In this document: one piece after another, positions 1-64,000 of the stretch
How positions within the stretch are numbered: position 1 is the first letter of the stretch
Layout: the number at the start of each line of letters is the position of its first letter
Sequence record: ON529855.1
Strand: one strand, 5' to 3'
DNA length: 64,000 nucleotides
Made by a program: the position numbers and the translations under genes
The notes under the pieces: model-generated
The model's database searches: none
The model's input: the letters and a program-made list of their open reading frames with translations, nothing else
What the model was told of the DNA's origin: nothing

Positions 1-103
1 AGCGGACAAAAGTTAACAAGAGGTTAACGCCGTGGCGATTTTTCAGGCGCGCTCGCGGCGAACGGGCGTTAACCTTAACGGCCGTTTACAAAGCCAGGCC
101 CGC

Positions 104-433
104 CTAGTGCGCGTGGAAGTCCACGCGCCCGGCGGGCGAGACGTCGAAGTCCCAGACGTTGAAGCGGGCGGCCTCGGCGGCCTCGGCCTCTTCAGCCGCG
201 CGGGCGGCGGCATAGGCCTCGCCTTCGGCCTTGTGGGCCGCTTCGGCCTCGGCCAGTTCCGCGCACTCGCGGGCGTAGGCCTCGGGGCAGCCGTAGCCCG
301 TGGGGCGGTTGGGGCGCGCGTCGAGCCACGCCTGCGCGGCGGCGACCGTGACGCCCGCCATGACCGGGCGGACGCCGTAGTCGTTGCGGTGCAGGGCGTA
401 GTAGAGGTCGAGGGTTTCCTGATCGGCGGTCAT
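104..433 (-). CDS. hypothetical phage early protein (109 aa)
   Basis: ATG at 433 with GGAGAG RBS, downstream of CtrA box 487. Confidence 0.75.
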   Translation of the reverse strand: MTADQETLDLYYALHRNDYGVRPVMAGVTVAAAQAWLDARPNRPTGYGCPEAYARECAELAEAEAAHKAEGEAYAAARAAEEAEAAEAARFNVWDFDVSPAGRVDFHAH

Positions 434-510
434 CACGTCTCTCCGGCGGGCCAGTCCCGCCACGTCCTCACCCTAGCGGACAGGTGTTAACAAGAGGTTA
501 ACAGCCGCGA

Positions 511-605
511 GAAAATCGGGCAGGGTCCCCGGTCGAAAAATCAGGCAGGGTCCCCGGTCGAAAAATCAGGCAGGGTCCCCGGTCGAAAAATCAGGCAGGG
601 TCCCC
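511..605. repeat. 25-bp tandem repeat GAAAAATCAGGCAGGGTCCCCGGTC (about 4 copies)
   Basis: CAGGGTCCCC at 521, 546, 571, 596. Confidence 0.95.
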
Positions 606-633
606 ATTAACCTTAACGGGCGGGGCGCTCTCG

Positions 634-867
634 TCACTGGCGCGTGTGCCAGTGACGCGCCAGTCGGGAGGTTCGCGGGTTTGTCCCGTCACTATCCCAT
701 TGCCCCGCCGCGACCCAGCCGATGGCGTCGCGCGCGTTGCGGGGATTGTGCTCGGCACCAGAGTCCAAGTCTAGCAGAACCGCGCCATGTGCTCGAACGT
801 CGTCTGGATAACGGGCCTCTATGGCGTTGGCGAGGCGAACCGCTAAGACGTTGCTGCGTCGGATCAT
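634..867 (-). CDS. hypothetical protein (77 aa)
   Basis: Start follows the stop of the 869-982 ORF by 1 nt. Confidence 0.6.
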   Translation of the reverse strand: MIRRSNVLAVRLANAIEARYPDDVRAHGAVLLDLDSGAEHNPRNARDAIGWVAAGQWDSDGTNPRTSRLARHWHTRQ

Positions 868-868
868 G

Positions 869-982
869 TCAGCGCCCTTTCCGGGAGTAGGAGCCTTTGC
901 CCTTGCGGGCCTTGACCACGCGGACCCGGTAAGCGGGGGTGGCGAGGGCGGCGGCGGCGGGGTTGCGTTTCGGGGCGGCCAT
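869..982 (-). CDS. ArfA-like small basic protein (37 aa)
   Basis: Hand translation MAAPKRNPAAAALATPAYRVRVVKARKGKGSYSRKGR; GGAGA RBS; CtrA box 1025; KGKGSYxRK is the ArfA core motif. Confidence 0.65.
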   Translation of the reverse strand: MAAPKRNPAAAALATPAYRVRVVKARKGKGSYSRKGR

Positions 983-1035
983 GGGTGTCTCCGTGGTTGA
1001 TAGAGACACCCTAGCCGACAGAAGTTAACAAGAGG

Positions 1036-1482
1036 TTAAGCGTCTGGATATTGCGCCTGAAGCTTCGCCAGCGTGGCCCGGTCCTCGGCTTCGGCGGCGC
1101 GGCGGGCCTCGTCGCGGCGCTTTGCGGCGGCGGTGCGCTTGGCGTCGCGGGCGGCGGTTTCAGGGGCCAGCCACGCCGGGTCCGCGCCCTCGGCGACCGG
1201 GGCCAGGTAGGACAGGGGGAAGGACACCTCGGCCCAGTCCTGATAGCCGTAGCTTCCCGAAACGTAGAATTTGACGTCCACGGTTTCAGGCTTGTCGCCG
1301 CGCGCCTCGTCCAGTTCCCAGCTTTCGAGATAGCCATAGACGACAGTGTCCAGACGTTGGTCCTTGGGCTTCACAGGCTCATCCAGCCGGAAGATGTAAA
1401 GCGCGCGGGCCAAGTGCTCCAGCGCCTCGTTCAGGGCGTCGCGCTCGGTCACAAAAGCCTTGAGACGGTCAGGGGTCAGCAT
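1036..1482 (-). CDS. hypothetical protein (148 aa)
   Basis: GGAGA RBS; TAA stop lies inside CtrA box 1025. Confidence 0.75.
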   Translation of the reverse strand: MLTPDRLKAFVTERDALNEALEHLARALYIFRLDEPVKPKDQRLDTVVYGYLESWELDEARGDKPETVDVKFYVSGSYGYQDWAEVSFPLSYLAPVAEGADPAWLAPETAARDAKRTAAAKRRDEARRAAEAEDRATLAKLQAQYPDA

Positions 1483-1497
1483 GGGCGGTTCTCCGGT

Positions 1498-1971
1498 TCA
1501 GGTCGCGGCGGTTTCGGTCAGGGCGGCGCGCAGGGCTTGGGTGACGGGGCGGATCGTCAGGGGATAGGCTTTCGAGACGTCCCAGTGGCGTTGCATCAGG
1601 GCTTCGGCCTCGTCCAGAGTCTCGGCGGTCCCCTCCTTCAGCTTGACCCAGCCGGGGGCGATTGACGACACGTCCTCGATCACGACATAGGGCGCGGGCA
1701 GACGCACAACCTCAAACCGCAAGGCCGGGTTTTCCGCCACGCCGCACGACTTGACGACTTTGAAGTGCGACTCATCCACGACGCGCAAGGCAAAGCGCGC
1801 CTGATAGGTGTCGGCGTCTTTCTTTTCGACGAAAAGGCCCAGTCCGTTGTTGCGCTCCCACTCGGCCAGCTTCTTGGTGAAGCGGGCGGGCGGCTTCGGC
1901 GCGCCGTCCGTGAAACGGATCGTGGCGCCGTAGGGGGCCAGCGCGTGCAGTTCGGTGGCGGTCAGAAACAT
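1498..1971 (-). CDS. hypothetical protein, N-terminus resembles an alphaproteobacterial plasmid/ICE family (F-DG-P-PP-RF-KKL--W---N)
   Basis: First gene after CtrA box 2016; motif recalled, not searched. Confidence 0.75.
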   Translation of the reverse strand: MFLTATELHALAPYGATIRFTDGAPKPPARFTKKLAEWERNNGLGLFVEKKDADTYQARFALRVVDESHFKVVKSCGVAENPALRFEVVRLPAPYVVIEDVSSIAPGWVKLKEGTAETLDEAEALMQRHWDVSKAYPLTIRPVTQALRAALTETAAT

Positions 1972-2110
1972 GGGGGCTCTCCCGTAGATGATGCGTCGGT
2001 TCTAGCACCGATTCGTTAACAAGAGGTTAACGGGCCGGGCGGGACTGGCGGGCGTTAACCTTAACGGCGGGCAGGCAGGATCAGGCCCGCCGAGGAGGCG
2101 GGCCGTCGCC

Positions 2111-2623
2111 TTAAACCGTGATGGCGTCGCGGGCCTTGGTCAGTTCCTCGATCAGCACATCAAGGCGGCGCACCGCCTCTTCGCCGCTGTCACAGTCTTC
2201 CTTGGCGTCCAGTTCCACCATGACGGCGGTGAAGATGGTGTCGCCCCCGTCCGTCGCATCGGCCAGGGTTTCCATCCACGCGTAATCCGCCTCGCCGTAG
2301 GCGTTGGCGAACTCGCGTTGCCACGGCGACAGGGGCGTGTCGGGCAGGGTGACGCCCAGCGTATGCGGCATCAGGTTGGTGGCGACTTTCAGGATTTGGA
2401 ATGACCCCGCCATGCCGTCGTCATAGGCGCATTGCAGTTCCTTGGCGATCTGGCGGGCGAGGGCGTCGCCGGTCGCCGCGCCTTGATCGTCGCCCAGCAC
2501 GGCCTCGTCGTCGCCAAGGTCTCGGGTCAGCAGCACGATGGCCTGATATTGATGGTCATGGTGGGCGCGGCAGTGCTCCACCACGTCGGCGCGCGGCAGG
2601 ATGAAAGGGGTAAGGTCGGTCAT
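2111..2623 (-). CDS. hypothetical protein (170 aa)
   Basis: CtrA box 2666, GGGAGA RBS. Confidence 0.8.
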   Translation of the reverse strand: MTDLTPFILPRADVVEHCRAHHDHQYQAIVLLTRDLGDDEAVLGDDQGAATGDALARQIAKELQCAYDDGMAGSFQILKVATNLMPHTLGVTLPDTPLSPWQREFANAYGEADYAWMETLADATDGGDTIFTAVMVELDAKEDCDSGEEAVRRLDVLIEELTKARDAITV

Positions 2624-2735
2624 GGGCTCTCCCGTCGATGATGCGTCGGTTCTAGCACCGATTCGTTAACAAGAGGTTAACGCGCCGGGCGGGGCGGCGG
2701 GCGTTAACCTTAACGGAAGGTGAAGGGTCGGCGCG

Positions 2736-3065
2736 TCAGGGGAGGCGCGCCGGGTTCAGTGACAGACTGACGCGGCGGGCCTTGGACGGCTTGCCGGTCA
2801 GGATTCGCTTGTCGGTCTTGGCCCCGCAGCAGGTGCAGACGGCCCGACCGAGATCGAACCGGACCGAGGCCAGGGGGTCGGCGGTGCCGTTCACGGTCAG
2901 TTTGAGCGCCACGTCTGACAGCTTGGGGTGATGGCCCTGTCTGCCCCGGCGGCGCTCGACGTGGGCGCTCATGCCCGCCGCGTTGCGGTTGCCCCGGCGG
3001 ACCACAGTCCCGGCGACCTTGTAGAGGCCGCCGGAAAAGGTGTTGTCGATGGCGTAGCGCCGCAT
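2736..3065 (-). CDS. hypothetical protein with CxCC motif (109 aa)
   Basis: TGATG coupling to upstream ORF. Confidence 0.65.
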   Translation of the reverse strand: MRRYAIDNTFSGGLYKVAGTVVRRGNRNAAGMSAHVERRRGRQGHHPKLSDVALKLTVNGTADPLASVRFDLGRAVCTCCGAKTDKRILTGKPSKARRVSLSLNPARLP

Positions 3066-3238
3066 CAGGCGTTCACGTCAAAGCGGCCAACGCGGTTCCC
3101 ATTGACGTCGCGCACGGCGCCCATGTCGGCCCCGTTCTCGATCTTGTCGGCGAGGTCGCGCAGGATGCGGGCGAGTTCGCCGGGCTTGGCGTCGTCGTCA
3201 AAAGCGGCGTTGCCGGTGTCGATTTCCAGTTTGAACAT
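3065..3238 (-). CDS. conserved phage hypothetical protein (57 aa, MFKLEIDTGNAAF...DVNGNRVG)
   Basis: Hand-translated; GGAGA RBS; CtrA box 3281. Confidence 0.75.
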   Translation of the reverse strand: MFKLEIDTGNAAFDDDAKPGELARILRDLADKIENGADMGAVRDVNGNRVGRFDVNA

Positions 3239-3424
3239 GGTCTGTCTCCGTTTCGATCCTTAGACCATAGCCGACAAAAGTTAACAATAGGTTAAGGGCT
3301 TCGCGGCCTGTTGCGAGGGGTTGGCGTTAACCTTAACGGGGCGGGGCAAAAGAGGGACGGCGGCCATCCCGGCGCCGTCCAGTTTACCGCGATCAGCGTT
3401 CGCGGCGACGCGTTCGGTTGCCGC

Positions 3425-3724
3425 CTAGAGGGCCGTCAGGGCGTGCCACAGGGCGTTAGGGACCACGCCGCCCGCCGCGACCGGATCGAAGGCGGTTTCC
3501 CCGCCCTCGGGGCCGTAGTGGGGCATGACGCAGCCGGGCAGGGCGTCGATCATGCGGATGCGGTAGAGCGGAACGTCTGCGAAAGGGGGGTTCTCAACCC
3601 GGCCCAGGACCTCGGCGCGACCTTCGCCGCCATTGAGGTAGCCCGGCGCATAGGTCACGATCTGGCCCGGCGCAAAGGCGGTGTTTTCCGGGGTGCGGAT
3701 AGGGGCGACGGCGATGCGGGTCAT
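3425..3724 (-). CDS. hypothetical protein, possible SH3-like beta barrel (99 aa)
   Basis: Follows the 3726-3905 ORF; PGQIV...EVLG...LYRI pattern. Confidence 0.65.
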   Translation of the reverse strand: MTRIAVAPIRTPENTAFAPGQIVTYAPGYLNGGEGRAEVLGRVENPPFADVPLYRIRMIDALPGCVMPHYGPEGGETAFDPVAAGGVVPNALWHALTAL

Positions 3725-3725
3725 G

Positions 3726-3905
3726 TCAGGCTCCAGCGGACAGAAGGACGGCGGTCGAAAGGTGTTGCGTCGCCTGCTTGCGCAGGGCGGCGGTGAGGAG
3801 GCGGGCGGCTTCCTTGGCGTTCCCGGCCAGCGCCGCCGCTTCGGCGCGCTTGGCGAAAAAGGCCTTGGACTTGCGGGCGCGCCGGGCGCGTTGGTAGTCG
3901 GTCAT
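3726..3905 (-). CDS. small basic helical protein (59 aa)
   Basis: Hand-translated MTDYQRARRARKSKAFFAKR...; CtrA box 3950. Confidence 0.65.
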   Translation of the reverse strand: MTDYQRARRARKSKAFFAKRAEAAALAGNAKEAARLLTAALRKQATQHLSTAVLLSAGA

Positions 3906-4035
3906 CGGGCTTGCTCCCTTGTGATGCCTCTAGTCCTACAGGACAGAAGTTAACAAGAGGTTAACGCCACGAACTTTTCGGCCGCCGGGCGGCGCGGGCG
4001 GCGTTAACCTTAACGCCGGGCGGCGGCGGGGCGGC

Positions 4036-4251
4036 CTAGCGGCGGCCAGCCCCTTGGGTCTTTTGGGCCAGGCGCCGCTCGCGCCCGGCGGTCCAGCCCC
4101 GGCGGTAGGCGTCGCCGATCTGGCGACGGTCCACGCCCGCCGCCCACGACATCCGGTTGTCGCGGCGCCCGTATTCCAGCCCGGACTCGGCGTCGATGAC
4201 GCCGCCGTGATATTGCGCCATCAGGGCGCGTTCCGTGACCGGGAGCCCCAT
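4036..4251 (-). CDS. hypothetical protein with Rmf/CrpP-like YxxGxxD...AYxxGW motif (71 aa)
   Basis: Last gene of a translationally coupled 3-gene operon. Confidence 0.6.
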   Translation of the reverse strand: MGLPVTERALMAQYHGGVIDAESGLEYGRRDNRMSWAAGVDRRQIGDAYRRGWTAGRERRLAQKTQGAGRR

Positions 4252-4475
4252 CAGTGAACCCCGCCCAGCCGGGCGGCGCGCTGGTCGTCGTTTTCCATAT
4301 AGAAGTGACCGTCGATGCGGTAGATGCGTTTTCCGGCGTCATAGGGGCGCAGGCCCCCGAACGCGACTTGGAAGGTGGCGGGGGCGTCGCCCACGTAGAG
4401 GGTCGCGCCGTCCGGCTTGACGCAGACGGCGGCCCCCTCGCGGACCTGAACGGTTCCGATCAGGCGGCGGGCCAT
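4251..4475 (-). CDS. hypothetical protein (74 aa)
   Basis: TGATG coupling on both sides. Confidence 0.7.
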   Translation of the reverse strand: MARRLIGTVQVREGAAVCVKPDGATLYVGDAPATFQVAFGGLRPYDAGKRIYRIDGHFYMENDDQRAARLGGVH

Positions 4476-4774
4476 CAGGCGGCGGCCTTCTTGGCGGCGG
4501 GCTTATAGCCCTCGACGCGGCCTTCCAGCAGGGCGGACCCGTCCAGCGGACCCTCGAACGAGTCCACGTCGTCCATGGCCGCCATCGTCACGGCGCGGAA
4601 GGCCTTTTTGCGGACGACGGAATTCACCGCCCCGTCGTTGGCGCGGCTGACGGCGCGGTAGCAGGCTTCGGGGTGAGATTGAGCGCGGACGGTGCGCTTA
4701 TAGACGCCCATGTCGTCGCCCATCCAGAACATGACGACGAACTCTTGGCGTTCGGGGCGGATCGGGTGTTGCAT
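4475..4774 (-). CDS. hypothetical protein (99 aa)
   Basis: AAGGGA RBS before ATG 4774; CtrA box 4826. Confidence 0.7.
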   Translation of the reverse strand: MQHPIRPERQEFVVMFWMGDDMGVYKRTVRAQSHPEACYRAVSRANDGAVNSVVRKKAFRAVTMAAMDDVDSFEGPLDGSALLEGRVEGYKPAAKKAAA

Positions 4775-4925
4775 CGCGGGTGGTCCCTTGCGGTGGTTTG
4801 TTCCCTTATACATAGGGGACAGAAGTTAACAAGAGGTTAAGACGCGAAAGTTTTTTGGGCGGGGCAGGCGGGCGTTAACCTTAACGACGGGTTAATGGAT
4901 CAGCGGCCCCGAAGGGCCGCCCCTG

Positions 4926-5345
4926 TCAGGCCGCGACCGGCGCGCGCAACAGGGTCCACAGACGGTCCATCGCCTTGTTGACGACGTGGGGCGACCCGAC
5001 GCCGAACGGCGTGACGTTGACCACGTCGGCGGACTTCCAGACATAGGCCCGGATCGTCGCGACGCGGGGACCGTGCGGCGGCTGTTCGGTGGTGACGAAC
5101 AGGGTGACGCCCAAGGCGGGGACGTCGTAGAAGCCGCCGGGGAACTTCGTGCCGAAGCCCTTCATGGCGCCCTTGTCGAACCAATGCCCGCGACGACGGC
5201 GCGCGTAGTCGCGTTCGATATTGGCGAGGCAGTTGCTCGATCCCTCGAAGGCCGGGCCTTCGTGCGGCGCGGCGGCGGCGGCGGCGAGGAGGCCCGGCAG
5301 GGCGGCGGCGGCGGCTTGGGCGATGCGTTCGGCTTGGGTGGTCAT
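4926..5345 (-). CDS. hypothetical protein (139 aa)
   Basis: GGAGA RBS; CtrA box 5387. Confidence 0.8.
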   Translation of the reverse strand: MTTQAERIAQAAAAALPGLLAAAAAAPHEGPAFEGSSNCLANIERDYARRRRGHWFDKGAMKGFGTKFPGGFYDVPALGVTLFVTTEQPPHGPRVATIRAYVWKSADVVNVTPFGVGSPHVVNKAMDRLWTLLRAPVAA

Positions 5346-5492
5346 GGTCGTCTCCGGTTTGATAGGTCCAACCTACAGGGGAGAAGTTAACAAAACGTTA
5401 ACGGCCGTCAAGGTCTTTCGGGCCGCGCGTTAAGGTTAACGGCGGGCGGGCGGCAGGGATGCGCCCCGGCGCGAGGCCGGGGCGATCCTGGG

Positions 5493-5813
5493 TCAGCCGA
5501 TCAGGCGCGTCTTGAGCGTCGCCCGGCCTTCCGGCGTCAGCTTGGCGCGTTGGGCGCGGAGGAAGTCAAGCCCCTTTTGATAGGAGTCGATCCTGCCGCC
5601 GTATTGGCGCTCCAACCACTTCAACGGCTCCGGGTAATGCGAGGCGTAGAAGGCCACGCGACCCGGCCTGATGCGGGGGAACAGCTTGGCGCGGGCCTCT
5701 TTGATCGAGGTCGCGCCGGGGACGGGCAGTTCCGCGACCACGCGCCCCTTGCGGAGGATATGGGCCGTGTTCAGTTCCGGCGCGTAGGCGTGGCGTTCGA
5801 GGATCAGTTTCAT
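5493..5813 (-). CDS. hypothetical protein (106 aa)
   Basis: GGAGA RBS; CtrA box 5856. Confidence 0.8.
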   Translation of the reverse strand: MKLILERHAYAPELNTAHILRKGRVVAELPVPGATSIKEARAKLFPRIRPGRVAFYASHYPEPLKWLERQYGGRIDSYQKGLDFLRAQRAKLTPEGRATLKTRLIG

Positions 5814-5866
5814 CGGTCGTCTCCGTTTCGATCCTTAGACCATAGGCGACAGAAGTTAACAAGAGG

Positions 5867-6508
5867 TTAAGAGGTGAAGTTTTCCAGATAGCGGCGGCGC
5901 ATCCCCGCGACCGTCGTCGGCGTGACCCGGACAATGTCGGCGTTTTTGCGCATCATATCCGCCCGCATGAACGACGTCGTCGCCAATTGCAGGGTGTGGT
6001 TCACGCAGGAATGATAGCCGTCTTTCAGGCGCTCAATCGGCCACGTCGCCGGTTGCAGCTTGGCGCGTTCCAAGGTCTCCAGCGGGATCGGCACGGCGAG
6101 GTCGTCGCGGTGCTGATCGGACTCCGTCCGTTCATAGGTCGCGCCGCGCGGATAGACGCCCAAGATCAAATCCCCGTTGTTCAGCCGGAACCACGTCAGG
6201 CCGGAACGCCCGTCGTCGTCAACCGCTTGCGCCAGCACGTAGCGGGCCACGGCGGCGTCCGCCGGGACGGCCCACGCCACAACCGAATCGAGCATATTGC
6301 CGTCTTCGTCATGGGCGAAGATCGCGGACGGGGGGCCAGGTTCCTCCACGACGCCGGACGGGTCTAGGCCATAGCGCCCTTCGAGCCAGACGGCGCGGGC
6401 CATGGTCAGGCCGTCGCGATAGGCGTCGCGTTCGGCCTCCGTCTCAAAGGGGCCGTGCAGGACGTTCGCCGGGCAACGCATGTAAAAGCCAACCGCTGAA
6501 TCGGTCAT
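5867..6508 (-). CDS. hypothetical protein (213 aa)
   Basis: GGGAGA RBS; CtrA box 6551; stop inside box 5856. Confidence 0.8.
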   Translation of the reverse strand: MTDSAVGFYMRCPANVLHGPFETEAERDAYRDGLTMARAVWLEGRYGLDPSGVVEEPGPPSAIFAHDEDGNMLDSVVAWAVPADAAVARYVLAQAVDDDGRSGLTWFRLNNGDLILGVYPRGATYERTESDQHRDDLAVPIPLETLERAKLQPATWPIERLKDGYHSCVNHTLQLATTSFMRADMMRKNADIVRVTPTTVAGMRRRYLENFTS

Positions 6509-6615
6509 CGGGGTCTCCCTTGATTGAGCCTCCTGTCTAGCACTGATTCGTTAACAAGAGGTTAACGTCGCGGAACGGACGGGCGTTAACCTTAACGGGC
6601 GGTAAGGGTAGAACG

Positions 6616-6846
6616 TCACCGGACAGGCCGGTAACGCTCCACGGGATAAGAGCCCGCTTTGGTGTAGATGGCGTAGGCGCCGTCGGCGTCGGGACCCAGG
6701 CAGGCAAAGGCGCCGCGCGAGGCATTGCGATTGCGCCGGTAGAACAGGGCGAGGAATCCTGCGGGCGTTTTGGCTGCGGTCTCTTCAAGGTCCGGCAAGT
6801 CGCGGGAGCGACCATCCTCATAGTCGGTGACACTGTAGCGTTTCAA
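6616..6846 (-). CDS. hypothetical protein (76 aa, TTG start)
   Basis: GGAGG RBS before TTG 6846; CtrA box 6890. Confidence 0.6.
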   Translation of the reverse strand: MKRYSVTDYEDGRSRDLPDLEETAAKTPAGFLALFYRRNRNASRGAFACLGPDADGAYAIYTKAGSYPVERYRPVR

Positions 6847-6954
6847 GGGGCTTCCTCCATTGCTGCCCCATTCTTGTAGCACTGATTCGTTAACAAGAGG
6901 TTAACGCGTTTCGGCGGTGGGCGTTAACCTTAACGGGCGTTAGGAAAGCCAGGG

Positions 6955-7365
6955 TCACAGGCCCCGGCAGGTGGGACCGAACCCGGACTCGATCGACACG
7001 GGATCGGTCAGGGGCAGGGCGCAGCGCCCGCAGCGGCCCTCATGATAGACCTTGAGGGCGGGCGGGATGCGCCCGGCGGCGAGGTGGGGCCACGCCCACG
7101 CGAAGGCGCGCGCGGACGGGGCGTCGGCGCCGATGCGGGCGCGGCGGCCATGGCGGAACGAATCATCGGCGAAGATCGTGCCGAGGAAGGTGTAGTCGGC
7201 TTCGTTGTCCGCGCCAGTCAGGACCGACACGAACCAGACGCTATCCTTGGCGCCCACGCGATAGGTGTAGCGGGCGCCGGTGGCCTCGCTGACCAGTGTG
7301 ACGCGGGCGCGACCGGCGAGCATGAAGCGGCGGACGGTTTCGGCGGACATTTCAGCGGCGGACAT
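6955..7365 (-). CDS. DUF6011-type zinc-binding phage protein
   Basis: C-terminal CGRCALPLTDPVSIESGFGPTC motif; CtrA box 7412. Confidence 0.75.
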   Translation of the reverse strand: MSAAEMSAETVRRFMLAGRARVTLVSEATGARYTYRVGAKDSVWFVSVLTGADNEADYTFLGTIFADDSFRHGRRARIGADAPSARAFAWAWPHLAAGRIPPALKVYHEGRCGRCALPLTDPVSIESGFGPTCRGL

Positions 7366-7506
7366 GGGGTCGGCTCCGGGCGGGTGATCCTGTCACCCTA
7401 GAGCCGATTCGTTAACAAAAGGTTAAGGCCTATCCGCCGCCGGGACGCATTAAGGTTAACGGCGGGCTGGCGCGGAAGGCCGCCCGGCGAACCGGGCGGC
7501 GCAGGT

Positions 7507-8016
7507 TCAGGGGGCCAGAGGATCGGGGGCGGGGACGATCTCGACTTTGCGCCTGCCCTGCTTGACGCGTCCGACCTTGATTCGCTTCTCGATGGCGGCG
7601 CGCGCCCATTCGGTGCGCGTGGTCTCGGCGGCGTGGCGGCCCGTCTCATCAACGGCGCTATAGATGGAATAGAGCAGGCCGAACAACGCGACCTCCGGCA
7701 TGGCCTTGATCGCCTCCAGCATTTCGCCGTTGTCATAGGCCCCGGACACTTCCACCACGCGGGTGCCGGCGCCGTGCTGCATCAGGATATAGAAGGTCGA
7801 TTTGCGGTCGCGGCGGCGCTCGCTTTCGCCGGTGCGGCGGACGGCCAGCTTGACGTCATAGGCGCGGTAACAGACGCCGGTCCCCGGCTTGCCGTTGTCG
7901 CTTCCCAGGATGCGCATTTCGCGTTCCGGCAGCGGATGGCGCAGAACCTCGAAGGGCTCGAAAGAGGTGTCGTCGGCGTAGCCCGATCCACGGGCGATGA
8001 TGGCGCTTTTCAGCAT
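7507..8016 (-). CDS. hypothetical protein (169 aa)
   Basis: GGAGA RBS; second gene of the cassette. Confidence 0.75.
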   Translation of the reverse strand: MLKSAIIARGSGYADDTSFEPFEVLRHPLPEREMRILGSDNGKPGTGVCYRAYDVKLAVRRTGESERRRDRKSTFYILMQHGAGTRVVEVSGAYDNGEMLEAIKAMPEVALFGLLYSIYSAVDETGRHAAETTRTEWARAAIEKRIKVGRVKQGRRKVEIVPAPDPLAP

Positions 8017-8070
8017 GAGGGGTCTCCGGTTGCGGGCCTGTTGAGAGACAGGCCCGGCGTGAATAGGGGC

Positions 8071-8508
8071 TTAACCCGTGATGTCTTCGGTGCGGTCGCG
8101 CAGGGCCTCGGCGTAGGTGTCGAAGGGCGCCGATTCGGCCTCTTGTTCTGCGTCATACCAATGGAACCGCTTGACCGGGGCGGCGTCTTCCGTCGCGCCG
8201 GGGTAGGTGCGCTGAAAGACTTCCAAGTCGTCCAGATCGCCGTCTTCCGGGTCCAGTTGCAGGTTGAGGGGCGCGGGCGCCTCTGGAACCTTGCCGCTCG
8301 AATAGACGTCCACACAGACGCCCATGAAGGTCGCGATTTCGGTCGCCTGCGTCAGAAACTGGCGTTGATACGAATCGGGCAGGGCTTGAGCCACGGCCAC
8401 GGCGAAGGCGTCCGAGGCGAGGCACCAGACCAGTTCCGTAAAGGTCTCGACGCCGTCGTCCATGTCGGCGTAACCGATGACGGTGTAAAAGGCGGGGCGT
8501 TCAGCCAT
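8071..8508 (-). CDS. hypothetical acidic protein (145 aa)
   Basis: AGGAGA RBS; CtrA box 8551. Confidence 0.8.
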   Translation of the reverse strand: MAERPAFYTVIGYADMDDGVETFTELVWCLASDAFAVAVAQALPDSYQRQFLTQATEIATFMGVCVDVYSSGKVPEAPAPLNLQLDPEDGDLDDLEVFQRTYPGATEDAAPVKRFHWYDAEQEAESAPFDTYAEALRDRTEDITG

Positions 8509-8698
8509 GGGGCTCTCCTGTTGCGTTGGGGATACCCTAGTCCGCAGAAGTTAACAATAGGTTAAGATGCTGGAGATTTCCCGGCGGGCGGGGCGGGCGT
8601 TAACCTTAACGCGCCGTTAACCTTACCGGCGGGCGGGCAGGGGCGGCCCCGGCCTAGAGCCGGGGCGCCGGGGCGGCGTCATTCCGCCCCGTTCCCTG

Positions 8699-8896
8699 TC
8701 AACCCTCGTCCGGCTGATAATCCGGGTCGGGGTCGAAGCGGCCGCAGAAGGTCCGGCCCTCCGATTCCATGCCGGGCTCGAAAGCCCGGATGACATACAT
8801 GGCCCGGCCCACGGTGTTGAGGTTGAGCACCGCCACCGGGGCGCCCTCCCGGTTTGCGGTGCGTTGCGCGTCGCGCTTGACCTGATCGAGGCCCAT
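8699..8896 (-). CDS. hypothetical protein (65 aa)
   Basis: Starts 3 nt after upstream stop. Confidence 0.65.
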   Translation of the reverse strand: MGLDQVKRDAQRTANREGAPVAVLNLNTVGRAMYVIRAFEPGMESEGRTFCGRFDPDPDYQPDEG

Positions 8897-8899
8897 GGG

Positions 8900-9268
8900 T
8901 CAGCCCTCGTAACGGTCGTGAACCGAAACCGGGCCGCCGAAGCGGGGACCGCCGAGGCGTTCCACGGCTTCGTTGAAACGGCTGTCCGTCGTTCCGGCGT
9001 AGTTGCCGCCCGCCATCAGCCAGCGCGTGTCCATCTCGCCGGTGTCCGTCGCCGGGACGATCTTGACCGCGCCGGGGACGTTGCCCTTGACCAGATAGGC
9101 GGCGGGGCGCGACGGGTTGGGGTCGAACGGGCCATCGACGTTGACCAAGGTCAGTTGCGCGACCTTGGACGTCACGCCGCCGTTGGTGCAGTCCACCGAG
9201 TCCAGCTTGATGATGTCGCCGGGGTGGTCGGCGGCGGCGCGGCGGTAGATGGAAACGATCAGGCCCAT
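8900..9268 (-). CDS. conserved phage hypothetical protein (DCTNGG...MAGGNY...DSRF...HDRYE)
   Basis: AAGGAGA RBS before ATG 9268; CtrA box 9313. Confidence 0.8.
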   Translation of the reverse strand: MGLIVSIYRRAAADHPGDIIKLDSVDCTNGGVTSKVAQLTLVNVDGPFDPNPSRPAAYLVKGNVPGAVKIVPATDTGEMDTRWLMAGGNYAGTTDSRFNEAVERLGGPRFGGPVSVHDRYEG

Positions 9269-9342
9269 GGGGCTCTCCTTTGTTTTGACCTTCACACCAT
9301 AGCGCGAAGGTCTTAACAAGAGGTTAACGCCGGAAAGATTTT

Positions 9343-9513
9343 TCAGGCGATGGCGAAGGTGACGGCTCCGGTCGAGACGCCACCCAGCAGGGCGCGGCGG
9401 AACGGGTCGAGCGCGGGCGCCGGGGCGGCCTTGGCCTTGCGGGCGCGCGGCTTGGGCGCGGCCTTCGCGGCGGCGGGCTTGCGGGCGCGGGTCGTCTTCG
9501 GGGCGTCGGTCAT
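9343..9513 (-). CDS. Lys/Ala/Arg-rich small protein with hydrophobic C-terminus (56 aa)
   Basis: MTDAPKTTRARKPAAAKAAPK...; degenerate box at 9570. Confidence 0.55.
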   Translation of the reverse strand: MTDAPKTTRARKPAAAKAAPKPRARKAKAAPAPALDPFRRALLGGVSTGAVTFAIA

Positions 9514-9672
9514 AGCAGGGCCTTTCAGCAGGGGTTGAAGTCCAGAGCCCCCAGCCTCGCACTGATTCCTTACCAAAGGATTAACGGGCCAGGTCACGCC
9601 GGGCGGGCGTTAACCTTAACGGATCGGGCGGGACCGTTAACCACGGCGGAGGGGTCCGCCGTGGTCGTGGGG

Positions 9673-10011
9673 TCAGTTCACCCCGGCGATGATCGAGCAA
9701 TCGCCATAGAACTTGCCTTGGAACGGCAGGCAGTCGCCTTGCGGGGTGATGTGGTGCTCAATCCAGAACCGGTCGTCGCCCTCGACCTTGGAGCCGTGCG
9801 CGTTGCTGTAGCCCTTGGCTTCCCACTCGGCGATGACCTCGGGGAAGGCGGCGCGGAAGGCCTCGCGCTCCATGGCGAACTTGAGTTCGCTCATGTAGGT
9901 GATCTGGATATAGCGGAAGGGGCCGATGGTCGGGCCTTCGAATCCCCAGTCTTCCATGTTTTGATCGGCGTCATCGCGGCCATGGAACAGGCGCAGGTGA
10001 ACGTCGGACAT
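9673..10011 (-). CDS. hypothetical protein (LRLFHGR...DWG-EGP-IGP family)
   Basis: AGAGGAGA RBS; CtrA box 10056. Confidence 0.8.
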   Translation of the reverse strand: MSDVHLRLFHGRDDADQNMEDWGFEGPTIGPFRYIQITYMSELKFAMEREAFRAAFPEVIAEWEAKGYSNAHGSKVEGDDRFWIEHHITPQGDCLPFQGKFYGDCSIIAGVN

Positions 10012-10188
10012 TGGTCGTCTCCTCTTTCGATACAGACCACTATAGAGGCGATTCGTTAACAAGGGGTTAACGCCGGGACGATTTTTCGGGGGCGCGGGCG
10101 GGCGTTAACCTTAACAGCGCGTTAACCTTAACGACCGGTTTACAGCCCCGTTAACCATGGCGGGGGCGCCGCCATGGTCGGGGTCCGA

Positions 10189-10440
10189 TCAGGCCGCCGG
10201 GGGCGGCGGGATCGGGTGACGCGCGGCGAGGCTCTTGGCGGTCCACGCGTCGGGGGTCGAGAGGTCGTAGGCCTCGGCGAACAGGCGGGCGCAGTCCTGC
10301 ACCGTCTCGCCCGTCAGGTGGTCTTCATACCAGCTACGCAGTTGGTCTTCATCGGCCCCGGCGTCGTGGTAGTCGATGCCGTAGCCCGCCAGCAGGGCGG
10401 CGTTGGCGGCGGCGAGCCAGAGTTCAAACGTGGGATACAT
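10189..10440 (-). CDS. hypothetical protein (83 aa)
   Basis: GGAGAGA RBS; CtrA box 10487. Confidence 0.75.
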   Translation of the reverse strand: MYPTFELWLAAANAALLAGYGIDYHDAGADEDQLRSWYEDHLTGETVQDCARLFAEAYDLSTPDAWTAKSLAARHPIPPPPAA

Positions 10441-10628
10441 CGGGCGTCTCTCCTTGTTCCGATGCTTAGACCATATCCGGCAGAAGTTAACAAGAGGTTA
10501 AGACCGGAAAGATTTTTCAGGGGTCGTCCGGGGCGGCGTTAACCTTAACAGGCCTTAAGGTTTTGTTAAGGTTAACAGGCGGGGCCTGGAAATGGTTAAC
10601 GGCCGTTAACCACTCCCCTTAACCGTCC

Positions 10629-10913
10629 CTAGTTGGGACGGTCGTCGACGAACTCGATTTTCTGTTCCGTCGCGGCGATCAGGGCCGTGACGTCGGCGAT
10701 GGCGTCGTCCAGCTTGGCGGCGCCCTTGTAGGTCTTGCCGGTCCAGCCGCCGACCATCGCCAGCAGGTTCTTGGCGGTGTAGGCCCGGTTGACCTTCATG
10801 CCGATCTTGAGGGCGCGCAGGCCTTGGCGAACAGCGATCATCTGGTAGCGGGTGATGGCCGCGCCGGTGTGGGTGACGGCGCCGTGTTCGGAGATGTGGA
10901 CTAGATCGGTCAT
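10629..10913 (-). CDS. hypothetical protein (94 aa)
   Basis: AAGGGA RBS; CtrA box 10958. Confidence 0.75.
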   Translation of the reverse strand: MTDLVHISEHGAVTHTGAAITRYQMIAVRQGLRALKIGMKVNRAYTAKNLLAMVGGWTGKTYKGAAKLDDAIADVTALIAATEQKIEFVDDRPN

Positions 10914-11109
10914 GTCTGTGTTCCCTTGTTGGTGAGATCACTATAGCGACCCAGTTCTTAACAACAAGTTAAAATCGAAATAAATCGTGCTTAACGGGAA
11001 TGGTTAATTTTTCGGGGCTGGGCGTTAACCTTAACAAGAGGTTAACGGCTGTTAAGGTTAACGCCAGAAGGTCAGGCGAGGCCGCCCCGGCGAACCGGGG
11101 CGGCGGGGA

Positions 11110-11733
11110 TCAGCCCAGTTGAATCGTGCCGTCGTCGGCGGTGTAGAGATAGACCTCTTCGGGGTATTTTTGCGCGGCTTCCGTCAGGGCCTCGCCCTCC
11201 GCTTCGGGCCAGTCGCCGTCTTCCCAGAACCCGACGCCGTTACGGGTCCGGGTCATGTAGAAGTCATATCCGGCCTGCTCTTGCACCGAACAGTTGACCG
11301 CGCGGACCTCGCCCGACGCATAGGCCGCTTCCAAGGTGGCGGCGTTCTCGCGTTGGAAGCGTTCGCAGTCCGCGACCATTTCGCGCAAGCCGTCCGGGTG
11401 AATCTCTTCCGGGCAAATGGTGTTGTCGCGGTCCGAATCGGCGGCGGGGTGTCCGGTCGGATACTCGGCGCCGTTCGAGGCGGCGGCGCCGATGTAGCCC
11501 CGCGTGAACGGATCGCACGGCGTCAGGACGGCCCAGGATTCGGCCTCATAGGCGGCGCGCGCCTCGGCGTTGGCCTCTTCGAGGGCGTCCACAACCGCGC
11601 GGGCTTCCGCGACCAGAGCGGCGGGTTCCGTGTGCGGATATTGCATCACCGTCAGGGCGGCGATCTGTTGCGCCGTCAGGGGGCTGAACTCCGGGACGGT
11701 GGTTTCAGCGGTCAGCTTGGCGAGGGTGGTCAT
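11110..11733 (-). CDS. conserved phage hypothetical protein (C-terminal GYDF-MTR-RNG-GFW motif)
   Basis: GGGAG RBS before ATG 11733; CtrA box 11777. Confidence 0.8.
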   Translation of the reverse strand: MTTLAKLTAETTVPEFSPLTAQQIAALTVMQYPHTEPAALVAEARAVVDALEEANAEARAAYEAESWAVLTPCDPFTRGYIGAAASNGAEYPTGHPAADSDRDNTICPEEIHPDGLREMVADCERFQRENAATLEAAYASGEVRAVNCSVQEQAGYDFYMTRTRNGVGFWEDGDWPEAEGEALTEAAQKYPEEVYLYTADDGTIQLG

Positions 11734-11897
11734 GGGGTGCTCCCGTTGATGTGCGAGCATATTGCACGCCAAGGTCTTAACAACAAGTTAACGCCGCGCA
11801 GATTTTTCGGCGGCGGCGGGCGTTAAGGTTAATGCGAAAGGCTCGCACAGGGCGGCGTTAACCTTAACGGAATCGTCCGAAAAATTAACCATGCCCG

Positions 11898-11927
11898 TTG
11901 ACGGTTTCTTAACGACTCGGCGCTAGG
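11898..11927 (+). promoter_or_regulatory. Plus-strand CtrA-type promoter (TTGA-N7-TTAAC-GACTC-GGC-GCTAGG)
   Basis: Same box-N8-GCTAG geometry as the cassette promoters; TTGACG -35; GANTC site; upstream TTAACCAT half-site at 11885; no convincing ORF downstream. Confidence 0.6.
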
Positions 11928-12104
11928 CTCAAGGGTTCCATAGCCACGCCTCGCGCCGGGTCCGATCCCCCGCGCGCGGTGTCACGCGCTCGCCTCGACC
12001 GGGGCGGGGCGCCCGGCCGCGCGCCCCGACATCAGGAGGCGCGAGCCCGCCCGGCTGGGCGGTCGATCGGTCATGCCGGCGACCGCCAGGGCGGGGGTGC
12101 GTCG

Positions 12105-12240
12105 AATCGAAACGGCGTCAGGTCAAGTCGGCGGACGTAGAATCGAAATGGCGTCAAGTCAAGTTCGCTCGCGTCAAATTTAAATGGCGTCAAGTCAAGT
12201 TCGCTCGCGTCAAATCGAAACGGCGTCAGGTCAAGTTCAT
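12105..12240. repeat. About 36-bp tandem repeat built from CGTCAAAT / GTCAAGTCAAG units (about 4 copies)
   Basis: GTCAAGTTCGCTCGCGTCAAAT(TT/CG)AAA(T/C)GGCGTCA(A/G) repeated. Confidence 0.9.
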
Positions 12241-12403
12241 CGCCAGGACCGGAGCGAAAACGACGCCGCCCGGCGCGCATGAAAGCGGCCGGGCGGCAGG
12301 ATTGATCGATTCAGAAACAGAGCCCTACAACCATGAGGGCGAAAACAATCTTGGACGCAGCACAGATTTTATCAAGCATATTCAGGGGGTTCCTTCTACT
12401 AAG

Positions 12404-12547
12404 GAGTCACGTCCGGTGGAAAACGTGACAGGTCGTCGGGACGCTACAGGTAGAAAACGCGCGAGTCATCGTCCGGGGCTAACGTGACTGAACTTTTTGT
12501 TAATCCCGGCAGGGAACTGGAGTCACGCCCGGTGGAAAACGTGACTC
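12404..12547. promoter_or_regulatory. Three spaced inverted repeats AGTCAY-N14-GTGAC
   Basis: GAGTCACgtccggtggaaaacGTGACA, GAGTCATcgtccggggctaacGTGACTG, GAGTCACgcccggtggaaaacGTGACTC; all with a 14-nt spacer. Confidence 0.8.
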
Positions 12548-12560
12548 CGGGGTTTTGGCG

Positions 12561-13544
12561 TCAGTCGGCGCTCTGGGCGATGACCGTGGCGGCGGTCGTG
12601 CGGCTGGCGAACTGCTCGCTCGCGATGTCCCCCTTCAGCCCCTCAAAGGCCATGATGCTCGCCCTCAGGTCCGGGGCGATGTAGTCGGTCCCCTCAGCGG
12701 TCGCGTCCGCCTGAAACAGGTCCAGCAGGCGCGACCGCACCCCGGCGGCGTCGTCCGCATAGAGGATCGGCGCCCCTTCCTGCTCGGGCTCGATCCGATA
12801 CGGGCGGGGCTCGCACTCGATCTCGAACGGCCCTTGCCAGTTGCGGACCTCGGCCGGCGCCAGGGCGGCGTCGGACAGTTCGTCATAGACGCCGTTCTCG
12901 CGGTCGCCGCATTCCTCGACCTCGGCCTGAGACACGAAGAACTCATGCCGGGCCTCATCCGCCGCGATGGCGTGGTCCATGATCCACGCCTGACCTTGGA
13001 AGGTCGCGCGATAGGGCAGGGTTTCGGGCGCCGGCAGGGCGGACGCCGGGGGGTCGCGGTCCATCCAGAAGCGATAGAGGGCCGCCCAGGCGCGCGCGCG
13101 CTGGCGGTCGCCGGTCGTGGGCAGATAGGCGTCGTGCAGGGCCTCGGCGGCGGCGGTGCGGTCCGGCGTGTCCGGATCGGCCTGATCCGCTTCAAAGGCG
13201 TCGAAGGTCAGCAGGACCGCCTGCGTGTGACGGGCGGTCCACTCACCGGCCGGACCCGCCGCCAGAACCTCGCGCACCTCGGGGAGGGTCAGGTGGGAAA
13301 ACTGGGCAGGGTCCCCGACGATAAATTCCGAAGGGTCCCCGGCCTTCGATTCGCGAGGGTCCCCGGCGAGGAATTGCGCAGGGTCCCCGGCGATGGATTC
13401 GGCAGGGTCCCCCCGCTCGATTCCGTCCGCGATGCCGTAGAGCCGGCCGATCAGGCCTTGGGCGGCTTCATGGGTGGGGTTGTGACGCATCGCCAGCACT
13501 TGGGCGGCGGCGGCGCGGATCAGGGCGGGATAGGTGATGCTCAT
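12561..13544 (-). CDS. mosaic hypothetical protein with five GDPxxxxx repeats (327 aa)
   Basis: AGAGGAG RBS; CtrA box 13598. Confidence 0.8.
   Translation of the reverse strand: MSITYPALIRAAAAQVLAMRHNPTHEAAQGLIGRLYGIADGIERGDPAESIAGDPAQFLAGDPRESKAGDPSEFIVGDPAQFSHLTLPEVREVLAAGPAGEWTARHTQAVLLTFDAFEADQADPDTPDRTAAAEALHDAYLPTTGDRQRARAWAALYRFWMDRDPPASALPAPETLPYRATFQGQAWIMDHAIAADEARHEFFVSQAEVEECGDRENGVYDELSDAALAPAEVRNWQGPFEIECEPRPYRIEPEQEGAPILYADDAAGVRSRLLDLFQADATAEGTDYIAPDLRASIMAFEGLKGDIASEQFASRTTAATVIAQSAD
13305..13415. repeat. 24-bp period AGGGTCCCC array inside CDS (5 copies)
   Basis: Same core as the arrays at 511-605 and 31350-31560; encodes GDPAESIA/GDPAQFLA/GDPRESKA/GDPSEFIV/GDPAQFSH. Confidence 0.9.
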
Positions 13545-13738
13545 AAAGGGCTCCTCTTGGAGGGAGATGGTCAGAGGTCCTGTCTAGCGGCCAATCGTTA
13601 ACATCCGGTTAACGGGGCGCGTTCAGGGGCCGGCGCCCGCGTTCACCCGGCGTTAAGGTTAACGCCGGGTGGGCGACCCGAAAGCGCCCGCCTGCGGTGC
13701 ATCGCAGGCGGGCGCGGTCCTGACGGGGAGACGGGCCG

Positions 13739-14218
13739 TCAGGCGGTCGGGGACAGTTCGTCCTCGAAGGCGTGATGCTCGGCGCCGTCGCCGGTGCGGA
13801 CCAGATACATGGGGCCGCTCTCGGCGTCAGCCTCGTCTTCGGTCAGGGCGCGCACGACCTCGGCGGGCGTGTCGGGCGGCGTCGTCGCGTCCGAACAGGT
13901 CGAGGTGAACAGGACGCGGGCGCCCGGCTCGAAGGCATAGACCAAGGGCTCGGCGGCGTCGTCGTCGTTCGACGCCTGGAACTCCGCCGACGACCCGTCG
14001 ATCGAGGTGCCGGGCCAGGACGCGCCGGGATCGGCCAGCATCGTCAGACAGCCGCTGATGTCGGGCTGGGCGCGGGTGCCGATATAATCGCGATAGGCGT
14101 CCGGTTCGCCGACCGGGGTTCCGGGGTTCTCGGCGTGGAAGCGTTGCATGGCCGCGTCGAACAGTTGGCGGGGGTCGGTCACGTCGAGGGTGATGGTGAT
14201 CTGGTAGGCGTCGCGCAT
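13739..14218 (-). CDS. hypothetical protein with C-terminal SH3-like motif (PMYLV---DG----AFEDEL)
   Basis: GGGAGA RBS; CtrA box 14268. Confidence 0.8.
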   Translation of the reverse strand: MRDAYQITITLDVTDPRQLFDAAMQRFHAENPGTPVGEPDAYRDYIGTRAQPDISGCLTMLADPGASWPGTSIDGSSAEFQASNDDDAAEPLVYAFEPGARVLFTSTCSDATTPPDTPAEVVRALTEDEADAESGPMYLVRTGDGAEHHAFEDELSPTA

Positions 14219-14287
14219 GGGGGCTCTCCCGGCTGGGTGTCGATGATCTGACCCTAGAGGACAGAAGTTAACAGGCGGTTAACGCGC

Positions 14288-15061
14288 TCAGGTATTGAGC
14301 GCGGGAACCGGGGCGAGGAGGCCATACAGTTCGTTATAGTCGTCGCCCTCGGGCGCCTTCTCCTCGGCGTTCATCTTGGCGTCATAGTCCTGCATCGCCT
14401 TGGCGGTGCGGTCGTAGGCGTCCGCCTTGGCCTTGAGCGCGGCGAGGGCGGTGTTCCCCGCCGAGGCCAGCAGGGCGGTGCGGGCGGCCTCGGGCAGGGC
14501 GTCCCAGGCCTGATCATCCAGATCAAAGGCCAGCATGGCGCGGCTGGCGTCGTCGCGCTCGGCCTCGTCCAGTTCGTCCACGCGGGCCTTCAACAGGTCG
14601 CGCTGTTCGGCGTCGGGCAGATTGGCGAGGATGAAGCGCAGGTCCACGTCCGAAATCCCGTTGCCGCGCAGGAAGGCGACGACGCGATCCCAGGCGGCGA
14701 CCTCGGCCACCGCGTCGCGCGGTTGCAGGTCGAACAGGCGGGCGGCGTGGTTGTCGCTGGCCTCCGACAGCATGGCGATCAGGTCTTCCGCCGTGGCGTC
14801 GTTCAGCAGGGCGGTGGGGCGGGGCAGGGTCCGGCCGTCCGTCACCTGGGTGTCCCAGTTGATGGTCGGCGCTATGGTCAGTTCCGACATGACGGTCCAG
14901 CCGTCTTGCAGGTCGGAGTCGCCTCGGAGGGCGGCCACGGCCTGTTGAACCGCCTCCTGCGGGGTCTCCGCCGTGACGGCGACCGTCTTGTGGGCGTGAA
15001 GGGTGGCGTAGGCCGTAACCAGATAGTTGATCTGGGCCGAAGATCGGACGGGGCTGGACAT
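14288..15061 (-). CDS. hypothetical protein (257 aa)
   Basis: AGGAGA RBS; CtrA box 15106. Confidence 0.8.
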   Translation of the reverse strand: MSSPVRSSAQINYLVTAYATLHAHKTVAVTAETPQEAVQQAVAALRGDSDLQDGWTVMSELTIAPTINWDTQVTDGRTLPRPTALLNDATAEDLIAMLSEASDNHAARLFDLQPRDAVAEVAAWDRVVAFLRGNGISDVDLRFILANLPDAEQRDLLKARVDELDEAERDDASRAMLAFDLDDQAWDALPEAARTALLASAGNTALAALKAKADAYDRTAKAMQDYDAKMNAEEKAPEGDDYNELYGLLAPVPALNT

Positions 15062-15177
15062 GGTGTCTCCTGTCGTTGCGTTGAGGCTGTTCTAGCGCTC
15101 ATGTCTTAACAAAAAGTTAACGCCGGTCAACTCTTTTCGTCGGCCCAGGTCCGTTAACCTTAACGCGGGGTGTTCGC

Positions 15178-15201
15178 AAAACGCCCGGCCGAAGCCGGGC
15201 G
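15178..15201 (-). terminator. Intrinsic terminator GCCCGGC-TTCG-GCCGGGC-TTTT
   Basis: Directly after stop of the 15207 ORF; identical copy at 16059, close variants at 16997, 19240, 26095. Confidence 0.85.
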
Positions 15202-15206
15202 CTGCG

Positions 15207-15953
15207 TCACTTGACCGGGGGCAGGTTATTGAGATCGACGGTCGGCGGGGCGCCGTTTGTGGCGACCTTGGCGGCTTGGAGGATCGACTCCATCAGGGCC
15301 TTGGTCGCCGCGCCGTCGCGCAGACGGGCCGCCGCATCGGTCGATTCGACATCATCAGGAATGATGGTCGGCGCCGCCTTCAACGCCTCCAGACAGGCCT
15401 TCATCGCGGTTTTCGCGCCGAGGGTGGCTTGCGCCGCCGCCCTACGCAGGGCGGCGGCGTAATCGCCCTGCTCTTCGTCCGCCATCTGCAAGAGGCGGTC
15501 CTGCTCCTTCAGCAACCGCGCCGCCTCATGGGCGGTGACGGCGATGGCGTTGGGCAGGGCCTGGGCCTCCTTGGCGTAGAGGGTCAGCAGCCGGGCCGCC
15601 TCCTCGGCGTCTTCGGCATAGACGGCGCCGGCGTCCGACCAGTTGTTGACCAGCACCGCCATGGCGGCCTCGGCCGCATAGTGGGGCAGGGAGGAGCCGC
15701 TGCCGATGTCTTCCAGCTTCTGGCACAGGCGCAGGGTCAGGGGGTCGGTGTTCTGGGCCAGGGCGAGGGTCAGGAACTCAGGCTGGACCTGAAACTCCGT
15801 GACGGAACCGGCGTCGTCGTCCGCCGACAGGCCTTCGGCGTCCCTGTAGTGCTGAATGGCGAACTCCAGCGAGCGTCGCACATGGGCGGGGTCCACCGCG
15901 CCGCCTTCGATCTGCAAGCTGACGATGTAGTTGATGGTGACGGGTGCGGTCAT
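15207..15953 (-). CDS. hypothetical helical protein (248 aa)
   Basis: AGGAGA RBS; CtrA box 15999. Confidence 0.8.
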   Translation of the reverse strand: MTAPVTINYIVSLQIEGGAVDPAHVRRSLEFAIQHYRDAEGLSADDDAGSVTEFQVQPEFLTLALAQNTDPLTLRLCQKLEDIGSGSSLPHYAAEAAMAVLVNNWSDAGAVYAEDAEEAARLLTLYAKEAQALPNAIAVTAHEAARLLKEQDRLLQMADEEQGDYAAALRRAAAQATLGAKTAMKACLEALKAAPTIIPDDVESTDAAARLRDGAATKALMESILQAAKVATNGAPPTVDLNNLPPVK

Positions 15954-16058
15954 CGGTGTCTCCTGATGTGGCGTTGATCCTGTTCTAGCACCGATTCGTT
16001 AACAACAAGTTAACGGCGTGAGGGAACTTCGGCGTTAACCTTAACGCGACGGGATCGC

Positions 16059-16082
16059 AAAACGCCCGGCCGAAGCCGGGCG
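16059..16082 (-). terminator. Intrinsic terminator, TTCG loop
   Basis: Identical to the 15178 terminator. Confidence 0.85.
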
Positions 16083-16087
16083 CTGCG

Positions 16088-16891
16088 TCAAGCGGGGACG
16101 CGCGAGAAGTCGGGGCTGTCGCCGTCCGCGACCGTCAGTTCAATCCACGACATACGCTCCATGTGGCGCTTGACGGACCCCTCCGACGACAGGCCGTTGA
16201 GGATATAGGCCAGGGCGAGAATCTTGCCCGCCTCGCTGGCGCGGGCGCTGATCTGGGTGCAGTAGGAGGAATCCTCCACGAACTCCCAAACGTCGTTGAT
16301 CCGGCGCTCGACGGCGACCCGCATCAGGGGCTCGTCGCCGCTGTCGGTCGGGTCATAGTCGCCCGACGACCCCTCGCCCTCGAAGTCCAGAATCACCGCC
16401 ACGTCGTCGCGTTCCAGGCGCAGCGACGGGAAGCTGAGAACGGCCGGCGCCGAGGGCGCTTCGGGCAGCAGGTCGGCGGCGGCGACCGCCCAGTCTTCCA
16501 GCAGGGTCGAAGCCTCGACCATGGAGGTTCCGTCGCGGCGCGCGTCGGTCAGGGTCTGGACATGGGCGATGCCGGCCTCCAACGCCGTTTCCAGATCGGC
16601 CGGGAAGGCGCGGTCGCCGTCATAGTAGGGGCGGAACAGGTCCACCGCGCGTTCCAATTGGGCTTCCACCTTGGCGACTTGGTGCGAGGGGATGACGATT
16701 TCGCCGAGGCTGTCGCCCGCCATCGCCAGGGTCATGTAGGGTTTCGAGCCGTCCTTGGGGAAGCTGAACCGGACGGTCAGATCGCTGTCGCCGCTTTCGT
16801 CGGTGAGGTCCATGAACAGTTCACAGCGGACATCCTTGAAGTCAGCGTCGTTCTCAACGTAGATCGGCGTGGGTATTTTCTTCTCTTGCAT
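16088..16891 (-). CDS. hypothetical acidic mosaic protein (267 aa)
   Basis: AGGAGA RBS; CtrA box 16937. Confidence 0.8.
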   Translation of the reverse strand: MQEKKIPTPIYVENDADFKDVRCELFMDLTDESGDSDLTVRFSFPKDGSKPYMTLAMAGDSLGEIVIPSHQVAKVEAQLERAVDLFRPYYDGDRAFPADLETALEAGIAHVQTLTDARRDGTSMVEASTLLEDWAVAAADLLPEAPSAPAVLSFPSLRLERDDVAVILDFEGEGSSGDYDPTDSGDEPLMRVAVERRINDVWEFVEDSSYCTQISARASEAGKILALAYILNGLSSEGSVKRHMERMSWIELTVADGDSPDFSRVPA

Positions 16892-16996
16892 GACTGTCTC
16901 CTGTCGGGGCGTTGATCCTGTTCTAGCACCGATTCGTTAACAAGAAGTTAACACGATGCTGCGAAACGCTCGCGTTAACCTTAACGGCGGGCGCCC

Positions 16997-17023
16997 AAAA
17001 ACGCCCCGGCCGAAGCCGGGGCG
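16997..17023 (-). terminator. Intrinsic terminator, TTCG loop
   Basis: CGCCCCGGC-TTCG-GCCGGGGCG-TTTTT. Confidence 0.85.
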
Positions 17024-17028
17024 CAGGA

Positions 17029-17481
17029 TCAGGCGTCGGCCAATGCGCGCACTTGAGCGATGGCCGCGTCTTCGGTGATCTCGCCCGCGTTCAGGCGCGC
17101 GCAGATCACTTCCACCTGACGATGGGCATGGTCGCTGATGGTGGCGGCCTGCACGAAGTCGTCTTCGGCCTCGCCTTCGGAGTCGATGCGATGCAGCCCG
17201 ACATGGGCGGCGTCATCGTCACTGACATGCCAGCCGTATTGCGGCGCGGCGGTCGGTTCGGCGCCCGGCGCGATCACGACGGAAACCCCCGCCTCGGCCA
17301 GCAGGTCCGACAGATCGTCAAACCGGGCCTTGGCGGCGCTGGCGTCGGGGTCGTCGTTCCCTTCATCAAGAACGGCGAGCGCGGCGCGCATGTCCAGGCA
17401 GGCGCTGAGGAAGGCGGCGCCTCCCGCGCTGGTGAAGAAAGCGACGGCGAGCGATGGCATGGCGTAAGGGTTGGTTTTCAT
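17029..17481 (-). CDS. hypothetical protein (150 aa)
   Basis: GGGAGA RBS; CtrA box 17528. Confidence 0.75.
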   Translation of the reverse strand: MKTNPYAMPSLAVAFFTSAGGAAFLSACLDMRAALAVLDEGNDDPDASAAKARFDDLSDLLAEAGVSVVIAPGAEPTAAPQYGWHVSDDDAAHVGLHRIDSEGEAEDDFVQAATISDHAHRQVEVICARLNAGEITEDAAIAQVRALADA

Positions 17482-17538
17482 CAGGCGTCTCCCCGGTGGT
17501 TGATGATGTGACCCTACAGGCCAGAGGTTAACAAGCGG

Positions 17539-17958
17539 TTAATGGGTGCGAAGTTCGGCGGTCGGCGTTTCGACGCCGTCCCGGTAGGCGAGCGAGCCGA
17601 GGACGCCGAGGATCGGGTTATAGTCGCCGCGCTCTTTCTCGGCGGCGTAGAAGCGTTCGAGGATGGCGGGTTGGGCGGCGAAGCGGTTGTTCCGCCACAG
17701 GGGGGTCAGTTTCGGCGGCAGACCGTCGAAGATGAACCAACCGCGCTCATTCGTCGCGCCGCCCATCCAACGCCGCTTGCGGCTGATGTAGATTTCACGC
17801 TCGCCGTTGCCCGCCAGCAGCCAGACCGTTCGCCCTGGCAGGGCCAGCGACAGGTCGCGCAGGGCGTCGCGCATCATCTGTTCCGACAGGGCGACAAGGC
17901 GGATTTCCGCCGCCTCGACCGCTTCGAGGGCGACGACGAAGGGATCGCGGCGGCTCAT
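17539..17958 (-). CDS. hypothetical protein (139 aa)
   Basis: ATGA overlap with upstream gene; stop inside box 17528. Confidence 0.7.
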   Translation of the reverse strand: MSRRDPFVVALEAVEAAEIRLVALSEQMMRDALRDLSLALPGRTVWLLAGNGEREIYISRKRRWMGGATNERGWFIFDGLPPKLTPLWRNNRFAAQPAILERFYAAEKERGDYNPILGVLGSLAYRDGVETPTAELRTH

Positions 17959-18254
17959 GCGGCGACGGGGACACAGCGCGTCCCTTCCGGCAGGAGGTCG
18001 AGCGCGGCTTGGGTGAAATGGAAGCGAATCGGTCCCTCATAGTCGCCGCGCTCGATGGCGTCGGCAGCGGCCGTTCCCCAGCCTGTGGAAACCGAACCCT
18101 TGGGCGTGATGTCCACCCAATTGGGGGCGTCATAGAGAATCTTGATCCGCACGGTGTTTTCGGTGCGGCGGATCAGAAAATACTCGGTCCCGTCCGGGCC
18201 GACGATCTTGTGCGTCGGCTTGGACAGCTTGGCGCTCGGGGGCAGGAAGGCCAT
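17955..18254 (-). CDS. hypothetical protein (99 aa)
   Basis: AAGGAGA RBS; CtrA box 18296. Confidence 0.75.
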   Translation of the reverse strand: MAFLPPSAKLSKPTHKIVGPDGTEYFLIRRTENTVRIKILYDAPNWVDITPKGSVSTGWGTAAADAIERGDYEGPIRFHFTQAALDLLPEGTRCVPVAA

Positions 18255-18395
18255 GAGGTGTCTCCTTTGTTCCTGATCGTTCTAGCAGGTAGAAGTTAAC
18301 AAGAGGTTAACGGCAGGCGAAAAGGCGCGGCGGCCGGCGTTAACCTTAACGCGACGGGCTCGCAGAAAGGCCGGGGGAGCGCCCCGGCCTTCGCG

Positions 18396-19091
18396 TCACT
18401 CGCTGGCGTGGCCCGCGTCGATCTTCACCGCCAGTTCGTCCATCCGGTCGGCCTTGTGGCGCAGCCAGTCGGCGGCCCGCTCGATGACCTCGACCATCGG
18501 CAGGCGGTGGACCAGACCGGACGGGAACGATCCCGACAGGTTGTCCAGCAGCTTGATCGGCGGGACGTGGCCGCAGGCGATATAGGCCGCCGCAAGGTGG
18601 TCGGTCAGGTTCATGCCGCCGCCGGTCAGGGCGATTTCATAGTCCGGTTCGTCGTGGCGACCGTTGTCGATCTCGATCAGGGTGCAGGCCAGACCCCAGG
18701 CGTCGAAGCGCGCGGCGATGGCGGCGACGCCCTCCGAGTCGACGTATTTCAGATCGACCGGCCAGCCGTAGTTCATCATGGGGTCGAAGCTGTCGCGCCA
18801 CTCGTCGTAACCGTCCGACTGGCGGAAGGCGTCTTCGAGTTCTTCGTCGGCCAGCACGGCGGCGCCGTCCACTTCGAACAGGGCGCGGGCCTTGGGGAAG
18901 TCGTCCCAGAGTTCCGAAGCGCGCTCGTCGATCACGCCCAGCGTGATCGCGGGCAGGACCGTTTGAAAGCCGGGCTCGCCGGTGTCCGCGTTGTGGAACT
19001 CCGACCAATCGCGCTCAATCGAGTCGTTGGTGATCGAGGCCAGCGAGAAGGTGGCGTCGGCGGCGATGGGGCGGGCGAAGGGCTGCGACAT
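18396..19091 (-). CDS. conserved phage hypothetical protein (ALTGGGM motif)
   Basis: AGGAGA RBS before ATG 19091; CtrA box 19145. Confidence 0.8.
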   Translation of the reverse strand: MSQPFARPIAADATFSLASITNDSIERDWSEFHNADTGEPGFQTVLPAITLGVIDERASELWDDFPKARALFEVDGAAVLADEELEDAFRQSDGYDEWRDSFDPMMNYGWPVDLKYVDSEGVAAIAARFDAWGLACTLIEIDNGRHDEPDYEIALTGGGMNLTDHLAAAYIACGHVPPIKLLDNLSGSFPSGLVHRLPMVEVIERAADWLRHKADRMDELAVKIDAGHASE

Positions 19092-19266
19092 GGGGTCTCC
19101 TGATCCAGCATGGTTCTGATGCTGTTGAACATAGGCACCATGTCTTAACAAAAGGTTAAAATCAAGCAGCTTTAGAACCCTATGCAGGAGAAAAACGGTT
19201 AACCCCGTGTTAAGGTTAACGGCCCGCGCCGGGCAAAAGAAAACCCGGCCGAAGCCGGGTCTCTCG

Positions 19267-19977
19267 TCAGATTTCGTCGGGCGGGACGCCGTTCATGTGA
19301 TCGACCGCCCCGGCCCAGGCCTCTTCCTCGCTGACGGCCCAGGCCACGTCGTCGCCCTCGGGGCCGATAGCGGTGTAAGGATAGGTCTCGCCCTCCTTCT
19401 CAGAGAAGACGACATGATAGCCCGCCGCCGAGGCGATGGTCTCGTTATCGTCCTCGTCGTCTTCGCTCTTGAAGAGGCCGTCGCCCGCCAGCAGGTCGTC
19501 AATCGCCTGATTGCCGCGCTCGGACAGGGTGTCTTCGATGCGGCGCGCGTTGTCGCGCAGCCAGCCTTCCGGGTCGTCGCCGCCGTAGCGGTCGGTCAGG
19601 TCGTCGGTGGTGAAGACGACCGGCACGGCGCCGGCGGCGCGGATGGCCTCGGTCAGGGTATAGACGTCAACCTCGGCCCAGGTGGAGTGAATGTCCGACT
19701 GGAAGTCCGCGAACTTCTCGGCCAGCCGCACCGTCTCGTCGTCGGTCAGATCGTCCAAGGCTTCGATCTGGTCGAGCGGTTTGATCGTCTCGATCTCGTT
19801 GTCGGCCAGGGTTTCACGCAGGGTTTCAGGGTCGGAGCCGATGTAACCCAGACGGTCGGCGGCGGCTTGCACCTGCGCCTTGATGGCCTCGCCGCGACAG
19901 GCGAACGTCACGGCCTCGGGGTCGTTGTTGCGCGACTGGTGGTTGAGTTGGAAAAGCTGGATGCGGGCGGTGGTCAT
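19267..19977 (-). CDS. hypothetical acidic protein (236 aa)
   Basis: GGGAGA RBS; CtrA box 20028. Confidence 0.8.
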   Translation of the reverse strand: MTTARIQLFQLNHQSRNNDPEAVTFACRGEAIKAQVQAAADRLGYIGSDPETLRETLADNEIETIKPLDQIEALDDLTDDETVRLAEKFADFQSDIHSTWAEVDVYTLTEAIRAAGAVPVVFTTDDLTDRYGGDDPEGWLRDNARRIEDTLSERGNQAIDDLLAGDGLFKSEDDEDDNETIASAAGYHVVFSEKEGETYPYTAIGPEGDDVAWAVSEEEAWAGAVDHMNGVPPDEI

Positions 19978-20038
19978 GTCGGGCGTCTCCCGGTGAATGT
20001 CGATGATGCGACCCTAGAGGTCAGAGGTTAACAAGAGG

Positions 20039-20146
20039 TTAACCGACGGTGTAGCGGCGCCAGATTTGTTGCCCCAGCATGACGGCGAACACCGCCAGCA
20101 TGACCAGCACGGTCATGACCAGGGTTCGGGGGCCGGGGCGGGCCAT
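20039..20146 (-). CDS. small single-pass membrane peptide (35 aa)
   Basis: Hand translation MARPGPRTLVMTVLVMLAVFAVMLGQQIWRRYTVG; TGATG coupling; stop inside box 20028. Confidence 0.6.
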   Translation of the reverse strand: MARPGPRTLVMTVLVMLAVFAVMLGQQIWRRYTVG

Positions 20147-20607
20147 CAGTCGCCCTCGTCGTCAAGGGTCTCGATGTCGCGAATGCTGCCCTCCCACAGG
20201 TCGCCGGTCGGCCAGTAGTCAAGCTGCATCTTCACGCGCGCATGACCGGCGTCCGCGTCGGTCAGCCCCTCGGTGATGATCTCGACGATCTCGCCCCGGT
20301 CGGCTTCATCCCCGACGTAGGCGCGCTGCCCCACTTCCCAGTCGCCGACCTCGACCTCGTCGTCCTCGTCCTCTTCATCCGTGTAGGGTTCCAACCCGCG
20401 CATGGCGTCGGCCCAGGCCGTGACCGCCGCGACGTTGTCGCCGAGGATCGGGGTGGTGGAGCCCCACTGATGATAGGAGCCCTCGTAATAGGAGGCCTTG
20501 ATGAAATGCTCCAGACCGCCGGGCTCGCGGCGGTGGAACACGACCCAGGCGCCGTCTTCGGCTTCTTGCGCGCTCGGGCCGCGAATTTCGATCAGCTTGG
20601 AAGTCAT
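20146..20607 (-). CDS. hypothetical acidic protein (153 aa)
   Basis: AGGAGA RBS; CtrA box 20658. Confidence 0.8.
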   Translation of the reverse strand: MTSKLIEIRGPSAQEAEDGAWVVFHRREPGGLEHFIKASYYEGSYHQWGSTTPILGDNVAAVTAWADAMRGLEPYTDEEDEDDEVEVGDWEVGQRAYVGDEADRGEIVEIITEGLTDADAGHARVKMQLDYWPTGDLWEGSIRDIETLDDEGD

Positions 20608-20763
20608 GACGGGTGTCTCCTGTCGGATGGCGTTGAAGCCTGTCTAGCAGGAAGGTCTTAACAAGAAGTTAACGCGAAGGGAAGTCGTATTTTAACTTTC
20701 CGTTAAGGTTAACGGACGGCGGTCGGGAAAGAAACGCCCGGCTGTCTGAAGCCGGGCGTGGGG

Positions 20764-20958
20764 TTAGCGGCGTTCGCCGATGGACTCGATCAGGAGGCAG
20801 CGGCTGACCAATAACGGCAGGTCAGAGCCCCGCCGGTTGCGGGGCTTCCCCGCCTTGGTGTAGGCGCGTAGGCTGAGGGAACCGCTCGCCAGTTCCGCGC
20901 GGCTGACATAGGTCGATCCGCCGAGGATGAACGAGACCTGTTCGACGGCGGGTCTCAT
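20764..20958 (-). CDS. hypothetical protein (64 aa)
   Basis: ATGA overlap with upstream gene. Confidence 0.55.
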   Translation of the reverse strand: MRPAVEQVSFILGGSTYVSRAELASGSLSLRAYTKAGKPRNRRGSDLPLLVSRCLLIESIGERR

Positions 20959-21575
20959 ACAGGCCCCGCGCCGACGTAGGCGGCGGTTTCTGCCAGCACG
21001 GCTTCAAGGGTCGCGTCGGCGATCATGTCGTCGGCGCTATACTGGCGCGCGGCGGCGCGGTAGGCGGCGGCGGTCGCCTTGGACGGATCGTCGCGGAAGG
21101 CGTCGCAGGCCTGATCCAGGGTCGTCACGCCATGATCCTCCTTAATCGTCAGCAGCGGTTCGTCGCGGCCGATGGCGTAGAGGAAGACCGACACGTCGCG
21201 GTCGGGCTGGGCGAAGCCCTGCTGATTCCAGATCATCCCGGCGAAGTGCTCGGCGGCCTCGCGATCCATCGTGGCGGCGATCCGGTTGTCCAGCACCGTG
21301 TCCGTGCGATGGTCGAAGGCGACGACGCGGAAGCCGGGCAGGGCGGCGGGCTGCAACGCGAACTCGTAGCGCACGTCTTCTTCGGCGATCCAGCGGCTGA
21401 TGTCTTCGATGGTCGGCAGCAGATCGTCCGGGGCGTCGTTATCGGCTTGCAGTTCGCGCACGACGTCGTTCAGGGCCTCGGCCTCGCTGACATGGATCGA
21501 GGCGCCCAGCCCGCCCGAAGTGGACGTGACCAGAATGACCAGGGCGGGCAGGCCGGGGATGGCGGAAAGCTTCAT
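20955..21575 (-). CDS. hypothetical protein (206 aa)
   Basis: GGGAGA RBS; CtrA box 21621. Confidence 0.8.
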   Translation of the reverse strand: MKLSAIPGLPALVILVTSTSGGLGASIHVSEAEALNDVVRELQADNDAPDDLLPTIEDISRWIAEEDVRYEFALQPAALPGFRVVAFDHRTDTVLDNRIAATMDREAAEHFAGMIWNQQGFAQPDRDVSVFLYAIGRDEPLLTIKEDHGVTTLDQACDAFRDDPSKATAAAYRAAARQYSADDMIADATLEAVLAETAAYVGAGPV

Positions 21576-21631
21576 GGGGGGTCTCCCGTTGTTCGATGCT
21601 TGAGGTATAGGCGGAAGGTCTTAACAACCCG

Positions 21632-21970
21632 TTAACAGCCGCGAAAATCTTCCGCCTTGCCGGCCTTGATGTCATGGGCGCGCTGCAACCACGCCAAGGC
21701 GGTCTCGACGTTGGCGTAGCGCCCGCCGAACATGAAATCGTGGTAGGGCTCCCAGCCGTCGATGCTGTAGTTCCCATACCCGGCGGGGCGGTAAAGGATC
21801 GCGGACTTGCCGTCGCGGCCGATCATGTCGCGGGGCAGCCAGCGGCTGACGCCGTCCTCGCACGTCACGGCGGTGTTCAGATAGCTGATGGTGTTGAGGC
21901 CCAGGTCATCGGCGCGGGCGTGGAAGTTTCCCGGCAGCTTGGGGGCGGGTTCGGCTTTGCGTCGGGCCAT
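21632..21970 (-). CDS. hypothetical protein (112 aa)
   Basis: AAGGAGA RBS; CtrA box 22012; stop inside box 21621. Confidence 0.75.
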   Translation of the reverse strand: MARRKAEPAPKLPGNFHARADDLGLNTISYLNTAVTCEDGVSRWLPRDMIGRDGKSAILYRPAGYGNYSIDGWEPYHDFMFGGRYANVETALAWLQRAHDIKAGKAEDFRGC

Positions 21971-22191
21971 GGGGGTCTCCTTCGTTGAGGCTCCCTTGTC
22001 GCACGGATTCGTTAACAATAGGTTAACGCGGCGCGTTTATTTTCCGTTAAGGTTAACGGCCAGGCCGGGACCGAAAAAGCCCGCCGGGGGAGACAACCCG
22101 GCGGGCTCGGTTCAGATCAGCGCCAGCAGGCTGAGCGCGATCAGAAGGTTCATGGCGATGACCGGGCGGACGTGTGTCCTCAGGACGGCGG

Positions 22192-22503
22192 TCAAGCGAC
22201 GGGCTCCGGGAAGCGCATCCCGTCGCCGGTCTGGACTTCCAGCGCGGTCGCGGCGGGCTTCAGCCCGGACTGTTCCAGATCGACGCCCAGCGAGCGGACG
22301 GCGTCCTTTTCATCCTCGCGCCAGGCCCCGGCGACCGGGATCGCGCGTTCCAGCACCTTCTTGCGGTCGTCCTGATAGGCGCCGAGCGCCCGGAACTGGA
22401 CCGGCGAGGCCTTGGTGCGCTGGCGGCTGAGCATGGTCACGACCAGCCGACGCTGCGGCGAGACGGTGATGCGGAAGGTTCGCGTGACGGTGGGTGTCGG
22501 CAT
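22192..22503 (-). CDS. hypothetical protein (103 aa)
   Basis: AAGGAGG RBS. Confidence 0.7.
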   Translation of the reverse strand: MPTPTVTRTFRITVSPQRRLVVTMLSRQRTKASPVQFRALGAYQDDRKKVLERAIPVAGAWREDEKDAVRSLGVDLEQSGLKPAATALEVQTGDGMRFPEPVA

Positions 22504-22670
22504 TCAGGCCTCCTTTCGGGGGAGTTGTTTCAGAGCCCAGCGCCGGGCCGCCCCTCGGGTCGGCAACGGTCTGGACATGGCGATCAGGGTGTTGTCGCCG
22601 TTCCAGGCGGCGCCGTAGTAGGTCCCGTCAGGACAGGCGGCGGTGGTGACGTAGGCGGGGGCGCGCAAGG

Positions 22671-23045
22671 TCAGTCCTCATCCTCAAAGACCAGAGCGAA
22701 CTCGCTGTCGGGGTCGTTGAACTCCAAGGCCGTGGATTCGGCACAGGTGGTGGTGCGCGAGTGACCGAAGACGCCGGTCGCCTCGTCCTGCGAAACGACC
22801 GTGTAGGTCATGCGGACATCGGTGATGTTGGCGAAGTCGCCGAAGTGCTGATCGCGGCGGATCAGGCCCGAAATCGCGGCGACCTTGGCCGAGGCCAGCA
22901 GTTCGCGGCGCAGCGACTGGACGGTGTCGCGGGCCTCCGCCGAGCCGTTGAACGGCCGAACCAGTTCCAGCGTCGCGATGAGGCTGATCGTCTGGTTCAT
23001 CCAGCCGGTCCCGACCAGATAGAGTTTCAAGGCGGCGTGGCTCAT
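22671..23045 (-). CDS. hypothetical protein (124 aa)
   Basis: AAGGAGA RBS; CtrA box 23095. Confidence 0.75.
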   Translation of the reverse strand: MSHAALKLYLVGTGWMNQTISLIATLELVRPFNGSAEARDTVQSLRRELLASAKVAAISGLIRRDQHFGDFANITDVRMTYTVVSQDEATGVFGHSRTTTCAESTALEFNDPDSEFALVFEDED

Positions 23046-23105
23046 GCGGGGTCTCCTTCCCGGTGGTCGATGGTCTGACCCTACAGGCCAGAGGTTAACA
23101 GGAGG

Positions 23106-23621
23106 TTAATCGGCGAAGATTTCCGACAGGGGAGGGATGATTTTGTAGGGGATCGCCTCGACGCTGGCCTTGTTGAAGGCGCCCAGATAGGTCTTGTAGT
23201 AGCGGGCGCGCTTGCCGTCCGTCATCAGCTTCCACTTGGTCGCGTGACCCGGAATCCACTGCTGATTGTCGGCGGCCTCCATGGCGGCGATGAACTGCGC
23301 CACGGTCGGGCCGTTCGCCTCGGCGTCGGTCGGCTCGATACGGGTCAGTTCGTGCCAGGGATGGTCGTCCTTGTAGTGACCGCCGGCGCCGTCCGACGAC
23401 CAGTCCGCCGCCTCCAGCCCGACCAAGCCCGGCAGGAAGTCCTCGCCGTCGCCGGTCAGCAGGGCGTCTATGGCGCACGCCTGTTCCAGCGACATCGCGC
23501 CGTCCAGCACGACCTCCAAGTGCTCTTTGTAGTTCGCGGCGTCGCGATACATATAGCTGACGCAGGTGTTGCGCTTGGGCTCGGCGAAGTCCGAGGCGAT
23601 GACGAAAGACGGCTCGATCAT
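23106..23621 (-). CDS. conserved phage hypothetical protein (Y-YRDA-NYK motif)
   Basis: GGAGGAGA RBS; CtrA box 23673; stop inside box 23095. Confidence 0.8.
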   Translation of the reverse strand: MIEPSFVIASDFAEPKRNTCVSYMYRDAANYKEHLEVVLDGAMSLEQACAIDALLTGDGEDFLPGLVGLEAADWSSDGAGGHYKDDHPWHELTRIEPTDAEANGPTVAQFIAAMEAADNQQWIPGHATKWKLMTDGKRARYYKTYLGAFNKASVEAIPYKIIPPLSEIFAD

Positions 23622-23683
23622 GGTGTCTCCTCCATGGGTGATCTCGATTGAGACCACCCTACAGGCAAGAAGTTAACAAGAGG

Positions 23684-24166
23684 TTAATCGGCGGCGGGAA
23701 CTTTGAGGTCCACGCCGAAGACGTGAACCAGTTCGCCGCTCGGCTTGCGCACGATCACGCCCAGCCACTTCTCCTCGACAAAATAGCCCGTCACCTCGGC
23801 GTCGCCGATTCGGTTGACGGCGACGCGCACGGTCGCGCCGACCTGGGGCGGTGAATCCTCGCCGGACCACAGGACAGCGCCTTCGATGCCCGGCGGAAGC
23901 AGGCGGCCGTCTTCCCAGCGCGCCAGTTCATAGGCGGGCAAGTGCGGACGCCACAGGGGCGCATAGACATCCATCAGCCACGACGGGCCGTAGGTGTTGC
24001 GGATCGCGCGCAGGAGATTGCCCGCGTCCTCCTGCGTGTCGCCGCCGGTCGCCCACAGAATGGTCAGATGCTCTTTCCAACCGCCTTCGACCTTGGCGTA
24101 TTTGTCGGCGAAGTTCAGCAGGGCGGCGGACGCCTCGGGCGTCAGGGCGGGGTAGGTGTCAGGCAT
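23684..24166 (-). CDS. hypothetical protein (WK--L---W--G...LR-IRN-YGP-WL motif)
   Basis: GGGAGA RBS; CtrA box 24210; stop inside box 23673. Confidence 0.8.
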   Translation of the reverse strand: MPDTYPALTPEASAALLNFADKYAKVEGGWKEHLTILWATGGDTQEDAGNLLRAIRNTYGPSWLMDVYAPLWRPHLPAYELARWEDGRLLPPGIEGAVLWSGEDSPPQVGATVRVAVNRIGDAEVTGYFVEEKWLGVIVRKPSGELVHVFGVDLKVPAAD

Positions 24167-24340
24167 GGGGCGTCTCCCTTGTTCGATGATTCCTTGTAGC
24201 GGCGATCTCTTAACAAGAGGTTAACGCCGTGACAAGAGCGCGCGGGCGTTAACCTTAACGCGACGTTAAGGTTAACGCCCGGCTAAAGGGAAAGACGCGC
24301 CGCCGGGGGAGACAACCCGGCGGCGCGGCAGGCGGCGGCC

Positions 24341-24901
24341 TCAGACGTCGAGGTCGCCGTATTGCGTCCCGCACTGGACGATTTCGCCGGTGGCGTCATC
24401 CCAGTGGATGCGGTTCAGGCGCAGCTTGTTGCCGGTGCGGGCGTGGGTCCATTCCACCTGACAGGTAATCATGTCGTCGAAGACCGCCGAGGGCGCGCCG
24501 TATTGCGTCCAGTCCACGCCGCCCCGGTCGTCAACCTGCTGCTTGGCGTCGGACAGGATGCGGGCCAGAACCTCGGGCATCAGGCGGCCGGGCGCCTTCT
24601 TGAGGCCGTAGGCCCCGCGTCCGTTGTTCGCCATATTGCTGAAGTTCGTGAAGTCCTGCGTGTAGTTCTCGACCTCGATCGACCCCGGCTGGGGCAGGTC
24701 AAACATCAGGTCCGACAGCATGTCGCCAACCGTATAGGTCTCGGTGGCGGCGTCCAGCTTGTCGGCCAGTTCGGCGCCCTCGTCGCCCGGCTGGACGTAG
24801 AGTTCGGCGCCGTCAGCGCGGCGCGCCAGGACGCCGCCCATCGAATCACGCCACGCCTTGAACGCGCCGTCGTCGCTCTCCCAGGTCGGAGCCTTGCTCA
24901 T
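24341..24901 (-). CDS. hypothetical protein (186 aa)
   Basis: ATGA overlap with upstream gene. Confidence 0.75.
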   Translation of the reverse strand: MSKAPTWESDDGAFKAWRDSMGGVLARRADGAELYVQPGDEGAELADKLDAATETYTVGDMLSDLMFDLPQPGSIEVENYTQDFTNFSNMANNGRGAYGLKKAPGRLMPEVLARILSDAKQQVDDRGGVDWTQYGAPSAVFDDMITCQVEWTHARTGNKLRLNRIHWDDATGEIVQCGTQYGDLDV

Positions 24902-25311
24902 GCCTCGGCCTCCTCTTCGACTTCGGCGTAGGCGCTGGGGATGCGCTGGCCGGTGTGGTCGCAGAACAGGTCCGCGTTCTCATAGTTGATTTGGGCGCCG
25001 TCGATCCGCCAGCCGGTCGAACAATCGTTCAGGTGGTCATAGCAGACCTGGGCGAATTGTTGCTGCACCGCGTCGAACGACAGGGCGGCGCCGTCGCGGG
25101 TGACGAAGTAGAGCGGATAGCCGCCGAGGTCCGTGAAAGGTCCGGCGCGCAGCGCGGCCTTGACCTGCTGAAGGGCCTTGATCGGGCGGGTGTCCGAGAC
25201 GAGCAGCGGTTGGCGATAGCCGCAGCGCAGGGGCGGGCGCTTCGACCAGTCAGGGTCGCGCGTGTCGAAGAGGTCGCCGTGGCTGACGAAAAGGTGGGCG
25301 GGCAATGTCAT
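24898..25311 (-). CDS. conserved phage hypothetical protein (GGYPLYF-T-DG motif)
   Basis: GGAGGAGA RBS; CtrA box 25357. Confidence 0.8.
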   Translation of the reverse strand: MTLPAHLFVSHGDLFDTRDPDWSKRPPLRCGYRQPLLVSDTRPIKALQQVKAALRAGPFTDLGGYPLYFVTRDGAALSFDAVQQQFAQVCYDHLNDCSTGWRIDGAQINYENADLFCDHTGQRIPSAYAEVEEEAEA

Positions 25312-25478
25312 GGGGTCTCCTCCCGTTGCTGACCCTCCCTGTATCGCACGAAGTTCTTAACAACAAGTTAACGCCGCGATTTATTTTCAGCGGGGGAGGC
25401 GGCGGCGTTAACCTTAACGCGCCGTTAAGGTTAACGCGAGCGGGTCGCAGGAAGAGAGAGGGCCGTAGCCCTCTCCCC

Positions 25479-25988
25479 TTATTGCTGCTCGACATGAGCG
25501 CGGTAATAGGCGACGCCTTCGGCCTCAGGCATCAGGTTCAGGATCACCGCCTGAGGCTGCTTCTCATGGATGACCTTGACGTGGGCGGCGAGCGGGTGCG
25601 GCGCCGTCAAGTCCATCTGGAAGATGCCGGGCGAGCCCGGTTTGGTGAAGAGGACTTTTTTCTTGATGGTGCGGCGATAGGCCTTGAGCCATTCGTGGGC
25701 GGTAATCTCCTCGCCGATGAGCAAAGACAGGTCCATGTCGATCAGGCCCAGCCCTTCGGACAGGTCGAACTGGGGATAGGTCGCCTTGATGCGCGCCTCC
25801 AAGGCGGCGAGGTCGTCATAGGTGAATCGGCCGACCGGGTGGATGCGGTCTTCGCCGCCCTGGCCGGTGTTGGAGGCCTCGGCGAACTTCTCGCCATCGA
25901 CATAGACGGTGGCGGTGTAGGCGGTCGTCTCCTCCGACAGGGACGGCATGGTCTTGAGGTTCTTGAGGGTGATGACGGGTTTCTGCAT
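25479..25988 (-). CDS. conserved phage hypothetical protein (SEET-A--A-VY-DG...N-G-GG motif)
   Basis: AGGAGA RBS; CtrA box 26033. Confidence 0.8.
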   Translation of the reverse strand: MQKPVITLKNLKTMPSLSEETTAYTATVYVDGEKFAEASNTGQGGEDRIHPVGRFTYDDLAALEARIKATYPQFDLSEGLGLIDMDLSLLIGEEITAHEWLKAYRRTIKKKVLFTKPGSPGIFQMDLTAPHPLAAHVKVIHEKQPQAVILNLMPEAEGVAYYRAHVEQQ

Positions 25989-26126
25989 GGCGGTCTCCTG
26001 ATCCGGTGATGTCTCACCCTAGCCGCAAGGTCTTAACAAATCGTTAACGCCGGTCAGCCTCGGCGCTGCGTTAAGGTTAACGCGGTCGGGTCGCAAAAAG
26101 GCGCCCGGTCGAAGCCGGGCGCTGGT

Positions 26127-26267
26127 TCAGGCGGCGGTGCGGTAGCGGGTGTGGCCCCGGTCCCAGGCGTAGGCCTCGACCGATCCGCTCGGGTGGGGGT
26201 TGTTCCACCACTTGACGCCCCGGTGCGCGGCGGCGTAGCCCGCGCCTTCGATCTGGGCGGCGTCCAT
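26127..26267 (-). CDS. small Rmf/CrpP-like motif protein (46 aa)
   Basis: MDAAQIEGAGYAAAHRGVKWWNNPHPSGSVEAYAWDRGHTRYRTAA; TGATG coupling; followed by a terminator. Confidence 0.6.
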   Translation of the reverse strand: MDAAQIEGAGYAAAHRGVKWWNNPHPSGSVEAYAWDRGHTRYRTAA

Positions 26268-26512
26268 CAGGCGCCGATCCGGTGGGCCGGGCAGAAGCCC
26301 GACACGACCTTGACGCGACCGCGCTTGAAGCCGGGGCGCAGGGCGCGCGCCGAGCGTTCGGCGTCGGCGGTCTTCATGTGGCCGCAGGCGCAGGATGCGC
26401 CGGGGTCGCGGGCCTGGGCCTCGCGCACCTTGTCGGCGCCGGCCTGGGTGCCGAGCCAGCCGCAAAAGGGCTCGCCGCCGACCGTGATGTGTGCGGGTTG
26501 AGTGTTCGTCAT
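26267..26512 (-). CDS. small Cys-containing protein (81 aa)
   Basis: AGGAGG RBS. Confidence 0.65.
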   Translation of the reverse strand: MTNTQPAHITVGGEPFCGWLGTQAGADKVREAQARDPGASCACGHMKTADAERSARALRPGFKRGRVKVVSGFCPAHRIGA

Positions 26513-26521
26513 CGGGGCCTC

Positions 26522-26719
26522 CTATAGGTTCAGGGCGGCGTCGAACGCCTGGGATTGCAGTTTCTTGGCGGCTTCGGCCTCGGCGGGGTAGAGCCGGGCC
26601 AGACCGTCGAAGCGCTCTTTCTGATGCGAGCGCTCGCCCTCGGCGGCGGTCATGTGCATGACCTCGCTCCACAGGTGGGCCATTTCGAGGATCAGGACGG
26701 AGCGGAGGGAAGCGTTCAT
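26522..26719 (-). CDS. hypothetical protein (65 aa)
   Basis: AAGGAGA RBS; CtrA box 26761. Confidence 0.7.
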   Translation of the reverse strand: MNASLRSVLILEMAHLWSEVMHMTAAEGERSHQKERFDGLARLYPAEAEAAKKLQSQAFDAALNL

Positions 26720-26771
26720 GACGGTCTCCTTGTTGACCTCGCCACCCTAGCAGCGAGGTCTTAACAAGAGG

Positions 26772-27269
26772 TTAACAGCGGCGAAGCATTTCGCGCATCA
26801 GGGCTTCCTCGTTGCGGGCGATGTCCAGCGCGGCGCGGTCGTGGCCTTGCTCATGCGCCTGCTTGGCCTGCTGTCGGCAGATGTCCTGGCGCTTGCGGAT
26901 GTCGGCCTCCGACAGGGTGCGGAACAGGGCGTCGGCCTCCTGATCGACCTTGACGGTCCAGTGCTGCTGCGATTCGTCGTCGGCGCGCAGGTGGGCGGGG
27001 AAGTAGGCCTGGGGCGCCGGGTCAGCCGGGACGGCGGCCGGGGTGTAGAGCCCCAGCACGACCGCCAGCGCGTCGCGGTGAAACTGCGAACCGTCCATCG
27101 CCGAGTTCAGCACGAAGGCGCGCGCCTCCAAATCATCGCCGAACGTCGGCGATTCGTCCTCGCGATGGATTTCATAGCGCGGGGCGTCGTAGCCGTCCGT
27201 GGTGTCGAACAGGCCCCAGCCCTCGGCGCAGGCGCGGTCTTCATCAAAAGGAATGGGCGTGGTTTTCAT
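26772..27269 (-). CDS. hypothetical protein (EGW-LFD...EI-R-DE motif)
   Basis: AGGAGA RBS; CtrA box 27314; stop inside box 26761. Confidence 0.8.
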   Translation of the reverse strand: MKTTPIPFDEDRACAEGWGLFDTTDGYDAPRYEIHREDESPTFGDDLEARAFVLNSAMDGSQFHRDALAVVLGLYTPAAVPADPAPQAYFPAHLRADDESQQHWTVKVDQEADALFRTLSEADIRKRQDICRQQAKQAHEQGHDRAALDIARNEEALMREMLRRC

Positions 27270-27427
27270 CGGGGTCTCCTGTCGTGGTCGGCGTCTGTTC
27301 TAGCACCGATTTGTTAACAAGAGGTTAACAAAGTTCGCGGCGGCGCCGGGCGTTAACCTTAATGCGCTGTTAAGGTTAACGGCGGGCGGGCGAAAGGGAC
27401 GCCCCGGCGCGAGGCCGGGGCGCGGGG

Positions 27428-27640
27428 TCAGTAGGGCCGGTCGAGGATGCGCCAGCCGGGCTTGTCGTCGGGGCCGGTCTCCGGCTCGACCTGATAGACG
27501 GTCCAGCGCTGGCCCATCGGCGATTGCAGGGCGGCGGTGGTGTCCGGGTAGGTCTTTTCGGTCACGTCGCGGTCGTCCTTGGCGAGCCAGTCGCCGACCC
27601 ACGGTTCGCCGGTGCGGTGCAGCAGGTAAACGGCCCCCAT
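27428..27640 (-). CDS. hypothetical protein (70 aa)
   Basis: TGATG coupling. Confidence 0.65.
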   Translation of the reverse strand: MGAVYLLHRTGEPWVGDWLAKDDRDVTEKTYPDTTAALQSPMGQRWTVYQVEPETGPDDKPGWRILDRPY

Positions 27641-27852
27641 CAGACGACCGCCAGCAGGCGCGCGTGCGAGGTCTCGACCGAATAGGCCTCGATCTGGAGC
27701 CCCGGCAGGGCGGCGCGCAGTTCGTCGCGCACAGCGAGGGCTTCGGCGGGGTCTTCGGTGGTCAGGCGCAGTTCGCCGATCCGGCGGGCTGGGGCGCCCT
27801 CGGCGGCGCGGCGCGACAGTTCCAGCCGCAGGTCGTAGGGGGTGTCGGTCAT
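27640..27852 (-). CDS. hypothetical protein (70 aa)
   Basis: GGGAGA RBS; CtrA box 27895. Confidence 0.7.
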   Translation of the reverse strand: MTDTPYDLRLELSRRAAEGAPARRIGELRLTTEDPAEALAVRDELRAALPGLQIEAYSVETSHARLLAVV

Positions 27853-27905
27853 CGGTGTCTCCCGTGATTGAGCGTCCGGTATAGCCGGAAGGTCTTAACA
27901 AATCG

Positions 27906-28271
27906 TTAACGGCTGGGTGCGCTTAGGCGGGCGATGATTTCGTCGTTCGTCATCGTGTCCATCAGGTCTTGCACCTGCCGGGCCTTGTCATCCTCGACCG
28001 CCTGGGCCGCCGCCTGGGCGCGGCGATGCTCGGCCAGCGCCGCCTTGCCGGCCTCGGTGGTCTCCGGGTCGATGGTCATGTAAAGGCTGACCTCGCGGCC
28101 CTGCCGATCCACGAAGGTCAGGCTTCCAGACGGCCGCACCTTGACGGTGAACTGCGCCTTGACCAGCCGCTCGGCGGTCTCCTGACCGAAGTCCCCGCCG
28201 AAGCTGCCGCCCGCCGCCTTGACGGTGTTGTCGCTCTTGAGCCGGGTGTGATAGCCGATGTTCTTGAACAT
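27906..28271 (-). CDS. hypothetical protein (121 aa)
   Basis: AAGGAG RBS before ATG 28271; stop inside box 27895. Confidence 0.75.
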   Translation of the reverse strand: MFKNIGYHTRLKSDNTVKAAGGSFGGDFGQETAERLVKAQFTVKVRPSGSLTFVDRQGREVSLYMTIDPETTEAGKAALAEHRRAQAAAQAVEDDKARQVQDLMDTMTNDEIIARLSAPSR

Positions 28272-28282
28272 GGGGTCGCTCC

Positions 28283-28621
28283 TTAGAAGGGAATGTCGTC
28301 GTCGAACGACGGGGGCGGGGCGTAGGTCTGGGCGGCGCGCGCGCGGCGGGCGGCGTCCATCTCGGCGCGCTCCTCGTCCGTCGCACCCCAATACTCGTCG
28401 TCTTCCGGGTGCGCGCCGGGCTCGCCGCGATAGTGCGGGTTCTTCACCCAAGCGTCGAACGGGTGCAGCAGCCACTCCACGTCAGGCGCCTCGAAGCCTT
28501 CCGACTGAGCGAACCCCGACAGGGCCAGGCTCATGTATTCGCCCTGGCTCAGCGACTCCATCGCCAGAGCGTCTTCCTTTTCGCGGCGGGCCTCTTCGGC
28601 CATTTCGATCACATCGCGCAT
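28283..28621 (-). CDS. small acidic protein ending in an SSB-type tail FDDDIPF (112 aa)
   Basis: AAGGAGAGA RBS; CtrA box 28663; no recognisable OB fold. Confidence 0.75.
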   Translation of the reverse strand: MRDVIEMAEEARREKEDALAMESLSQGEYMSLALSGFAQSEGFEAPDVEWLLHPFDAWVKNPHYRGEPGAHPEDDEYWGATDEERAEMDAARRARAAQTYAPPPSFDDDIPF

Positions 28622-28864
28622 CGGCGTCTCTCCTTGTGAGCCCCCTTTATGACAGCCAGAAGTTAACAACAAGTTAACGGCGGCGCTTTTCTGCATTTTT
28701 CTTCGGGGGGGCGGCGGCGGGCGTTAACCTTAATAGCCTGTTAAGGTTAACGGGCGGCTTCCAGCCTGGGAAACGGCGTCCCGGAACGGGACGCCTCTCC
28801 TAGAAGGTGAGCAGGATGACCAGCAGGGCCAGAAAGAGGCGGGAGGCGCCGGCCAGCTTGTCGA

Positions 28865-29335
28865 TCAAGACGCGTTGTCCGCCTTCATCGCCGCGCACAG
28901 GGTCTCGACCAGCCGCTTGTGGCGCGCCAGAGCGGCGGGGTCCGTGCGGTCGCCTTGGAAGGGGACCAGCACCAGAGGCGTGGCCGAGGGGTCCAGCGCC
29001 CAGAAGATTTCGGTCTCGCCGTCCGTCATCTGGAAGCTATAGACGTTCAGGTCGGCTGGGGCGTGGTCGAGGAAATAGACGCGGCCGTTGAACCGGGCGT
29101 TGAAGGGCTGTTCCGGCGTCGCCAAGTCGATCTCGGCCAGCACGGCGTCGCGCACGGCGTCAATCGGGTGGACGCCGTCTTCACCGGTTTCGTCAGGACG
29201 GGATTCGGCCTCGGCCTCCGCGTCGCGCTTGATGTCCTCGACCACGGCGGCGCGCGCCTCCTCCCAAGTCGCGCTGGCGCTAGGCTCCTCGTCGGGCATG
29301 AAGCCCGAGACGTTCGATCCGGTCACATAAGGCAT
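28865..29335 (-). CDS. hypothetical protein (G-MPD motif, 156 aa)
   Basis: GGGAGA RBS; CtrA box 29383. Confidence 0.75.
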   Translation of the reverse strand: MPYVTGSNVSGFMPDEEPSASATWEEARAAVVEDIKRDAEAEAESRPDETGEDGVHPIDAVRDAVLAEIDLATPEQPFNARFNGRVYFLDHAPADLNVYSFQMTDGETEIFWALDPSATPLVLVPFQGDRTDPAALARHKRLVETLCAAMKADNAS

Positions 29336-29426
29336 CGGGGTCTCCCTTGTTGATGCGAGGCTGCAATCTACGCGACAAGGTCTTAACAAAAAGTTAACAG
29401 CAGCGCAATCGCTTTTCTTCGCGATG

Positions 29427-29455
29427 TTAACCTCTTGTTAACTTCTTCGTGGGAT
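29427..29455 (+). promoter_or_regulatory. Plus-strand CtrA-box promoter TTAACCTCTTGTTAAC
   Basis: Exact reverse complement of the cassette box, divergent from box 29383, drives the 29489 gene. Confidence 0.85.
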
Positions 29456-29488
29456 AAGGGACAGGTCAACAAAAACAGGAGATCGCCG

Positions 29489-29734
29489 ATGGGCGAAGTC
29501 ATCCCTCACCGCGTCTGGCATCACAAGCCGTCCGGGCGCACCGCCAGCATCTTCGGCGCCGTCCCTTGGGTCTCGGCGGCGCAAGAGTCCGAATGGGAAC
29601 GGGTCACGGTCGGCTGGACCGTCCGCCACCCGGACGGCACGACCGGGGTCGGTCGCTTCGCCTTCGAGACGAAGGACGAGGCGCAGGCTTGGGTCGATAA
29701 GAATCCGAACTATCCGGGCAACCAGCAGGACTAG
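29489..29734 (+). CDS. conserved phage hypothetical protein (81 aa)
   Basis: AGGAGA RBS; only plus-strand gene of the cassette region; hairpin after the stop. Confidence 0.75.
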   Translation: MGEVIPHRVWHHKPSGRTASIFGAVPWVSAAQESEWERVTVGWTVRHPDGTTGVGRFAFETKDEAQAWVDKNPNYPGNQQD

Positions 29735-29788
29735 GAACAGGGGCGTCGGTCGCAAGGCCGGCGCCCTTCGTCTTTGCGACCCGCTCGC

Positions 29789-30150
29789 GTTAACCTTAAC
29801 AGAGCGTTAACCTTAATGCCCCTGCCCGCTCTAGGGGTATGACCGGGTATGACCAGGTATGACCGGGTCATACCGGCGCGGATTCCCGCTGAAAATCACC
29901 CGAATTCGCCGAATTGCGCCCAAAATCGCCGGATTTTGACCCTAAATCACTGTTTTTGCTCGATTTTTCGGTATTTCAGGCCCGGCGGCGGCCGTTAACC
30001 TTAACAGGGCGTTAACCTTAACGCGGTTTTGGTTAACGGGGCATTAACCTTAACGCCTGGATGGTTAACGTGGCGTTAACCTTAACGCGGTGATGGTTAA
30101 CGGGCCGTTAACCTTGACGGCGGGAGGGTTAACGGCCCCAGGGTTAATCG
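29789..30150. repeat. Dense non-coding cluster of TTAA-N7-TTAA and GTTAACCTTAAC elements
   Basis: N7 pairs at 29796, 30001, 30033, 30065, 30097 interleaved with N2 pairs. Confidence 0.85.
29834..29875. repeat. 10-bp tandem GGTATGACCR x3 followed by its inverse GGTCATACC
   Basis: gggtatgaccgggtatgaccaggtatgaccgggtcatacc. Confidence 0.85.
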
Positions 30151-30154
30151 GGGC

Positions 30155-30412
30155 GGCGTCAAATCGCGCTCGCGTCAAATTCGGCCGGCGTCAAATCGAA
30201 ACGCCGTCAAGTCAAGTCTGTCGCGTTGAAGCGCGCTCGCGTCAAATCGGCCGATCGTCAAATCGCGCTCCCGTCAAATCCAGATCGCGTCAAATTCGCG
30301 GGGCGTCAAATCGACCGGGCGTCAAATCGCGCTCCCGTCAAATCGACCGGGCGTCAAATCGGCGAGGCGTCAAGTCGACCGGGCGGCCTGAAGCGGGCCG
30401 GCGTCAAGTCGG
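30155..30412. repeat. CGTCAAAT(C/T) repeat array, about 16-17 bp period, about 14 copies
   Basis: Includes GTCAAATCGAAACGCCGTCAAGTCAAG, nearly the same as the 12.1-12.2 kb unit. Confidence 0.9.
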
Positions 30413-30608
30413 GCTGCCAGGGCGCGCCCGAGCGGGCTTGCGCGGCGCTCCGCCTCCCAGGGAGGACGCCTGGAAGAAACGGCCTGAAGCGCGCCCCAGC
30501 GCCTCTTTTTACCCTGAGCCGGGGCAGGGTCAAGCCGAACAGGGTCGAGAAGGCCGTTTTCCGGGCCGTGGAGCGCCCTGGCGCGGGCGGGGCGTCCGCA
30601 GGCTCGGC

Positions 30609-31060
30609 AGAGTCACGAAACCCATCCACGGGCCGGAAAACCAGGCAGGACGGGCGATTGTCAGTCATGATACCTACGAAGCGTGACTCTGCCGGGATTT
30701 TTGTCAGTCACGAAACCCGGAGGCGGGCTTCGCCGGCGATCCTGGCGCCCAGGCGGGTCAGTGTCAGCGGTTGTGTCAATGCGGGACACAATAAGGCAGG
30801 ATTAGGGCGAAATGGGATTTCAGGGCGGAGTCACGTTTGCCGAAACGGGCGCTCGGGACTGCTGTTGATTTTATTGAGGTTTTTCGCCGGAGCCGGACGT
30901 TTTGGAGTCACGATTGCCGTTGTGCGGTGCAGCAATGCGCCGGATTTGGGTGGGTCCAGGCGGGGCGAAACAGAGTCACGTTTTCCTAAGCCTTTGGGAT
31001 CATTACGCTTTTCAGGCGGGGCCAACACCTGAGTCACGGTTGACACGAACGATGACTCCG
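30609..31060. promoter_or_regulatory. Cluster of (G/C)AGTCAY(G) half-sites including two AGTCAY-N14-RTGAC palindromes
   Basis: Half-sites near 30610, 30663, 30706, 30828, 30904, 30972, 31031; full pairs at about 30664-30687 and 31033-31056. Confidence 0.75.
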
Positions 31061-31138
31061 TCAGTCAGAGGCCCAAAAACAAGAAAATCGGTGTAAAAAC
31101 AGTGATTTAGGGCCGTTTTTCGGGATTTAGGGGTGAAA

Positions 31139-31321
31139 TTAGCGGCGATTCCGGTGAAATCGGTCGATGGCGGTGTCGTGAGGGGCTTGCCGCCCGTCAA
31201 AACGCCCTGCACGCTCCCGATGACGCCGTTTGCGCTCCCAGGGACCGGGCCAGATGATCTGGACGGTCCAGACCAGCAGCAGGAGGAACACAAAGGCCCC
31301 CATGACGATCGCTACCCACAT
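31139..31321 (-). CDS. possible small membrane protein (60 aa)
   Basis: N-terminal hydrophobic helix; GGAGAG upstream. Confidence 0.4.
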   Translation of the reverse strand: MWVAIVMGAFVFLLLLVWTVQIIWPGPWERKRRHRERAGRFDGRQAPHDTAIDRFHRNRR

Positions 31322-31349
31322 CGCGCGCTCTCCGTGACCTGGTGAATGA

Positions 31350-31560
31350 CCAGGGTCCCCGCCGGATGAATCTGGAGGGTCCCCCGACCGAAAATTCGCC
31401 AGGGTCCCTGGACGAAAAATTCCAAAGGGTCCCCGGCCGTTAATTCAGCAGGGTCCCCCGGTCGAAAAATCCCGAGGGGTCCCCGCGTTGAATTCGCCAG
31501 GGTCCCTGGGCGATGAATCCAGACGGGTCCCCGGTCCAGAAAATCCGGAAGGGTCCCCGC
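31350..31560. repeat. AGGGTCCCC array, 24-26 bp period, about 9 copies
   Basis: Core preceded by an RAAWT tract, as in the arrays at 511 and 13305. Confidence 0.9.
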
Positions 31561-31918
31561 AGGCTATCACGGTCGGGCCGGCGCCGCCATGGGCGCGCGG
31601 CGTTAACCTTAATGGCGCGTTAACCATGCCTGTTAAGGTTAACGCGGGGCCGGCCGCCGTTAACCCTCTGATCGTTAAGGTTAATGCCGCCGGGTGGCTG
31701 GCGCGAGATCGTTGACAGGGGACTCAGTTGGTCTGTCGCACTTATGACACAGTCCGAGGGCGCCGTTGTCTGTCAACAAATCGCGTCTGGAATGCGCTTC
31801 CAGCGGAGCCCCGATTTTGAACCCTCTCCTATTCTTTCATGGATCATATCCCAACATCCAAAGAAAAAGGCCGGTGCAGCGCACCGACCCCTTTCGAGTC
31901 AGATTGTGGAGAGGCTGA

Positions 31919-34642
31919 TCAGCCGAACGAGCCGATCTTGCGGGAGCCGAAGCGGGTCCGGGACCCCTTCATCCACTGGAGGGCCTGGGTCATGGCGTCC
32001 ACCTGGTCGTCGTGTGCGCCTTCGGGGAACTGCCCGACTTCCTTGGTGAAGGCGTCCATCCATTCGGCCTTCTTGGGCAGGAAGACGTCGCCGGCCGTGA
32101 TCAGCGGACTGACCTCGTCGAAGCGGAATTCCTTGGACTGGCCCTTGGGGTCGATGCCGACGATGGGGGCCGGCGCCAGGCGGCGGTGACTGGTCGTCTG
32201 CCCCCGGTTCTGGATGTAGGCGGTGCCCTGGCCCTTGTCTTCGACCAGGATCACATCGACGCCGTCCTTGACCGCCTGCTGTTCGATCATCTCGATCATG
32301 GCGTCGAACTCGACCTTCTTGCGGGTCTGGCGCAGCAGGTAATACTGCCGGTCGTTGGTCTCGCCCCAGGTCTGCACGACCGTGTAGTCGGCCCGCTGAT
32401 TGACCTTGGCGGCGCAGTCGACCGACAGGACGATGCGGCGGAAGTGGGCGCGCTTGTTCGGGATCGCCTTGCCGTGCTCGTCGACATGGCCCTCGGCGCG
32501 CTGCTTCTTCAGCGCCTCCTCGGTCAGGTGCGGGGGCCGCTCGTAATACTGGAAGCGGCCGGCGATCGAGTCGTCGGAGGTCGCGGTGGCGTTCTGCTGG
32601 TAGACCAGGGCGAAACGCTGGTAGGACCATTCGGTCTTCTTCGTCTTGAAGAAGGACAGATCGTAGTAGTCCCACAGGACGTCGCCCAGCTTGCGCCCGA
32701 GCACGTCGGTGTCCTCGTCGATGCACAGCGCCGGCGCCTCGACCTGGGTCCACTGGGCGTAGGCCGGCAGGCGCGGGTTCATCTCCATCAGGTGGCCCGT
32801 CAGGTCGTGCTCGTGGAAGCGCGTCATGATCAGGAACATCTTGCCGAAGGGCAGCATCCGCGAACCGATGTCGCCGACGAACCAGGTGTTGACCTTCTCG
32901 CGGGCGGCGGCGGATTCCGCCTCCTCGATCTTGGCGTAGGGGTCATCGACGCAGGCGAAGTTGGCGCGGAAACCGTGGACGGCCTGCCCGGTGCCCTTGG
33001 CGACATACTGTCCGCCGTAGCCGGCGATGGCCCACTGGTCGGCGGCGCGGGTGGCGTAGTCGACCACCACCTCGGGGAAGACCCGACGGAACTCCTGACC
33101 GCCGACCAGGGAGCGAATCTTCTTGGAGAACTCGTTCTCGACGAAGCGCTGGCTGTGGCCGCCGCCGATGATCTTCAGCTTGGGATTGCGGCCCAGACGC
33201 CAGGCGACGAACAGGCGCGAGGCGTAGGTCGAGTTGTGCACCACGACGCCGTCGGCGGTGAAGGTGTGGTCGCCGAACACGGTCAGGCAGCGGCACTCGC
33301 CGGAGCCGGCCGCCTCGACCATCAGCACCTTGTCCGTCACCTTCGAGCCGTAGGGCAGACGCTTGGCGACGAAGTCCGGTTCGTGGCGGCCGTGGAAGCT
33401 GATGCCGGAATCGAGCAGGCGTTCGATCGCCGGACCCTTGACGATGAGCGCGGCGCGACGGTTCGGCTGCGGGTGATCGACCACGGCGTCGACGTCGTAG
33501 CGCGCCAGCAGCTTTTGCAGGTCCTGGGCGAAGCCGACCGACTTGATCCAGGCGATCAACGTGGCCTGGCTATACTTCTTCGGCGTCTCGCCGCGCAGGC
33601 GGAAGTAGGTCGTCAGGAAGTGCTTGATCTTCTCGTCGTCGCCCCGGAACACGAACTCGGGCACGCGGCGTTCGCCGGCGCGCTTGGTCATACCGAGTAG
33701 TTCCTGGTAGGGCCGGGTCGTCTTCGAGCGCAGACGGATCAGGTGGCGCTTGTTCGCCGGGACCCAGCGGCGGGCGTAGCGGATGCCCAGAGCGTCCAGC
33801 ACGCCTTCAGCCTCCTCGACATGGGCCAGGGAGGAGAACCACATCTGGAGGTTCTGGTAGGGCGTGCCGTTCGGGGCCGTCGCGTCGGTGAAGGAGCCGA
33901 AGGCGGCGACGAAGGCCGCCAGCGCGAAGACATCCTTGGTATGACCGGAGGTGTCCTCGGGTTTTTCCGGGGTATGGCTGGTCATACCGACCACGCTCAG
34001 GTTCATGCGCGGGCGCAGGTTCTGGGCTTCGATCCAGTCGCCGTCGACCAGGAAGGGATGGTCCGGGGCCGACAGGATCGTGCGACCCTTTTCGGTCGTG
34101 ATCTTCAGCAGCGGCAGTTCGCCCTGGACGTGAACCGCCTCGACCTTGCGGCGGCGGCCGGCGTGGGTGACGACCTCCTCGCCGACTTCGATGTCGCCCA
34201 GGGCCTTGTAGGCGCCCGACCCCATCAGGACCGGGGTGGAGACGTGCAGCGGCTTGGCGTGGCCGGGCGGGCAGTTCAGGATGAAGCGATCCAGTTCGGG
34301 ATCGTTCTCGATCTTCTGGAGCAGTTCGGTCAGGTAGATGTGCCACTTCGATTCCGGCGGCTCATCGGGCGAGACGTATTCGCAGAAGGCGTTGAAGTCG
34401 TCGCGGGCCAGCGGCAGCAGCCGCTCCAGGTGACGCTTTTGCAGTTCGTCGCTCAGCCCCATCAGGGCGTCGATCTGCTGGTTGGTCTCGTGCACCCCGG
34501 TGATCTTGATGATCCCCTGGCGGGTGTTGTCGGGCAGGATCAGGCCGCGTTCCGCCGAACGCTTGGCTTCGGCCGCGAGGCTCTGGAGTTGGTTGACGGC
34601 CTGGCGCGCTTTGATGCGGTCGGCGATGATGTAGTCGGACAT
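31919..34642 (-). CDS. terL: terminase large subunit, intein-containing (907 aa precursor, about 567 aa spliced)
   Basis: Walker A PPGHAK|ST, Walker B ACVDDP, coupling motif IMTRFHE-DL-G, C-terminal nuclease VDCA...ADYT...EDKGQG...HDDQVDA. Confidence 0.95.
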   Translation of the reverse strand: MSDYIIADRIKARQAVNQLQSLAAEAKRSAERGLILPDNTRQGIIKITGVHETNQQIDALMGLSDELQKRHLERLLPLARDDFNAFCEYVSPDEPPESKWHIYLTELLQKIENDPELDRFILNCPPGHAKPLHVSTPVLMGSGAYKALGDIEVGEEVVTHAGRRRKVEAVHVQGELPLLKITTEKGRTILSAPDHPFLVDGDWIEAQNLRPRMNLSVVGMTSHTPEKPEDTSGHTKDVFALAAFVAAFGSFTDATAPNGTPYQNLQMWFSSLAHVEEAEGVLDALGIRYARRWVPANKRHLIRLRSKTTRPYQELLGMTKRAGERRVPEFVFRGDDEKIKHFLTTYFRLRGETPKKYSQATLIAWIKSVGFAQDLQKLLARYDVDAVVDHPQPNRRAALIVKGPAIERLLDSGISFHGRHEPDFVAKRLPYGSKVTDKVLMVEAAGSGECRCLTVFGDHTFTADGVVVHNSTYASRLFVAWRLGRNPKLKIIGGGHSQRFVENEFSKKIRSLVGGQEFRRVFPEVVVDYATRAADQWAIAGYGGQYVAKGTGQAVHGFRANFACVDDPYAKIEEAESAAAREKVNTWFVGDIGSRMLPFGKMFLIMTRFHEHDLTGHLMEMNPRLPAYAQWTQVEAPALCIDEDTDVLGRKLGDVLWDYYDLSFFKTKKTEWSYQRFALVYQQNATATSDDSIAGRFQYYERPPHLTEEALKKQRAEGHVDEHGKAIPNKRAHFRRIVLSVDCAAKVNQRADYTVVQTWGETNDRQYYLLRQTRKKVEFDAMIEMIEQQAVKDGVDVILVEDKGQGTAYIQNRGQTTSHRRLAPAPIVGIDPKGQSKEFRFDEVSPLITAGDVFLPKKAEWMDAFTKEVGQFPEGAHDDQVDAMTQALQWMKGSRTRFGSRKIGSFG
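33233..34252 (-). mobile_element. 340-aa intein with degenerate LAGLIDADG-type insert, inserted in the TerL Walker A motif
   Basis: Starts PLHVSTPV, block B SAPDHPF, block F CRCLTV, ends VVVHN followed by Ser; removal restores GHAKST. Confidence 0.9.
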
Positions 34643-34646
34643 GCTG

Positions 34647-34883
34647 TCAGTGGGTCTCGTGAGTGTCGAGCGCAACGGCCGCCAGCAGGTCGTCGACATG
34701 GTAGATGAGGTCCGCATCGCCGAGATGGCGCGTCAGGTGACGAATGGTGCGGAGGGTGTTTTCAAGCCGCAGGATGCGGCGGCGAAGGCGCGAGGCGCGG
34801 AGCATCAGCCCCGCCACCCCGATCAGGTAGACCGCGCTCATCGTGAGCATGGCCCACAGGAAGATCGGCGGCAGTTCAGGCAT
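34647..34883 (-). CDS. small membrane protein (78 aa)
   Basis: N-terminal TM helix; coupled between terS and terL. Confidence 0.65.
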   Translation of the reverse strand: MPELPPIFLWAMLTMSAVYLIGVAGLMLRASRLRRRILRLENTLRTIRHLTRHLGDADLIYHVDDLLAAVALDTHETH

Positions 34884-35572
34884 CAGGAGAAGTCCGGCTC
34901 ATCGAAGGCTTCGAGCGGCTCCAGGGCGTCCAGCTTGCCCATCACGTCGGCGGCGCGCGCGTCGTCCATCAGGGCGACGTCGGTCTCCGATCCGGTCGTC
35001 AGCTTGCGATCCTTGGGATCGATCCGCTCCTTCTTGACGTGGCCCTGGATCAACTCCATCGCCGTGTCGTGACCGAACTCACGGCTCAGTTCCGCCTCGG
35101 ACTTCTCCGACTGCGGCAGGGCGCCGATGGCGTCGCCCAGAACCGCATCCAGTTTGTCCAGGTCGAAGGATTGCGGCACGCTCGACCCGGTGTCGTCGCC
35201 CTGACCGCCCGAGAACATGCCCAGGTCCTTGCCGATCAGTTCCAGGGCCGCGTTGGATTCCTTGAACTGCCCGTCGGCGGCGGCGTTCTGCGCGTTCTCG
35301 GCCAGCTTCTGGATGACGAAGGCGCGGCTGACGCCGGTCATCTGTCCGACGACCTTGGCGGCCTCGACGGCGGCGAGCCGCTGGGCCTCGCGCTGGGCCT
35401 TCTGGTCCTCGTAAAGTTCTTCGATCCGGGCGATGACGTCCGGGTCGGTCTCCAGGTGCTGGGTGGAGGAGCCCGGCGCGTAACCGGCCGCCATGGCGGC
35501 CTTGGCGGCGTTCATTCCCTTGGCGCGGTGGCGCGCGTAGAGTTCGTTGCGTTCGTTGGCGAGTCTTGCCAC
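34883..35572 (-). CDS. terS: terminase small subunit
   Basis: N-terminal HTH YAR-RAKG-NAAKAA-AAGY, V---L---A...A---L---LGM oligomerisation segment, directly upstream of terL. Confidence 0.8.
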   Translation of the reverse strand: MARLANERNELYARHRAKGMNAAKAAMAAGYAPGSSTQHLETDPDVIARIEELYEDQKAQREAQRLAAVEAAKVVGQMTGVSRAFVIQKLAENAQNAAADGQFKESNAALELIGKDLGMFSGGQGDDTGSSVPQSFDLDKLDAVLGDAIGALPQSEKSEAELSREFGHDTAMELIQGHVKKERIDPKDRKLTTGSETDVALMDDARAADVMGKLDALEPLEAFDEPDFS

Positions 35573-35581
35573 TGTGGTTTA

Positions 35582-35833
35582 CTACTTCGAAAGGTCAGCC
35601 AGCATTCGGGTCAGCTTGCCAATACGGATGTTGATGTCGAGGAAGGCTTCGTAATAGAAGGTCGCCTTGTCGCGGTTCTCTTCGATCACTTCATCGGTCA
35701 CATCCTGGAACACCAGGGACACGACCGAAGACTGGAATGAGGTGAAGGCGTCGGCCGTCAGTTCAGCCCGATCCTGAAGCGCCTTGATCTCCTTGCGGAG
35801 CCGCTGGCGTTCGGAGCGGACCGCGTCAGGCAT
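35582..35833 (-). CDS. hypothetical coiled-coil protein (83 aa)
   Basis: ATG 35833 overlaps the end of the upstream gene. Confidence 0.65.
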   Translation of the reverse strand: MPDAVRSERQRLRKEIKALQDRAELTADAFTSFQSSVVSLVFQDVTDEVIEENRDKATFYYEAFLDINIRIGKLTRMLADLSK

Positions 35834-36320
35834 CGGCCCCGACCTCGACTTCGCCGGCGTCGACAAAATCGACGTCGACGTTGACGCGGATGCCCTGGGC
35901 GCCCAGGGCCGAGAGCACCTCGGACAGGTTGACGGTCGAACCGTCCTCATCGTCGTCGTCATCGGCCTCGGGCGGGACGTGGTCGACGCCGGCGCCGATG
36001 TCGGAGATCGACAGCATGTCCTCGGGGATGATCGCCTCGACCTCTTCGGGCTCCTGGTTCTCCCACACCTTGTGGAAGCCCATCGGCACCTTGATCGGGA
36101 TGCGCACGCGCACCAGCATCATGCCGCGATGGTCGAGCACGCCGACCGGGGTGATGATCGGTTCGCGCGGATCGTCGACCAGGTGATCGGCGGTCCAGGA
36201 GATCGAGCCGTCGTCGGACGGGATCGGTCCGGCCGTCTGGCGCTCGGCCAGGTAGCGCCGCAGCGGCTTGCCCGAGAACTCACGCAGGGCGGCGCGGATG
36301 GTGGTGGTGTAATCGGTCAC
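35826..36320 (-). CDS. hypothetical acidic protein (164 aa, GTG start)
   Basis: GTGA overlap with the resolvase stop. Confidence 0.7.
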   Translation of the reverse strand: MTDYTTTIRAALREFSGKPLRRYLAERQTAGPIPSDDGSISWTADHLVDDPREPIITPVGVLDHRGMMLVRVRIPIKVPMGFHKVWENQEPEEVEAIIPEDMLSISDIGAGVDHVPPEADDDDDEDGSTVNLSEVLSALGAQGIRVNVDVDFVDAGEVEVGADA

Positions 36321-36829
36321 AGGCTCGGGAACTCTGCCAGGGTGAGGGGTTGCGGCGGCGCGGTCCGCAGAACTTGCAGCACGGCGTAGAAGGCGATCAT
36401 CGCTGCTTCGGCCCGGCCGTCGTCCTTGACGCGGGAGAACAGATCGTAGGCGCAGGGGAAGACCTGCATGGCGCGGCGGCGCGCTTCGTTCTTGTCCTTG
36501 GGCGTCTTGGTCAGGGTCTTCCACTCCTGCGGACGCACCTTGGTCAGCATCGCCCGGCTGGCGGACGCGCCTTCCAGGATGCCGAGGTTGCGGCCGAAGT
36601 TGAACGCCGAGACGACGCCCATCTGCGGGCTGGACCAGACGTCTTCGATGTAGACGTGATCGGGCGCGGTCGCGTCGAACAGGCGCGCGACGCCGGCCGG
36701 AGACACCGCCTCCTTGCCGCCCTTGCCCGGCTCCTTGGGCATGTCGGTGATGGCGACGGTCCAGACCTCGGTGTCGATCAGGGCCAAGGCCCCGTTCTTG
36801 CCGGGGTCAATTCCGATAATGCGGCTCAT
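36317..36829 (-). CDS. ruvC: RuvC-like Holliday junction resolvase
   Basis: IIGIDPG, VYIE, FNFG---G, P-EWK, DGRAEA catalytic motifs. Confidence 0.9.
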   Translation of the reverse strand: MSRIIGIDPGKNGALALIDTEVWTVAITDMPKEPGKGGKEAVSPAGVARLFDATAPDHVYIEDVWSSPQMGVVSAFNFGRNLGILEGASASRAMLTKVRPQEWKTLTKTPKDKNEARRRAMQVFPCAYDLFSRVKDDGRAEAAMIAFYAVLQVLRTAPPQPLTLAEFPSL

Positions 36830-37179
36830 GCGTCGTTCAGCAGTTCAGGGTGGGCGGCCGCCATGCGGTCGGCGGCGCGGCGGATGATCTCCATCGCGTT
36901 GGAGTCGTCGGCGGCCTGGGCGGCGAAGGGCGGCGCGTCGCGCAGATGCGGCCCCAGGGCGAAATCGCCGCGTCGGACCTGGCTTTGCTTGATCATCTGC
37001 CAGGCGAGGTCTTCCGCGTAGCGGTGGATGGTCTCGTGGAAGACCGTCAGGTCGTCCTGGCGCAGGCTCGACAGATCGACGCCGTCGGGCATCTCGACCG
37101 CCACGGTGAAGCCGCGATCATGCGTGGCGATGGTGTAGTGGCTGCCGGGCGTCGAGCAGGGCGTCTTCAGGCGGCTCAC
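36826..37179 (-). CDS. hypothetical protein (117 aa, GTG start)
   Basis: Overlapping operon structure. Confidence 0.65.
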   Translation of the reverse strand: MSRLKTPCSTPGSHYTIATHDRGFTVAVEMPDGVDLSSLRQDDLTVFHETIHRYAEDLAWQMIKQSQVRRGDFALGPHLRDAPPFAAQAADDSNAMEIIRRAADRMAAAHPELLNDA

Positions 37180-37310
37180 AGGCTTTCCGCCTTTTCTTCG
37201 AGCGCCGCCAGTGCGGCTTCCAGGGCGGCGATCTCGACGCGGTTCATGTGTTGCTCCGCCAAGGCCTGTCGCCAGATGCGCAGCACGCGGATGGCGTTGG
37301 CGGGGGTCAT
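37176..37310 (-). CDS. hypothetical protein (44 aa)
   Basis: Hand-translated MTPANAIRVLRIW...; 4-nt overlaps on both sides. Confidence 0.55.
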   Translation of the reverse strand: MTPANAIRVLRIWRQALAEQHMNRVEIAALEAALAALEEKAESL

Positions 37311-37525
37311 GAGGGGCGGAATCCCTGCTCGGCGAACTTGCGCTCGACAATGGCGTGCAGGTTCGCCGCCACGGCGCGACTGCGTGCATCAGCGAGGTTC
37401 AGCAGGTCGTAGGCGGTGCGCAGCGCAAACGCGGCGTCAACCACGACAGCGACCTGCGCCGGGGTCAGGGTGGCGTCGGCCGCCATGGCGTCGACCCGAA
37501 CCATGAGACGGTCAAAGGCGGTCAA
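37307..37525 (-). CDS. hypothetical protein (72 aa)
   Basis: 4-nt overlaps on both sides. Confidence 0.6.
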   Translation of the reverse strand: MTAFDRLMVRVDAMAADATLTPAQVAVVVDAAFALRTAYDLLNLADARSRAVAANLHAIVERKFAEQGFRPS

Positions 37526-37746
37526 GCGAAATCCTGCCCGAAACGCAACGACAGTCGATCGCTCTCGGCGTTGTCGTCCTGGCGCTGCTGCATGCGCAGG
37601 AACGACGCCTCGAAGGCGAGGCGCTGCATCTCGGCCAGATAGTCGCGCAGCACCTGGGCGTCAGGCGAACCGGCGGCCTCCAGCGTCTCGACGTGTTGTT
37701 CGATCAGGGTCCGGCCGGCGGAACGGATGGCGGCGCTGTCGGTCAC
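37522..37746 (-). CDS. hypothetical protein (74 aa)
   Basis: GGAGAG RBS; 4-nt overlaps. Confidence 0.65.
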   Translation of the reverse strand: MTDSAAIRSAGRTLIEQHVETLEAAGSPDAQVLRDYLAEMQRLAFEASFLRMQQRQDDNAESDRLSLRFGQDFA

Positions 37747-37904
37747 CAGGCGCTCTCCTCGGCGCGGACCTTGTGCGCGATTTCGGCGTAGTCGTCCGTG
37801 GGGTCGTAGTCGGAATCGAACTCATCGAAGGCGCGGTGCAGGACGCGTTGCGGCGGCGGGGTCTGCGGGGCCGGCGCGCGGCGGTTAACCTTAACGTCGG
37901 TCAC
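37743..37904 (-). CDS. hypothetical protein (53 aa, GTG start)
   Basis: Hand-translated; contains an isolated GTTAACCTTAAC element at 37884. Confidence 0.55.
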   Translation of the reverse strand: MTDVKVNRRAPAPQTPPPQRVLHRAFDEFDSDYDPTDDYAEIAHKVRAEESAW

Positions 37905-38476
37905 GCGGCGGTTCCCTTGCGGTCGGGCAGGGTCGAGACGCCGTGTTCGTCAGTGGTGATGTTGGAGACGACGCGTTCGGCCAGCACGCGGCGCGGTTCG
38001 CCCGCCTTGACCAGGCCCTCGAAGCCCTGCACCAGGGCCGAGGCGTAGCAGTTGTCCACCGCCACGATGGTGCCCGAGCGCAGCTTGTCGTTGTGATCCG
38101 CCCAGACGATCTGCTGGTTCGATTTCCCAGGGAAACGGAAGCCGGTGCGCATGGCCCATTCGGAGGTCTCGATCCGCAGCGAGAAGGCGAGGCTCTCGGT
38201 GACGTCGCGCAGCAGCAGGGCCAGGCCCATGTCGGCGGGCCAGGAGAACTCGTTCTTCAGAACGACCGCCATCCGAAACCCGTCCGCGCCGGCGGCGCGC
38301 AGGGCGGTGGTGACCGCCTTGGCGACTTCGGCGTCATCCAGCGCAGGGATGCGCGGCTTCAGCCAGGCCTGGAAACCGTCGAGGTGGCGATCGACCGCGC
38401 GAGCGATGACGCGATCGGAAAGAGGATCGGGACGGCCGTCGCCCTGGGGCGGCGTGCGCAAGAAACCGTGAGCCAT
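37901..38476 (-). CDS. hypothetical protein (191 aa)
   Basis: First gene of the operon leading to ruvC/terS/terL; promoter at 38528-38555. Confidence 0.75.
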   Translation of the reverse strand: MAHGFLRTPPQGDGRPDPLSDRVIARAVDRHLDGFQAWLKPRIPALDDAEVAKAVTTALRAAGADGFRMAVVLKNEFSWPADMGLALLLRDVTESLAFSLRIETSEWAMRTGFRFPGKSNQQIVWADHNDKLRSGTIVAVDNCYASALVQGFEGLVKAGEPRRVLAERVVSNITTDEHGVSTLPDRKGTAA

Positions 38477-38527
38477 GAGGCGGAGAACTCGGCAGACCCC
38501 GGACATGAGGTCTGTTACGAGGCCGAT

Positions 38528-38555
38528 TTCTTACATAAAATCCGCCATCTGTCAA
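38528..38555 (-). promoter_or_regulatory. sigma70/73-type promoter TTGACA-N16-TAAGAA
   Basis: Upstream of the packaging operon. Confidence 0.55.
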
Positions 38556-38689
38556 GATTTACGGCAGACGGAGTCAGCCTTACTGACAATCGAGGGCGGC
38601 CGCAAGCCTTTTCCGCCAGGGCCGCCCAACGATCGGCGAGACCACCGCGAAGGCGGCGGAAGAGGGTGGAAAGGCGGCGGGGAGGTAAT

Positions 38690-39125
38690 TCTGAATTGTT
38701 GGCCTCAAGAGAGCAATTACCCTATCTCCTTACCCCCCATACTGCGAGTTTGGGATATTATAAATGAAAGATAAAGGAAGAGGGTAAGGCCGCTCCGAGG
38801 TCATCATTAAATGTCATTAAACGTATCCCAAAATGGTAATAGAGAGTATAGGGGTGGTGCCCGGTGCCTCAGACGCTTTGTGTGCACTTCCATTAAAAAT
38901 AGCCCATAACGGCAATAGAGAGTATAGGGTGCCCCGGCCTCGTGGGTCGGACTTCCGTTATCTTCCTTTAAGCATATCCCATAATGGCGTTGGTGGTGGT
39001 GTGGGCTCTGGTCTGCACCTCATTTCCATAACCTTCCATGGCGGATAACCCAACAATCCCTCCACTCTGTCACTCGGTGGTGTTGTTTTAATCTCCATTA
39101 AACATAACCCAACATTTCAATGGGT
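38690..39125. other. AT-rich non-coding region with iterated CATTAAA-N2-TA(T/G/A)CCCA motifs; candidate origin or regulatory hub
   Basis: About 40-bp imperfect direct repeat at about 38816 and 38891; further CCCA motifs at about 38975, 39047, 39105; inverted copy at about 38750. Confidence 0.5.
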
Positions 39126-39140
39126 GTGGCGGCGCACAGC

Positions 39141-39170
39141 AAAAAGCCCCAGGCGGTGAACCTGGGGCTC
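39141..39170 (-). terminator. Intrinsic terminator after the winged-helix gene
   Basis: AGCCCCAGG stem with TTTTT on the minus strand. Confidence 0.75.
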
Positions 39171-39194
39171 TGCTCTAACCACCGCCTGGGCGGT

Positions 39195-40418
39195 CTAAGT
39201 CATGCGCGCTTCTCGGTAGGCTTCGATCTCCGACATGCGCATCGCGTCGGGCGTCTCCCGGTTCGGCCGCAACTTCTCACCACGGAAATCGAGCATCAGG
39301 ACGCCCCGGCTCGCCATCACCGGGTCAATCCCCAGTTCGCGCGCCAGTGTCTCATAGAAGCTGACCGGCGCCCAGCAGTGGATGTTGATGCCGCAGCCGA
39401 TCTCCGGGCTCTCGAACCGGTCCAGCAGGTCCAGCAGCAACGACAGGCCTTCACGGCTGTTTCGGCGGTCCTCCCGGAAGTCCGCCACCTGGTCGGCCGT
39501 CGCGCCCTGCTCCAGCATGGCGTCGACCTTGGCCTGGGTCTCGCCGGCGAACCAGTCGTGGGTCTCGCGCTTGATCGCCTTGTGCTGCATCAGGGCGTAG
39601 AGGGCGGCGGCGATCTTCGGCTTGCGCACGAAGTCCTCGCGCTTGATCCCCATGGAGCGCCGCGCGGCGTTGTAGACCGACCCCACCTGGACGAAGAAGT
39701 CGTCGCGCGCCGCCGCCTGCTTCTTCTCGCTGCCGCCCAGTTCGGCGATGGTCATCTTGATCATCAGCCCGCCGAAATAGCCCCGCAGGGTCATCTGGTT
39801 CAGTTCGTCCTGGGGCAGGTTGTAGAGGCCGATGCGCAGCAGGTCCTGGCGGATCACTTCGCTCTCGCGCAGCAGCTTCTTGATCTGGGCGTAGCCGGTG
39901 GTGTCGCGCGGGTCGTAGGCGGTGCGCAGCGCATTATCCTCGGCGGTGTCGGTGCCGTAGCGCCGCCGCGTCGCCTGCTTGCGCACCTGGGTGAAGTCTT
40001 CGCCGGCCGGGCGCAGGCCGTGGTCGTCCATGATCTCGGCGAAGGTGGCGAAACCACCGCGCTTGCGGATCGAGTCCAGGATCGACTGCTCGATCTGATC
40101 TGAGGTCCCCACACCCTTACGGCTGAAACCACCGCTGACGGTGTAAGTGCCGCGCTGCCCCTCGACGCGATTAAGCACGCCGGACTTCCACATGTTGATC
40201 AGGGTCTGCGACACCACCTTACGCCCGGCCGGCGTATCCCATTCCTCGCCCAGGAACGGCAGCACGTCGAGCGCGCCACCGCCTGCTTCCATACGGCTCA
40301 AGGCGTCCGCGATCGCTCGTTTGAAGTTGTTCTGGGTCGCAGGCTTGCCGTGGAGGGTCTTTTCGAGGTTGTCGGAGCCGGTGGTGCGCATGTAAAAGCC
40401 TCTATGAGAAGCCTGCAT
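39195..40418 (-). CDS. large DNA-binding protein with tandem winged-helix-like segments (about 407 aa)
   Basis: SQTL-NM-KSG-L-RV-G-RG-Y-V and L---------IG-Y-L winged-helix patterns; start may be 40391 or 40445. Confidence 0.65.
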   Translation of the reverse strand: MQASHRGFYMRTTGSDNLEKTLHGKPATQNNFKRAIADALSRMEAGGGALDVLPFLGEEWDTPAGRKVVSQTLINMWKSGVLNRVEGQRGTYTVSGGFSRKGVGTSDQIEQSILDSIRKRGGFATFAEIMDDHGLRPAGEDFTQVRKQATRRRYGTDTAEDNALRTAYDPRDTTGYAQIKKLLRESEVIRQDLLRIGLYNLPQDELNQMTLRGYFGGLMIKMTIAELGGSEKKQAAARDDFFVQVGSVYNAARRSMGIKREDFVRKPKIAAALYALMQHKAIKRETHDWFAGETQAKVDAMLEQGATADQVADFREDRRNSREGLSLLLDLLDRFESPEIGCGINIHCWAPVSFYETLARELGIDPVMASRGVLMLDFRGEKLRPNRETPDAMRMSEIEAYREARMT

Positions 40419-40519
40419 GTTAATCCCACTGACATTCACTGTCAAGATTTTGGGATATAAATAATGTCAGTTAATGGAAAAATAGGCGCACGCCGGCAGG
40501 ACCACCGCCCGAAACGACA

Positions 40520-40586
40520 TCACTCGTGCGCTTCGCGCCCTCGTGACTGCCTCCGGCAGCCCTCCTTCGGAACTCCCTGCGGTCGC
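40520..40586. repeat. Dispersed about 55-bp GNA-mini-hairpin repeat, copy 1
   Basis: TCACTCGTGCGC-TTC-GCGC...TGCC-TCC-GGCA...GGTCG. Confidence 0.8.
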
Positions 40587-40664
40587 TACTGCGTGAACCT
40601 GAATCGGTCGAGACGGTCAAGGGTTGGTAGGGCTGAATCGGTCGTGTCGGTCGTGTCGGTCAAG

Positions 40665-40830
40665 GGCTGGCACGGCTAGATCGGACAAGGCCTGGCACGG
40701 TTGGATTGGTTGGGTCGGGCTGGATCGGTCAAGGATTGGCACGGCTAGAACGGCTGGATCGGTCAAGGCCTGGCACGGCTGGATCGGCCAAGGATTGGCA
40801 CTCGAACGTGTTCGAGCCGGCTGGATCGTA
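40665..40830. repeat. Low-complexity GGCACGGCT / GGTCAAGG repeats
   Basis: GGCACGG at about 40668, 40693, 40737, 40772 in non-coding context. Confidence 0.7.
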
Positions 40831-40937
40831 GCCTCGCCCAGCAGCGTTTCAGCACTCGCACGCAGGGCGAGCACCACCGTCTGGACGGCGTCACAGCACT
40901 CGGACCTCCACGACGGAACGGCCGAACCGAGTCCAGG

Positions 40938-40992
40938 GCGACCGGAGGTTGGCTGGCGAAGCCAGTCACGAGGGGGCGAAGCCCACGAGTGA
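40938..40992. repeat. Dispersed GNA-mini-hairpin repeat, copy 2 (inverted)
   Basis: CTGGC-GAA-GCCAG and GGGC-GAA-GCCC on the plus strand. Confidence 0.8.
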
Positions 40993-41283
40993 GGGCCTCT
41001 GTCATTTTTCACGGCGGTGGTTGACAGCACCACCGGCAGTCCGTAGACAACCTGGGCCGGGAGCGTTCTGCTCAGTCCGTGACCGGCTCTGGAAGAGAAG
41101 AGCGGCCGGCGCCTCCCGTACAGAGGATGCTGGTCGCTCCGATCTCGCAGGATCAGGTTTTCCTGAACTTTCCTGAAATCTATCCCAACATTCCGAAGGG
41201 GTCCCGCAGGACCACCGCCGTGTAGAATGCAGGACCACCGTCCGCATCACTGCGCCAGGGCGGCCTCGAACGCAGGTCGAGCG

Positions 41284-41338
41284 TCACTCGTGGGCTTCGC
41301 CCCCTCGTGCCCGGCTCCGCCGGCCCACCTCCGGTCGC
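41284..41338. repeat. Dispersed GNA-mini-hairpin repeat, copy 3
   Basis: GGGC-TTC-GCCC, CCGGC-TCC-GCCGG, ACCTCCGGTCG. Confidence 0.8.
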
Positions 41339-41583
41339 CCCCTATAGGAGAGGCGATCAGGCCCGGCACGGCTGATGCTGGACGAGCCGGGACGGCTGCA
41401 ACGTCAACACGGTGCCCGACAAGGCCTGGCACACCGACTGCGTCGCCGTGGCGGTGCGGCCGTGACATTGCTTGGGCTTTCCTGAAACCTATCCCAACAA
41501 AACGCAACGCCCGAGCCGGTCAAACCGATTTTCAACCGACTCGGGCTCACGCCGGCCTTGTCCTGGTGGGACCTGGTCGGCCC

Positions 41584-41901
41584 TCAGCGGGCCTCGGCTG
41601 CTGCCGATCCGCCGTTCAGGACTGCGTCAAACTGGTCGATCAGGTCCCAGATCGGCTTCATCTCGCCGTCGATCTCGACCTCGTCGAGGTTCCAATCGCT
41701 GGCGATGCGGGCAAGCTGCCGGGCGACCCGGACCGCGTCGAGCGCGGCGAGCAGACGCTGGTAGTCGTGATCGTCCAGGATCAGGTCCTGGTCGTCCGGG
41801 AGGACGCCGATCAGGCGGGTGCGGATGAAGCCGGCGAGGATGTCGGCCTGGGTCGGGGGTGTCGCGGAGCCGCCGACGTGTAGGGGAGGTGTTGATGTCA
41901 T
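41584..41901 (-). CDS. hypothetical protein (about 105 aa)
   Basis: Coding-like DDQDLILDDHDY segment; start uncertain. Confidence 0.55.
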   Translation of the reverse strand: MTSTPPLHVGGSATPPTQADILAGFIRTRLIGVLPDDQDLILDDHDYQRLLAALDAVRVARQLARIASDWNLDEVEIDGEMKPIWDLIDQFDAVLNGGSAAAEAR

Positions 41902-42115
41902 TGACAATCTATGTCGGGTATCTTGACCTGGGTCAAGAGGATCGCCGCCCGCCCCGGTGCATCGGGGCGGGCGCGCAGCCTGGTCAACCAGCAAACCCAG
42001 GCGGGCGCACCACAGGGGCGCCTCGATCTTGCGCTCACCGAAGAGCGCCACGGCCGCCGCAGCTAGGAACGGGACTGCGCGGACGGACCTGGACATTGCC
42101 GTCGATCCTGACAAA

Positions 42116-42205
42116 GGTCAAGCGAAATCCCAGCATGTCCACAGGCACGTCGCCCAGACCGGTCAAGCGAAATCCCCGCATGTCCACAGGCGCGTCGGTG
42201 AACCG
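42116..42205. repeat. 45-bp imperfect tandem duplication
   Basis: GGTCAAGCGAAATCCC-GCATGTCCACAGGC-CGTCG at 42116 and 42161. Confidence 0.8.
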
Positions 42206-42741
42206 GTCAGCAAAAACCCGCCGGCGTGGGGCCGGCGGGTTCTCAGGAGCGCTTCTGTTCAGGGAAGCCGTGCTCGTGAAGAGCACCGCAGCCGCCTATG
42301 CCGGGTATGGGTGCATGGAAGGAGTCGCGGACCCCGGCGCGACCGGACCTCGACAATGCCATACTGACAGTGTGTGTCAATGGGGCCGACATAGAAAAAG
42401 ACCCGCCGGCGAACCGACGGGCCTGGATGCTGTTCGTCTCTGGGGTGCCTTAGCCCCAGGGGAATCCCTCGCGGTACATGCGGGCCTCCACTCTGGATAA
42501 GTATGACAAAAAGAAGTCTACCACGGCGGCTGCGGTGTGTCCAGATTCACAGCAAAAGGCCCGCCGGCGAACCGACGGGCCTGGATCGATCAAGATGCTG
42601 GGACCTGTAAAGGACCACTTGCTCGGAAGCCGAAGCCCCGGACGACACAGGATACGCGTGTCTTGATCCCCTTATGGGGCGAACCGCTGCGGGTGTCAAG
42701 AATCCAGGCAGCCGAGATTCCTCCCGAGGGCGGGCGCCGCG

Positions 42742-43041
42742 TCAGTCGCGATGCGTCATGGTCTTGTCCCACAGATCGCCCGCCGGGCGCGGGACCCCGC
42801 GTGTGTCCACGTAGGGGCGGAAGGGGTAGCCGTCGCTTAGGATGGTCGCGGTCCAGTCGTTCATGCGGGGGATGCGGTCGCGGTTCCGGTGCAGCCAGCA
42901 CAGGGCGTTGTGCTCCCAGATGTAGGGGGCTCTCGCGCCGTCCCATGTTTCCGTCCTGGGATAGAGTGAGGAGGCGAGCATGTCGGCCATGACATAGCCG
43001 GCGATGGCGAACTCGCGGGCGTCGTCGTCCGTCGTGGACAT
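42742..43041 (-). CDS. hypothetical protein (99 aa)
   Basis: TAATG coupling to upstream gene. Confidence 0.65.
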   Translation of the reverse strand: MSTTDDDAREFAIAGYVMADMLASSLYPRTETWDGARAPYIWEHNALCWLHRNRDRIPRMNDWTATILSDGYPFRPYVDTRGVPRPAGDLWDKTMTHRD

Positions 43042-43754
43042 TATACCTCGCGCCGCTCGGGCACGCCGAACACCGCGTCCGGGTATTGGTCGTGGCTGTA
43101 GTCCTCGACCGCGTCGAAGCCCTGCTCCTTGGCGATCTCCAGGGCCTCGTCGGCGCTGCTGGCGCGGATCGTCCACTGGTCGCGGTTGGTCCAGGTCACG
43201 TCGATGTCGTAGAGGCCTTCGCCTTCCGGCTCAGGTTCCGGCGTCGGGTCGGGCACGGTGATCGTTATGGCGGTGGTCTCGGCCGCCTGGCCCTGGACCG
43301 TTTCCCGAAGGGTGACGACACCTTCGTCGGTCGCCGAGAGGACTTCGACACGGTGACCCTGGAGCGCGCTCAGGCGCCCTTCTTCTCTGGCCGCCGCGAT
43401 GACCCGGTTGAGATAGTAGCGCGACACCCCGTCCATGAAGACCTTGAACTCGGGCTCGTACAGCACGCGGCGGATGAAGGCTTCGTCGGTCACATAGGCG
43501 CCGATGTTCGACCGCAGGAAGCGGTGGCGGTAGTCCGGCAGCGTCTCGGGCGCGACCGCGATCAGATCATGCGCGACCAACTCGGACCCCTCGCCCCGCA
43601 GGGCGAACTCGACCTGGGCGTTGCGAGGCAGATCGGTCAGGCCCTGCTGAGCGCCGTCGGCGACGCGCACCGTTCTTACTGTGGGTTCGCGCTGTGCGAT
43701 GAACCAGCGGTTGTTGAACTGGAAGAGTCCACCGCTATTAGGGCGTTCGGTCAT
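43041..43754 (-). CDS. protein with N-terminal degenerate cold-shock/OB-like domain (237 aa)
   Basis: AAGGAA RBS; G--F----WFI...L---AQVEF-L-G-G----A pattern. Confidence 0.65.
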   Translation of the reverse strand: MTERPNSGGLFQFNNRWFIAQREPTVRTVRVADGAQQGLTDLPRNAQVEFALRGEGSELVAHDLIAVAPETLPDYRHRFLRSNIGAYVTDEAFIRRVLYEPEFKVFMDGVSRYYLNRVIAAAREEGRLSALQGHRVEVLSATDEGVVTLRETVQGQAAETTAITITVPDPTPEPEPEGEGLYDIDVTWTNRDQWTIRASSADEALEIAKEQGFDAVEDYSHDQYPDAVFGVPERREV

Positions 43755-43809
43755 GGGGTTTCCTTGGTGATCAGATCGGCGTTGAAGTGGACGCGGCCCC
43801 ACCGATCGA

Positions 43810-44016
43810 TCATGGGTAGACCTGCTTGACGTCGGCTGCTCGGTCGCCGCCCTCGCACACAGTCGCCAGGCGATAGGTGACAATGTCGCCGGGCGCGAAG
43901 ACCTTGTCGTCCACGCCGCCTTCAATGGGAAGCCAATCCTCATAGCCCGACACCTGGGTGGTCAGGAAGGCGTTCGGACCTGCGCGGTGCAGGATTCCTT
44001 GAAGACGTTCGGTCAT
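43810..44016 (-). CDS. single cold-shock/OB-like domain protein (68 aa)
   Basis: QGIL...AFL...F-PGD-V-Y-L----GGDRAADV pattern. Confidence 0.6.
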   Translation of the reverse strand: MTERLQGILHRAGPNAFLTTQVSGYEDWLPIEGGVDDKVFAPGDIVTYRLATVCEGGDRAADVKQVYP

Positions 44017-45089
44017 GCGGCGGCCTCGATCTCGACCGCGAAGAGGTGACCGTCCGTCGCACGCTCCAGGCGATAGGTGACCGCACCCATGGTATCAGGG
44101 TAGAAGCCGCCTGCCACGGCGATCCAGTTCTGGTAGTTGGACTCCTGGGTCATCACGAAGACCTGTCCGGCAGAGCGGATCAGGATGCCGCGCTTGCGCT
44201 CCAGGATCGACGTCTCGACCGGGTCACGCGGCTGCACGGTGACGACCCGCTCACACCCATAGACGAGGCGCGTGCTGAACCGCACCCGCGTGCCGTTCGG
44301 GAATTCGGTCGTGGCCGATTGGATCGGGATCAATCGCGCCTTGCCTTCGATCGCTGCGACGAACCGTCGGTCCCCCACATGCATGTAGAAGCCGTTCTCC
44401 ATCTCAGGCGCAGCGCCGTCGGCCTGACCGCAGGCGTCATAGGTGCTGTCCGGCAGGGGCTTCCTCGGGGCGCAGGGTCGGATGGCGGTCGCGTAGCGCT
44501 GCCCGGAATTCCCTTCAATCACCGCGTAGGAGACGCGTTCGTGCCGGCGCAAACCGAGTTCCTGGCCTGCGCTCAGCCTGATCGCGTCGCTGCCGTCCTC
44601 GGGGTAGATCACGGCCCAGGCGTGCGTCATGCCCGGCGTGTCCGAGGGTTCCCGCTGCATTCCGACGATGCCGGTGAACCGGGCGGGCTCCCGCACCGTC
44701 TCGGGCGTCACGCCAGAAATGAAGAACTCGCCGCGTTCCTGCACCTCGAACAGGTAATCGAGGCGCTTGCGCTCGTCGGGCGACCCATAGGAACGCCCCT
44801 GACTGCACCAAGAGATCATGCCGGCCCACTCGATGAAGTTGACCACAGCCTGGGTGCGTGGCGTGCCGTTGTTCATCCGGGCGCCCAAAGCGAGCCCCAT
44901 CAGTTCACGCACCGCCAGTTGACAGAGCGCGCCGCGAGTCTGACACCCCTTCAGACCCAATTCCAACGCGCGTTCGATGCCGGCGCGCACCGACAGCGAA
45001 GCGCGCGCCTTGAAGTAGTCGGCCTTCATCATGTCGTCGTGCAGATACTGGATCAGGGCGGCGTGCTGCTCGCGCGTCTTCTCGGTCAT
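44013..45089 (-). CDS. protein with three C-terminal cold-shock/OB-like repeats (358 aa)
   Basis: FTGIV...AWAVIYPEDGSDAIRL...ERVSY-VIEG-SG--YATAIRP resembles the CSD consensus but lacks intact RNP1/RNP2. Confidence 0.65.
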   Translation of the reverse strand: MTEKTREQHAALIQYLHDDMMKADYFKARASLSVRAGIERALELGLKGCQTRGALCQLAVRELMGLALGARMNNGTPRTQAVVNFIEWAGMISWCSQGRSYGSPDERKRLDYLFEVQERGEFFISGVTPETVREPARFTGIVGMQREPSDTPGMTHAWAVIYPEDGSDAIRLSAGQELGLRRHERVSYAVIEGNSGQRYATAIRPCAPRKPLPDSTYDACGQADGAAPEMENGFYMHVGDRRFVAAIEGKARLIPIQSATTEFPNGTRVRFSTRLVYGCERVVTVQPRDPVETSILERKRGILIRSAGQVFVMTQESNYQNWIAVAGGFYPDTMGAVTYRLERATDGHLFAVEIEAAA

Positions 45090-45151
45090 CGGGGCTCCTC
45101 TTGTCTGTCAACGAACGACGTAGCAGGCGCCGTCAGGATATGCAACAGCGA

Positions 45152-45181
45152 TTGACAGGATCGGCGGCACACGCTTATGGT
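45152..45181 (+). promoter_or_regulatory. sigma70/73-type promoter, probably producing a leaderless mRNA
   Basis: TTGACA...GCTTATGGT ending 7 nt before ATG 45188. Confidence 0.5.
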
Positions 45182-45187
45182 CGCGCC

Positions 45188-45925
45188 ATGATCCTGACCG
45201 ACCTCGCCCAGCATAACCAGAAGCGGCTGAAGAAGCACGACGTCATGTCGATCGCCCGCTCGGTGAAGAAGCACCTCTCGCGCCTGACGTCCATGGGCTA
45301 CACCGCCGGCGCCGTCTCGGAAGGCGAGCGCGGCATCGTCAAGGTGACCACGCCGCAGGGCCGGCGCTTCGAAATCGCCGTGCGCGAGATTTCCTGCGAC
45401 GAAGAGATCATGCAGGCCCAGGCCTACTGCGCCGCGCTCGACGGCCTCGACCCTAAGAACCTGCCCCCGGTCTCCGGCCCTGACCCCCTGGGCGACATCC
45501 AGACGCTCGCCGCCGAAGCGCGCGGTTGCCCGATCAAGACCTGGGTCTCCGAACCTCAACCTGCGGTGATCACCGGCAAGGCGTCGCGCGTCCTGGAGCG
45601 CCGAAGCAGCCTGGCTGGGCTCAACATCGACGGCGAGTACGTCTATCGCAACTACGCGGTCAACTATGACGGCCGGACCTGGGACGACCTGACGCCAAGC
45701 GAGCGCCTGTCGTGGGACGATCAGGCGGCGCTGCTCGTCGGCCGCCTCGCCCGGAAGAAGGCCTCGGAGCCCGTCGCGGCGGTCAAGACGCCCGAGCCGG
45801 TCACCGGCCGCGACCTCTACATGACGATGATCGACAACTCCGGCGTCCACTGCAACCGCTTCCCCGCCTGGAATGAACTGGACGAGGCTGCCCAGGCGGA
45901 CTGGAATCGAAAGGCGCAGAACTGA
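45188..45925 (+). CDS. hypothetical protein with repeated W-DL---E---W motif (245 aa)
   Basis: First gene of the plus-strand operon; start uncertain. Confidence 0.7.
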   Translation: MILTDLAQHNQKRLKKHDVMSIARSVKKHLSRLTSMGYTAGAVSEGERGIVKVTTPQGRRFEIAVREISCDEEIMQAQAYCAALDGLDPKNLPPVSGPDPLGDIQTLAAEARGCPIKTWVSEPQPAVITGKASRVLERRSSLAGLNIDGEYVYRNYAVNYDGRTWDDLTPSERLSWDDQAALLVGRLARKKASEPVAAVKTPEPVTGRDLYMTMIDNSGVHCNRFPAWNELDEAAQADWNRKAQN

Positions 45926-46725
45926 TGCACTGGGTCCTGCAAGAGAACATGTTCGGCGAACTCGCCTACGCTGAGTTCTGCCGCACGCTGGGCCGGCTCG
46001 GGCTGCCCTATTCGGTCCACCGGGTCGTCCCCTTCATCGGGACCTTCCTGGAAGAACCACAGATCGAAACGAACAACGCCATCTGCATGGGCTCCTACTC
46101 GATGCGCTACAAGGCCGCCGAGATGGGGTGGAACCCTGGCGTGTTCGATCTGGAGCCGTTCGACTTCCCCGTCCAGCACGCCCACTGGGGCGCCCACATG
46201 CTGAACGCGGCGTCTCGCGTCCTGCCGCTGCGCGAGGTCGACCTGGGCGAGGCGCGCGCCTTCATCCGCCCGAGCCGCGACACCAAGGCCTTCCCGGCGA
46301 AGGTCTATGACCCGTTCGAGTTCCGCGACTGGCAGGCCAAGGTCGAGAAGCTGGGCGACATGCCTCTGGCACTGCTGGACCGGAACACCCTGGTCCAGGT
46401 CAGTCCCGTGCGGGAAATCTATGAGGAATACCGCTTCTGGGTGATCCGGGGCGAGATCGTCTGCGCCTCGCTCTACAAGCGCGGCGATCGGGCGCTCCAT
46501 GACGCCGACGTGCCGCTGGCCTACCACGAGTACGTCCGCGCCATGATCGACATCTGGCAGCCGCAGGAGGCCTTCGTGATCGACGTGGCGAACGTGCCCG
46601 ACGACGGCGACGGCTGGCGCGGGATCAAGATCATCGAGATCAACTCGATCAACTCGGCGGGCTTCTATGCGGCGAACCTGCCGAAGCTGGCGATGGCGTT
46701 CGAAGACGCCTTCAACGAGGACTGA
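45925..46725 (+). CDS. ATP-grasp domain protein (DUF4343/R2K-like)
   Basis: FIRP---K-F, EYRFWV--G-IV--S-Y, FVID-A, IIEIN-IN-AGFY motifs. Confidence 0.85.
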   Translation: MHWVLQENMFGELAYAEFCRTLGRLGLPYSVHRVVPFIGTFLEEPQIETNNAICMGSYSMRYKAAEMGWNPGVFDLEPFDFPVQHAHWGAHMLNAASRVLPLREVDLGEARAFIRPSRDTKAFPAKVYDPFEFRDWQAKVEKLGDMPLALLDRNTLVQVSPVREIYEEYRFWVIRGEIVCASLYKRGDRALHDADVPLAYHEYVRAMIDIWQPQEAFVIDVANVPDDGDGWRGIKIIEINSINSAGFYAANLPKLAMAFEDAFNED

Positions 46726-46726
46726 C

Positions 46727-46879
46727 ATGGTCCCTTCCCTGCCCCCTCACCTACCGGCGCCGAAGCCACACTGTGCCTATGTGATCAACCATGATGGAGT
46801 TTGGTGGCTTCACTCAGGGTATGGGACGGCGCGCCCCTTGACGCCGGCCGAGATCGCGGCTGGTGGCCTGAAATGCTGA
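46727..46879 (+). CDS. hypothetical protein (50 aa)
   Basis: GAGGA RBS; fills the operon gap. Confidence 0.5.
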   Translation: MVPSLPPHLPAPKPHCAYVINHDGVWWLHSGYGTARPLTPAEIAAGGLKC

Positions 46880-47226
46880 AGCTGTTCCGGCGGCGGCTTA
46901 GGGCTCCGGCGCCGCCCGCCTTTCTACCACCGCTGCCGGTCGAGATCGTCGAGACCTACGACGGCTACCTGATCCGCAAGACGGGGACCGACCTCTACGC
47001 CTGGTTCGCCTCCTCGGACACGCCGCACTGGCGCCCTCGCGACTGGCGCAATCATGACCAGCCGTTCGGTTACGCCTACTCGCTCTACCGCACCAAAGAC
47101 CTCGAACTCGCCCGCACCGCCTGCGCCCAGGTCGAGACCTACATGGGACGGGAGGCGGAGCGCGCACACAGCGCGGCCGTGGAGGCCTTCGAGCGCGCCA
47201 ACTACGTCGAGCGGGTGATCGCCTGA
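46873..47226 (+). CDS. hypothetical protein (117 aa)
   Basis: Operon position. Confidence 0.65.
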   Translation: MLKLFRRRLRAPAPPAFLPPLPVEIVETYDGYLIRKTGTDLYAWFASSDTPHWRPRDWRNHDQPFGYAYSLYRTKDLELARTACAQVETYMGREAERAHSAAVEAFERANYVERVIA

Positions 47227-47480
47227 TGCCCACCACCGCCACCTACATCTGCCTCACCTGCCGGAAGGACTTCACGGCCCGCACCGCCGACCGGCTGCGC
47301 GGCTGGGCGCGGTTCTGCTGCAAGTCCTGCAAGGCCAAGCAGATGAAGCCAGGCATCCGAGGCCGCCGCATCACTCATGTCGTCGTCGATGACTACGCCC
47401 TGGGCGGCTCGGTCGCCAACGGCGCCTATCACGACTTCGACGACACCCACCCCTTCTCGGGCGACGCCCTGGAGCCGTAG
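47226..47480 (+). CDS. small zinc-finger protein (C--C...FC--SC)
   Basis: CLTCRKDF...RFCCKSCK. Confidence 0.7.
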   Translation: MPTTATYICLTCRKDFTARTADRLRGWARFCCKSCKAKQMKPGIRGRRITHVVVDDYALGGSVANGAYHDFDDTHPFSGDALEP

Positions 47481-47482
47481 CG

Positions 47483-47821
47483 ATGCAGATCAAGATGAAC
47501 GGCTTCACCCTCTCCAATCCGCTGGACCCGACGCCCCTGGGCGAAATCCCCGAGACCCTGACCTTCACCGGCGAACTGGTCATGACGGAGAAGCAGCGGG
47601 GACGCTTCGAGGCCTGGGCCGAGGAGATGCGATCGAAGGAACTGGCACGAATCAAGGCGCTGGCGGCCGCGTCGGGGCTCTCTGTGGTCTATGACACCAC
47701 CGCCTTCGAGATGGCGTGGTCGCCTCAGTATGACGCCGACGGCGCCGTGCTCGGCTGGTTCAGCAACACCACCGACGAATACCGCACCGGCCCCGACTAT
47801 CCTGGAGACGAACGCCCGTGA
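47483..47821 (+). CDS. hypothetical protein (112 aa)
   Basis: GGAG RBS; operon position. Confidence 0.65.
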   Translation: MQIKMNGFTLSNPLDPTPLGEIPETLTFTGELVMTEKQRGRFEAWAEEMRSKELARIKALAAASGLSVVYDTTAFEMAWSPQYDADGAVLGWFSNTTDEYRTGPDYPGDERP

Positions 47822-48114
47822 CCCGACGCAAGCGCTTCGACGCCCTGGAGCACGGCGATCTCTTCTGGCTGGACCTGGACAAAAGCGTCGTCGCGCGGGC
47901 GTATGGCGTCACCGCGTTGACCGCGCCTGACTGGGTTCAGGTTCATTACGTCCTGCCCGGCGACCCGGTCCCCTATCGACGCACGGTCCTGGCGGCGCAC
48001 CAGGTCTTCATCCTGTCGAAACCACCGAAGGGCGAAATCAAGGAACTGAAGGCGTTGAATGGGCTACACGGGACCGCCCTGCCCGACGACACCGCCCTGG
48101 TGTTCGGCCAGTAA
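47818..48114 (+). CDS. hypothetical protein (98 aa)
   Basis: GTGA overlap; GGAGA RBS. Confidence 0.6.
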   Translation: MTRRKRFDALEHGDLFWLDLDKSVVARAYGVTALTAPDWVQVHYVLPGDPVPYRRTVLAAHQVFILSKPPKGEIKELKALNGLHGTALPDDTALVFGQ

Positions 48115-48133
48115 GACCACCGCCAAGGCGACT

Positions 48134-48188
48134 TCACTCCTGCGCTTCGCGCCGTCGTGCCCGGCTCCGCCGGACGCACCTCCGGTCG
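48134..48188. repeat. Dispersed GNA-mini-hairpin repeat, copy 4, with adjacent CTCGA-ACGCAGG-TCGAG repeats
   Basis: Sits between convergent operons; CTCGAACGCAGGTCGAG also at about 41265, 48260, 48338. Confidence 0.8.
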
Positions 48189-48364
48189 TCACGTAGGAGA
48201 TTAGGGCAAGCAGGAGGGTCGGCGCGTAGGTCGAGCCGGCTTCGCGATCAGGCTTGGCACTCGAACGCAGGTCGAGCCGCACGCCCTATTCGACCACCGC
48301 CGTCCTCGGTCCCAGGACACAGGACACCAGGCCCGGCACTCGAACGCAGGTCGAGCGGCACAGC

Positions 48365-48640
48365 CTATTCGGCAGCCTCGATCGGATCACCTTCTCCGTT
48401 CAGGCCCGGCACGACCGTAACGACCTCGCGGCCGGACCGTCCGCACGTCTCCAGCAGCGTCTCCTCCAATCGACCGGCCCGGTTCCTGAACCGCCACACG
48501 ATGTCGACCTGGCGGATGAAGGGCTGGTTGTTCAGGATGCGGTCAGCGCGTGCGCGGGCCGAGTCCATGTCGAACGCCTCCGACAGCGGCTCCAGCCGCT
48601 TGACGAAATGCTGCTCGTGATGACGACGGGTTCCGATCAT
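48365..48640 (-). CDS. hypothetical protein (91 aa)
   Basis: ATGA overlap. Confidence 0.55.
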   Translation of the reverse strand: MIGTRRHHEQHFVKRLEPLSEAFDMDSARARADRILNNQPFIRQVDIVWRFRNRAGRLEETLLETCGRSGREVVTVVPGLNGEGDPIEAAE

Positions 48641-48825
48641 CGGCCCATCGCCCAGACGGCAAGCAGGAAGGTGGCGGTGGCGAGGTTGAGCGGATTGAAG
48701 TCGAACGGACCGACTCCAAACCCCATCAGATAGCCGCCGATGACCAACACGGCGACACCGACGTCGACGCCGTAGCGGATGATGCGATCGACATCCAACT
48801 TCATGTTGTTCTCCCTGGTGATCAT
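48637..48825 (-). CDS. small two-TM membrane protein (62 aa)
   Basis: Two hydrophobic segments. Confidence 0.6.
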   Translation of the reverse strand: MITRENNMKLDVDRIIRYGVDVGVAVLVIGGYLMGFGVGPFDFNPLNLATATFLLAVWAMGR

Positions 48826-49562
48826 TCGACGATCAGGCCGTGCTTCAAGGCTTCCTCGCGCGTCAGGTTCTGCTTCTCATCCAGGACCAACACCGGTTCG
48901 GCTTTCGCCGCGATCGGATACCGGCACTGAATCGAGATGCGGTGTCCGTGGTTGTAGGCCCAGAAGTGACCGCGCCCATACTGGGCGTCCAGCGCCGCTT
49001 GCAGGTCCGTGCGGATGTCGTTGATGTGGCGGCCGTCGCGGGGCGTGTCGTTACAGATCAACCACTGCATCGGCGCCAGTGTCGCGGCGTCCAGGAGCAT
49101 GCGATCGAAGTCAGCGAACTGCGACGGCTTCTTGTCCCAGTTCGGCCGGCGATCCGGCGGCCGATTGTCGGTCATGTTCCAAGGCCGCTCGGGCGCCTTG
49201 AACGGCACGGCCTCGATCCAGTAGGTCTGGAGCGACGTGCTCCAACGTAGGCGCTGCTCCAACCCGGACGCATCTTCCAGCGCCTTCAGCCGCTCCAGGG
49301 CGGTGGCGCGGGCGAGGTCGCGTGCGTCGCTCCCCGCCCGGACGGCTTCGGAGGCGAAGTCGGCGCACGCATACACGTCGGGGCCGGGGGTCAGAATGGG
49401 CTCGACGATGTAGGCCTCCTGGTCAGGGTCCCAACGCCGGCGAAACTGAGCGACGCCCGTCCGCTCCAGAGCCTTGATGCGATCGGCGGCCGCCATCGCG
49501 GCCTGCGCCTGACCATCGTCGGCGCCCTTCTGAGGGTAGTCGGCTGCGCGGTAGATGGGCAT
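48822..49562 (-). CDS. hypothetical protein with internal duplication (246 aa)
   Basis: R-KALE---.-----RW------Y--E-- occurs twice; promoter at 49593. Confidence 0.75.
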   Translation of the reverse strand: MPIYRAADYPQKGADDGQAQAAMAAADRIKALERTGVAQFRRRWDPDQEAYIVEPILTPGPDVYACADFASEAVRAGSDARDLARATALERLKALEDASGLEQRLRWSTSLQTYWIEAVPFKAPERPWNMTDNRPPDRRPNWDKKPSQFADFDRMLLDAATLAPMQWLICNDTPRDGRHINDIRTDLQAALDAQYGRGHFWAYNHGHRISIQCRYPIAAKAEPVLVLDEKQNLTREEALKHGLIVE

Positions 49563-49592
49563 CGGGGCGTCTCCTCTTCAGTTGAGGCGACC

Positions 49593-49619
49593 TGTAAAGG
49601 AATGTTTTGAGGCCGTCAA
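49593..49619 (-). promoter_or_regulatory. Class-2 phage promoter TTGAC-N10-CATTCCTTTACA
   Basis: Same 27-bp geometry at five sites. Confidence 0.75.
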
Positions 49620-49623
49620 GCCG

Positions 49624-49839
49624 TCAATCGGTGGTCTCGGCCGGGACGAAACAGACCCAGGCGAACGCCATGCTGAGCAAGGCGCACGGCATCAGGGCGA
49701 GCCCCGCCGGCCCACACGTCACGGTGAGGAAGACGCTCGTCAGCGACACGAGGACGGCGATAACCACGAAAGCGGTGCAGGGAACGTTCGCCACCGCACT
49801 GAGGGGTCGGCGCTCGCCCTTATAGTCACGGGTGTCCAT
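49624..49839 (-). CDS. small Cys-rich two-TM membrane protein (71 aa)
   Basis: GGAGGG RBS; hydrophobic. Confidence 0.6.
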   Translation of the reverse strand: MDTRDYKGERRPLSAVANVPCTAFVVIAVLVSLTSVFLTVTCGPAGLALMPCALLSMAFAWVCFVPAETTD

Positions 49840-49847
49840 TGGCCCTC

Positions 49848-49940
49848 CTAGTTGATCGACAGGATTTCCCTGATCAGCATGAAGAGGATGATCAGGTAGA
49901 TGATGATGACGACGCCCAGGGTTACGTAGAGGCCGGACAT
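49848..49940 (-). CDS. small membrane peptide (30 aa)
   Basis: MSGLYVTLGVVIIIYLIILFMLIREILSIN; AAGGA RBS. Confidence 0.5.
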   Translation of the reverse strand: MSGLYVTLGVVIIIYLIILFMLIREILSIN

Positions 49941-50051
49941 GGTCTGTCCTTCTTGTCCGAAGCGGCCATCAGCCGCTTGAAGAAGTCGTCCGGCGCCGGA
50001 CGCAGCGCCGGCGTGAGATAGTAGGGATCGCCGTCGCGGGTCCAGTAGGGT

Positions 50052-50351
50052 TCAGTCGGCATCGGCGACCGCCAGTCGTTTGTCGCGGGCGTCCATCGTC
50101 GCCAGCATCATGGACAGGCTGCCGATGCACGCAAACGCCCTGGGGTAGCTGTTCGGCTCCGCCTCGGCGTCCCGGCAAACCGCCTTCACGCCCGCCGCCA
50201 TGTCCTTGACCGCCAGCGTGCGCTCGGCGGCCAACCGCTCGTTGGCGCGCTCCCGCATGATCTGATGCGTCACGAGGAAGGTGATGGAGATCGCAAGCAT
50301 CATGGCGATCCCGAATAGCGCCCACAGGGCGGCCTTGTCATTCTTCGTCAC
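50052..50351 (-). CDS. membrane-anchored hypothetical protein (99 aa)
   Basis: N-terminal TM; GAGGAG RBS. Confidence 0.65.
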   Translation of the reverse strand: MTKNDKAALWALFGIAMMLAISITFLVTHQIMRERANERLAAERTLAVKDMAAGVKAVCRDAEAEPNSYPRAFACIGSLSMMLATMDARDKRLAVADAD

Positions 50352-50646
50352 TGGCGCGGAACTCCTCTTTCAAGCTGTAGAGGCGCAGCACGCGGGAGCG
50401 CCCCAGACTGTCGCAGGCGTGGAACCGCCCGATCTCGAAACGCTCGTCCCGGCCGAGCCAGGAGGCCGCGACCTGGGCGCGGTTCATCGGGTGCGGGTTC
50501 ATGCCCTTCCACAGCTTGGGTTCTGGCACGGCGTCGCAGAAGGCCGAGTTCATCCATCCGTCCATGATACAGACGCTCCAGACGACACCGCCGCCTTCGC
50601 GGCGCATCAGGGCGACCATGGCGTCGCCTACCGGATTGGTCTTCAT
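50338..50646 (-). CDS. hypothetical protein (102 aa)
   Basis: ATGA overlap. Confidence 0.6.
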   Translation of the reverse strand: MKTNPVGDAMVALMRREGGGVVWSVCIMDGWMNSAFCDAVPEPKLWKGMNPHPMNRAQVAASWLGRDERFEIGRFHACDSLGRSRVLRLYSLKEEFRASDEE

Positions 50647-50927
50647 GCCGACACCTGCGCGCGGTTCTTGCCGATGTGGTAGCCATCGCAGAACGCGCAC
50701 TTGTAGGGGCGAAACTCGCCGCCGTGCTTACGCTGCATGGAATCGGCAGCCTTCTGGGCGCTCTCGGGCGAGCCGTACATCACCTTGGGCTTGCCCGAGC
50801 CCTGGGCGATGTGGGAGTGGCGGCTGAACAGCCCCCAGGCGTTGCCGGTGATGAAGAAGTTGCGCAGCATCCGTTTGAGCGGCAACTGGCTTTTCAGCGC
50901 CAGGTAGAGGTTGCGCGGACGGATCAT
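50643..50927 (-). CDS. small zinc-ribbon protein (Y-C--C-G-HIG)
   Basis: K--Y-S---A...YKCAFCDGYHIG. Confidence 0.7.
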   Translation of the reverse strand: MIRPRNLYLALKSQLPLKRMLRNFFITGNAWGLFSRHSHIAQGSGKPKVMYGSPESAQKAADSMQRKHGGEFRPYKCAFCDGYHIGKNRAQVSA

Positions 50928-51298
50928 GCCGTGATCCCCATGCGGCGCATCAGGCCGCTGATGTAACGGGCTCCGAAGGCGTGGTAGCTGAAGAAGAGCG
51001 ACGGGTGCCCGAAGCAGTCGTCGTTGCGCCCGACCTCGTTGCGGGCCGCCCGCTCACGCGCGTCGCTCGGCATGATGCAGCCGTTGGCGGCCGTGTGCAG
51101 GGCGCCGACGCAGTAGGCGGTCTCGGGGTTCTCCGGGCCGTGGTCGCGCAGGTGGCAGGACGGCACCTGGTTCTCCTGCACCACGTCGGCATACCATTGC
51201 GCCTCGTGCCCGCCCAGGTAGCCCTGGAGGGCGTCCTTGCGCCACGGGCACTCGTTGCAGGGGGTCTTGTGAATCAGGCGGCGGTTGTCGGTGGTCAC
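50924..51298 (-). CDS. DUF6283-like Cys-rich protein (PC--CPWR)
   Basis: TPCNECPWRKD...SCH...YCVGAL. Confidence 0.7.
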   Translation of the reverse strand: MTTDNRRLIHKTPCNECPWRKDALQGYLGGHEAQWYADVVQENQVPSCHLRDHGPENPETAYCVGALHTAANGCIMPSDARERAARNEVGRNDDCFGHPSLFFSYHAFGARYISGLMRRMGITA

Positions 51299-51582
51299 GA
51301 AAGTTCCCCCAGGCGGCGATCGGTAAGCTGACCCCAGACGTAGCGGCGCATCATGACCGCGCCGGCGCAGCGCTCTTGCGGGTCACCCGTCTCGACTTTA
51401 CGGGGCGGCTCGGTGCAGACCATCTGCTCCGCGTTCAGCAGGTCGGCGTGCACGGCCAGGCGCTCGGCCTGCACGTCGTCCGTGTCCTGGGTGCTGACGC
51501 CTACGGCGATGCCGACCACGAAGATGAAGACGGCCGCGATAAACATCACCACCGTCACCATCGGATTGACACGCTCGCCCAT
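51295..51582 (-). CDS. membrane-anchored hypothetical protein (95 aa)
   Basis: N-terminal TM; TGATG coupling. Confidence 0.65.
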   Translation of the reverse strand: MGERVNPMVTVVMFIAAVFIFVVGIAVGVSTQDTDDVQAERLAVHADLLNAEQMVCTEPPRKVETGDPQERCAGAVMMRRYVWGQLTDRRLGELS

Positions 51583-52184
51583 CAGATCGTCTCCAGCTTC
51601 TTGCCCGTCAGGGCTTCCAAGGCGGCGGCTGCCGCCCGGTAGTTCTCCAGCCGGAACACCGACGTGGCGGGGCCGCCGACGAAGCCGTGGTCGGTCCAGA
51701 TTTCGTGGCTGCCGTCTTCGGCCGCATCGTAGCTGCGCACGACGGCCGCGAACGGGGCCAGCGCCGCGATGGCCTGCTCGACCGTTTCCACCGAAGGGGT
51801 GGGCGGGGCCACATAGGGGCGGATGTAGGAGATGATGCACTGCCAGGCGACGTCGGGGAAATCGCAGGCGCGGCCGCGCAACACCGCCCCCGTCACCAGC
51901 CAAGCCTCAACCACCGCCTCGCCGACGGGATTGACGTCTCCGGTGAACTTCAACCAGCCGTCCCGGCGGGGCCGGCCGATGAAGGTGTAGTGGGTCAACG
52001 GTCCCGCCATCCCACCGATGCCGATGGCGCCGCCCTTCGAGGCGCTGGGGTCCCGCTCAAGGGTTCGGATCGCACCGAAGCACGGACGGCCGCGATGCGT
52101 CGCCCACACAAAATCGCCCACCTGGATATGGGCCGAGTTCTGGATCGTCAGGCGCTCGCCGAGCGCGGGCAAGGTGGTGGTCAT
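51582..52184 (-). CDS. hypothetical protein (200 aa)
   Basis: ATGA overlap. Confidence 0.7.
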   Translation of the reverse strand: MTTTLPALGERLTIQNSAHIQVGDFVWATHRGRPCFGAIRTLERDPSASKGGAIGIGGMAGPLTHYTFIGRPRRDGWLKFTGDVNPVGEAVVEAWLVTGAVLRGRACDFPDVAWQCIISYIRPYVAPPTPSVETVEQAIAALAPFAAVVRSYDAAEDGSHEIWTDHGFVGGPATSVFRLENYRAAAAALEALTGKKLETI

Positions 52185-52420
52185 CGGGCAGGCCCCCTGT
52201 TGGTCACGCGTTGGCGGATTTTGGTCAGGCACTCTTCCATCTGGCGGGCGTCGTCCTCCTGCTGATGGCGGCGACCGGCGTCGTAGGCGCGCTGCACCAT
52301 GGCGCCCAGGAAATCGACATCGATCTCGGTGACGGTCTTCGGGATTTCCCCCGCGAGGACTTCCGCGCCGGCCGCATTGACGTAGGTCACGCGGGCCTTG
52401 TCTATGGCCGCGTCAGCCAA
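52181..52420 (-). CDS. hypothetical protein (79 aa)
   Basis: Operon position. Confidence 0.6.
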   Translation of the reverse strand: MADAAIDKARVTYVNAAGAEVLAGEIPKTVTEIDVDFLGAMVQRAYDAGRRHQQEDDARQMEECLTKIRQRVTNRGPAR

Positions 52421-52763
52421 TGGACAGGCCCACGGCGGCGGCCATGCGGTCGCTGATCTCGCGCAGCGTGGTGGTCTCGCCGGCGATGAAGGTGTTGCGC
52501 TCGGCGACCCATTCCCGGACCAGAGCCTCCAGGTCCGGCGCGTTGTGCGGCCGGATCACGAAGGGCTCGTCGCAGGGGTCCTCGAAAATCGAGTCCTTGG
52601 CCTTGGCGTACCACTGGTAGAGGTTGGTCCCGTCGTAGCGGAACAGGCGGGGATCGCGGACGCCGACCTTCGGCATCTGGTTGTAGGCGAAGGATTCCAT
52701 GTCGGGGACGTGGGTCCGGTCCGCCGCCGCCGGGAAATCATACGTCAGGTGCGTGTCGCTCAT
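52413..52763 (-). CDS. hypothetical protein (116 aa)
   Basis: AAGGAGG RBS; promoter at 52790. Confidence 0.75.
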   Translation of the reverse strand: MSDTHLTYDFPAAADRTHVPDMESFAYNQMPKVGVRDPRLFRYDGTNLYQWYAKAKDSIFEDPCDEPFVIRPHNAPDLEALVREWVAERNTFIAGETTTLREISDRMAAAVGLSIG

Positions 52764-52789
52764 GCGGTCCTCCTTCGTGGTCAGGGGTG

Positions 52790-52816
52790 TGTAAAGGAAT
52801 GATTTGCGGCTGTCAA
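52790..52816 (-). promoter_or_regulatory. Class-2 phage promoter
   Basis: TTGACAGCCGCAAATCATTCCTTTACA. Confidence 0.75.
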
Positions 52817-54402
52817 CTCTTTGCGGCTGCCTGATCGTGCTTCATAAGCGACTCGACGAAGTCTGCCCACAGCCCCTCGTTGACGATGTAGTCGTCACGC
52901 CGCCGCAGCAGGTCCGACCACTCGGCCTGCGACCGCCACGGGTTCTCTTCATCTTCCGGCTTGACCTTCAGTTCGTCCAGCACGACGCGGGCATGGGCGT
53001 GCGCCTGGCGGGCTCCGGCTTCGGCCTGTTTCCAGGCGTTGGTGTCCAGATGGCGTTGGCCGGGGTCGTAGAAGGCCAGGACGAAGTTGAGCGCGCCCCA
53101 GCACTTCTCCAGCGCCTCGCTCGCGGCCTTGTAGGCGTCCGACCGAACGACGCGCCCTGCCTCCAGAATCTCTTCGACCACAGCCTCGAATTCCCGCTGG
53201 GCGATGGGGTCTTCGGGCGTCCGGTATCCCGCACGGTCCTCCATCCCCATGGCCTTCCACCACCCGTAGCGGCGCCCGATGCGATACAGGGCTTCGGCGG
53301 CGACCTCGACAGCCGGCACGTCTTCCGTCAGCGCCAGAGCCGCCTCGGTCTCCAGTTCCTGCGCCGACGCGTCCAGGGCGGCGTTGTAGTCCGCCGCGCC
53401 GCGTTTCAGGTAGTCCATCCAGTCGGTTTCGATGCTACGCTCGAAGTAGGCGGGATCATCCGCCGGCAGGGCGGCGTTCGTGCGCCAGCCGGCCCGGAAC
53501 GCCGCGAACTGGTCAGACGCCGCTTGCAGGCCGATCATCGTCCACAGGTCGTCCGCCAGCAGGCGGATGCCGCCCAAGGGCGCCGACTTGTGCGGATGGT
53601 CGAACAGGCTGCCCGCGATCAGATCAAACAGGTGGTCGGCGGACCGCAGGCCTTCCTTCGGACCCGCCGTCGCCTGCGCCAGGATGTCGCCGATCCAGGC
53701 GTTCATCTTCTTGCCGCTGGCGAGCGCCGCCGCCTGGGTCGGATCGACGGCGTTGCGCAGCAGCGGCCACAGGGCGTTCGCCACGTCGTCCGCCATCAGG
53801 TCGTAGTCGCCGGCGCGGCGGTGCGTGATCAGGTCCTTGACCGAGGCCTTCAGCGCCGCCTCATCCTTGAACGCCGGGGTATGCGGCGTCGCCTTCAAAG
53901 CCTCGGACGCCATGTCGCAGGCGCGCTCGGCGGCGGCCCGAAACGCCTCGTCGCCGCTATTGCAGCGGCCGACCCACAGCTTGTCCTGGCACTCCCTCAG
54001 AGCGGCGCACAGGCGCTCGACGTTGAGCGGATCGGACAGCGCTCGCGCCCACTTCCGAAACTCTACCGCTGTTTTTCGGCACTGCGCTGCGACCGCGCGG
54101 CTGTTGTCCGCCCGCTTGGCCTTGAAGGGGTCGGGGTTCTGCGCCCAGTCCGCCGCATCCTCGTCGTAGCGCACGGCGGCGTCGTCATTCGATTCGGCCT
54201 GACGCAAGCAATAGTCGTGCAGGGCGGCGACGCTGGGATCGGGCGTGAGTTCGGCCGCGACAGCGTCGGCCTGGGCTTGCGCGGGCTCGCCATAGATGGC
54301 GAACCCCTCGCCGGGCTCCCAGTGGACAGGGTAGTCGGCTCCCCACCAGGTGACTTCACGGTCGTTGCGGACCCAGCCGAGCGGCGTGCGGGTGTCGGTC
54401 AT
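52813..54402 (-). CDS. large mosaic helical hypothetical protein (529 aa)
   Basis: AAGGAG RBS; no recognisable catalytic motif. Confidence 0.8.
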   Translation of the reverse strand: MTDTRTPLGWVRNDREVTWWGADYPVHWEPGEGFAIYGEPAQAQADAVAAELTPDPSVAALHDYCLRQAESNDDAAVRYDEDAADWAQNPDPFKAKRADNSRAVAAQCRKTAVEFRKWARALSDPLNVERLCAALRECQDKLWVGRCNSGDEAFRAAAERACDMASEALKATPHTPAFKDEAALKASVKDLITHRRAGDYDLMADDVANALWPLLRNAVDPTQAAALASGKKMNAWIGDILAQATAGPKEGLRSADHLFDLIAGSLFDHPHKSAPLGGIRLLADDLWTMIGLQAASDQFAAFRAGWRTNAALPADDPAYFERSIETDWMDYLKRGAADYNAALDASAQELETEAALALTEDVPAVEVAAEALYRIGRRYGWWKAMGMEDRAGYRTPEDPIAQREFEAVVEEILEAGRVVRSDAYKAASEALEKCWGALNFVLAFYDPGQRHLDTNAWKQAEAGARQAHAHARVVLDELKVKPEDEENPWRSQAEWSDLLRRRDDYIVNEGLWADFVESLMKHDQAAAKS

Positions 54403-54413
54403 CAGGGGCTCCT

Positions 54414-54962
54414 TCAGATCATGTCCATGGCGCGCAGGCGCGCGGCGGCGCCGTAGACCCGGACGGTCTCACGGGTGATTCGGGGGTCGCTCAGGCTGCT
54501 GGTCACCAGAGGCGCATGGCATTCGTCGGTCGGTTCGAACACGCCCAGCGACATGGCGCGACCGGTGTAGATTTGCTGGTAGGACAGGGGGAACGGGTAG
54601 GGGTAGTGCCCTTCCGGCCTGTCGCCGGCGCAGAACATGCGCAGATAGCCGAGGGGCTCGGGGTCGCGCACGTCATCGACGCCGGTCTCCTCACGCAGTT
54701 CGCGCAGCGCGGCGTCCAGCATCCCTTCGCCGGCCTCGATATGACCGCCAGCCATCTCGATCCCGCGCCGGGTGTTATGCGCCAGGACCACCGCCCAGGT
54801 GTCCAGATAGGGGACCATGAAGGCGGTGCGGGTCAGGTCTTCAGGGGCCTCGTCGTCCGACAGGATCAGATCAACCCGGTTCGGGCGCGGCAACCAGTCG
54901 ACGTCAAACTCGGTGCGTGCGATCACGGCGCCCGGCGGCAAGATGTATTGGGTGGTGGACAC
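54414..54962 (-). CDS. NUDIX hydrolase
   Basis: Nudix box GGHIEAGEGMLDAALRELREETG. Confidence 0.9.
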   Translation of the reverse strand: MSTTQYILPPGAVIARTEFDVDWLPRPNRVDLILSDDEAPEDLTRTAFMVPYLDTWAVVLAHNTRRGIEMAGGHIEAGEGMLDAALRELREETGVDDVRDPEPLGYLRMFCAGDRPEGHYPYPFPLSYQQIYTGRAMSLGVFEPTDECHAPLVTSSLSDPRITRETVRVYGAAARLRAMDMI

Positions 54963-54990
54963 AGGCGCTCCTTCAACGGTTCTCCCGCCG

Positions 54991-55017
54991 TGTAAAGGAA
55001 CGGTGTGAGGGATACAA
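54991..55017 (-). promoter_or_regulatory. Class-2 phage promoter (TTGTA variant)
   Basis: TTGTATCCCTCACACCGTTCCTTTACA. Confidence 0.65.
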
Positions 55018-55127
55018 GCAGAACTTCTTGCCGCCTGACAAGATTCGTGTCACTCAGGATGCACCGTCAGGGATGTCCCCTGCCGGCCCAGGCGGCTGCG
55101 GCCGTCGATCGAAAGGACCTCCGCCCC

Positions 55128-56279
55128 ATGAGCGGCACTGACCTGCGCGTCCGCGCGCACATCACCTATTCCGTCACGTCCTATGAGGATACCGGCAAGA
55201 CCGGCACGAGCCGCACCGTGGGCTCGGGTTTCCCCCTGGACTCCGCCAACGAGGTTGCAGCAGCGGTCTTCGCCGCCGCCGACACACCGCGCGAACTGTA
55301 TCAGATCGCCGTGGACGAGAAGGTCCACGACGTCACCCTCCCCGACGACACCCGCCCGGATTGGCTGGCCGACGCCTCGCACTGGTTGGCGCTGCGCCCG
55401 CCGGGCACCTTGGTCACGGTCGAGCGGGTCGGCCCCGATGACCGGATGCATGCGCGCCTGTCGATCTATGAGCCGGTCAAGAGCCGGCCTGGTTTGCGGC
55501 TCGATACCACTGGATTCGAGATCAAGAGCACGCTGAGTTCGGTCGAGAGCGCCATCGGGAGCGTCGCCGATACGGTCAAGGATTCCATCATGCGTGAGAT
55601 CAGCCGCATCAACCTGCCCGAGCGGTGGGATGACCTGTCGAGCGAGACCACCCGGCGTGGGCTGGAAGCCTTCATGGCGGTCCAGACGGTGGGCAAGGAT
55701 GCCTGGCGGGATCATGAGATCGAGGGGATGGTGAATCGCATCGCTCAGCGGACCGGCAAGGCCAAGGTCGACCTGCGGCGCATGTTTGAGAACGCCCAGG
55801 AGCGGGTGATGGAGGCCAAACGCATCCTGGCGGACGCCGTCCCGACCAAGGCGCCCCTGACCGCGCGTGAAGAGCACTACTGCAAGAACCGCGCGAAGGG
55901 TTGCACGCCCCACGACGCGGCGCGCTATGCGGGGTTCCTCAACGATCCGACGTCGCCGTTCAATACCGCCCTGCTGGAAAACTCACCCCCGATCCAGGTG
56001 CGGATCGCGGAACTGGTGGAGAAGGTCGAGTTCCAGGTCGGCGCCGCCGTCTGGGAAGTTCCGGCGGACAAGGCGCCGAAGAACGGCTCCTACCGCCTGG
56101 ACAACGCCACGCAGGAGTTCTTCGCCATGAACATCGGCTTCTACGGCATGACGGTCGAAGCGGCCGCCAAGCAGATGAGCCTGCCGCTGGAAACAGCGGA
56201 CGGTCTGATGCAGATGCCGTCGGTGGAGGCGCGGATCAAGTTCTTCCAGCGCTGCGCCGCCTGGGGCGAACGCGGATGA
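55128..56279 (+). CDS. probable DNA-binding protein with two C-terminal TerS-like HTH repeats (383 aa)
   Basis: AAAGGA RBS; LTAREEHYCKNRAKG-TPHDAARYAGF and LDNATQEFFAMNIGFYG-TVEAAAK. Confidence 0.7.
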   Translation: MSGTDLRVRAHITYSVTSYEDTGKTGTSRTVGSGFPLDSANEVAAAVFAAADTPRELYQIAVDEKVHDVTLPDDTRPDWLADASHWLALRPPGTLVTVERVGPDDRMHARLSIYEPVKSRPGLRLDTTGFEIKSTLSSVESAIGSVADTVKDSIMREISRINLPERWDDLSSETTRRGLEAFMAVQTVGKDAWRDHEIEGMVNRIAQRTGKAKVDLRRMFENAQERVMEAKRILADAVPTKAPLTAREEHYCKNRAKGCTPHDAARYAGFLNDPTSPFNTALLENSPPIQVRIAELVEKVEFQVGAAVWEVPADKAPKNGSYRLDNATQEFFAMNIGFYGMTVEAAAKQMSLPLETADGLMQMPSVEARIKFFQRCAAWGERG

Positions 56280-56509
56280 AGCGCCTGTTCGATGACGCCC
56301 AGAACTGGACGCTGGACGGACAGGAGGCCCTGCGGATCGCCGGCACGCATATGCGGGCGGCGGTCGCTGAACTGGTCGCGGCGGGGTTCTCCTGCCGCGA
56401 CGCCGGCCTGGTCCTCCACGAGGAGGTGACGATGTCGGTCGCATTGCACCACATCGCACCTCCGCTTCGGGCGAACGTCGAGGCCTTCCGCGCGGAAGGT
56501 CCGCAATGA
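56276..56509 (+). CDS. hypothetical protein (77 aa), paralog of next gene
   Basis: MKRLFDD--NW...G-S-RDA--VL. Confidence 0.65.
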   Translation: MKRLFDDAQNWTLDGQEALRIAGTHMRAAVAELVAAGFSCRDAGLVLHEEVTMSVALHHIAPPLRANVEAFRAEGPQ

Positions 56510-56853
56510 AGCGCGTCTTCGACGACCACGGCCTCTGGAACCCGGAGGCTCACGCCGCCGGGCTCCGGGCGCTGCCCCTGGTGAAGCAGGCGTTTGAACT
56601 GCTGCTGGGCGAGGGCTACAACCCGCGCGAGGCGCAAGCGCTGCTCAACGCCACGGTGGATGAGGAGACGCTGGACCGCATCCTTGTGGTCAAGGAGCGG
56701 CTTCGACTGAAGCAGGCCGGGCACGCCGAGGCTGAGCGGGTCGGAAACCTGCGCCGGCATCTGCCGTTCCCGCCGGCCGACCACCCCGTCTTCACGCCCG
56801 AGCACAAGCAGAAGGCCTTCGACCTGGTGCGGCCTGAAGGCGAATCGGCATGA
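56506..56853 (+). CDS. hypothetical protein (115 aa), paralog of previous gene
   Basis: MKRVFDD--LW...GYNPREA-ALL. Confidence 0.7.
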   Translation: MKRVFDDHGLWNPEAHAAGLRALPLVKQAFELLLGEGYNPREAQALLNATVDEETLDRILVVKERLRLKQAGHAEAERVGNLRRHLPFPPADHPVFTPEHKQKAFDLVRPEGESA

Positions 56854-57125
56854 GCCCTGGATACAAGGCGGTCGCGGTCCAGGACGGGTTCCTCCGAAAC
56901 CGATACGGTTATGAGCAGCGCGTTGCGCCCGGCTGCTTCACCATTGTGGACGTGCACGACAACCCGATCCGCACCCACGACGGCTTCGCGGTCTTTGCCA
57001 GCCTCAAGGAAGCGGCCTGGTGCGCCGAGTTGATGTGCGGCGCCTATTTCGAGGGCGAGGCCAGCGTCAAGGCGGCGATGCGCAACCTGCTCGACATCCC
57101 GGAACCACCGGACGACGAAGACTGA
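56850..57125 (+). CDS. hypothetical protein (91 aa)
   Basis: ATGA overlap. Confidence 0.65.
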   Translation: MSPGYKAVAVQDGFLRNRYGYEQRVAPGCFTIVDVHDNPIRTHDGFAVFASLKEAAWCAELMCGAYFEGEASVKAAMRNLLDIPEPPDDED

Positions 57126-57132
57126 AGGCAGC

Positions 57133-57160
57133 TTGACGGTATGGAGGCAAGCGTGCTACA
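57133..57160 (+). promoter_or_regulatory. sigma73-type promoter TTGACG-N16-GCTACA for the tRNA unit
   Basis: Matches the Caulobacter TTGACG / GCTANAWC consensus. Confidence 0.75.
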
Positions 57161-57169
57161 AAACGCCCC

Positions 57170-57202
57170 ATGCTGATCGCCCTGAGAATCAGGACTGCCT
57201 AA
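57170..57202 (+). CDS. putative leaderless leader peptide MLIALRIRTA with AGA and AGG codons
   Basis: ATG CTG ATC GCC CTG AGA ATC AGG ACT GCC TAA near the predicted start site. Confidence 0.4.
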   Translation: MLIALRIRTA

Positions 57203-57228
57203 GCGCCCCAGACCACCGGGGCGCTTTT
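57201..57228 (+). terminator. Terminator-like hairpin between promoter and tRNA
   Basis: AAGCGCCCC...GGGGCGCTT-TT ending 1 nt before the tRNA. Confidence 0.6.
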
Positions 57229-57229
57229 G

Positions 57230-57304
57230 GCGTCTATGGTGTAGCGGACAGCACATCGATCTTCTAAATCGAGAGCCCTGGTTCGAATCCAGGTAGACGC
57301 GCCA
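57230..57304 (+). tRNA. tRNA-Arg(TCT)
   Basis: Acceptor GCGTCTA/TAGACGC, D stem GTGT/GCAC, anticodon stem TCGAT/ATCGA with loop CT-TCT-AA, T arm CCTGG-TTCGAAT-CCAGG, encoded CCA. Confidence 0.97.
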
Positions 57305-57359
57305 TCACTCCTGCGCTGCGCGCCGTCGTGACCGGCTCCGCCGGCCGCACCTCCGGTCG
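57305..57359. repeat. Dispersed GNA-mini-hairpin repeat, copy 5, abutting the tRNA CCA
   Basis: GCGC-TGC-GCGC and CCGGC-TCC-GCCGG, ACCTCCGGTCG. Confidence 0.8.
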
Positions 57360-57483
57360 ATAACGCTCAAAATGACCACGCCCGGCACAGCCCAGCAGCC
57401 GAACCGGCTGTTCCCGTTCGGGATCATTTCGACCAGGACCGGCACGCCCGACACGATTTGTTCCCGTTCGGGATCAAGGCTCG

Positions 57484-57759
57484 TTAACGTCGAGCGACAC
57501 CCCGCCCCACCAGGACTTCTCGCAAGGTCTGGATCGTTTTGGCTCCCCACTCCAAATCCGTAATGCTGTTGGCGCCTCGAAACATGGCGCGGTCAAGCGC
57601 GATCTGGAGTTCACCGTCAGGCAGGTGCTGGAGTTCGCGCAGGGCGTTCACGGCCAGGGTTGAAGCCTTGTCGGCTTCCCGCAGACCTTCAGCAACAAAG
57701 CCGAACATCACGGCGTTGATCAGACGTATGGCGGCAGGGTGGATGGTTTCATCGGTCAT
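57484..57759 (-). CDS. hypothetical protein (91 aa)
   Basis: Coding-like; GGAGA upstream. Confidence 0.6.
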   Translation of the reverse strand: MTDETIHPAAIRLINAVMFGFVAEGLREADKASTLAVNALRELQHLPDGELQIALDRAMFRGANSITDLEWGAKTIQTLREVLVGRGVARR

Positions 57760-57827
57760 GAACTTAGTGTCTCCAAAGCGAACCGTGCCGTCAACGTGAC
57801 GCTATCCGGCAAACTGTGCCACTCGGA

Positions 57828-58217
57828 TCAGGCGCGGCGCACCAACGGCGTGTCGACGAAACGCTCGTCGGCGAACATCACCCCGACCAGCGCATAGAGG
57901 TCGGGATCAGCGGCGAATTCTTCCACCACGTCCATGACGAACATCTCGGCCGTCCAGCCCCAGCCGTTCGCCTGAACGATGGCCTGGTTCAGATCGAGCA
58001 GGCGCTGCACGGCTCGTTCGTCCCACACATAGAGGGCGCCGCCGAAGACGTTGCTTTCGGCTTCCGTGAAGACACGGTGCTTGAGATCGGTGGTCTGGAG
58101 CCAGGCCAGAGCCCGCTCCAGGGTCCACCCCGCCATAACGATGGTGCCCAGCGGCAGATACCCCATGGGCTTGTCGCGGCCGACCCGCAGGAGATCGTTC
58201 ATATAGGCTTCGGACAT
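57828..58217 (-). CDS. conserved phage hypothetical protein (KP-GYLP...GALY--D motif)
   Basis: AGGAGG RBS before ATG 58217. Confidence 0.75.
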   Translation of the reverse strand: MSEAYMNDLLRVGRDKPMGYLPLGTIVMAGWTLERALAWLQTTDLKHRVFTEAESNVFGGALYVWDERAVQRLLDLNQAIVQANGWGWTAEMFVMDVVEEFAADPDLYALVGVMFADERFVDTPLVRRA

Positions 58218-58282
58218 GGGTCCTCCTGGTTCAGATATGACGCGTTCGGCCACGCAAGGCGTCAGATATGACGCAGGCGGGA

Positions 58283-58891
58283 TCAGTCGTTGCCGTAGGG
58301 GTGGATGGTCCGCTCCGCGTACAGGTAGGCGTTGTCCTCGGACAACACGCCCTGGCGCTGGCCGTCGCTGTCGTAGCCGATGCGCTCCTTGAGCCGTTCG
58401 GTATAGTGCTTGAGCCAGACGGCGGCCGCGACCTCGGACTTGAACGAGCGTTCCGTCAGGCGGCTGTAGTGGCACAGCCAGCGCGCGCGGTGGTTGGGCG
58501 GCGCGGCGGCGATGTAGGTCTCGCGCACCCCCGTGTCTGAATAGTCCGCCATGACGTACCGGCGCACCGTATCTTCGGCTTCCGTGTAGATATGGCGCTC
58601 GGTGATGACGAAGTTCGGGTATTCCTTCCCCACGGCGCGCGAGATCACATACTCGGGAAACTGCGCCGTGAAGGCGGCCTTGCGCTCGGCCTCTACGGCG
58701 TCGTAGGCGTCCCAGAGCGGACGCCACAGAAGGTCGTTCTCGGCCATCTGGGCGCGCTCGCGCCCGTTCGCTCGGCGGTTGAACTCTTCCCAGGACACTG
58801 GGTTACGCCCCGGCCAGATGAACCACATCAGGAAGACGCACAGGGCGAGCACCACCAGGGCGCCGATGATGTAGCAGGTGTAGTCGGGCAT
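58283..58891 (-). CDS. membrane-anchored hypothetical protein (202 aa)
   Basis: AGGAGG RBS; N-terminal TM; promoter at 58922. Confidence 0.75.
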   Translation of the reverse strand: MPDYTCYIIGALVVLALCVFLMWFIWPGRNPVSWEEFNRRANGRERAQMAENDLLWRPLWDAYDAVEAERKAAFTAQFPEYVISRAVGKEYPNFVITERHIYTEAEDTVRRYVMADYSDTGVRETYIAAAPPNHRARWLCHYSRLTERSFKSEVAAAVWLKHYTERLKERIGYDSDGQRQGVLSEDNAYLYAERTIHPYGND

Positions 58892-58921
58892 GAGGTCCTC
58901 CTGGGTTGTCGTCGAGGATGG

Positions 58922-58948
58922 TGTAAAGGAATGATCTGCGCCAGTCAA
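58922..58948 (-). promoter_or_regulatory. Class-2 phage promoter
   Basis: TTGACTGGCGCAGATCATTCCTTTACA. Confidence 0.75.
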
Positions 58949-59286
58949 GCCGCGAGCGCGGCGATGGTCAAGGCGACCGCCGCCAGCGTGATCATCTTGC
59001 CCGATCCCCTGATCAGGCTGTCACCATAGGAGAGCGAGGCCGGGTCGCCCCAACTCCGGCGCTCCCGCCCCGCGAGCGTCATCATGCCGGCGAACAGGAC
59101 GAGGAATCCGGCGGTCGCCAGGAAGGTCAGCACGGCCCACCCCACCGACAGGGGGAAGAAGGCGAACATGCCCCAGACCAGAAACAGCCCCAGGCTGAAC
59201 CCGCCTTCAATGTCACGGTGCAGCGGCTCGTAGTCGGCGGCCGCCATGCGGGCCGAGACGAGGCGCAGGTGAGTTTCACGATCCAT
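58945..59286 (-). CDS. three-TM membrane protein (113 aa)
   Basis: Hydrophobic segments. Confidence 0.65.
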   Translation of the reverse strand: MDRETHLRLVSARMAAADYEPLHRDIEGGFSLGLFLVWGMFAFFPLSVGWAVLTFLATAGFLVLFAGMMTLAGRERRSWGDPASLSYGDSLIRGSGKMITLAAVALTIAALAA

Positions 59287-59809
59287 GCAGGGGTCCTTTC
59301 AAGGCGTCGAGCACCGCCGCGACCGCGACGGGGTTCATGGTGAGCGGCTCGCCCTCGCCGCGCAGGCGGGCGGTCCAGTAGGCGTCCTGCTTCCGAACAT
59401 AGGCGCCCCAGTCCCGGACATGCTGGTCGGGTTGAGCCGGCAGGTCAGCGGTTCCGGCGCGGATGTCGCAGATCACGCCGAACTGCTTCAGGCAGAAGGT
59501 CTCGGCCATCTGGATGGCTTGATCCGTCGCGGGGCCTGGGGCGGCCTCGTAGAGGATCATGGCGTGCCACAGGGTCTCCTGCCCGACGGCGAAGGTCTGG
59601 CGGACATCTTCGCTGATCTCGGCCCCGACGATCTGCAACACTCCCGCGTGGAACCCTTGCAGGAAGTCGAAGGCGGTCCGACGCCCGTCATCATCGGCCG
59701 CGTCCGCCACCGCGTAGATGCGCTCCAGCGCGTCCAGCACCAGGACGTCTTCAGTCCCGCGCTGACAGGCGTAGGCGAACGTGGCGAGGTCGTCGGCGCG
59801 CTGGGTCAC
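59276..59809 (-). CDS. hypothetical protein (177 aa)
   Basis: Overlapping operon. Confidence 0.7.
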   Translation of the reverse strand: MTQRADDLATFAYACQRGTEDVLVLDALERIYAVADAADDDGRRTAFDFLQGFHAGVLQIVGAEISEDVRQTFAVGQETLWHAMILYEAAPGPATDQAIQMAETFCLKQFGVICDIRAGTADLPAQPDQHVRDWGAYVRKQDAYWTARLRGEGEPLTMNPVAVAAVLDALKGPLHGS

Positions 59810-60120
59810 GCGGCAGTCTCAGGGTCGACCAGCGCCAGATGTTCGCGCAGGATGCCGTAGGCCTCGTCGGCTGACAGGTGGCTGTCGAGCAACTGTCGAG
59901 ACAGGAAGTGGCGATTGGCGTCGATCTTGTGCGGCCCGTCCGCCACCCGATTGATCTCCAGCGCCCGCACAGCCTCGTCGATGGTCTGGGCGTCCACCAA
60001 GGCCGCCGAGGGCGTCGGCCCGCCGATGGTGGTTTGGAACAGTCTCTGATCGACCACGCGTAGAGTCGAGGCCATGGCGCGCAGGCGGTCGAGCAGGGAG
60101 GTGGCTTGATCGTGGGTCAT
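59806..60120 (-). CDS. hypothetical protein (104 aa)
   Basis: TGATG coupling. Confidence 0.65.
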   Translation of the reverse strand: MTHDQATSLLDRLRAMASTLRVVDQRLFQTTIGGPTPSAALVDAQTIDEAVRALEINRVADGPHKIDANRHFLSRQLLDSHLSADEAYGILREHLALVDPETAA

Positions 60121-60530
60121 CAGGATTCTTTCAGTTCGGACGGAAGTTCAAACAGGTGGCGCTCGCCGACCCGGTCGCGCCAGGCGTTGATCATTGAGAT
60201 GGAAACGGCATATCTGGTAATCTCGGCGTCGAACGTGGCGCGGACGTTCATGGCGCTTCGCAACGCCTGCGCCCTGGGGTCTTCCCGCATCTGGACCAGA
60301 TGCTTAGCCAGGGCCTCCAGGGGCGTAGGCCGGAACAACAGGATGTCGAGAATGATCGACAGGTTCGACCGTCCCACCCGGCCCATGACCGCCTCGTGGA
60401 TGGCGGTGTTCGCGGCGGCGGCGGCCATCCCAGGCTTGACGCCGAAGGCCCGGCAGACGGGTGCCGCGATCTCGGGGTTCGCCTGGAGGTAACGCACGAA
60501 GACGTCCACCGCGTCAGGACGCCCGCTCAT
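60120..60530 (-). CDS. hypothetical protein (136 aa)
   Basis: ATGA overlap. Confidence 0.65.
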   Translation of the reverse strand: MSGRPDAVDVFVRYLQANPEIAAPVCRAFGVKPGMAAAAANTAIHEAVMGRVGRSNLSIILDILLFRPTPLEALAKHLVQMREDPRAQALRSAMNVRATFDAEITRYAVSISMINAWRDRVGERHLFELPSELKES

Positions 60531-60859
60531 GCGTCGCCCTGGTAGGCCGCGAAGAGGCGCTGCGCTTCGGCGGCGCGCTTCAGCCGCCCGGTGATGCCGG
60601 ACTGGATGACCTGCTCGCAGTAGGCCTTGGCGGCGTCCGCCGTCTCGAAGCCCAGCTTGCCGTTGTTGTTGACCAGCGCGCCCCACTTATGCGTCTCGAA
60701 GTCGAAGCCGATGTTCACGCGGGCCTCGTAGTCGCCGTGGATCAGCTTCCAGACGGGCTCGCCGTTGTTCTCGCCGGCGTTGCGCCACGTCATGGTGCGG
60801 TCGCCGACCGGCTCGGGGGTGAAGCGCTCCTGGGCCAGCGGATTAGGGGCGTCGATCAT
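60527..60859 (-). CDS. hypothetical protein (110 aa)
   Basis: GAGGAG RBS. Confidence 0.7.
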   Translation of the reverse strand: MIDAPNPLAQERFTPEPVGDRTMTWRNAGENNGEPVWKLIHGDYEARVNIGFDFETHKWGALVNNNGKLGFETADAAKAYCEQVIQSGITGRLKRAAEAQRLFAAYQGDA

Positions 60860-61101
60860 GCGATCTCCTCGAAGTTGATGCGGGCGATGAAATAGCGCTG
60901 CGGGACTCGGTCCCAGGCGTCCTTGGTGGTCTTCAGGCGTTCGGCGCGGCGATCGTTCGCGCTCTTCAGGAAGGCCTGGGCCTCGGAGAGGTCCATAGGG
61001 ACCGAGACGCTCCAGACCTTTCCGCTCCTCTCGATACGGACGACGTAAATCTTGTCCTGCTCAACAGGGGCGGGCGAAACAGATACTGATACAGCAGTCA
61101 T
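60856..61101 (-). CDS. hypothetical protein (81 aa)
   Basis: AAGGGA RBS; promoter at 61128. Confidence 0.65.
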   Translation of the reverse strand: MTAVSVSVSPAPVEQDKIYVVRIERSGKVWSVSVPMDLSEAQAFLKSANDRRAERLKTTKDAWDRVPQRYFIARINFEEIA

Positions 61102-61127
61102 GGGGTCCCTTCGGTTGATGTCGTCGA

Positions 61128-61154
61128 TGTAAAGGAACGATTTGCAGATGTCAA
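61128..61154 (-). promoter_or_regulatory. Class-2 phage promoter
   Basis: TTGACATCTGCAAATCGTTCCTTTACA. Confidence 0.75.
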
Positions 61155-61395
61155 TCGAAATATCACCCATTGTCAGCCCGAGAGAGTTGACAGACGTCAA
61201 TCACCCCGTTAGGAGTGCCGTCGTTGGTGGCGCTCCCACCCTCTCCCGAGGCGACGGTCAGACGGATCAAGAGGGTGACGTGGTAGGAGCCATGATTTTG
61301 ATGAGGCCTGCCGGATCGCCGGCGTGAACGCGGGCCAGTCCGAGACATGCGGGTTCGACTCCCGGCCGCCGACCTAAATTCACTGGAGGGGCCGC

Positions 61396-61842
61396 ATGAC
61401 CACGATCGCCGAACTGCTGGAGCAGTCCCCCGCTCGCGTGGAAACCGGCATCGAGATGCTGGTCGGCTCGCGCTACAACCACGTCCAGGAGGTCGAGGAC
61501 CATCACCTCTACGGACTGATCTATAACGCCGACTTCTGCCCTCGGGTCGAGCAGCACATCTTCCACGAGGCGGTGTACGACTACCGCCGGGCCTGGGTGC
61601 TGTTCGGCGTGCGCTTCAACGGCGCCTGGGTCATGCTGTGCTCGAACGCCGGCCGTGAACTGGACGACTACGCCCAACGTCAGGTCCTGGACGCCGAGGC
61701 CTATGTCGCCATGATCGCCTACATTCGGTCCGAACTCGTGCGGCATGGCGAGACGCCGCTGCCCGAGGTCACGCCGCTGGACACCGAAGTCCAATTCACC
61801 TTCTACGGGCATGACGTCCGTGAGCCGCACTACCACTTCTAG
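61396..61842 (+). CDS. hypothetical protein (148 aa)
   Basis: GGAGG RBS. Confidence 0.75.
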   Translation: MTTIAELLEQSPARVETGIEMLVGSRYNHVQEVEDHHLYGLIYNADFCPRVEQHIFHEAVYDYRRAWVLFGVRFNGAWVMLCSNAGRELDDYAQRQVLDAEAYVAMIAYIRSELVRHGETPLPEVTPLDTEVQFTFYGHDVREPHYHF

Positions 61843-61849
61843 GAGCCCC

Positions 61850-62356
61850 ATGAACTTCGCCGACCTCAAGAACCTGCTGGCCCGACACGGCTTCGGCAAC
61901 ATCACCGCGATCAACCATGTCGCGGGATCACTGCGCGAGGCCGGGCTGATCCAGGCCGGCACGAAGACGCCCATGACGGCCGAGGACGCCGTGGCGATGA
62001 TCCTGGGGATGTCGTGCCGGGGGACGGTGCGCGAGAAGTTCCACAACGTGGAGGCGCTGCTGGCGATGCGCGGGCTTAGCTACGGCCACGCGTGGACGGA
62101 TGAAAACCGCACCTTCGGCGCGCTGTTCGCCCACTTGCTTCGGACCTATCAGCCGGACCAACGCCGCCACAGCCTGTCGATCTCGCCCGATCGACCTGTC
62201 GCAACCTACACCTGCCACGACACCTATACGGCGGATTCCTCGGGGATCGCCTACGGCAAAGGGGTGAGCGCGACCGCGCCCCTGGCGCCGGTGATCTGGA
62301 CCGTATCGATCAGCCACGACGTCCTGCATGATGTCGCCCTGTCGCTGCGCGCCTAA
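61850..62356 (+). CDS. possible HTH regulator of alphaproteobacterial prophage type (LREAGL...MT--DA---I)
   Basis: AGGAG RBS; motif recalled, not searched. Confidence 0.6.
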   Translation: MNFADLKNLLARHGFGNITAINHVAGSLREAGLIQAGTKTPMTAEDAVAMILGMSCRGTVREKFHNVEALLAMRGLSYGHAWTDENRTFGALFAHLLRTYQPDQRRHSLSISPDRPVATYTCHDTYTADSSGIAYGKGVSATAPLAPVIWTVSISHDVLHDVALSLRA

Positions 62357-62374
62357 TCCCTCAAGACGCCCAAC

Positions 62375-62410
62375 AAAAAGGCCCTGCCCGTTCCCAGGTC
62401 AGGGCCTTTA
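62375..62410. terminator. Bidirectional terminator between convergent genes
   Basis: AAAAAGGCCCTG...CAGGGCCTTT. Confidence 0.7.
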
Positions 62411-62431
62411 TTAGCAGTCGAGCCGCCTATA

Positions 62432-63055
62432 TTAGACGCCGTAGCCCGGCTCAAGCGCGCGCCGCATGTTCTGGCGCGCCTGCACTTCCAGCGGCTTGAA
62501 CTGCTCGGTGAAGAAGATCGACGGTTGCTCCAGGGTGTGCTGGAGAAAGGCGCGACGCCCCTTCTCATAGGCGTCGGGGTCCAGCCCGCCCGACAGGAAC
62601 TCCAGCTTCAGGTTCTCGCTGTTGCGGTCGTATTCGTCAGGGTCGGCCGCCAGCGGCGCCATGTCCAGGTCGACCATGTGGCGGATCATGTGGCGCACCG
62701 ACGGGTCGTCATGCGGGAACTCGTCCGGATTGTGATTGATCGTCACCAGGATCAGCGCCTCGGCGATCTCCGGCCGAACGAACAGGCCCTTCGCGCGCCA
62801 CGCCTCCAGGCTCTGGCGCTCGTTCCACCCCTTCTCGCGTCCGATCTGGTAGACGCAGTCGTGCGCGGCCACGGCGGTGCGGAAGATCACCTCCAGGTAG
62901 GCCGGGAAGTAGGGCTTGCGGTAGCCGAGGACGCGCAGACCGCGCGTGGCGCCGCTGTCGTGCATCTCCAGCATCTCCAGGACGTGGAAGACGCTGTGGT
63001 AGCGGCGGTGCGGCTCGTCGTAGAGGCGCAGGAGTTCGAGTTGGGTGAGGTTCAT
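62432..63055 (-). CDS. HD-superfamily metal-dependent phosphohydrolase (COG4339-like)
   Basis: Y-EPHRRYH---H, HD-VY, NE--S, D-D---L, Y--GR--FL motifs. Confidence 0.85.
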   Translation of the reverse strand: MNLTQLELLRLYDEPHRRYHSVFHVLEMLEMHDSGATRGLRVLGYRKPYFPAYLEVIFRTAVAAHDCVYQIGREKGWNERQSLEAWRAKGLFVRPEIAEALILVTINHNPDEFPHDDPSVRHMIRHMVDLDMAPLAADPDEYDRNSENLKLEFLSGGLDPDAYEKGRRAFLQHTLEQPSIFFTEQFKPLEVQARQNMRRALEPGYGV

Positions 63056-63067
63056 GTGGGCCTGCGG

Positions 63068-63301
63068 TTACCGGTTGAGCGAGAGGCGTCCCGCATGGAA
63101 CGCCCGGATCGGGTTGAGCCCGTCGTCCAGAGGCTGGAACGCCTTCCACAGGTCGTTGCGCCAGGGCTTGGTCAGGGCGAGGATGCGGTCGCGTTCGGCG
63201 CCCTCCAGCACTTCGCCGGTGTCGGGATCGACGACATAGAAGTCGTGCGTCATCAGCCGACGGAAGGCGTCGCACATCTGTTCGGAGGGGTTGGACCGCA
63301 T
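63068..63301 (-). CDS. hypothetical protein (77 aa)
   Basis: Upstream TTGACA promoter at about 63330. Confidence 0.55.
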   Translation of the reverse strand: MRSNPSEQMCDAFRRLMTHDFYVVDPDTGEVLEGAERDRILALTKPWRNDLWKAFQPLDDGLNPIRAFHAGRLSLNR

Positions 63302-63350
63302 AGCTTCACCTTGCGCATGCCGCCACGAATGTCAAGGATACCGACAATGC

Positions 63351-63376
63351 AAAACGCCCCCGGCGAACCGGGGGCG
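63351..63376 (-). terminator. Intrinsic terminator CGCCCCCGG-TTCG-CCGGGGGCG-TTTT
   Basis: Perfect 9-bp stem plus U-tract with no ORF directly upstream. Confidence 0.85.
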
Positions 63377-63382
63377 TCAGGG

Positions 63383-63555
63383 TGGCGTGGAATAAACGAC
63401 ACGATCCGAAAAGGGTCCGGGCTCCACTCCCCCGTTAGCTGTTCGGTCGGCTCACCGTAAGGCCCGACGGTGATCGTCGCCGGGTTGCAGTCCTACCCCC
63501 GGCTGGCTGGGCTTAATCCAGGAACCGAGGCCCCTAGTTGCTGCGCCGCTATGCC
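63383..63555 (-). ncRNA. candidate structured ncRNA of about 170 nt ending in CCA
   Basis: Own TTGACT promoter (63583-63588) and terminator, no ORF, multiple stems and a possible H-type pseudoknot. Confidence 0.5.
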
Positions 63556-63584
63556 TGAGCATGGTGCCTGAATAGGCGTAAAAG

Positions 63585-63794
63585 TCAAGCTTTCAGCGCC
63601 GCCTTGCGCATCCGGGCCGCCAGAGGATCGTCGGCGCCGCGAGGCTCGACGCCGTCCGGCAGCACGCTATAGGCGACGAACGGATTGCGCCGGTGCGCCC
63701 CGACCTTGATCATCGACAGCACGGTCTTCTCGCGCAGGACCAGGTAGCAGGGTTCGTCCCGAAACCAGACCTCATAGCGCCGACGTTTCGACAT
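63585..63794 (-). CDS. hypothetical basic protein (69 aa)
   Basis: TGATG coupling. Confidence 0.6.
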   Translation of the reverse strand: MSKRRRYEVWFRDEPCYLVLREKTVLSMIKVGAHRRNPFVAYSVLPDGVEPRGADDPLAARMRKAALKA

Positions 63795-63979
63795 CAGCCG
63801 GGAAACATCGCCGAGCGCTGTTCCGGCGTCAGGCGCGGACTCGGCAGGCGTGTCCGTAGACGTGTGGCGATCCGCCGGGCCAGGTCATAGTCGGCCTCCT
63901 CCAGGAACTCGGGGGTCACGTCTTCCAGCGCGTTGAACCACTGGCGCAGCAGGTCGATCTCTTCGTCGCTGAAAATCAC
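63794..63979 (-). CDS. hypothetical protein (61 aa, GTG start)
   Basis: Near window edge; AGGGGA upstream. Confidence 0.55.
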   Translation of the reverse strand: MIFSDEEIDLLRQWFNALEDVTPEFLEEADYDLARRIATRLRTRLPSPRLTPEQRSAMFPG

Positions 63980-64000
63980 AGCTTCACAATCCCCTCGCAG

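Follow-up and report, generated by a model that had tools for sequence, protein, structure and literature searches.

The right end of the phiCbK terminal repeat has been placed at 10,287 by coverage and tag ligation, in a paper that also cites the T5 terminal repeat and its first-step-transfer DNA (Gill et al., 2012; PMC3556154). The repeats of phiCbK relatives begin in or just after terL. At the T7 concatemer junction, short direct-repeat arrays flank both ends of a 160-bp repeat and promoters fire across the junction, and in T5 the left repeat has the injection-stop region at its inner border. Enrichment of CtrA sites in the repeats has been described for pilus- and flagellum-specific phages of Alphaproteobacteria, and the distribution in the phage considered here agrees with the relevant part of that account (PMC9437464).

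The DNA analysed, a window of 64,000 nucleotides, is positions 1-64000 of ON529855.1 (100% match), so that window and record coordinates are the same. ON529855 is the 353-kb genome of the Brevundimonas jumbo phage vB_BpoS-Domovoi, deposited as a circle without annotated ends. The records of the seven Brevundimonas pondensis jumbo phages considered are circular, those inspected (five of five) carry no annotated ends, and terminus analysis is absent from the paper describing these phages. Physical ends of virion DNA are not visible in assembled records, and every boundary of the Domovoi repeat given below is placed by homology. On this basis, Domovoi is predicted to carry a direct terminal repeat of ~37.8 kb that extends from 346,502 across the record origin to ~31.55-31.9 kb and holds three sets of ordered signals (Table 1). 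This account as a whole, in which the set at the record origin (set 1, from 351.3 kb to 0.6 kb) would be internal to the repeat, is given a probability of about 60%.

Table 1. Features of the predicted terminal repeat of Domovoi and its terL side (window positions unless marked as record positions)
Feature	Position	Strand	Remarks
Whole predicted repeat	record 346,502-352,705 and 1 to ~31,558 (up to ~31,900)		Roughly 37.8 kb
Predicted direct terminal repeat / CtrA-box early region, window part	1-31558	.	Box alignment, CtrA zone, synteny
Set 1 promoter	record 351,291	+	Outside window
Set 1 CGTCA array	record 351,990-352,200		Outside window, just before record origin
Set 1 GGGTCCCC/AGGGTCCCC array	512-605	+	4 units, period 25, intergenic; TRF
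Set 2 CtrA-type promoter	11898-11925	+	TTGA-N7-TTAAC-N8-GCTA
Set 2 CGTCAAAT/GTCAAGTCAAG array	12099-12238	+	Period 36, 3.9 copies (TRF)
Terminator-like hairpin with T-run	12263-12276	-	Gene-sense strand, between small ORF and array
22-aa hydrophobic ORF MLDKICAASKIVFALMVVGLCF	12311-12379	-	Unannotated; aligns with hydrophobic mini-gene Colossus gp022
Set 2 palindromes	12403-12547	.	Three GAGTCAC-N14-GTGACTC, spacing 57-59 bp
CDS, 327 aa	12561-13544	-	No family match; five 8-aa GDP repeats in N-terminal part
Set 2 AGGGTCCCC array	13306-13412	+	5 units, period 24 (TRF), in frame inside 327-aa CDS
Set 3 CtrA box TTAACCTCTTGTTAAC	29427-29442	+	Upstream of the region's only plus-strand gene
81-aa gene	29489-29734	+	Strand opposite to all neighbours
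Leader elements	29835-30135	+	GGTATGACC x3, phased A/T-rich stretch, GTTAACCTTAAC array
GTTAACCTTAAC array	29989-30135	+	Period 32
Set 3 CGTCAAAT/GTCAAGTCAAG array	30155-30410	+	Period 16, about 13-14 units (TRF call: 30155-30385, 12.7 copies)
Set 3 GAGTCAC cluster	30605-31062	.	Lower GC; four GGAGTCACGNTTGCC direct units, three AGTCAYGAWACC, two palindromes
60-aa ORF	31139-31321	-	Hydrophobic N-terminus; between GAGTCAC region and GGGTCCCC array
Set 3 (A)GGGTCCC(C)/AGGGTCCCC array	31352-31559	+	9 units, period about 25
Spacer between terL and array	31559-31918	.	TTAAC boxes, AT-rich stretch, terL terminator
terL with intein	31919-34642	-

Three sets of ordered signals

A sequence-only reading of the window had noticed the same four signals, in the same order and orientation, at two junctions near 12 and 30 kb, and this recurrence is confirmed far above chance. 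Within the window CGTCAAAT occurs 14 times against 1.46 expected, a count reached in none of 100 shuffles, with 13 of the 14 copies on the plus strand inside the arrays at 12 and 30 kb; AGGGTCCCC also occurs 14 times (0.84 expected), always on the plus strand. GAGTCAC shows no overall over-representation (9 copies in the window, 7.6 expected), and all nine copies are confined to 12404-12547 and 30610-31037. A window search for AGTCAY-N12-16-RTGAC palindromes returned 12405, 12464, 12521, 30663, and 31032, while single GAGTCAC-N14-GTGACTC palindromes are present at other genome sites too. The palindrome stretches are relatively AT-rich as claimed, with a local GC of 0.54-0.56 vs 0.655 for the genome, and the statement that there are only two plus-strand CtrA promoters, at 11898 and 29427, holds for 11.9-31.6 kb; minus-strand promoters of the same type number at least 27.

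The two junctions are not a unique pair, since a third, partial set, without a GAGTCAC cluster, straddles the record origin. The sets have one shape on the plus strand, namely an outward promoter, a CGTCA(A/G)(A/G)T array, GAGTCAC sites (which contain GANTC), and an GGGTCCCC array, and their promoters point away from the early genes. Two related phages, Marchewka and Gurke, have all three sets conserved.

Set 3, beside terL, corresponds to the leader that all Dolichocephalovirinae checked have immediately inward of their left genome end. Read in gene sense, this leader consists of an GGGGACCC array, a small hydrophobic ORF, a GTGAC region, a TTGACG array, and a TTAAC array, an order that is identical in phiCbK, CcrSC, CcrPW, Colossus, and Domovoi. 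The 60-aa ORF occupies the same slot as phiCbK gp001 and CcrSC gp004, and the homologue of the 81-aa gene, CcrSC gp031c, is likewise on the opposite strand and inside the CcrSC repeat.

At set 2, the promoter is divergent from that of the gene at 11110-11733 and is directed into the arrays, of which the CGTCAAAT/GTCAAGTCAAG array reads as TTGACG on the gene-sense strand. The palindromes, each half-site of which holds GANTC, align together with the mini-ORF to elements internal to the repeats of CcrPW (13.0 kb) and Colossus (11.8 kb); the 12-kb set is, as judged from these counterparts deep within both repeats, internal. The half-sites GAGTCA/TGACTC are invariant in five phages and the stem mismatches are uncompensated, which favours a protein-binding DNA palindrome. 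A structured non-coding RNA, as the hairpin-like form of the palindromes might suggest, was rejected, with no Rfam match within the junctions and no compensatory changes. In the array that lies within the 327-aa CDS, every GDP is encoded GGG-GAC-CCT; across four phages this holds for 21 of 22 triplets, against an expected frequency of 0.0085 per GDP, which points to selection on the DNA motif itself. An in-CDS array with so rare a codon triplet offers a handle for separating DNA-level from protein-level function.

Predicted extent of the terminal repeat

An early-gene long terminal repeat starting just downstream of terL had been proposed before, and it is in keeping with all relatives whose ends are mapped or annotated; terL also ends where it had been placed, at 31919. 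The terminase-side junction holds the leader next to this probable end, as proposed, but the likely position of the end is ~31.55-31.9 kb and not the suggested 30.6-31.1 kb. Domovoi TerL is closest to those of CcrPW and Colossus (66% identity), of which only Colossus has published coverage. Of the array units, the one next to terL (31551-31558) is a match to the sequence at which CcrPW begins, GGGGACCCTTCG, and the Kabachok record starts at the window equivalent of 31547, 12 nt from the GGGGACCCTTCG-matching unit. A phiCbK-type proximal end is expected in the 3' part of terL or no more than about 100 nt past it, with the GGGGACCC-array leader following. Unlike in CcrPW, no solitary motif is found beside the Domovoi terL stop, and Domovoi terL does not have the AT-rich cut signature that lies within the gene in phiCbK and CcrSC. 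The distance from cut to array ranges from about 0.4 to 1.9 kb across relatives, which argues against cutting at the array itself. By analogy with these phages, the Domovoi left end is likely to fall within a 350-bp interval at ~31.55-31.9 kb. The spacer between array and terL offers an alternative, Colossus-like position for it.

The distal end is predicted to lie at a conserved boundary box, TGTTTCAAAAYGGGAC..CAGGGACCCAAGGCC..GGGGCGCC, whose sole copy in the Domovoi genome lies at 346,502-346,560. The right ends of phiCbK (10,287), CcrPW (18,404), and CcrSC (23,946) share one alignment column, equivalent to Domovoi 346,502, the latter two ends being record annotations that are possibly not independent of phiCbK. 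The BLAST match between Domovoi and CcrPW ends exactly at 18,404, and the box with its GGGACCCAAGGCC core is common to phiCbK-like right ends and Domovoi; in Colossus the right boundary given by published coverage is fuzzy and lies ~0.5 kb before the box. From box to leader the distance is 38.6 kb in Marchewka and 37.4 kb in Gurke. The distal boundary at 346,502 is thereby a testable prediction at base level, and the left end one at the level of a 350-bp interval.

The sequence-only reading had taken the 12-kb junction as the other end of a repeat of 18-19 kb, with ends at 12.3-12.6 and 30.6-31.1 kb that each carry packaging or duplication signals. The shared, ordered, and equally oriented signals speak for such a repeat, as do a junction spacing in line with the repeat length in CcrPW (18,404 bp), whose TerL is the closest relative, and the association of the GGGGACCC core with ends in relatives. 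It is nevertheless very unlikely. The boundary box was not found in 11.9-13.5 kb and is present once, at 346,502. CtrA-box promoters do not stop at the junction: they occur left of 11.8 kb and continue unbroken from 31.6 kb through the origin to 346.9 kb, some 18 kb past it, with 71 of the 72 TTAA-N7-TTAA boxes in Domovoi falling between 346,918 and 31,623. In CcrPW, Colossus, and CcrSC (fetched parts) these boxes stay inside the annotated repeat. The repeats of relatives contain homologues of the Domovoi genes at 11.1, 7.0, 3.1, and 346.6 kb, all left of the junction, with the order roughly kept, and both the internal counterparts of the set 2 palindrome block and the existence of a third set count further against an end at 12 kb. 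Since the relatives put the far end ~18 kb past this junction, the repeat is probably ~38 kb rather than 18 kb long. The ratio of packaged DNA to head length lends weak support to the longer repeat, with 1.052 kb/nm for 37.8 kb vs a slightly low 1.000 for 18.5 kb, the phiCbK-like reference being 1.047 kb/nm (sd 0.036). The predicted repeat implies about 390 kb of packaged DNA.

Possible roles of the internal sets

The internal sets are under selection, for which the present account offers only a partial explanation. A candidate recognition element for the packaging machinery is the GGGGACCC core, with the small terminase subunit as the first candidate binder; single copies would sit at fixed offsets from the cuts, and arrays would serve as loading platforms. 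With three such arrays in the same orientation within one ~38-kb repeat, each might be a starting point for packaging or for regeneration of the repeat, a proposal that is improbable. If it held, the outcome would be either nested repeats, about 38, 20, and 7 kb long, or processing or entry in three steps, and the terminal repeat would be modular in a way that is not known from any other phage. Early transcription may in addition be split by the TTGACG and GANTC arrays, with their divergent CtrA-type promoters, into blocks of about 18, 13, and 5.5 kb.

Alternatively, the TTGACG iterons, the lower-GC stretch beside them, and the GANTC sites might work as replication origins or centromere-like sites, one to three in all, once the genome has circularised or persists as an episome. 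This is compatible with the ~37.8-kb repeat boundaries, and the 13-14 regularly spaced 16-bp iterons adjoin a stretch of 44-56% GC. Clusters of GANTC resemble the cell-cycle-controlled origins of Caulobacter. Dolichocephalovirinae can also persist as episomes, and an origin is presumed for these phages (PMC12195562). However, no DnaA boxes were found within one mismatch near the arrays, there is no adjacent initiator or partition gene (the neighbouring proteins are without family match), the annotated 'primase' of the zone is ArdC-like, and the replication module is far off, at 219-250 kb. An origin or partition role is unlikely, if less so than the other alternatives to the main account.

Stepwise entry of the T5 kind, with the sets as pause or stop signals that gate transfer of three early blocks, would suit a long repeat packed with early and take-over genes as in T5, repeats and palindromes clustered at block borders, and an ArdC-like anti-restriction gene 3-4 kb from the distal boundary. 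In phiCbK, CcrSC, CcrPW, and Colossus, however, the one set present lies at the extreme left and not, as in T5, at the inner repeat border; this reading is improbable, marginally more so than the 18-kb repeat.

Finally, sets 1 and 2 could be decaying, functionless remnants of leader DNA that was duplicated or inserted long ago, as both fall short of set 3 in length and completeness and the GAGTCAC cluster is missing from set 1. Such decay is hard to reconcile with position, order, and orientation kept in Gurke, where identity in the C-terminal region of TerL is only 77.7%, with the lack of paralogous flanking genes, or with the rare codon triplet retained in the in-CDS array, and relics are the least probable of these readings. 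A recent segmental duplication was also rejected: all-against-all BLASTP of 77 early-zone proteins gave a single weak pair (E = 2.7e-5), and its genes flank none of the sets.

Comparison with known terminal-repeat systems

In the phages of PMC9437464, as in Domovoi, TTAA-N7-TTAA boxes are strongly skewed, lie between genes, and are restricted to the repeat or early zone; the part of that paper considered makes no mention of GGGGACCC, TTGACG, or GAGTCAC arrays, of the boundary box, or of the Brevundimonas pondensis jumbo phages. The T7 analogy drawn earlier extends to short direct-repeat arrays near repeat boundaries and promoters across the junction. Unlike in T7, the Domovoi arrays occur within the predicted repeat, close to one of its ends and again further in, and the predicted distal boundary has a single box. 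With T5, Domovoi would share a repeat of at least 10 kb with pre-early take-over genes and clustered repeats and palindromes; the T5 injection-stop region differs in its place at the inner left-repeat border.

There is also a close likeness to the phiCbK-like repeats (Gill et al., 2012; PMC3556154; CcrPW, CcrSC, Colossus), which, as predicted for Domovoi, start at or after terL and carry small early genes under CtrA-box promoters, with the same leader order and the same GGGACCCAAGGCC box core. At ~38 kb, against 10-24 kb in the phiCbK-like records inspected, the Domovoi repeat would exceed in length that of any other Dolichocephalovirinae record inspected, and it would hold three signal sets where phiCbK-like phages have one, with one GGGGACCC array lying within coding sequence. 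The box with the GGGACCC core and the leader architecture are common to the four named genera examined, Shapirovirus, Bertelyvirus, Colossusvirus, and the Domovoi group, and box and leader together are candidates for the packaging start and stop signals of long-repeat phages.

Signal sets in the early region

Brevundimonas phage vB_BpoS-Domovoi belongs to the Dolichocephalovirinae, and its genome (ON529855.1, 352,705 bp, with coordinates shared by window and record) was deposited as circular; the paper describing the phage contains no terminus analysis. All annotated genes between 1 and 36 kb lie on the minus strand, referred to here as the gene-sense strand, with the sole exception of 29489-29734. 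The same ordered signals had been noticed at two junctions, near 12 and 30 kb, and this was confirmed by Tandem Repeats Finder arrays, palindrome positions (see table), and motif counts against shuffled sequence. Both CGTCAAAT (14 copies versus 1.46 expected) and AGGGTCCCC (14 versus 0.84) occurred at counts reached in no shuffle. GAGTCAC showed no overall enrichment (9 versus 7.6 expected), and all nine copies are confined to 12404-12547 and 30610-31037; the stretches holding GAGTCAC and the palindromes have a GC content of 54-56% versus 65.5% for the genome. The promoter motif TT(A/G)A-N7-TTAA(C/G)-N7-9-(G/C)CTA is found 27 times on the minus strand and on the plus strand only at 11898, 350338, and 351291, while a plus-strand variant at 29427 precedes the lone plus-strand gene, such that the earlier count of only two plus-strand promoters is correct for 11.9-31.6 kb.

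Repeat arrays, palindromes, and terminase genes in the Domovoi window
Feature	Coordinates	Strand	Period (bp) and copies	Source
CGTCAAAT/GTCAAGTCAAG array	12099-12238		36	Tandem Repeats Finder
CGTCAAAT/GTCAAGTCAAG array	30155-30385		16, 12.7 copies	Tandem Repeats Finder
AGGGTCCCC array	13306-13412		24	Tandem Repeats Finder
AGGGTCCCC array	31376-31559		about 25	Tandem Repeats Finder
AGTCAY-N12-16-RTGAC palindromes	12405, 12464, 12521, 30663, 31032			
terL	31919-34642	-		annotation
terS	34883-35572	-		annotation

A third AGGGTCCCC array is located at 512-605, and a third CGTCA(A/G)GT array at 351,990-352,200, just ahead of the record origin and preceded by the plus-strand promoter at 351,291. These make up set 1 (351.3 kb-0.6 kb), the 12-kb and 30-kb junctions being sets 2 (11.9-13.4 kb) and 3 (29.4-31.6 kb); genome-wide counts, which took in the complete Domovoi genome, revealed no further copies of either array. 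The order, orientation, and relative positions of the three sets are kept in the related Brevundimonas phages Marchewka, with about 90% identity at the DNA level, and Gurke, whose TerL is 77.7% identical in its C-terminal region. Segmental duplication was considered and rejected, as all-against-all BLASTP of the early-zone proteins yielded no paralogues flanking the sets. Because the sets are kept in both phages and their flanking genes are not paralogous, they are a conserved architecture rather than a recent duplication.

Several further repeats adjoin the sets. At 29835-29990, three copies of GGTATGACC are followed by an inverted copy and then by approximately 100 bp of A/T-rich repeats that are phased and have 51% GC; comparable A-rich repeats with 10-bp phasing are located at 3299-3384 of the relative CcrSC. 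A duplicated GC-rich unit of ~70 bp directly adjoins the set-1 CGTCA array (record 351,830-351,990, beyond the window), and GC-rich blocks are also found next to the set-2 and set-3 arrays (11,930-12,100 and 30,410-30,600).

Predicted ends and length of the terminal repeat

The ends of phiCbK have been mapped by coverage and tag ligation to terL codon 652 (left) and a point 10,287 bp downstream (right); in Colossus, the repeat begins directly past terL and its right end is fuzzy (PMC3556154). In Domovoi, terL is followed, in the gene-sense direction, by 2.2 kb of non-coding DNA that holds, in this sequence, a GGGGACCC array, a small hydrophobic ORF, GTGAC(TC) sites in lower-GC DNA, a TTGACG array, a GTTAAC/TTAAC array, and an opposite-strand gene. 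An identical order is present downstream of terL in phiCbK, CcrSC, CcrPW, and Colossus, and in all four the terminal repeat includes it, at a distance of about 0.4-1.9 kb from the left end. This common order and place indicate that set 3 is the conserved leader of the repeat. The Domovoi terL itself contains an intein (Pfam Intein_splicing match), as reported for phiCbK and Colossus.

Both phiCbK and CcrSC are cut within the same terL Arg codon, at a site where the coding sequence has the AT-rich signature GAAKTTTTGTGGGAYTACTAT. This signature is missing from CcrPW, Colossus, Domovoi, and Gurke, and a phiCbK-type left end within terL was rejected for Domovoi on this ground. When the C-terminal 300 residues are compared, the TerL proteins nearest to that of Domovoi are those of CcrPW and Colossus (66%). 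The annotated left end of CcrPW starts exactly at GGGGACCCTTCG, 36 nt past terL, and in Colossus the coverage boundary falls 60 nt beyond the corresponding position. No solitary motif adjoins terL in Domovoi; the first unit of its array, CTGC-GGGGACCCTTCCGG (31558-31551), is similar to the CcrPW end. The 'circular' record of the related phage Kabachok (ON529852.1) opens at the equivalent of window 31547, 12 nt from the counterpart of the CcrPW left end (the first GGGGACCC unit), which could be chance or an assembly trace of a physical end. On the basis of the CcrPW-like unit and this nearby break, the left end of the Domovoi repeat is predicted to lie at 31.55-31.9 kb.

For the distal end, the right-end regions of phiCbK, CcrPW, Colossus, and CcrSC were aligned with a Domovoi segment selected for an identical GGGACCCAAGGCC core. 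A single alignment column holds the annotated right ends of phiCbK (10,287), CcrPW (18,404), and CcrSC (23,946), and corresponds to Domovoi 346,502, where the gene-sense strand reads TCGCCGGGGCGCC and then, across the boundary, AGGCGG; a separate BLAST match between Domovoi and CcrPW ends exactly at 18,404. The conserved sequence at these right ends (the boundary box) is single-copy in Domovoi, and it is immediately preceded by a gene (346625-346852) homologous to the final gene in the CcrSC repeat. The fuzzy Colossus boundary is about 0.5 kb ahead of the box. TTAA-N7-TTAA boxes, whose restriction to the repeat is reported for this phage group in PMC9437464, are confined to it in the retrieved parts of CcrPW, Colossus, and CcrSC; in Domovoi, 71 of 72 are located between 346,918 and 31,623, unbroken at 12 kb. 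Left of the 12-kb junction, genes at 11.1, 7.0, and 3.1 kb have roughly collinear homologues within the relatives' repeats, and an element located at 13.0 kb in the 18.4-kb repeat of CcrPW and at 11.8 kb of the Colossus repeat aligns with the set-2 palindromes together with a hydrophobic ORF of 22 aa. This unannotated ORF (12311-12379, minus strand) has a ribosome-binding site, directly follows three palindromes, and is conserved with Colossus gp022 and at the equivalent CcrPW position.

The sequence-only reading had proposed an 18-kb repeat ending at both junctions. Its terL-side end was roughly right, with set 3 as the conserved leader beside that end, but the 12-kb junction is not supported as the other end in view of the boundary box, the unbroken TTAA-N7-TTAA boxes, and the homologues inside relatives' repeats; the other end very probably lies 18 kb beyond it. 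The resulting repeat would be 37,762 to about 38,025 bp long; the corresponding interval measures 38.6 kb in Marchewka and 37.4 kb in Gurke. When packaged DNA is set against head length, a repeat of 37.8 kb gives 1.052 kb/nm and one of 18.5 kb gives 1.000 kb/nm, the reference from six phiCbK-like phages being 1.047 (sd 0.036), which lends weak support to the longer repeat.

In phiCbK (10243 and 10458) and CcrPW (18359 and 18477), a pair of GGGACCC(A)AGGCC-like boxes separated by about 120-215 bp encloses the mapped or annotated right end, a hint that the termination signal is bipartite; in Domovoi, the outer box of the pair is degenerate. Public assemblies were tried as a stand-in for physical ends and set aside: a Logan contig of 934 bp represents a variant, 95-98% identical, that spans the array and is silent on ends, and assemblies are not broken at repeat junctions because both junctions exist inside virion DNA. 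An exact-match scan of IMG/VR with the box core recovered the known Caulobacter phages and matches in other contigs. At 349,334-350,245 (minus strand, beyond the window), 3-4 kb from the predicted distal end, an annotated 'putative DNA primase' matches ArdC-N and a zincin metallopeptidase (Pfam E = 3.5e-36 and 2.2e-42; PHROG 'anti-restriction protein') and is thus an ArdC-like anti-restriction gene.

Possible roles of the arrays and relation to phiCbK-type repeats

A GGGACCC core forms the left end of CcrPW and recurs 38-45 nt inside the right end of phiCbK, CcrPW, and CcrSC, with a second copy about 70-170 nt outside it in phiCbK and CcrPW. The set-2 AGGGTCCCC array is contained in a coding sequence (12561-13544), and 21 of the 22 GDP triplets in Domovoi, Kabachok, Marchewka, and Gurke are coded GGG-GAC-CCT against a codon-usage expectation of 0.0085 per GDP, which argues for selection acting on the DNA motif itself. 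Given this coding and the association with ends, the favoured reading of the core is a recognition element of the packaging machinery, for which TerS would be the first candidate.

The TTGACG units correspond to the consensus -35 element of housekeeping promoters in Caulobacter and have no -10 partner. An E. coli-type promoter scan, whose model is uninformative for Caulobacter-type promoters, returned 0 sites, and a terminator scan mostly returned the GGGGACCC units themselves. Since the half-sites of the GAGTCAC palindromes are invariant and their mismatches uncompensated, the palindromes resemble DNA sites for a protein rather than elements of an RNA structure. Single intergenic GAGTCAC-N14-GTGACTC palindromes also occur beyond the window (record 206,092; 247,382; 288,130; 292,071; 324,747), adjoining genes that include those for integrase, DNA polymerase, and the major capsid protein, on the upstream side for the polymerase and capsid; a phage regulator that acts on sites containing GANTC may use them as operators. 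The Domovoi genome includes genes for a GcrA-like protein and for DNA methylases as well.

Divergent promoter pairs flank every set, and the sets thus split the early region into three blocks, approximately 18, 13, and 5.5 kb in length. The arrays may serve in origin function, partition, or entry gating; no DnaA boxes were found near them, Pfam and PHROGs searches of set-adjoining proteins gave no DNA-binding or initiator family, and known RNA families had no match in the junctions. The weak, sub-threshold Rfam matches at 22.07-22.19 kb are to alphaproteobacterial sRNA families (ar14, 29.3 bits versus a gathering score of 58.8; Rhizobiales-2, 30.5 versus 40) and fall in an intergenic GC-rich hairpin region (22072-22193, minus strand), probably a terminator-like stem and possibly a small RNA.

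The Domovoi region is a variant of the known phiCbK-type terminal repeat, one that is probably longer and carries its conserved signal set in triplicate.

Follow-up and report, generated by a model that had tools for sequence, protein, structure and literature searches.

The hypothetical protein DOMOVOI_00560 of Brevundimonas phage vB_BpoS-Domovoi (ON529855.1; 352.7 kb, Dolichocephalovirinae, host B. pondensis) ends in the hexapeptide D-D-D-I-P-F, and comparison with its homologues indicates that selection maintains this tail, a mimic of the host SSB tip displayed on a protein that is not built on an OB fold. The phage tip is identical to the canonical SSB tip DDDIPF, which in bacteria is the docking motif for ExoI, RecQ, RecJ, PriA, Pol III chi, RNase HI, and Ung. 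We tentatively propose that the protein is a two-part hijacker of the host SSB interaction hub that would compete host enzymes off SSB-coated DNA, a reading to which we give slightly less than an even chance; that tip-bearing phages plug into or block the host DNA replication and repair hub is probable.

Gene structure and start codon

The window that we analyzed is the first 64 kb of ON529855.1, to which it is 100% identical, and its coordinates are those of the record. DOMOVOI_00560 is read from the minus strand and terminates at a TAA (28283-28285). The gene, its parts, and its flanking elements are:

28283..28621, minus strand: CDS of DOMOVOI_00560 including the stop codon (record annotation; homologue alignments back the start)
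28286..28303, minus strand: codons of the last six residues, D-D-D-I-P-F, the putative SSB-tip mimic (family logo; host-family tip DDEIPF)
28304..28396, minus strand: linker, residues 76-106, with a short helix, helix 82-98, and a Pro-rich stretch; unconserved in the family
28397..28546, minus strand: conserved core, residues 26-75, with a helix, a beta-hairpin, and the NPHY..G..HPED loop; fold unmatched
28547..28621, minus strand: N-terminal helix, residues 1-25, present in longer family members only
28630..28635, minus strand: Shine-Dalgarno sequence AAGGAG, 8 nt before the ATG at 28621
28663..28677, no strand assigned: TTAA-N7-TTAA (CtrA-type) box, probably part of the promoter, 42 nt ahead of the start codon
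28730..28744, no strand assigned: second upstream TTAA-N7-TTAA box, from the box scan
27906..28271, minus strand: DOMOVOI_00550, the downstream gene, starting 11 nt past the DOMOVOI_00560 stop codon

From the DNA letters alone, the initial annotation had described a 112-aa acidic protein ending PPPSFDDDIPF-stop, which the open reading frame on the minus strand bears out, and had singled out a W..NPHY.G....HPE core, which is present and constitutes the invariant part of the family. We take the 112-aa start as correct because the Shine-Dalgarno sequence stands 8 nt from it and the box at 28663-28677 would fall within the longer, 137-aa reading. That reading, from an upstream ATG at 28696, is ruled out by where the homologues start, by the ribosome-binding site, and by the promoter-like box that it would contain.

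DOMOVOI_00560 and DOMOVOI_00550 are probably co-transcribed, judging from the 11-nt gap between them, the GGAG of DOMOVOI_00550 that directly abuts the DOMOVOI_00560 stop codon, and the absence of a box between the two genes. DOMOVOI_00550 is annotated as a 'winged helix-turn-helix DNA-binding protein' and had no match in Pfam or NCBIfam.

The tail is conserved behind an unalignable linker

Among the 156 family representatives that we examined, 87 end in PF. Their tails give the logo D-D-[DE]-[ICVL]-P-F, with I (49), C (12), V (10), or L (9) at position -3, D (56) or E (21) at -4, D (56) or E (13) at -5, and D (39) at -6; positions -7 to -10 show no preference, and conservation stops sharply at -6. 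The linker between core and tip ranges from 0 to 76 residues (median 31), shows an abundance of D, E, A, and P, and can hardly be aligned at all. Identity between pairs of members is uneven along the protein, averaging 0.61 for the last six residues, 0.51 for the core, and 0.21 for the linker. The question raised with the initial annotation, whether homologues keep the tail, is thus answered positively: it is conserved across very divergent homologues, and the linker before it is not.

The same pattern was observed among close relatives. The gene is present in all seven Brevundimonas jumbo phages of the phage collection (tblastn), which fall into two clades that are 49-51% identical in the aligned core (tblastn, residues 3-78); the tail occurs in all seven phages, and both clades keep D-[DS]-D-I-P-F. 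As a control, we looked for an acidic-hydrophobic-PF ending in non-family ORFs from related loci and found it in none (0/567). With no such ending in the background, and with 87 of 156 divergent representatives retaining the tail although their linkers cannot be aligned, we conclude that it is selected and not a chance ending.

Across the whole Domovoi genome, no other ORF ends in [DE]-x-I-P-F-stop. A relaxed pattern gave D-T-F-P-F-stop at ON529855.1 285617-285634 (+) (locus L053), which is probably a chance match because a reversed-pattern control likewise gave one match. The 12 tails with Cys at -3 (e.g. DDDCPF; P0017, P0054, P0060, P0083, P0089, P0123, and others) show a residue that, to our knowledge, has not been described at this position of bacterial SSB tips. 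The tip variants (I, V, L, or C at -3; D or E at -4) may track the host's own SSB.

Tip-less members mostly stop a few residues past HPED, with short acidic ends that contain Tyr, and those of the IMG/VR set are mostly on low-GC contigs; tblastn found further tail-less relatives in Erythrobacter phage L02 and Xanthomonas phage XacN1. When tail presence was mapped on a core tree of ~50 columns, 41 changes were counted, compared with 42-55 in the shuffles listed, and a tree of this size is too weak to separate tail gains from losses. Because ~44% of members lack the tip, the core is expected to have a function of its own, and the tail-less members and the unmatched core fold (see below) seem to point to a second activity beyond tip docking.

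A widespread family found only in phages

The core of DOMOVOI_00560 matches PHROG 36991, a group without functional annotation (E 2.2e-12, residues 33-90). In a profile search of 1.84 billion cluster representatives, we recovered 820 proteins at E<=1e-3, of which 536 reach E<=1e-10, where the 820 are clusters at 50% identity whose representatives are at most 50% identical; among the 150 matches listed, all are 52-132 aa long with a single match each. IMG/VR held 45 loci with family members, and a word-based protein search gave four full-length metagenomic relatives and one short one. No bacterial or archaeal copy was found in 185,579 species genomes by pattern search and tblastn, and none in 151 host-family genomes by a profile search that had no positive control. 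The family therefore appears to be phage-only, to comprise at least 820 clusters at 50% identity, and to be previously undescribed in the literature that we found, in which no paper on a W-x2-NPHY phage family turned up.

The part shared by all members is a module of ~50 residues consisting of a helix, a hairpin, and a loop, and in DOMOVOI_00560, which carries this W-x2-NPHY module in full, its invariant residues are G42, W50, D56, W58, N61, P62, H63, Y64, G66, H71, and P72. This core is nearly invariant between 350-kb alphaproteobacterial siphoviruses and low-GC 160-kb phages. It is speculation that the invariant D56, H63, and H71, with the nearly invariant E73, form a metal site.

The core is acidic and unlike an OB fold

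DOMOVOI_00560 had no Pfam match at E<=0.1, including to PF00436 (SSB) and DUF669 (PF05037), and no NCBIfam match, and the family profile gave no match to PDB sequences at E<=10. SSB models (phrog_18154 and NCBIfam NF006533) align solely to the last 25-29 residues; the match is local and weak and pairs residues 84-112 with the model ends. An AlphaFold2 model of the 112-aa protein, built on 33 homologues (pLDDT 88), predicts helices at 4-22, 26-40, 75-79, and 82-98 and one two-stranded hairpin (50-52/58-60); the NPHY..G..HPED loop is well defined in it, and the last 14 residues have a pLDDT of 66-68. The initial annotation had stated that the tail sits on a protein with no OB fold, and this holds as far as it is testable: PF00436 is not matched, and the modeled helices and single hairpin would not make up an OB barrel.

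Searches with the predicted structure gave no relative of known function. Foldseek against the PDB found nothing significant for the whole model (best E 2.6), and a Foldseek-independent fold search (VIA-wide) gave a best Z of 4.8, confined to the N-terminal helices. A minimal, 56-aa member of the family, modeled separately to represent the core (pLDDT 84), reached a best Z of 2.5 against 48,161 chains (VIA-wide). In the viral structure library BFVD, the core model matched uncharacterised family members only, and a look-alike search of the ESM Atlas produced no usable match.

The protein is strongly acidic, with a computed pI of 4.26 and a net charge of -17. Acidity is a property of the whole family (mean pI 4.26, maximum 6.05; mean core charge -7.4), and all members and their cores are acidic. 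For DOMOVOI_00560 this charge argues against DNA binding and would fit a protein-directed or DNA-mimicking role.

Host SSB tips, candidate partners, and phage DNA machinery

A DNA pattern scan led to genomes of Phenylobacterium (Caulobacteraceae), and starting from one of them we sampled 41 genomes of this family, to which Brevundimonas also belongs under standard taxonomy. SSB was present in 41 of 41. Its tip was readable in 29 and, in this family-level comparison, read DDEIPF in 27, DDDIPF in one, and NDDIPF in one; the phage tip matches the usual host-family tip in five of six residues, with one conservative difference. Receptors for the tip are also encoded in the host family: among 16 Caulobacteraceae genomes searched, we found chi in 16, PriA in 16, and the RecQ RQC domain in 15. 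None of the 16 had a match to the exonuclease I C-terminal domain, and on this count exonuclease I is excluded from the targets in the host family. The interpretation first given to the tail stands in so far as it saw the SSB tip copied onto a protein that is not an OB-fold SSB, a copy that the conservation data show to be genuine and selected, and falls where it named exonuclease I among the enzymes that dock on the tip. Further candidate partners are RecJ, RecO, RecG, DnaG, RNase HI, and Ung.

Domovoi encodes a family-A DNA polymerase (848-aa frame), and by Pfam its genome has no Pol III alpha and no DnaB_C helicase. No PF00436 SSB was found in the genome, and no DUF669 SSB either, the latter by a search that was also empty in all control genomes. 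Because no phage-encoded SSB was found, Domovoi presumably uses the SSB of its host. No PF00436 SSB was found in the other complete tail-bearing phages searched, and one occurs in a single record among the 24 other phage records with a family member. That record encodes an SSB of 140 aa ending TEDIPF together with a tail-less family member ending HPEDDSEYR (L054:1372-1794 (-), L035:2953-3126), a pairing of a tipped phage SSB with a tail-less member that is suggestive at n = 1.

Genomic context and expression

DOMOVOI_00560 sits in a block of ~58 small minus-strand genes (window 1-29.3 kb), nearly all of them hypothetical. The window contains 59 TTAA-N7-TTAA boxes within 13-31623 and none in 31.7-64 kb, compared with 0.05 expected by chance. 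The boxes mostly show the consensus TTAACAAGAGGTTAA, and a box typically precedes a small minus-strand gene, ~40 nt from its start codon; two precede DOMOVOI_00560. TTAA-N7-TTAA is the binding motif of the host cell-cycle regulator CtrA, and Mascolo et al. found CtrA sites clustered in the direct terminal repeats of phiCbK-like phages and located in gap regions of other alphaproteobacterial phages, in three of which CtrA binds the predicted sites (PMC9437464). A short stretch of the small-gene block matches the annotated terminal repeat of Caulobacter phage CcrSC. This arrangement would fit DOMOVOI_00560 being an accessory, possibly early, host-regulated gene, and its early expression is plausible from the boxes and the position of the gene. 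A viral-metagenome run labelled 'RNA-Seq' contained identical short contigs, including one over 28254-28467, which are uninformative on transcription because the virome may contain DNA.

Four boxes with an exact 32-bp period (30001, 30033, 30065, and 30097; window 30001-30111) lie in a gene-poor gap that separates the small-gene block from the terminase and has one small annotated ORF. In the terminase itself, the frame of the large subunit (932 aa; window 31919-34717, minus strand) carries an intein/Hint insertion, with Intein_splicing and Hom_end_hint matches at residues ~160-495, the PHROG terminase match from 496, and the Pfam nuclease domain at 765-913.

The surroundings of the gene vary between phages. 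Gurke and Kikimora lack the three genes that follow DOMOVOI_00560 in Domovoi, including DOMOVOI_00550 at that position. Contigs from runs X1 and X3 (viral and sediment metagenomes; window 27400-28753) join the promoter block at 28710-28753 directly to 27469-27400; these contigs skip DOMOVOI_00560 and two downstream genes, and relatives without the cassette therefore exist. Such differences would fit cassette exchange between near-identical promoter blocks. In an all-against-all BLAST of 582 ORFs from 45 loci, no neighbor was conserved outside close relatives. The larger neighbors are mixed (PhoH, muramidase, primases, RNA ligases, ATPase, HNH), and in two metagenomic phages (L018 and L037) the gene lies beside primase or primase-helicase genes.

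A proposed hijacker of the SSB hub and its alternatives

The SSB tip recruits many replication, recombination, and repair proteins (PMC5872125, PMC3594151), and small molecules that block the partner pockets stop replication and recombination fast and kill bacteria (PMC3594151). In the model that we tentatively favor, the free C-terminal D-D-D-I-P-F, presented on a variable linker, would dock in the partner pockets that grasp the SSB tip, with Pol III chi, PriA, and RecQ among the candidates in the host family. The small acidic core would supply a second contact that adds affinity or specificity, or else a steric or DNA-like block; DNA mimicry by the core is conjecture. The net effect would be competitive, with host enzymes held off SSB-coated DNA, and the outcome would be either a shutdown of host replication restart and repair or a shielding of phage DNA intermediates, while the phage would replicate with its own family-A polymerase. 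As the pocket-blocking small molecules kill bacteria (PMC3594151), the proposed effect would be biologically potent, and blocking host SSB partners need not harm a phage that has a family-A polymerase and no Pol III alpha.

Several considerations weigh against a competitor. Cells contain many SSB tails, and a single tip binds a partner pocket weakly, so that a protein with one tail would have to be highly expressed, form oligomers, or be assisted by its core. The core function of tail-less members need not be inhibitory. A general block of SSB partners could also hit phage DNA metabolism, because a phage without its own SSB presumably uses that of its host.

The decoy that sequesters host enzymes, as the initial annotation had it, is one of at least two readings, and an adaptor that recruits them fits equally well. 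Such an adaptor would act as an SSB tail in trans: the core would attach to a DNA intermediate or to a phage protein of replication or recombination, and useful host enzymes such as primase, PriA, chi/Pol III, or RecO would be brought in by the tail, with the same docking and the opposite outcome, recruitment instead of blockade. This would suit phages that have no SSB of their own, and neither Domovoi nor the other complete tail-bearing phages searched has a PF00436 match; Domovoi has no DUF669 match either, as is also true of the control genomes. It would likewise suit the tail-less member that accompanies the SSB ending TEDIPF and the primase or primase-helicase genes beside the gene in L018 and L037, and prophage DUF669 SSBs with DDDIPF have been read as integrating into host DNA metabolism (PMC13687109). 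However, no neighboring gene is conserved across the 45 loci, a core that is near-invariant across unrelated phages is more in keeping with a conserved target in the host than with a phage partner that evolves fast, and the SSB co-occurrence is a single case among phages many of which lack PF00436 anyway. On balance the adaptor is the main rival of the competitor model, and we consider it rather unlikely.

Two further readings would make SSB itself, or the DNA it covers, the point of contact. SSB's own tail reportedly occupies its OB-fold ssDNA-binding surface in cis, and the acidic core, linker, and tip of the phage protein might together occupy this basic surface and alter SSB loading. The strong acidity of the whole protein, a tip that is the natural ligand-like element, and the high core conservation expected of a universal target all agree with a binder or modulator of host SSB, but the tail logo matches exactly the part that is recognised by partner-protein pockets, and we regard this reading as improbable. 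It is still harder to see the protein as an unconventional, non-OB ssDNA-binding protein that has retained the usual SSB tail. The layout of folded domain, linker, and tip does parallel SSB, the core has the invariant aromatics W50, W58, and Y64, and the phage has no recognisable SSB; against this stand a net charge of -17 at pI 4.3 and a family mean core charge of -7.4, a core of only ~50 residues with one hairpin, and the many tail-less members, which together make this very improbable. We find it hardly credible that the tail arose by chance or is what a past recombination with an ssb gene left behind, without function: the weak alignment of residues 84-112 to the SSB model ends could mean descent from an ssb 3' end, but the conservation data already contradict this reading. 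The tail is present in 87 of 156 divergent representatives whose linkers cannot be aligned and in all seven Brevundimonas jumbo phages, whose two clades are 49-51% identical in the aligned core, and none of the 567 background ORFs ends in this way.

Significance and comparison with known systems

The SSB tip is a shared handle for more than 12 bacterial replication, recombination, and repair proteins and is pursued as an antibiotic target. If the hijacker reading is true, phages attack or exploit the SSB hub, the conserved core with its swappable tip becomes a hub-probing tool for many bacteria, and hundreds of small phage genes now called 'hypothetical' acquire a testable function. The phage-only family, with its at least 820 clusters, might then be the first natural, protein-encoded agent against the SSB hub, with a new mini-fold that carries the copied tip and thereby disables or commandeers host enzymes of replication restart and repair across many bacterial lineages, a claim that we put forward as possible and a shade less probable than its opposite. 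A literature search with incomplete journal coverage turned up no description of a phage protein that has an SSB tip but no OB fold, and the tail architecture is unrecorded in PHROG 36991, which the core matches.

With bacterial SSB (PF00436), DOMOVOI_00560 shares the terminal hexapeptide logo, the free C-terminal Phe, the preceding acidic run, and the poorly conserved linker; unlike SSB, it has no OB fold or PF00436 match, and its folded part is acidic, ~50 residues long, and unmatched in fold. Tips on phage and prophage SSBs are already known (PMC13687109), and in the present case a phage mimics the motif of a host hub on a protein of a new family. The DUF669 SSBs of phages and prophages are likewise mobile-element proteins with a host SSB tip, read as mimicry that reaches host partners (PMC13687109), but they are OB-fold ssDNA binders, whereas DOMOVOI_00560 has neither a DUF669 nor an OB domain.

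Ugi, Ocr, and T7 gp5.9 are small, very acidic phage DNA-mimic inhibitors of host DNA enzymes. DOMOVOI_00560 resembles them as a small, very acidic phage accessory protein with host DNA enzymes as its proposed aim, and differs in that no sequence or fold similarity to them was found; we know of none of the three that carries an SSB tip. A parallel in the proposed mode of action would be the SSB-partner inhibitors of Marceau et al. (2013; PMC3594151), which are synthetic compounds that occupy the tip pockets of SSB partners. In contrast to these, DOMOVOI_00560 would compete as a natural gene product and would bring a folded domain along with the tip.

Follow-up and report, generated by a model that had tools for sequence, protein, structure and literature searches.

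Brevundimonas phage vB_BpoS-Domovoi (ON529855.1, 352,705 bp; Dolichocephalovirinae), which has B. pondensis as its host, carries a gene for tRNA-Arg with the anticodon TCT inside the window investigated here, that is, the stretch of 64,000 nucleotides made up of bases 1-64000 of the genome. The gene lies downstream of one operon and is faced by a converging one, and the short interval between the upstream operon and the tRNA contains a predicted promoter, a ten-codon mini-ORF with the codons AGA and AGG, and a terminator-like hairpin. A sequence-only reading of the same DNA had described the promoter, the ATG, the ORF, the hairpin and the tRNA, and each of them was found again where it had been placed. 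The features of the locus are as follows:

55128-57125, + strand, upstream operon, with its stop codon at 57123-57125
57133-57138, + strand, -35 element TTGACG
57154-57162, + strand, extended -10 element, TGcTACAAA
57163-57169, + strand, G+C-rich discriminator ACGCCCC, read from the sequence
57170, + strand, predicted transcription start at the A of ATG, the sole purine 7-9 nt past the -10 element
57170-57202, + strand, ten-codon mini-ORF MLIALRIRTA followed by TAA
57181-57193, + strand, small predicted hairpin CCTGA-GAA-TCAGG
57185-57193, + strand, putative sensor motif AGA-NNC-AGG (AGA at 57185-57187, AGG at 57191-57193)
57200-57202, + strand, mini-ORF stop codon TAA, whose AA also opens the paired left arm of the hairpin
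57201-57226, + strand, terminator-like hairpin of 9 bp with an 8-nt loop (arms 57201-57209 and 57218-57226; -17.6 kcal/mol)
57225-57228, + strand, short U run, TTTT and then G, read from the sequence
57230-57304, + strand, tRNA-Arg, anticodon TCT, CCA encoded (ARAGORN call; Rfam tRNA RF00005)
57305-57360, + strand, structured 3′ trailer
57759 to 57484, - strand, converging operon

The paper describing Domovoi reports 25 tRNAs and lists no tmRNA (PMC10070969). Apart from the gene studied here, tRNAs for Met, Met and Cys lie near 223-224 kb and 21 more in a cluster at 294.7-304 kb; none of these 24 is an Arg tRNA. The tRNA-Arg(TCT) scored 65 bits against RF00005, for which the gathering score is 29, and conformed both to the cloverleaf and to the covariance model. 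In the main cluster, the tRNA-Pro has a terminator hairpin 9 nt upstream, and hairpins just 5′ of tRNAs are thus recurrent in Domovoi.

No other Arg codons are used as rarely in Domovoi as AGA and AGG. In 153 probable genes AGA was counted at 1.05, AGG at 2.6 and CGC at 44.8 per 1000 codons, and the three make up 1.4%, 3.4% and 58% of all Arg codons, respectively.

Conservation of the leader in two phage clades

The locus was compared in seven giant Brevundimonas phages from one study, with a single host strain named in 6/7 records (PMC10070969), and since the seven phages form only two clades, they represent few independent evolutionary trials. The Domovoi clade consists of Domovoi, Bambus, Papperlapapp, Kabachok and Marchewka, with leaders that are 92-100% identical and an ORF that is intact in the four close relatives; taken by itself it has too little depth to decide the matter. 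A search with the Kabachok tRNA led to the second clade, which consists of Kikimora (312 kb) and Gurke (321 kb) and has a tRNA-Arg(TCT) that is 71-81% identical. Between the clades the leaders are 59-69% and the promoters 47-60% identical, and a BLAST alignment of the two begins no earlier than the hairpin's right arm. The layout is nevertheless shared by all seven phages with a related tRNA-Arg(TCT), with 59-61 nt between the ATG and the tRNA. The second clade has its ATG seven nt past the -10 element, a hairpin that opens with the AG of the stop codon and a tRNA 59 nt from the ATG.

The predicted promoter is of the sigma-70 type (TTGACG, 17-18 nt, (TGc)TACAAA); its -10 element lacks the final T, and a generic consensus scan made no call. 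The Caulobacter-type -10 consensus is GCTANAWC, which the Domovoi -10 element also fits. The pattern TTGACGG-N13-17-CTANA has one match in the 64-kb window, with 0.04 expected. The -35 element is the same in 5/5 phages of the Domovoi clade, the adjoining downstream spacer varies, and the TGCTA of the extended -10 element is unchanged in 7/7 phages, so that the footprint of conservation, with fixed elements around a variable spacer, fits a promoter. In the Kikimora clade the -35 element is weak (TTGCTT), and Kikimora and Gurke have TGc TATGCT as their extended -10 element. The discriminator is constant in length within each clade (7 nt in the Domovoi clade, 6 nt in the Kikimora clade) and variable in sequence. 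The spacing from the -10 element to the ATG is alike in both clades, the ATG standing 7-8 nt past the extended -10. The leader RNA would accordingly begin at, or within a base of, the AUG and constitute a leaderless mini-mRNA.

The mini-ORF of Domovoi reads ATG CTG ATC GCC CTG AGA ATC AGG ACT GCC TAA, that of Kikimora ATG CTG ACG ATC AGA CAC AGG ATG ACC GCT TAG and that of Gurke ATG CTG AAA ATC AGA CGC AGG ATG ATC GCT TAG. Within the Domovoi clade only codon 3 (ATC/ACC) and codon 7 (ATC/ACC/CTC) were found changed, and about half of the interior in Kikimora and Gurke is different from Domovoi. An intact frame of ten codons was present in 7/7 phages; also constant in all of them were the CATGCTGA start, AGA-NNC-AGG in frame and a stop codon fused to the stem, and the conserved bases of the leader include CATGCTGA and AGANNCAGGA. 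The sequence-only reading had staked its idea on the mini-ORF being conserved in relatives, and conserved it is, in both clades. The codon between AGA and AGG occurs in five forms (ATC, ACC, CTC, CAC and CGC, the last in Gurke), and AGA and AGG themselves are never replaced by a commoner synonym, CGC included. All 7-8 substitutions in the ORF are non-synonymous, with ATG, AGA, AGG and stop untouched. Since every one of them alters an amino acid, it is the codons that are under selection, together with the frame and length of the ORF, and the peptide is not; the alignment shows selection acting at the level of the codon.

A peptide acting in trans was rejected, because all substitutions are non-synonymous and the clades share only 5/10 residues. 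Neither could a +1 frameshift at AGG that bypasses the stop codon be retained, as the +1 frame of Kikimora meets TGA immediately. The middle codon ends in C in every phage, and AGG is in every phage followed by an A, so that conservation is in this respect wider than the two codons. In public wastewater libraries containing Domovoi DNA (four runs over 55000-59500), coverage took the form of sparse, DNA-like contigs, among which no ends of transcripts were seen. One wastewater read represented a further variant of the leader, in which the ORF was intact, codons 3 and 7 were both ACC and the loop of the hairpin was 2 nt shorter.

An open 9-codon interior with AGA and AGG in frame was obtained in 0.7-2% of composition-matched shuffles, and the AGA-N-AGG arrangement in 0.08-0.25%. 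Drift trials were started from the Domovoi ORF and given 10-16 random substitutions, the ungapped comparison with Kikimora showing differences at 16/33 positions. The ATG, the open frame, the stop at codon 11, AGA and AGG jointly survived in 0.04-0.8% of these trials, figures which assume a neutral interior, count the two clades as one comparison and are indicative only.

A comparable mini-ORF was seen at 0/10 of the other first-in-group tRNAs of Domovoi, and the layout at 0/37 solitary or first-in-group tRNA-Arg(TCT) genes from 116 sampled IMG/VR loci. Patterns of hairpin, tRNA and architecture, used to find further relatives in IMG/VR, gave one match, an A+T-rich chance hit without a tRNA. 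In metagenome contigs a 20-mer had no match and a 16-mer more than 120, all of the seed only, and a 17-mer had nine matches in genome contigs, all by chance. A tblastn search with the upstream gene detected only the five close phages. Elsewhere in the 64-kb window the leader motif was not found above chance expectation, and no Rfam family matched the leader in 57050-57500.

Folding of the leader and organization of the tRNA unit

The small hairpin was predicted in all the Domovoi-clade leaders that were folded. Its counterpart in Kikimora and Gurke, a CTGA-NNN-TCAG element placed three codons nearer to the start, is predicted to be unstable. It had been allowed in the sequence-only reading that AGA and AGG might owe their presence to this CCTGA/TCAGG hairpin and be a coincidence; with the hairpin shifted or unstable in Kikimora and Gurke and the codons kept, that explanation loses its ground.

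The terminator-like hairpin contains 7 G-C pairs in its 9 bp and is paired in 63/63 alignment cells (nine pairs in seven phages), among which are one compensatory change from G-C to A-U in Gurke and two one-sided changes with pairing kept. It falls below the threshold of a generic terminator scan, and only 4 T follow the stem (3 in Kikimora). The T run of the relatives is TTCTT, TTTTC or TTTTT, and in Kikimora and Gurke TTTAC. When the criteria are relaxed, the hairpin groups with the approximately 25 clear terminators of Domovoi, which have an A-rich 5′ flank, a G+C stem, a tetraloop and TTTT(T), but its stem is shorter and its loop larger. With its short U run, the hairpin may be an inefficient terminator or none. 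It ends 4-5 nt before the tRNA in the seven phages.

The leader folds better than its shuffled versions (z about -3), and in the Domovoi clade its first ~10 nt are predicted to be free of pairing, a requirement of leaderless initiation. No antiterminator appeared in the folds of six leaders, nor any upstream segment complementary to either arm of the terminator, and reading of the leader by eye revealed neither an elemental-pause consensus nor a conserved pause hairpin.

Three types of tRNA body occur in the seven phages, mutually 71-81% identical and with compensatory changes in the stems. One and the same leader type precedes two bodies that are 75% identical, in Papperlapapp and Kabachok, and the leader is therefore tied to the identity of the anticodon and not to the sequence of the tRNA. 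The same observation led us to discard the idea that leader and tRNA body pair with each other. A match of 5 bp between leader and tRNA, UGCUG with CAGCA, was noticed, its bases being invariant on both sides. The trailer is 70-81% identical in Bambus, Kikimora and Gurke and unrelated in Papperlapapp, Kabachok and Marchewka.

Kikimora and Gurke have, directly before the promoter, an unannotated small gene followed by an 11-bp tetraloop terminator. As the upstream gene there has a strong terminator of its own, the leader hairpin is to be counted as part of the tRNA unit. A long pairing that read-through transcripts could form between the -35 and ATG regions (z = -4.4) was also rejected, because it is absent from the Kikimora clade and because the upstream terminator of that clade blocks such transcripts.

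Possible control by ribosome occlusion and its alternatives

From the sequence we infer where transcription starts, that the mini-ORF is translated, that the hairpin terminates and in which direction control works, and the course of events may be depicted as follows. A host-type promoter would start a leaderless mini-mRNA carrying AGA and AGG, the codons read by the downstream tRNA. A ribosome at the stop codon would occupy the left arm of the hairpin, so that termination would not take place and the polymerase would continue into the tRNA. With the ribosome stalled at AGA or AGG, or with no ribosome present, the hairpin would be free to form and transcription would end after ~59 nt. The output of tRNA would rise with the capacity to decode AGA and AGG, as in an autocatalytic or translation-gated switch, and shut-off would follow if the Arg-tRNA lacked its amino acid or had been cleaved, or if translation had ceased. 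Promoter, mini-ORF, hairpin and tRNA-Arg(UCU) would in this model make up a self-contained unit, an occlusion attenuator resembling those of pyrBI and pyrE, which we propose tentatively and with somewhat more doubt than confidence. That the mini-ORF is translated and acts in cis on the tRNA is a possibility for which belief and doubt are nearly in balance. The broader statement, that transcription or maturation of the tRNA is gated by translation of a leaderless mini-ORF containing the tRNA's own rare codons, likewise falls only a little short of an even judgement.

Counted from the A of the ATG as +1, the relevant elements are placed as follows:

AGA: +16 in the Domovoi clade, +13 in the Kikimora clade
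AGG: +22 in the Domovoi clade, +19 in the Kikimora clade
Stop codon: +31 in both clades
Left arm of the hairpin: +32 to +40 in both clades

A ribosome protects ~10 nt 3′ of its A site, and termination needs the last 2-3 pairs of the stem to be closed (PMC4824070). By the geometry of this footprint, the stop codon is the only position from which the whole left arm would be covered. Waiting at AGA, a ribosome would leave the arm uncovered in both clades; waiting at AGG, it would reach no pair in the Kikimora clade and, in the Domovoi clade, only the three pairs at the base. The sequence-only reading had supposed that a stall at AGA leaves the hairpin free and that a stall at AGG covers its arm; the first part agrees with the geometry, and the second shrinks to three basal pairs in Domovoi and fails in Kikimora. 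The distance kept across the clades is that from the stop codon to the hairpin and not that from AGG to the hairpin, and in 7/7 phages the last two bases of the stop codon (TAA/TAG) form the first two pairs of the stem, a feature of the occlusion type. Because only a ribosome at the stop codon would cover the arm and no antiterminator was found, slow decoding should lower the amount of tRNA. The homeostatic sensing of supply suggested earlier, for instance after attack by an anticodon nuclease, finds no support here, since the geometry predicts positive feedback and an antiterminator is missing. Positive feedback would be an odd and unusual design for a gene of supply.

In E. coli, moving the stop codon to 5 bp before a terminator reduced termination from ~90% to <10% (PMC4824070). 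Leaderless mRNAs are common in Caulobacter, where 375 were found that are translated as well as leadered ones (PMC4117421). When a terminator lay 30 bp past the start codon in E. coli, translation repressed it by only ~10%, because the first ribosome lags behind the polymerase, and short leaders require a pause site for the ribosome to catch the polymerase (PMC4824070). By analogy, the 60-nt leader poses a kinetic problem for the occlusion model. The start codon at the predicted 5′ end, the frame, the length, the rare codons and the stop codon on the hairpin would be expected of a translated sensor ORF; the conserved set of features is not obviously needed by an element acting as RNA only.

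The leader might instead be an untranslated structured leader or a small RNA of ~59 nt with a leaky terminator, from which the tRNA would arise by read-through and in which the frame would be incidental. The conserved CATGCTGA and AGANNCAGGA would then serve as start-site context, as a seed or as a protein site, and we regard this alternative, with that role for the conserved bases, as unlikely. It agrees with the folding score of about -3 relative to shuffled sequences, with the conservation beyond AGA and AGG (the C of the middle codon and the A after AGG) and with the terminator hairpin that also precedes tRNA-Pro by 9 nt, and translation of the mini-ORF is itself a prediction from sequence. 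It would, however, leave the ATG at the predicted start, the open frame, the ten codons and the fused stop of both clades to chance or to other constraints, at <1% under drift, and the small hairpin, which in Domovoi could account for AGA and AGG, lies elsewhere or is missing in Kikimora and Gurke. An Rfam family to which such an RNA might belong was not matched, and its motif is not repeated in the window beyond chance. A simpler proposal is that the hairpin is a mere terminator of the upstream operon (55128-57125), with the promoter of the tRNA in front of it by accident. The Domovoi clade has indeed no other terminator between 57125 and the tRNA; as the leader hairpin is still kept in Kikimora and Gurke, where an 11-bp tetraloop terminator already closes the upstream gene, we find the proposal barely credible.

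Translation of the mini-ORF could also act after transcription, either by a terminating ribosome that opens the hairpin for RNase P or through the released leader, which, capped by the hairpin, would be a stable minigene mRNA and on translation would tie up or test tRNA-Arg in trans, and to this we assign a small probability. Coupling of ribosome and polymerase would not be needed and the kinetic objection would be avoided, and the hairpin reaches position -4 of the tRNA, which leaves only 3-5 unpaired nt up to the cleavage site of RNase P. In the first version the RNase P protein would need an unpaired 5′ leader. Domovoi encodes a peptidyl-tRNA hydrolase and a tmRNA, and AGA and AGG near a start codon act like minigenes that trap tRNA-Arg as peptidyl-tRNA (PMC2490762). 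Against the minigene version stand the positions of AGA and AGG, which are not adjacent and lie at codons 5-8, where the effect is weaker (PMC2490762), and no benefit is obvious in sequestering a tRNA that the same unit supplies. The homeostat, in which scarcity of AGG/AGA decoders would leave a stalled ribosome over the base of the hairpin and thereby yield more tRNA-Arg(UCU), has only a slight probability in our judgement. Negative feedback would be biologically sensible, an RNA ligase 2 is encoded by Domovoi, and in the Domovoi clade 7-9 nt separate AGG from the hairpin, compared to the 10-15 free nt needed for full folding (PMC4824070). The distance from the first base of AGG to the hairpin is not conserved, however: Domovoi has 10 nt, whereas Kikimora and Gurke have 13 nt. 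AGA, the codon best read by this tRNA, lies 16-19 nt from the hairpin, and as a stall there favours termination, the two codons of a homeostat would work against each other.

Relation to known leaders

Attenuation by ribosomes has known examples among genes for amino acids, pyrimidines and resistance. The occlusion model proposed for Domovoi comes closest in form to pyrBI and pyrE of E. coli, where a short ORF also runs up to or into an intrinsic terminator, an antiterminator is unneeded and read-through is set by how closely the ribosome trails the polymerase. There, however, the variable is the speed of the polymerase through UTP-sensitive pausing, whereas here it would be the speed of the ribosome at rare codons; the product of the Domovoi unit is a tRNA and not an enzyme, and the leader is leaderless in its predicted mRNA, 60 nt long and with no pause site found. 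With the attenuators of trp, his, leu, thr and pheA it shares a mini-ORF whose codons are tied to the downstream product and a terminator before the gene. It differs from them in having neither the 2:3 antiterminator nor the 1:2 pause hairpin, in a predicted logic that is the opposite (stall leading to termination), in being leaderless and in the reading of an isoacceptor and not of an amino acid pool. As an antiterminator is absent, the Domovoi unit is not to be classed as an attenuator of the trp/his type.

In mycobacteria, leaderless short ORFs rich in one codon act as cis regulators. Their codon content matches the downstream pathway, as in Domovoi, but they precede protein genes and respond to amino acids, with no tRNA gene and no stop codon fused to a terminator. 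T-box leaders resemble the unit in standing before a terminator with a codon that matches one tRNA. They differ in binding the tRNA directly, in having Stem I and a T-box antiterminator, in a length of ~200 nt or more against the 60 nt of the Domovoi leader, and in controlling synthetase and amino-acid genes in Firmicutes. A T-box riboswitch was rejected at this locus, with no match at E<=10 in 57050-57500 and a leader that is too short. The lambda int gene and AGA minigenes share the phage context and the start-proximal AGA/AGG codons that create a dependence on the rare tRNA-Arg(UCU) (PMC2490762). Unlike the present case, what is affected there is the yield of protein or the sequestration of tRNA; transcription of a tRNA gene is not involved, and a terminator is absent. 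In a toxic minigene of the lambda bar type, translation of a very short ORF releases peptidyl-tRNA and depletes a tRNA, with an effect that depends on Pth; on the side of Domovoi there are the ten-codon length of the ORF and a pth gene of the phage.

No report of control of a tRNA gene by a leader peptide was found in the literature searched, which was not exhaustive, and the unit, if translation of its mini-ORF does gate the tRNA, would be the first case. The phage would then couple the supply of tRNA-Arg(UCU) to the decoding of AGA and AGG in the infected cell, and phage tRNA genes could be regulated cargo, beyond the passive patching of codon usage. The leader would represent a minimal sensor of 60 nt without an antiterminator, usable as a codon-specific reporter or switch. 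It would also offer a handle on why giant phages of G+C-rich hosts retain a solitary tRNA for a codon used about once per 1000. The hypothesis is testable with a few point mutations in a phage-host pair that is culturable.

Besides its tRNAs, Domovoi encodes a peptidyl-tRNA hydrolase, an RNA ligase 2 and a tmRNA, which together show an investment in the upkeep of tRNAs and ribosomes. The RNA ligase 2 may act in tRNA repair. The tmRNA was found here in the Domovoi genome and is absent from the published gene list (PMC10070969).

Exchange and insertion at the tRNA-Arg(TCT) gene

The body of tRNA-Arg(TCT) in Kabachok and Marchewka was only 75% identical to that of Domovoi, whereas the leader was 93% identical, and the downstream flank was unrelated to the Domovoi flank. 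An exchange has therefore replaced the tRNA body together with the 3′ flank, and its junction lies at the 5′-end of the tRNA gene.

Compared tRNA-Arg(TCT) bodies
Window 57230-57304: Domovoi
L004 (Kabachok stretch) 3132-3206: Kabachok
L005 (Marchewka stretch) 3130-3204: Marchewka

The 3′ side of tRNA-Arg(TCT) is an insertion hot spot. In Papperlapapp alone, a 966-nt gene annotated as 'RNA polymerase' was inserted 54 nt 3′ of the tRNA, and a different ORF of 246 nt was found in Marchewka at the matching position. In Domovoi, TGTTCCCGTTCGGGATCA occurred twice without mismatch in the convergent gap 3′ of the tRNA, at a distance of 50 nt, and each copy contained the palindrome TCCCG-NN-CGGGA. Both copies were kept in Bambus with identical spacing and with change limited to the central two bases, and the pair looks like operator sites or small hairpins.

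Features 3′ of tRNA-Arg(TCT)
L003 (Papperlapapp stretch) 3259-4224 = Papperlapapp 116135-117100: 966-nt gene annotated as 'RNA polymerase'
Window 57409-57426: exact repeat, first copy
Window 57459-57476: exact repeat, second copy

Hairpins and short ORFs upstream of tRNA genes

A further variant of the tRNA-Arg(TCT) leader was present in one wastewater read (run X1, record 4), covering window 57137-57228. Codons 3 and 7 were both ACC and the hairpin loop was shortened by 2 nt, with the ORF and the stem intact. In Kikimora, a 27-codon ORF that is missing from the annotation had the Shine-Dalgarno-like sequence GGAGAG and was followed by an 11-bp tetraloop terminator, the U run of which overlapped the −35 element of the tRNA-Arg promoter.

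In Domovoi, a strong terminator hairpin ended 9 nt 5′ of tRNA-Pro(CGG) and is thus the second case in this genome of a hairpin immediately 5′ of a tRNA. Upstream of it were the promoter TTGACA-17-TAGAGA and a G+C3-rich ORF that spans about 43 codons and is absent from the annotation. When the Domovoi tRNAs standing first in their groups were compared, this ORF displayed no enrichment of the cognate codon.

Upstream features
L138 (Kikimora stretch) 2271-2354: 27-codon ORF
L138 2380-2405: tetraloop terminator
L008 (Domovoi stretch) 13718-13750 and about 13823-13954, minus = ON529855.1 about 301.7-302.0 kb: tRNA-Pro(CGG) hairpin region

tmRNA, tRNA-like stretches and translation genes

A permuted (two-piece) tmRNA gene was identified in Domovoi (Rfam RF04321, 60.2 bits; gathering score, 47), preceded by the promoter TTGACA-17-TATACA and flanked by tRNA-Cys on one side and tRNA-Met on the other. 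According to the Domovoi genome paper (PMC10070969), no tmRNA was detectable.

Sequences resembling a T-arm and acceptor end (GGTTCGAATCC...CCACCA and similar) were located just 5′ of tRNA-Ser(GGA), tRNA-Leu(CAG) and the second tRNA-Met, and may represent unannotated or decayed tRNA genes. The set of genes for translation and tRNA upkeep in Domovoi is large, and includes peptidyl-tRNA hydrolase, RNA ligase 2, a GatB-like amidotransferase fragment and peptide deformylase.

Features in other stretches of the Domovoi genome
L142 36036-36291, minus = ON529855.1 about 224036-224291, outside the window: permuted tmRNA gene
L008 upstream of 12150 and 13165, and L142 35274-35504, minus: tRNA-end-like stretches
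L006 37956-38381; L142 29734-30972 and 10042-10518; L008 8395-8937: regions of the four named protein genes
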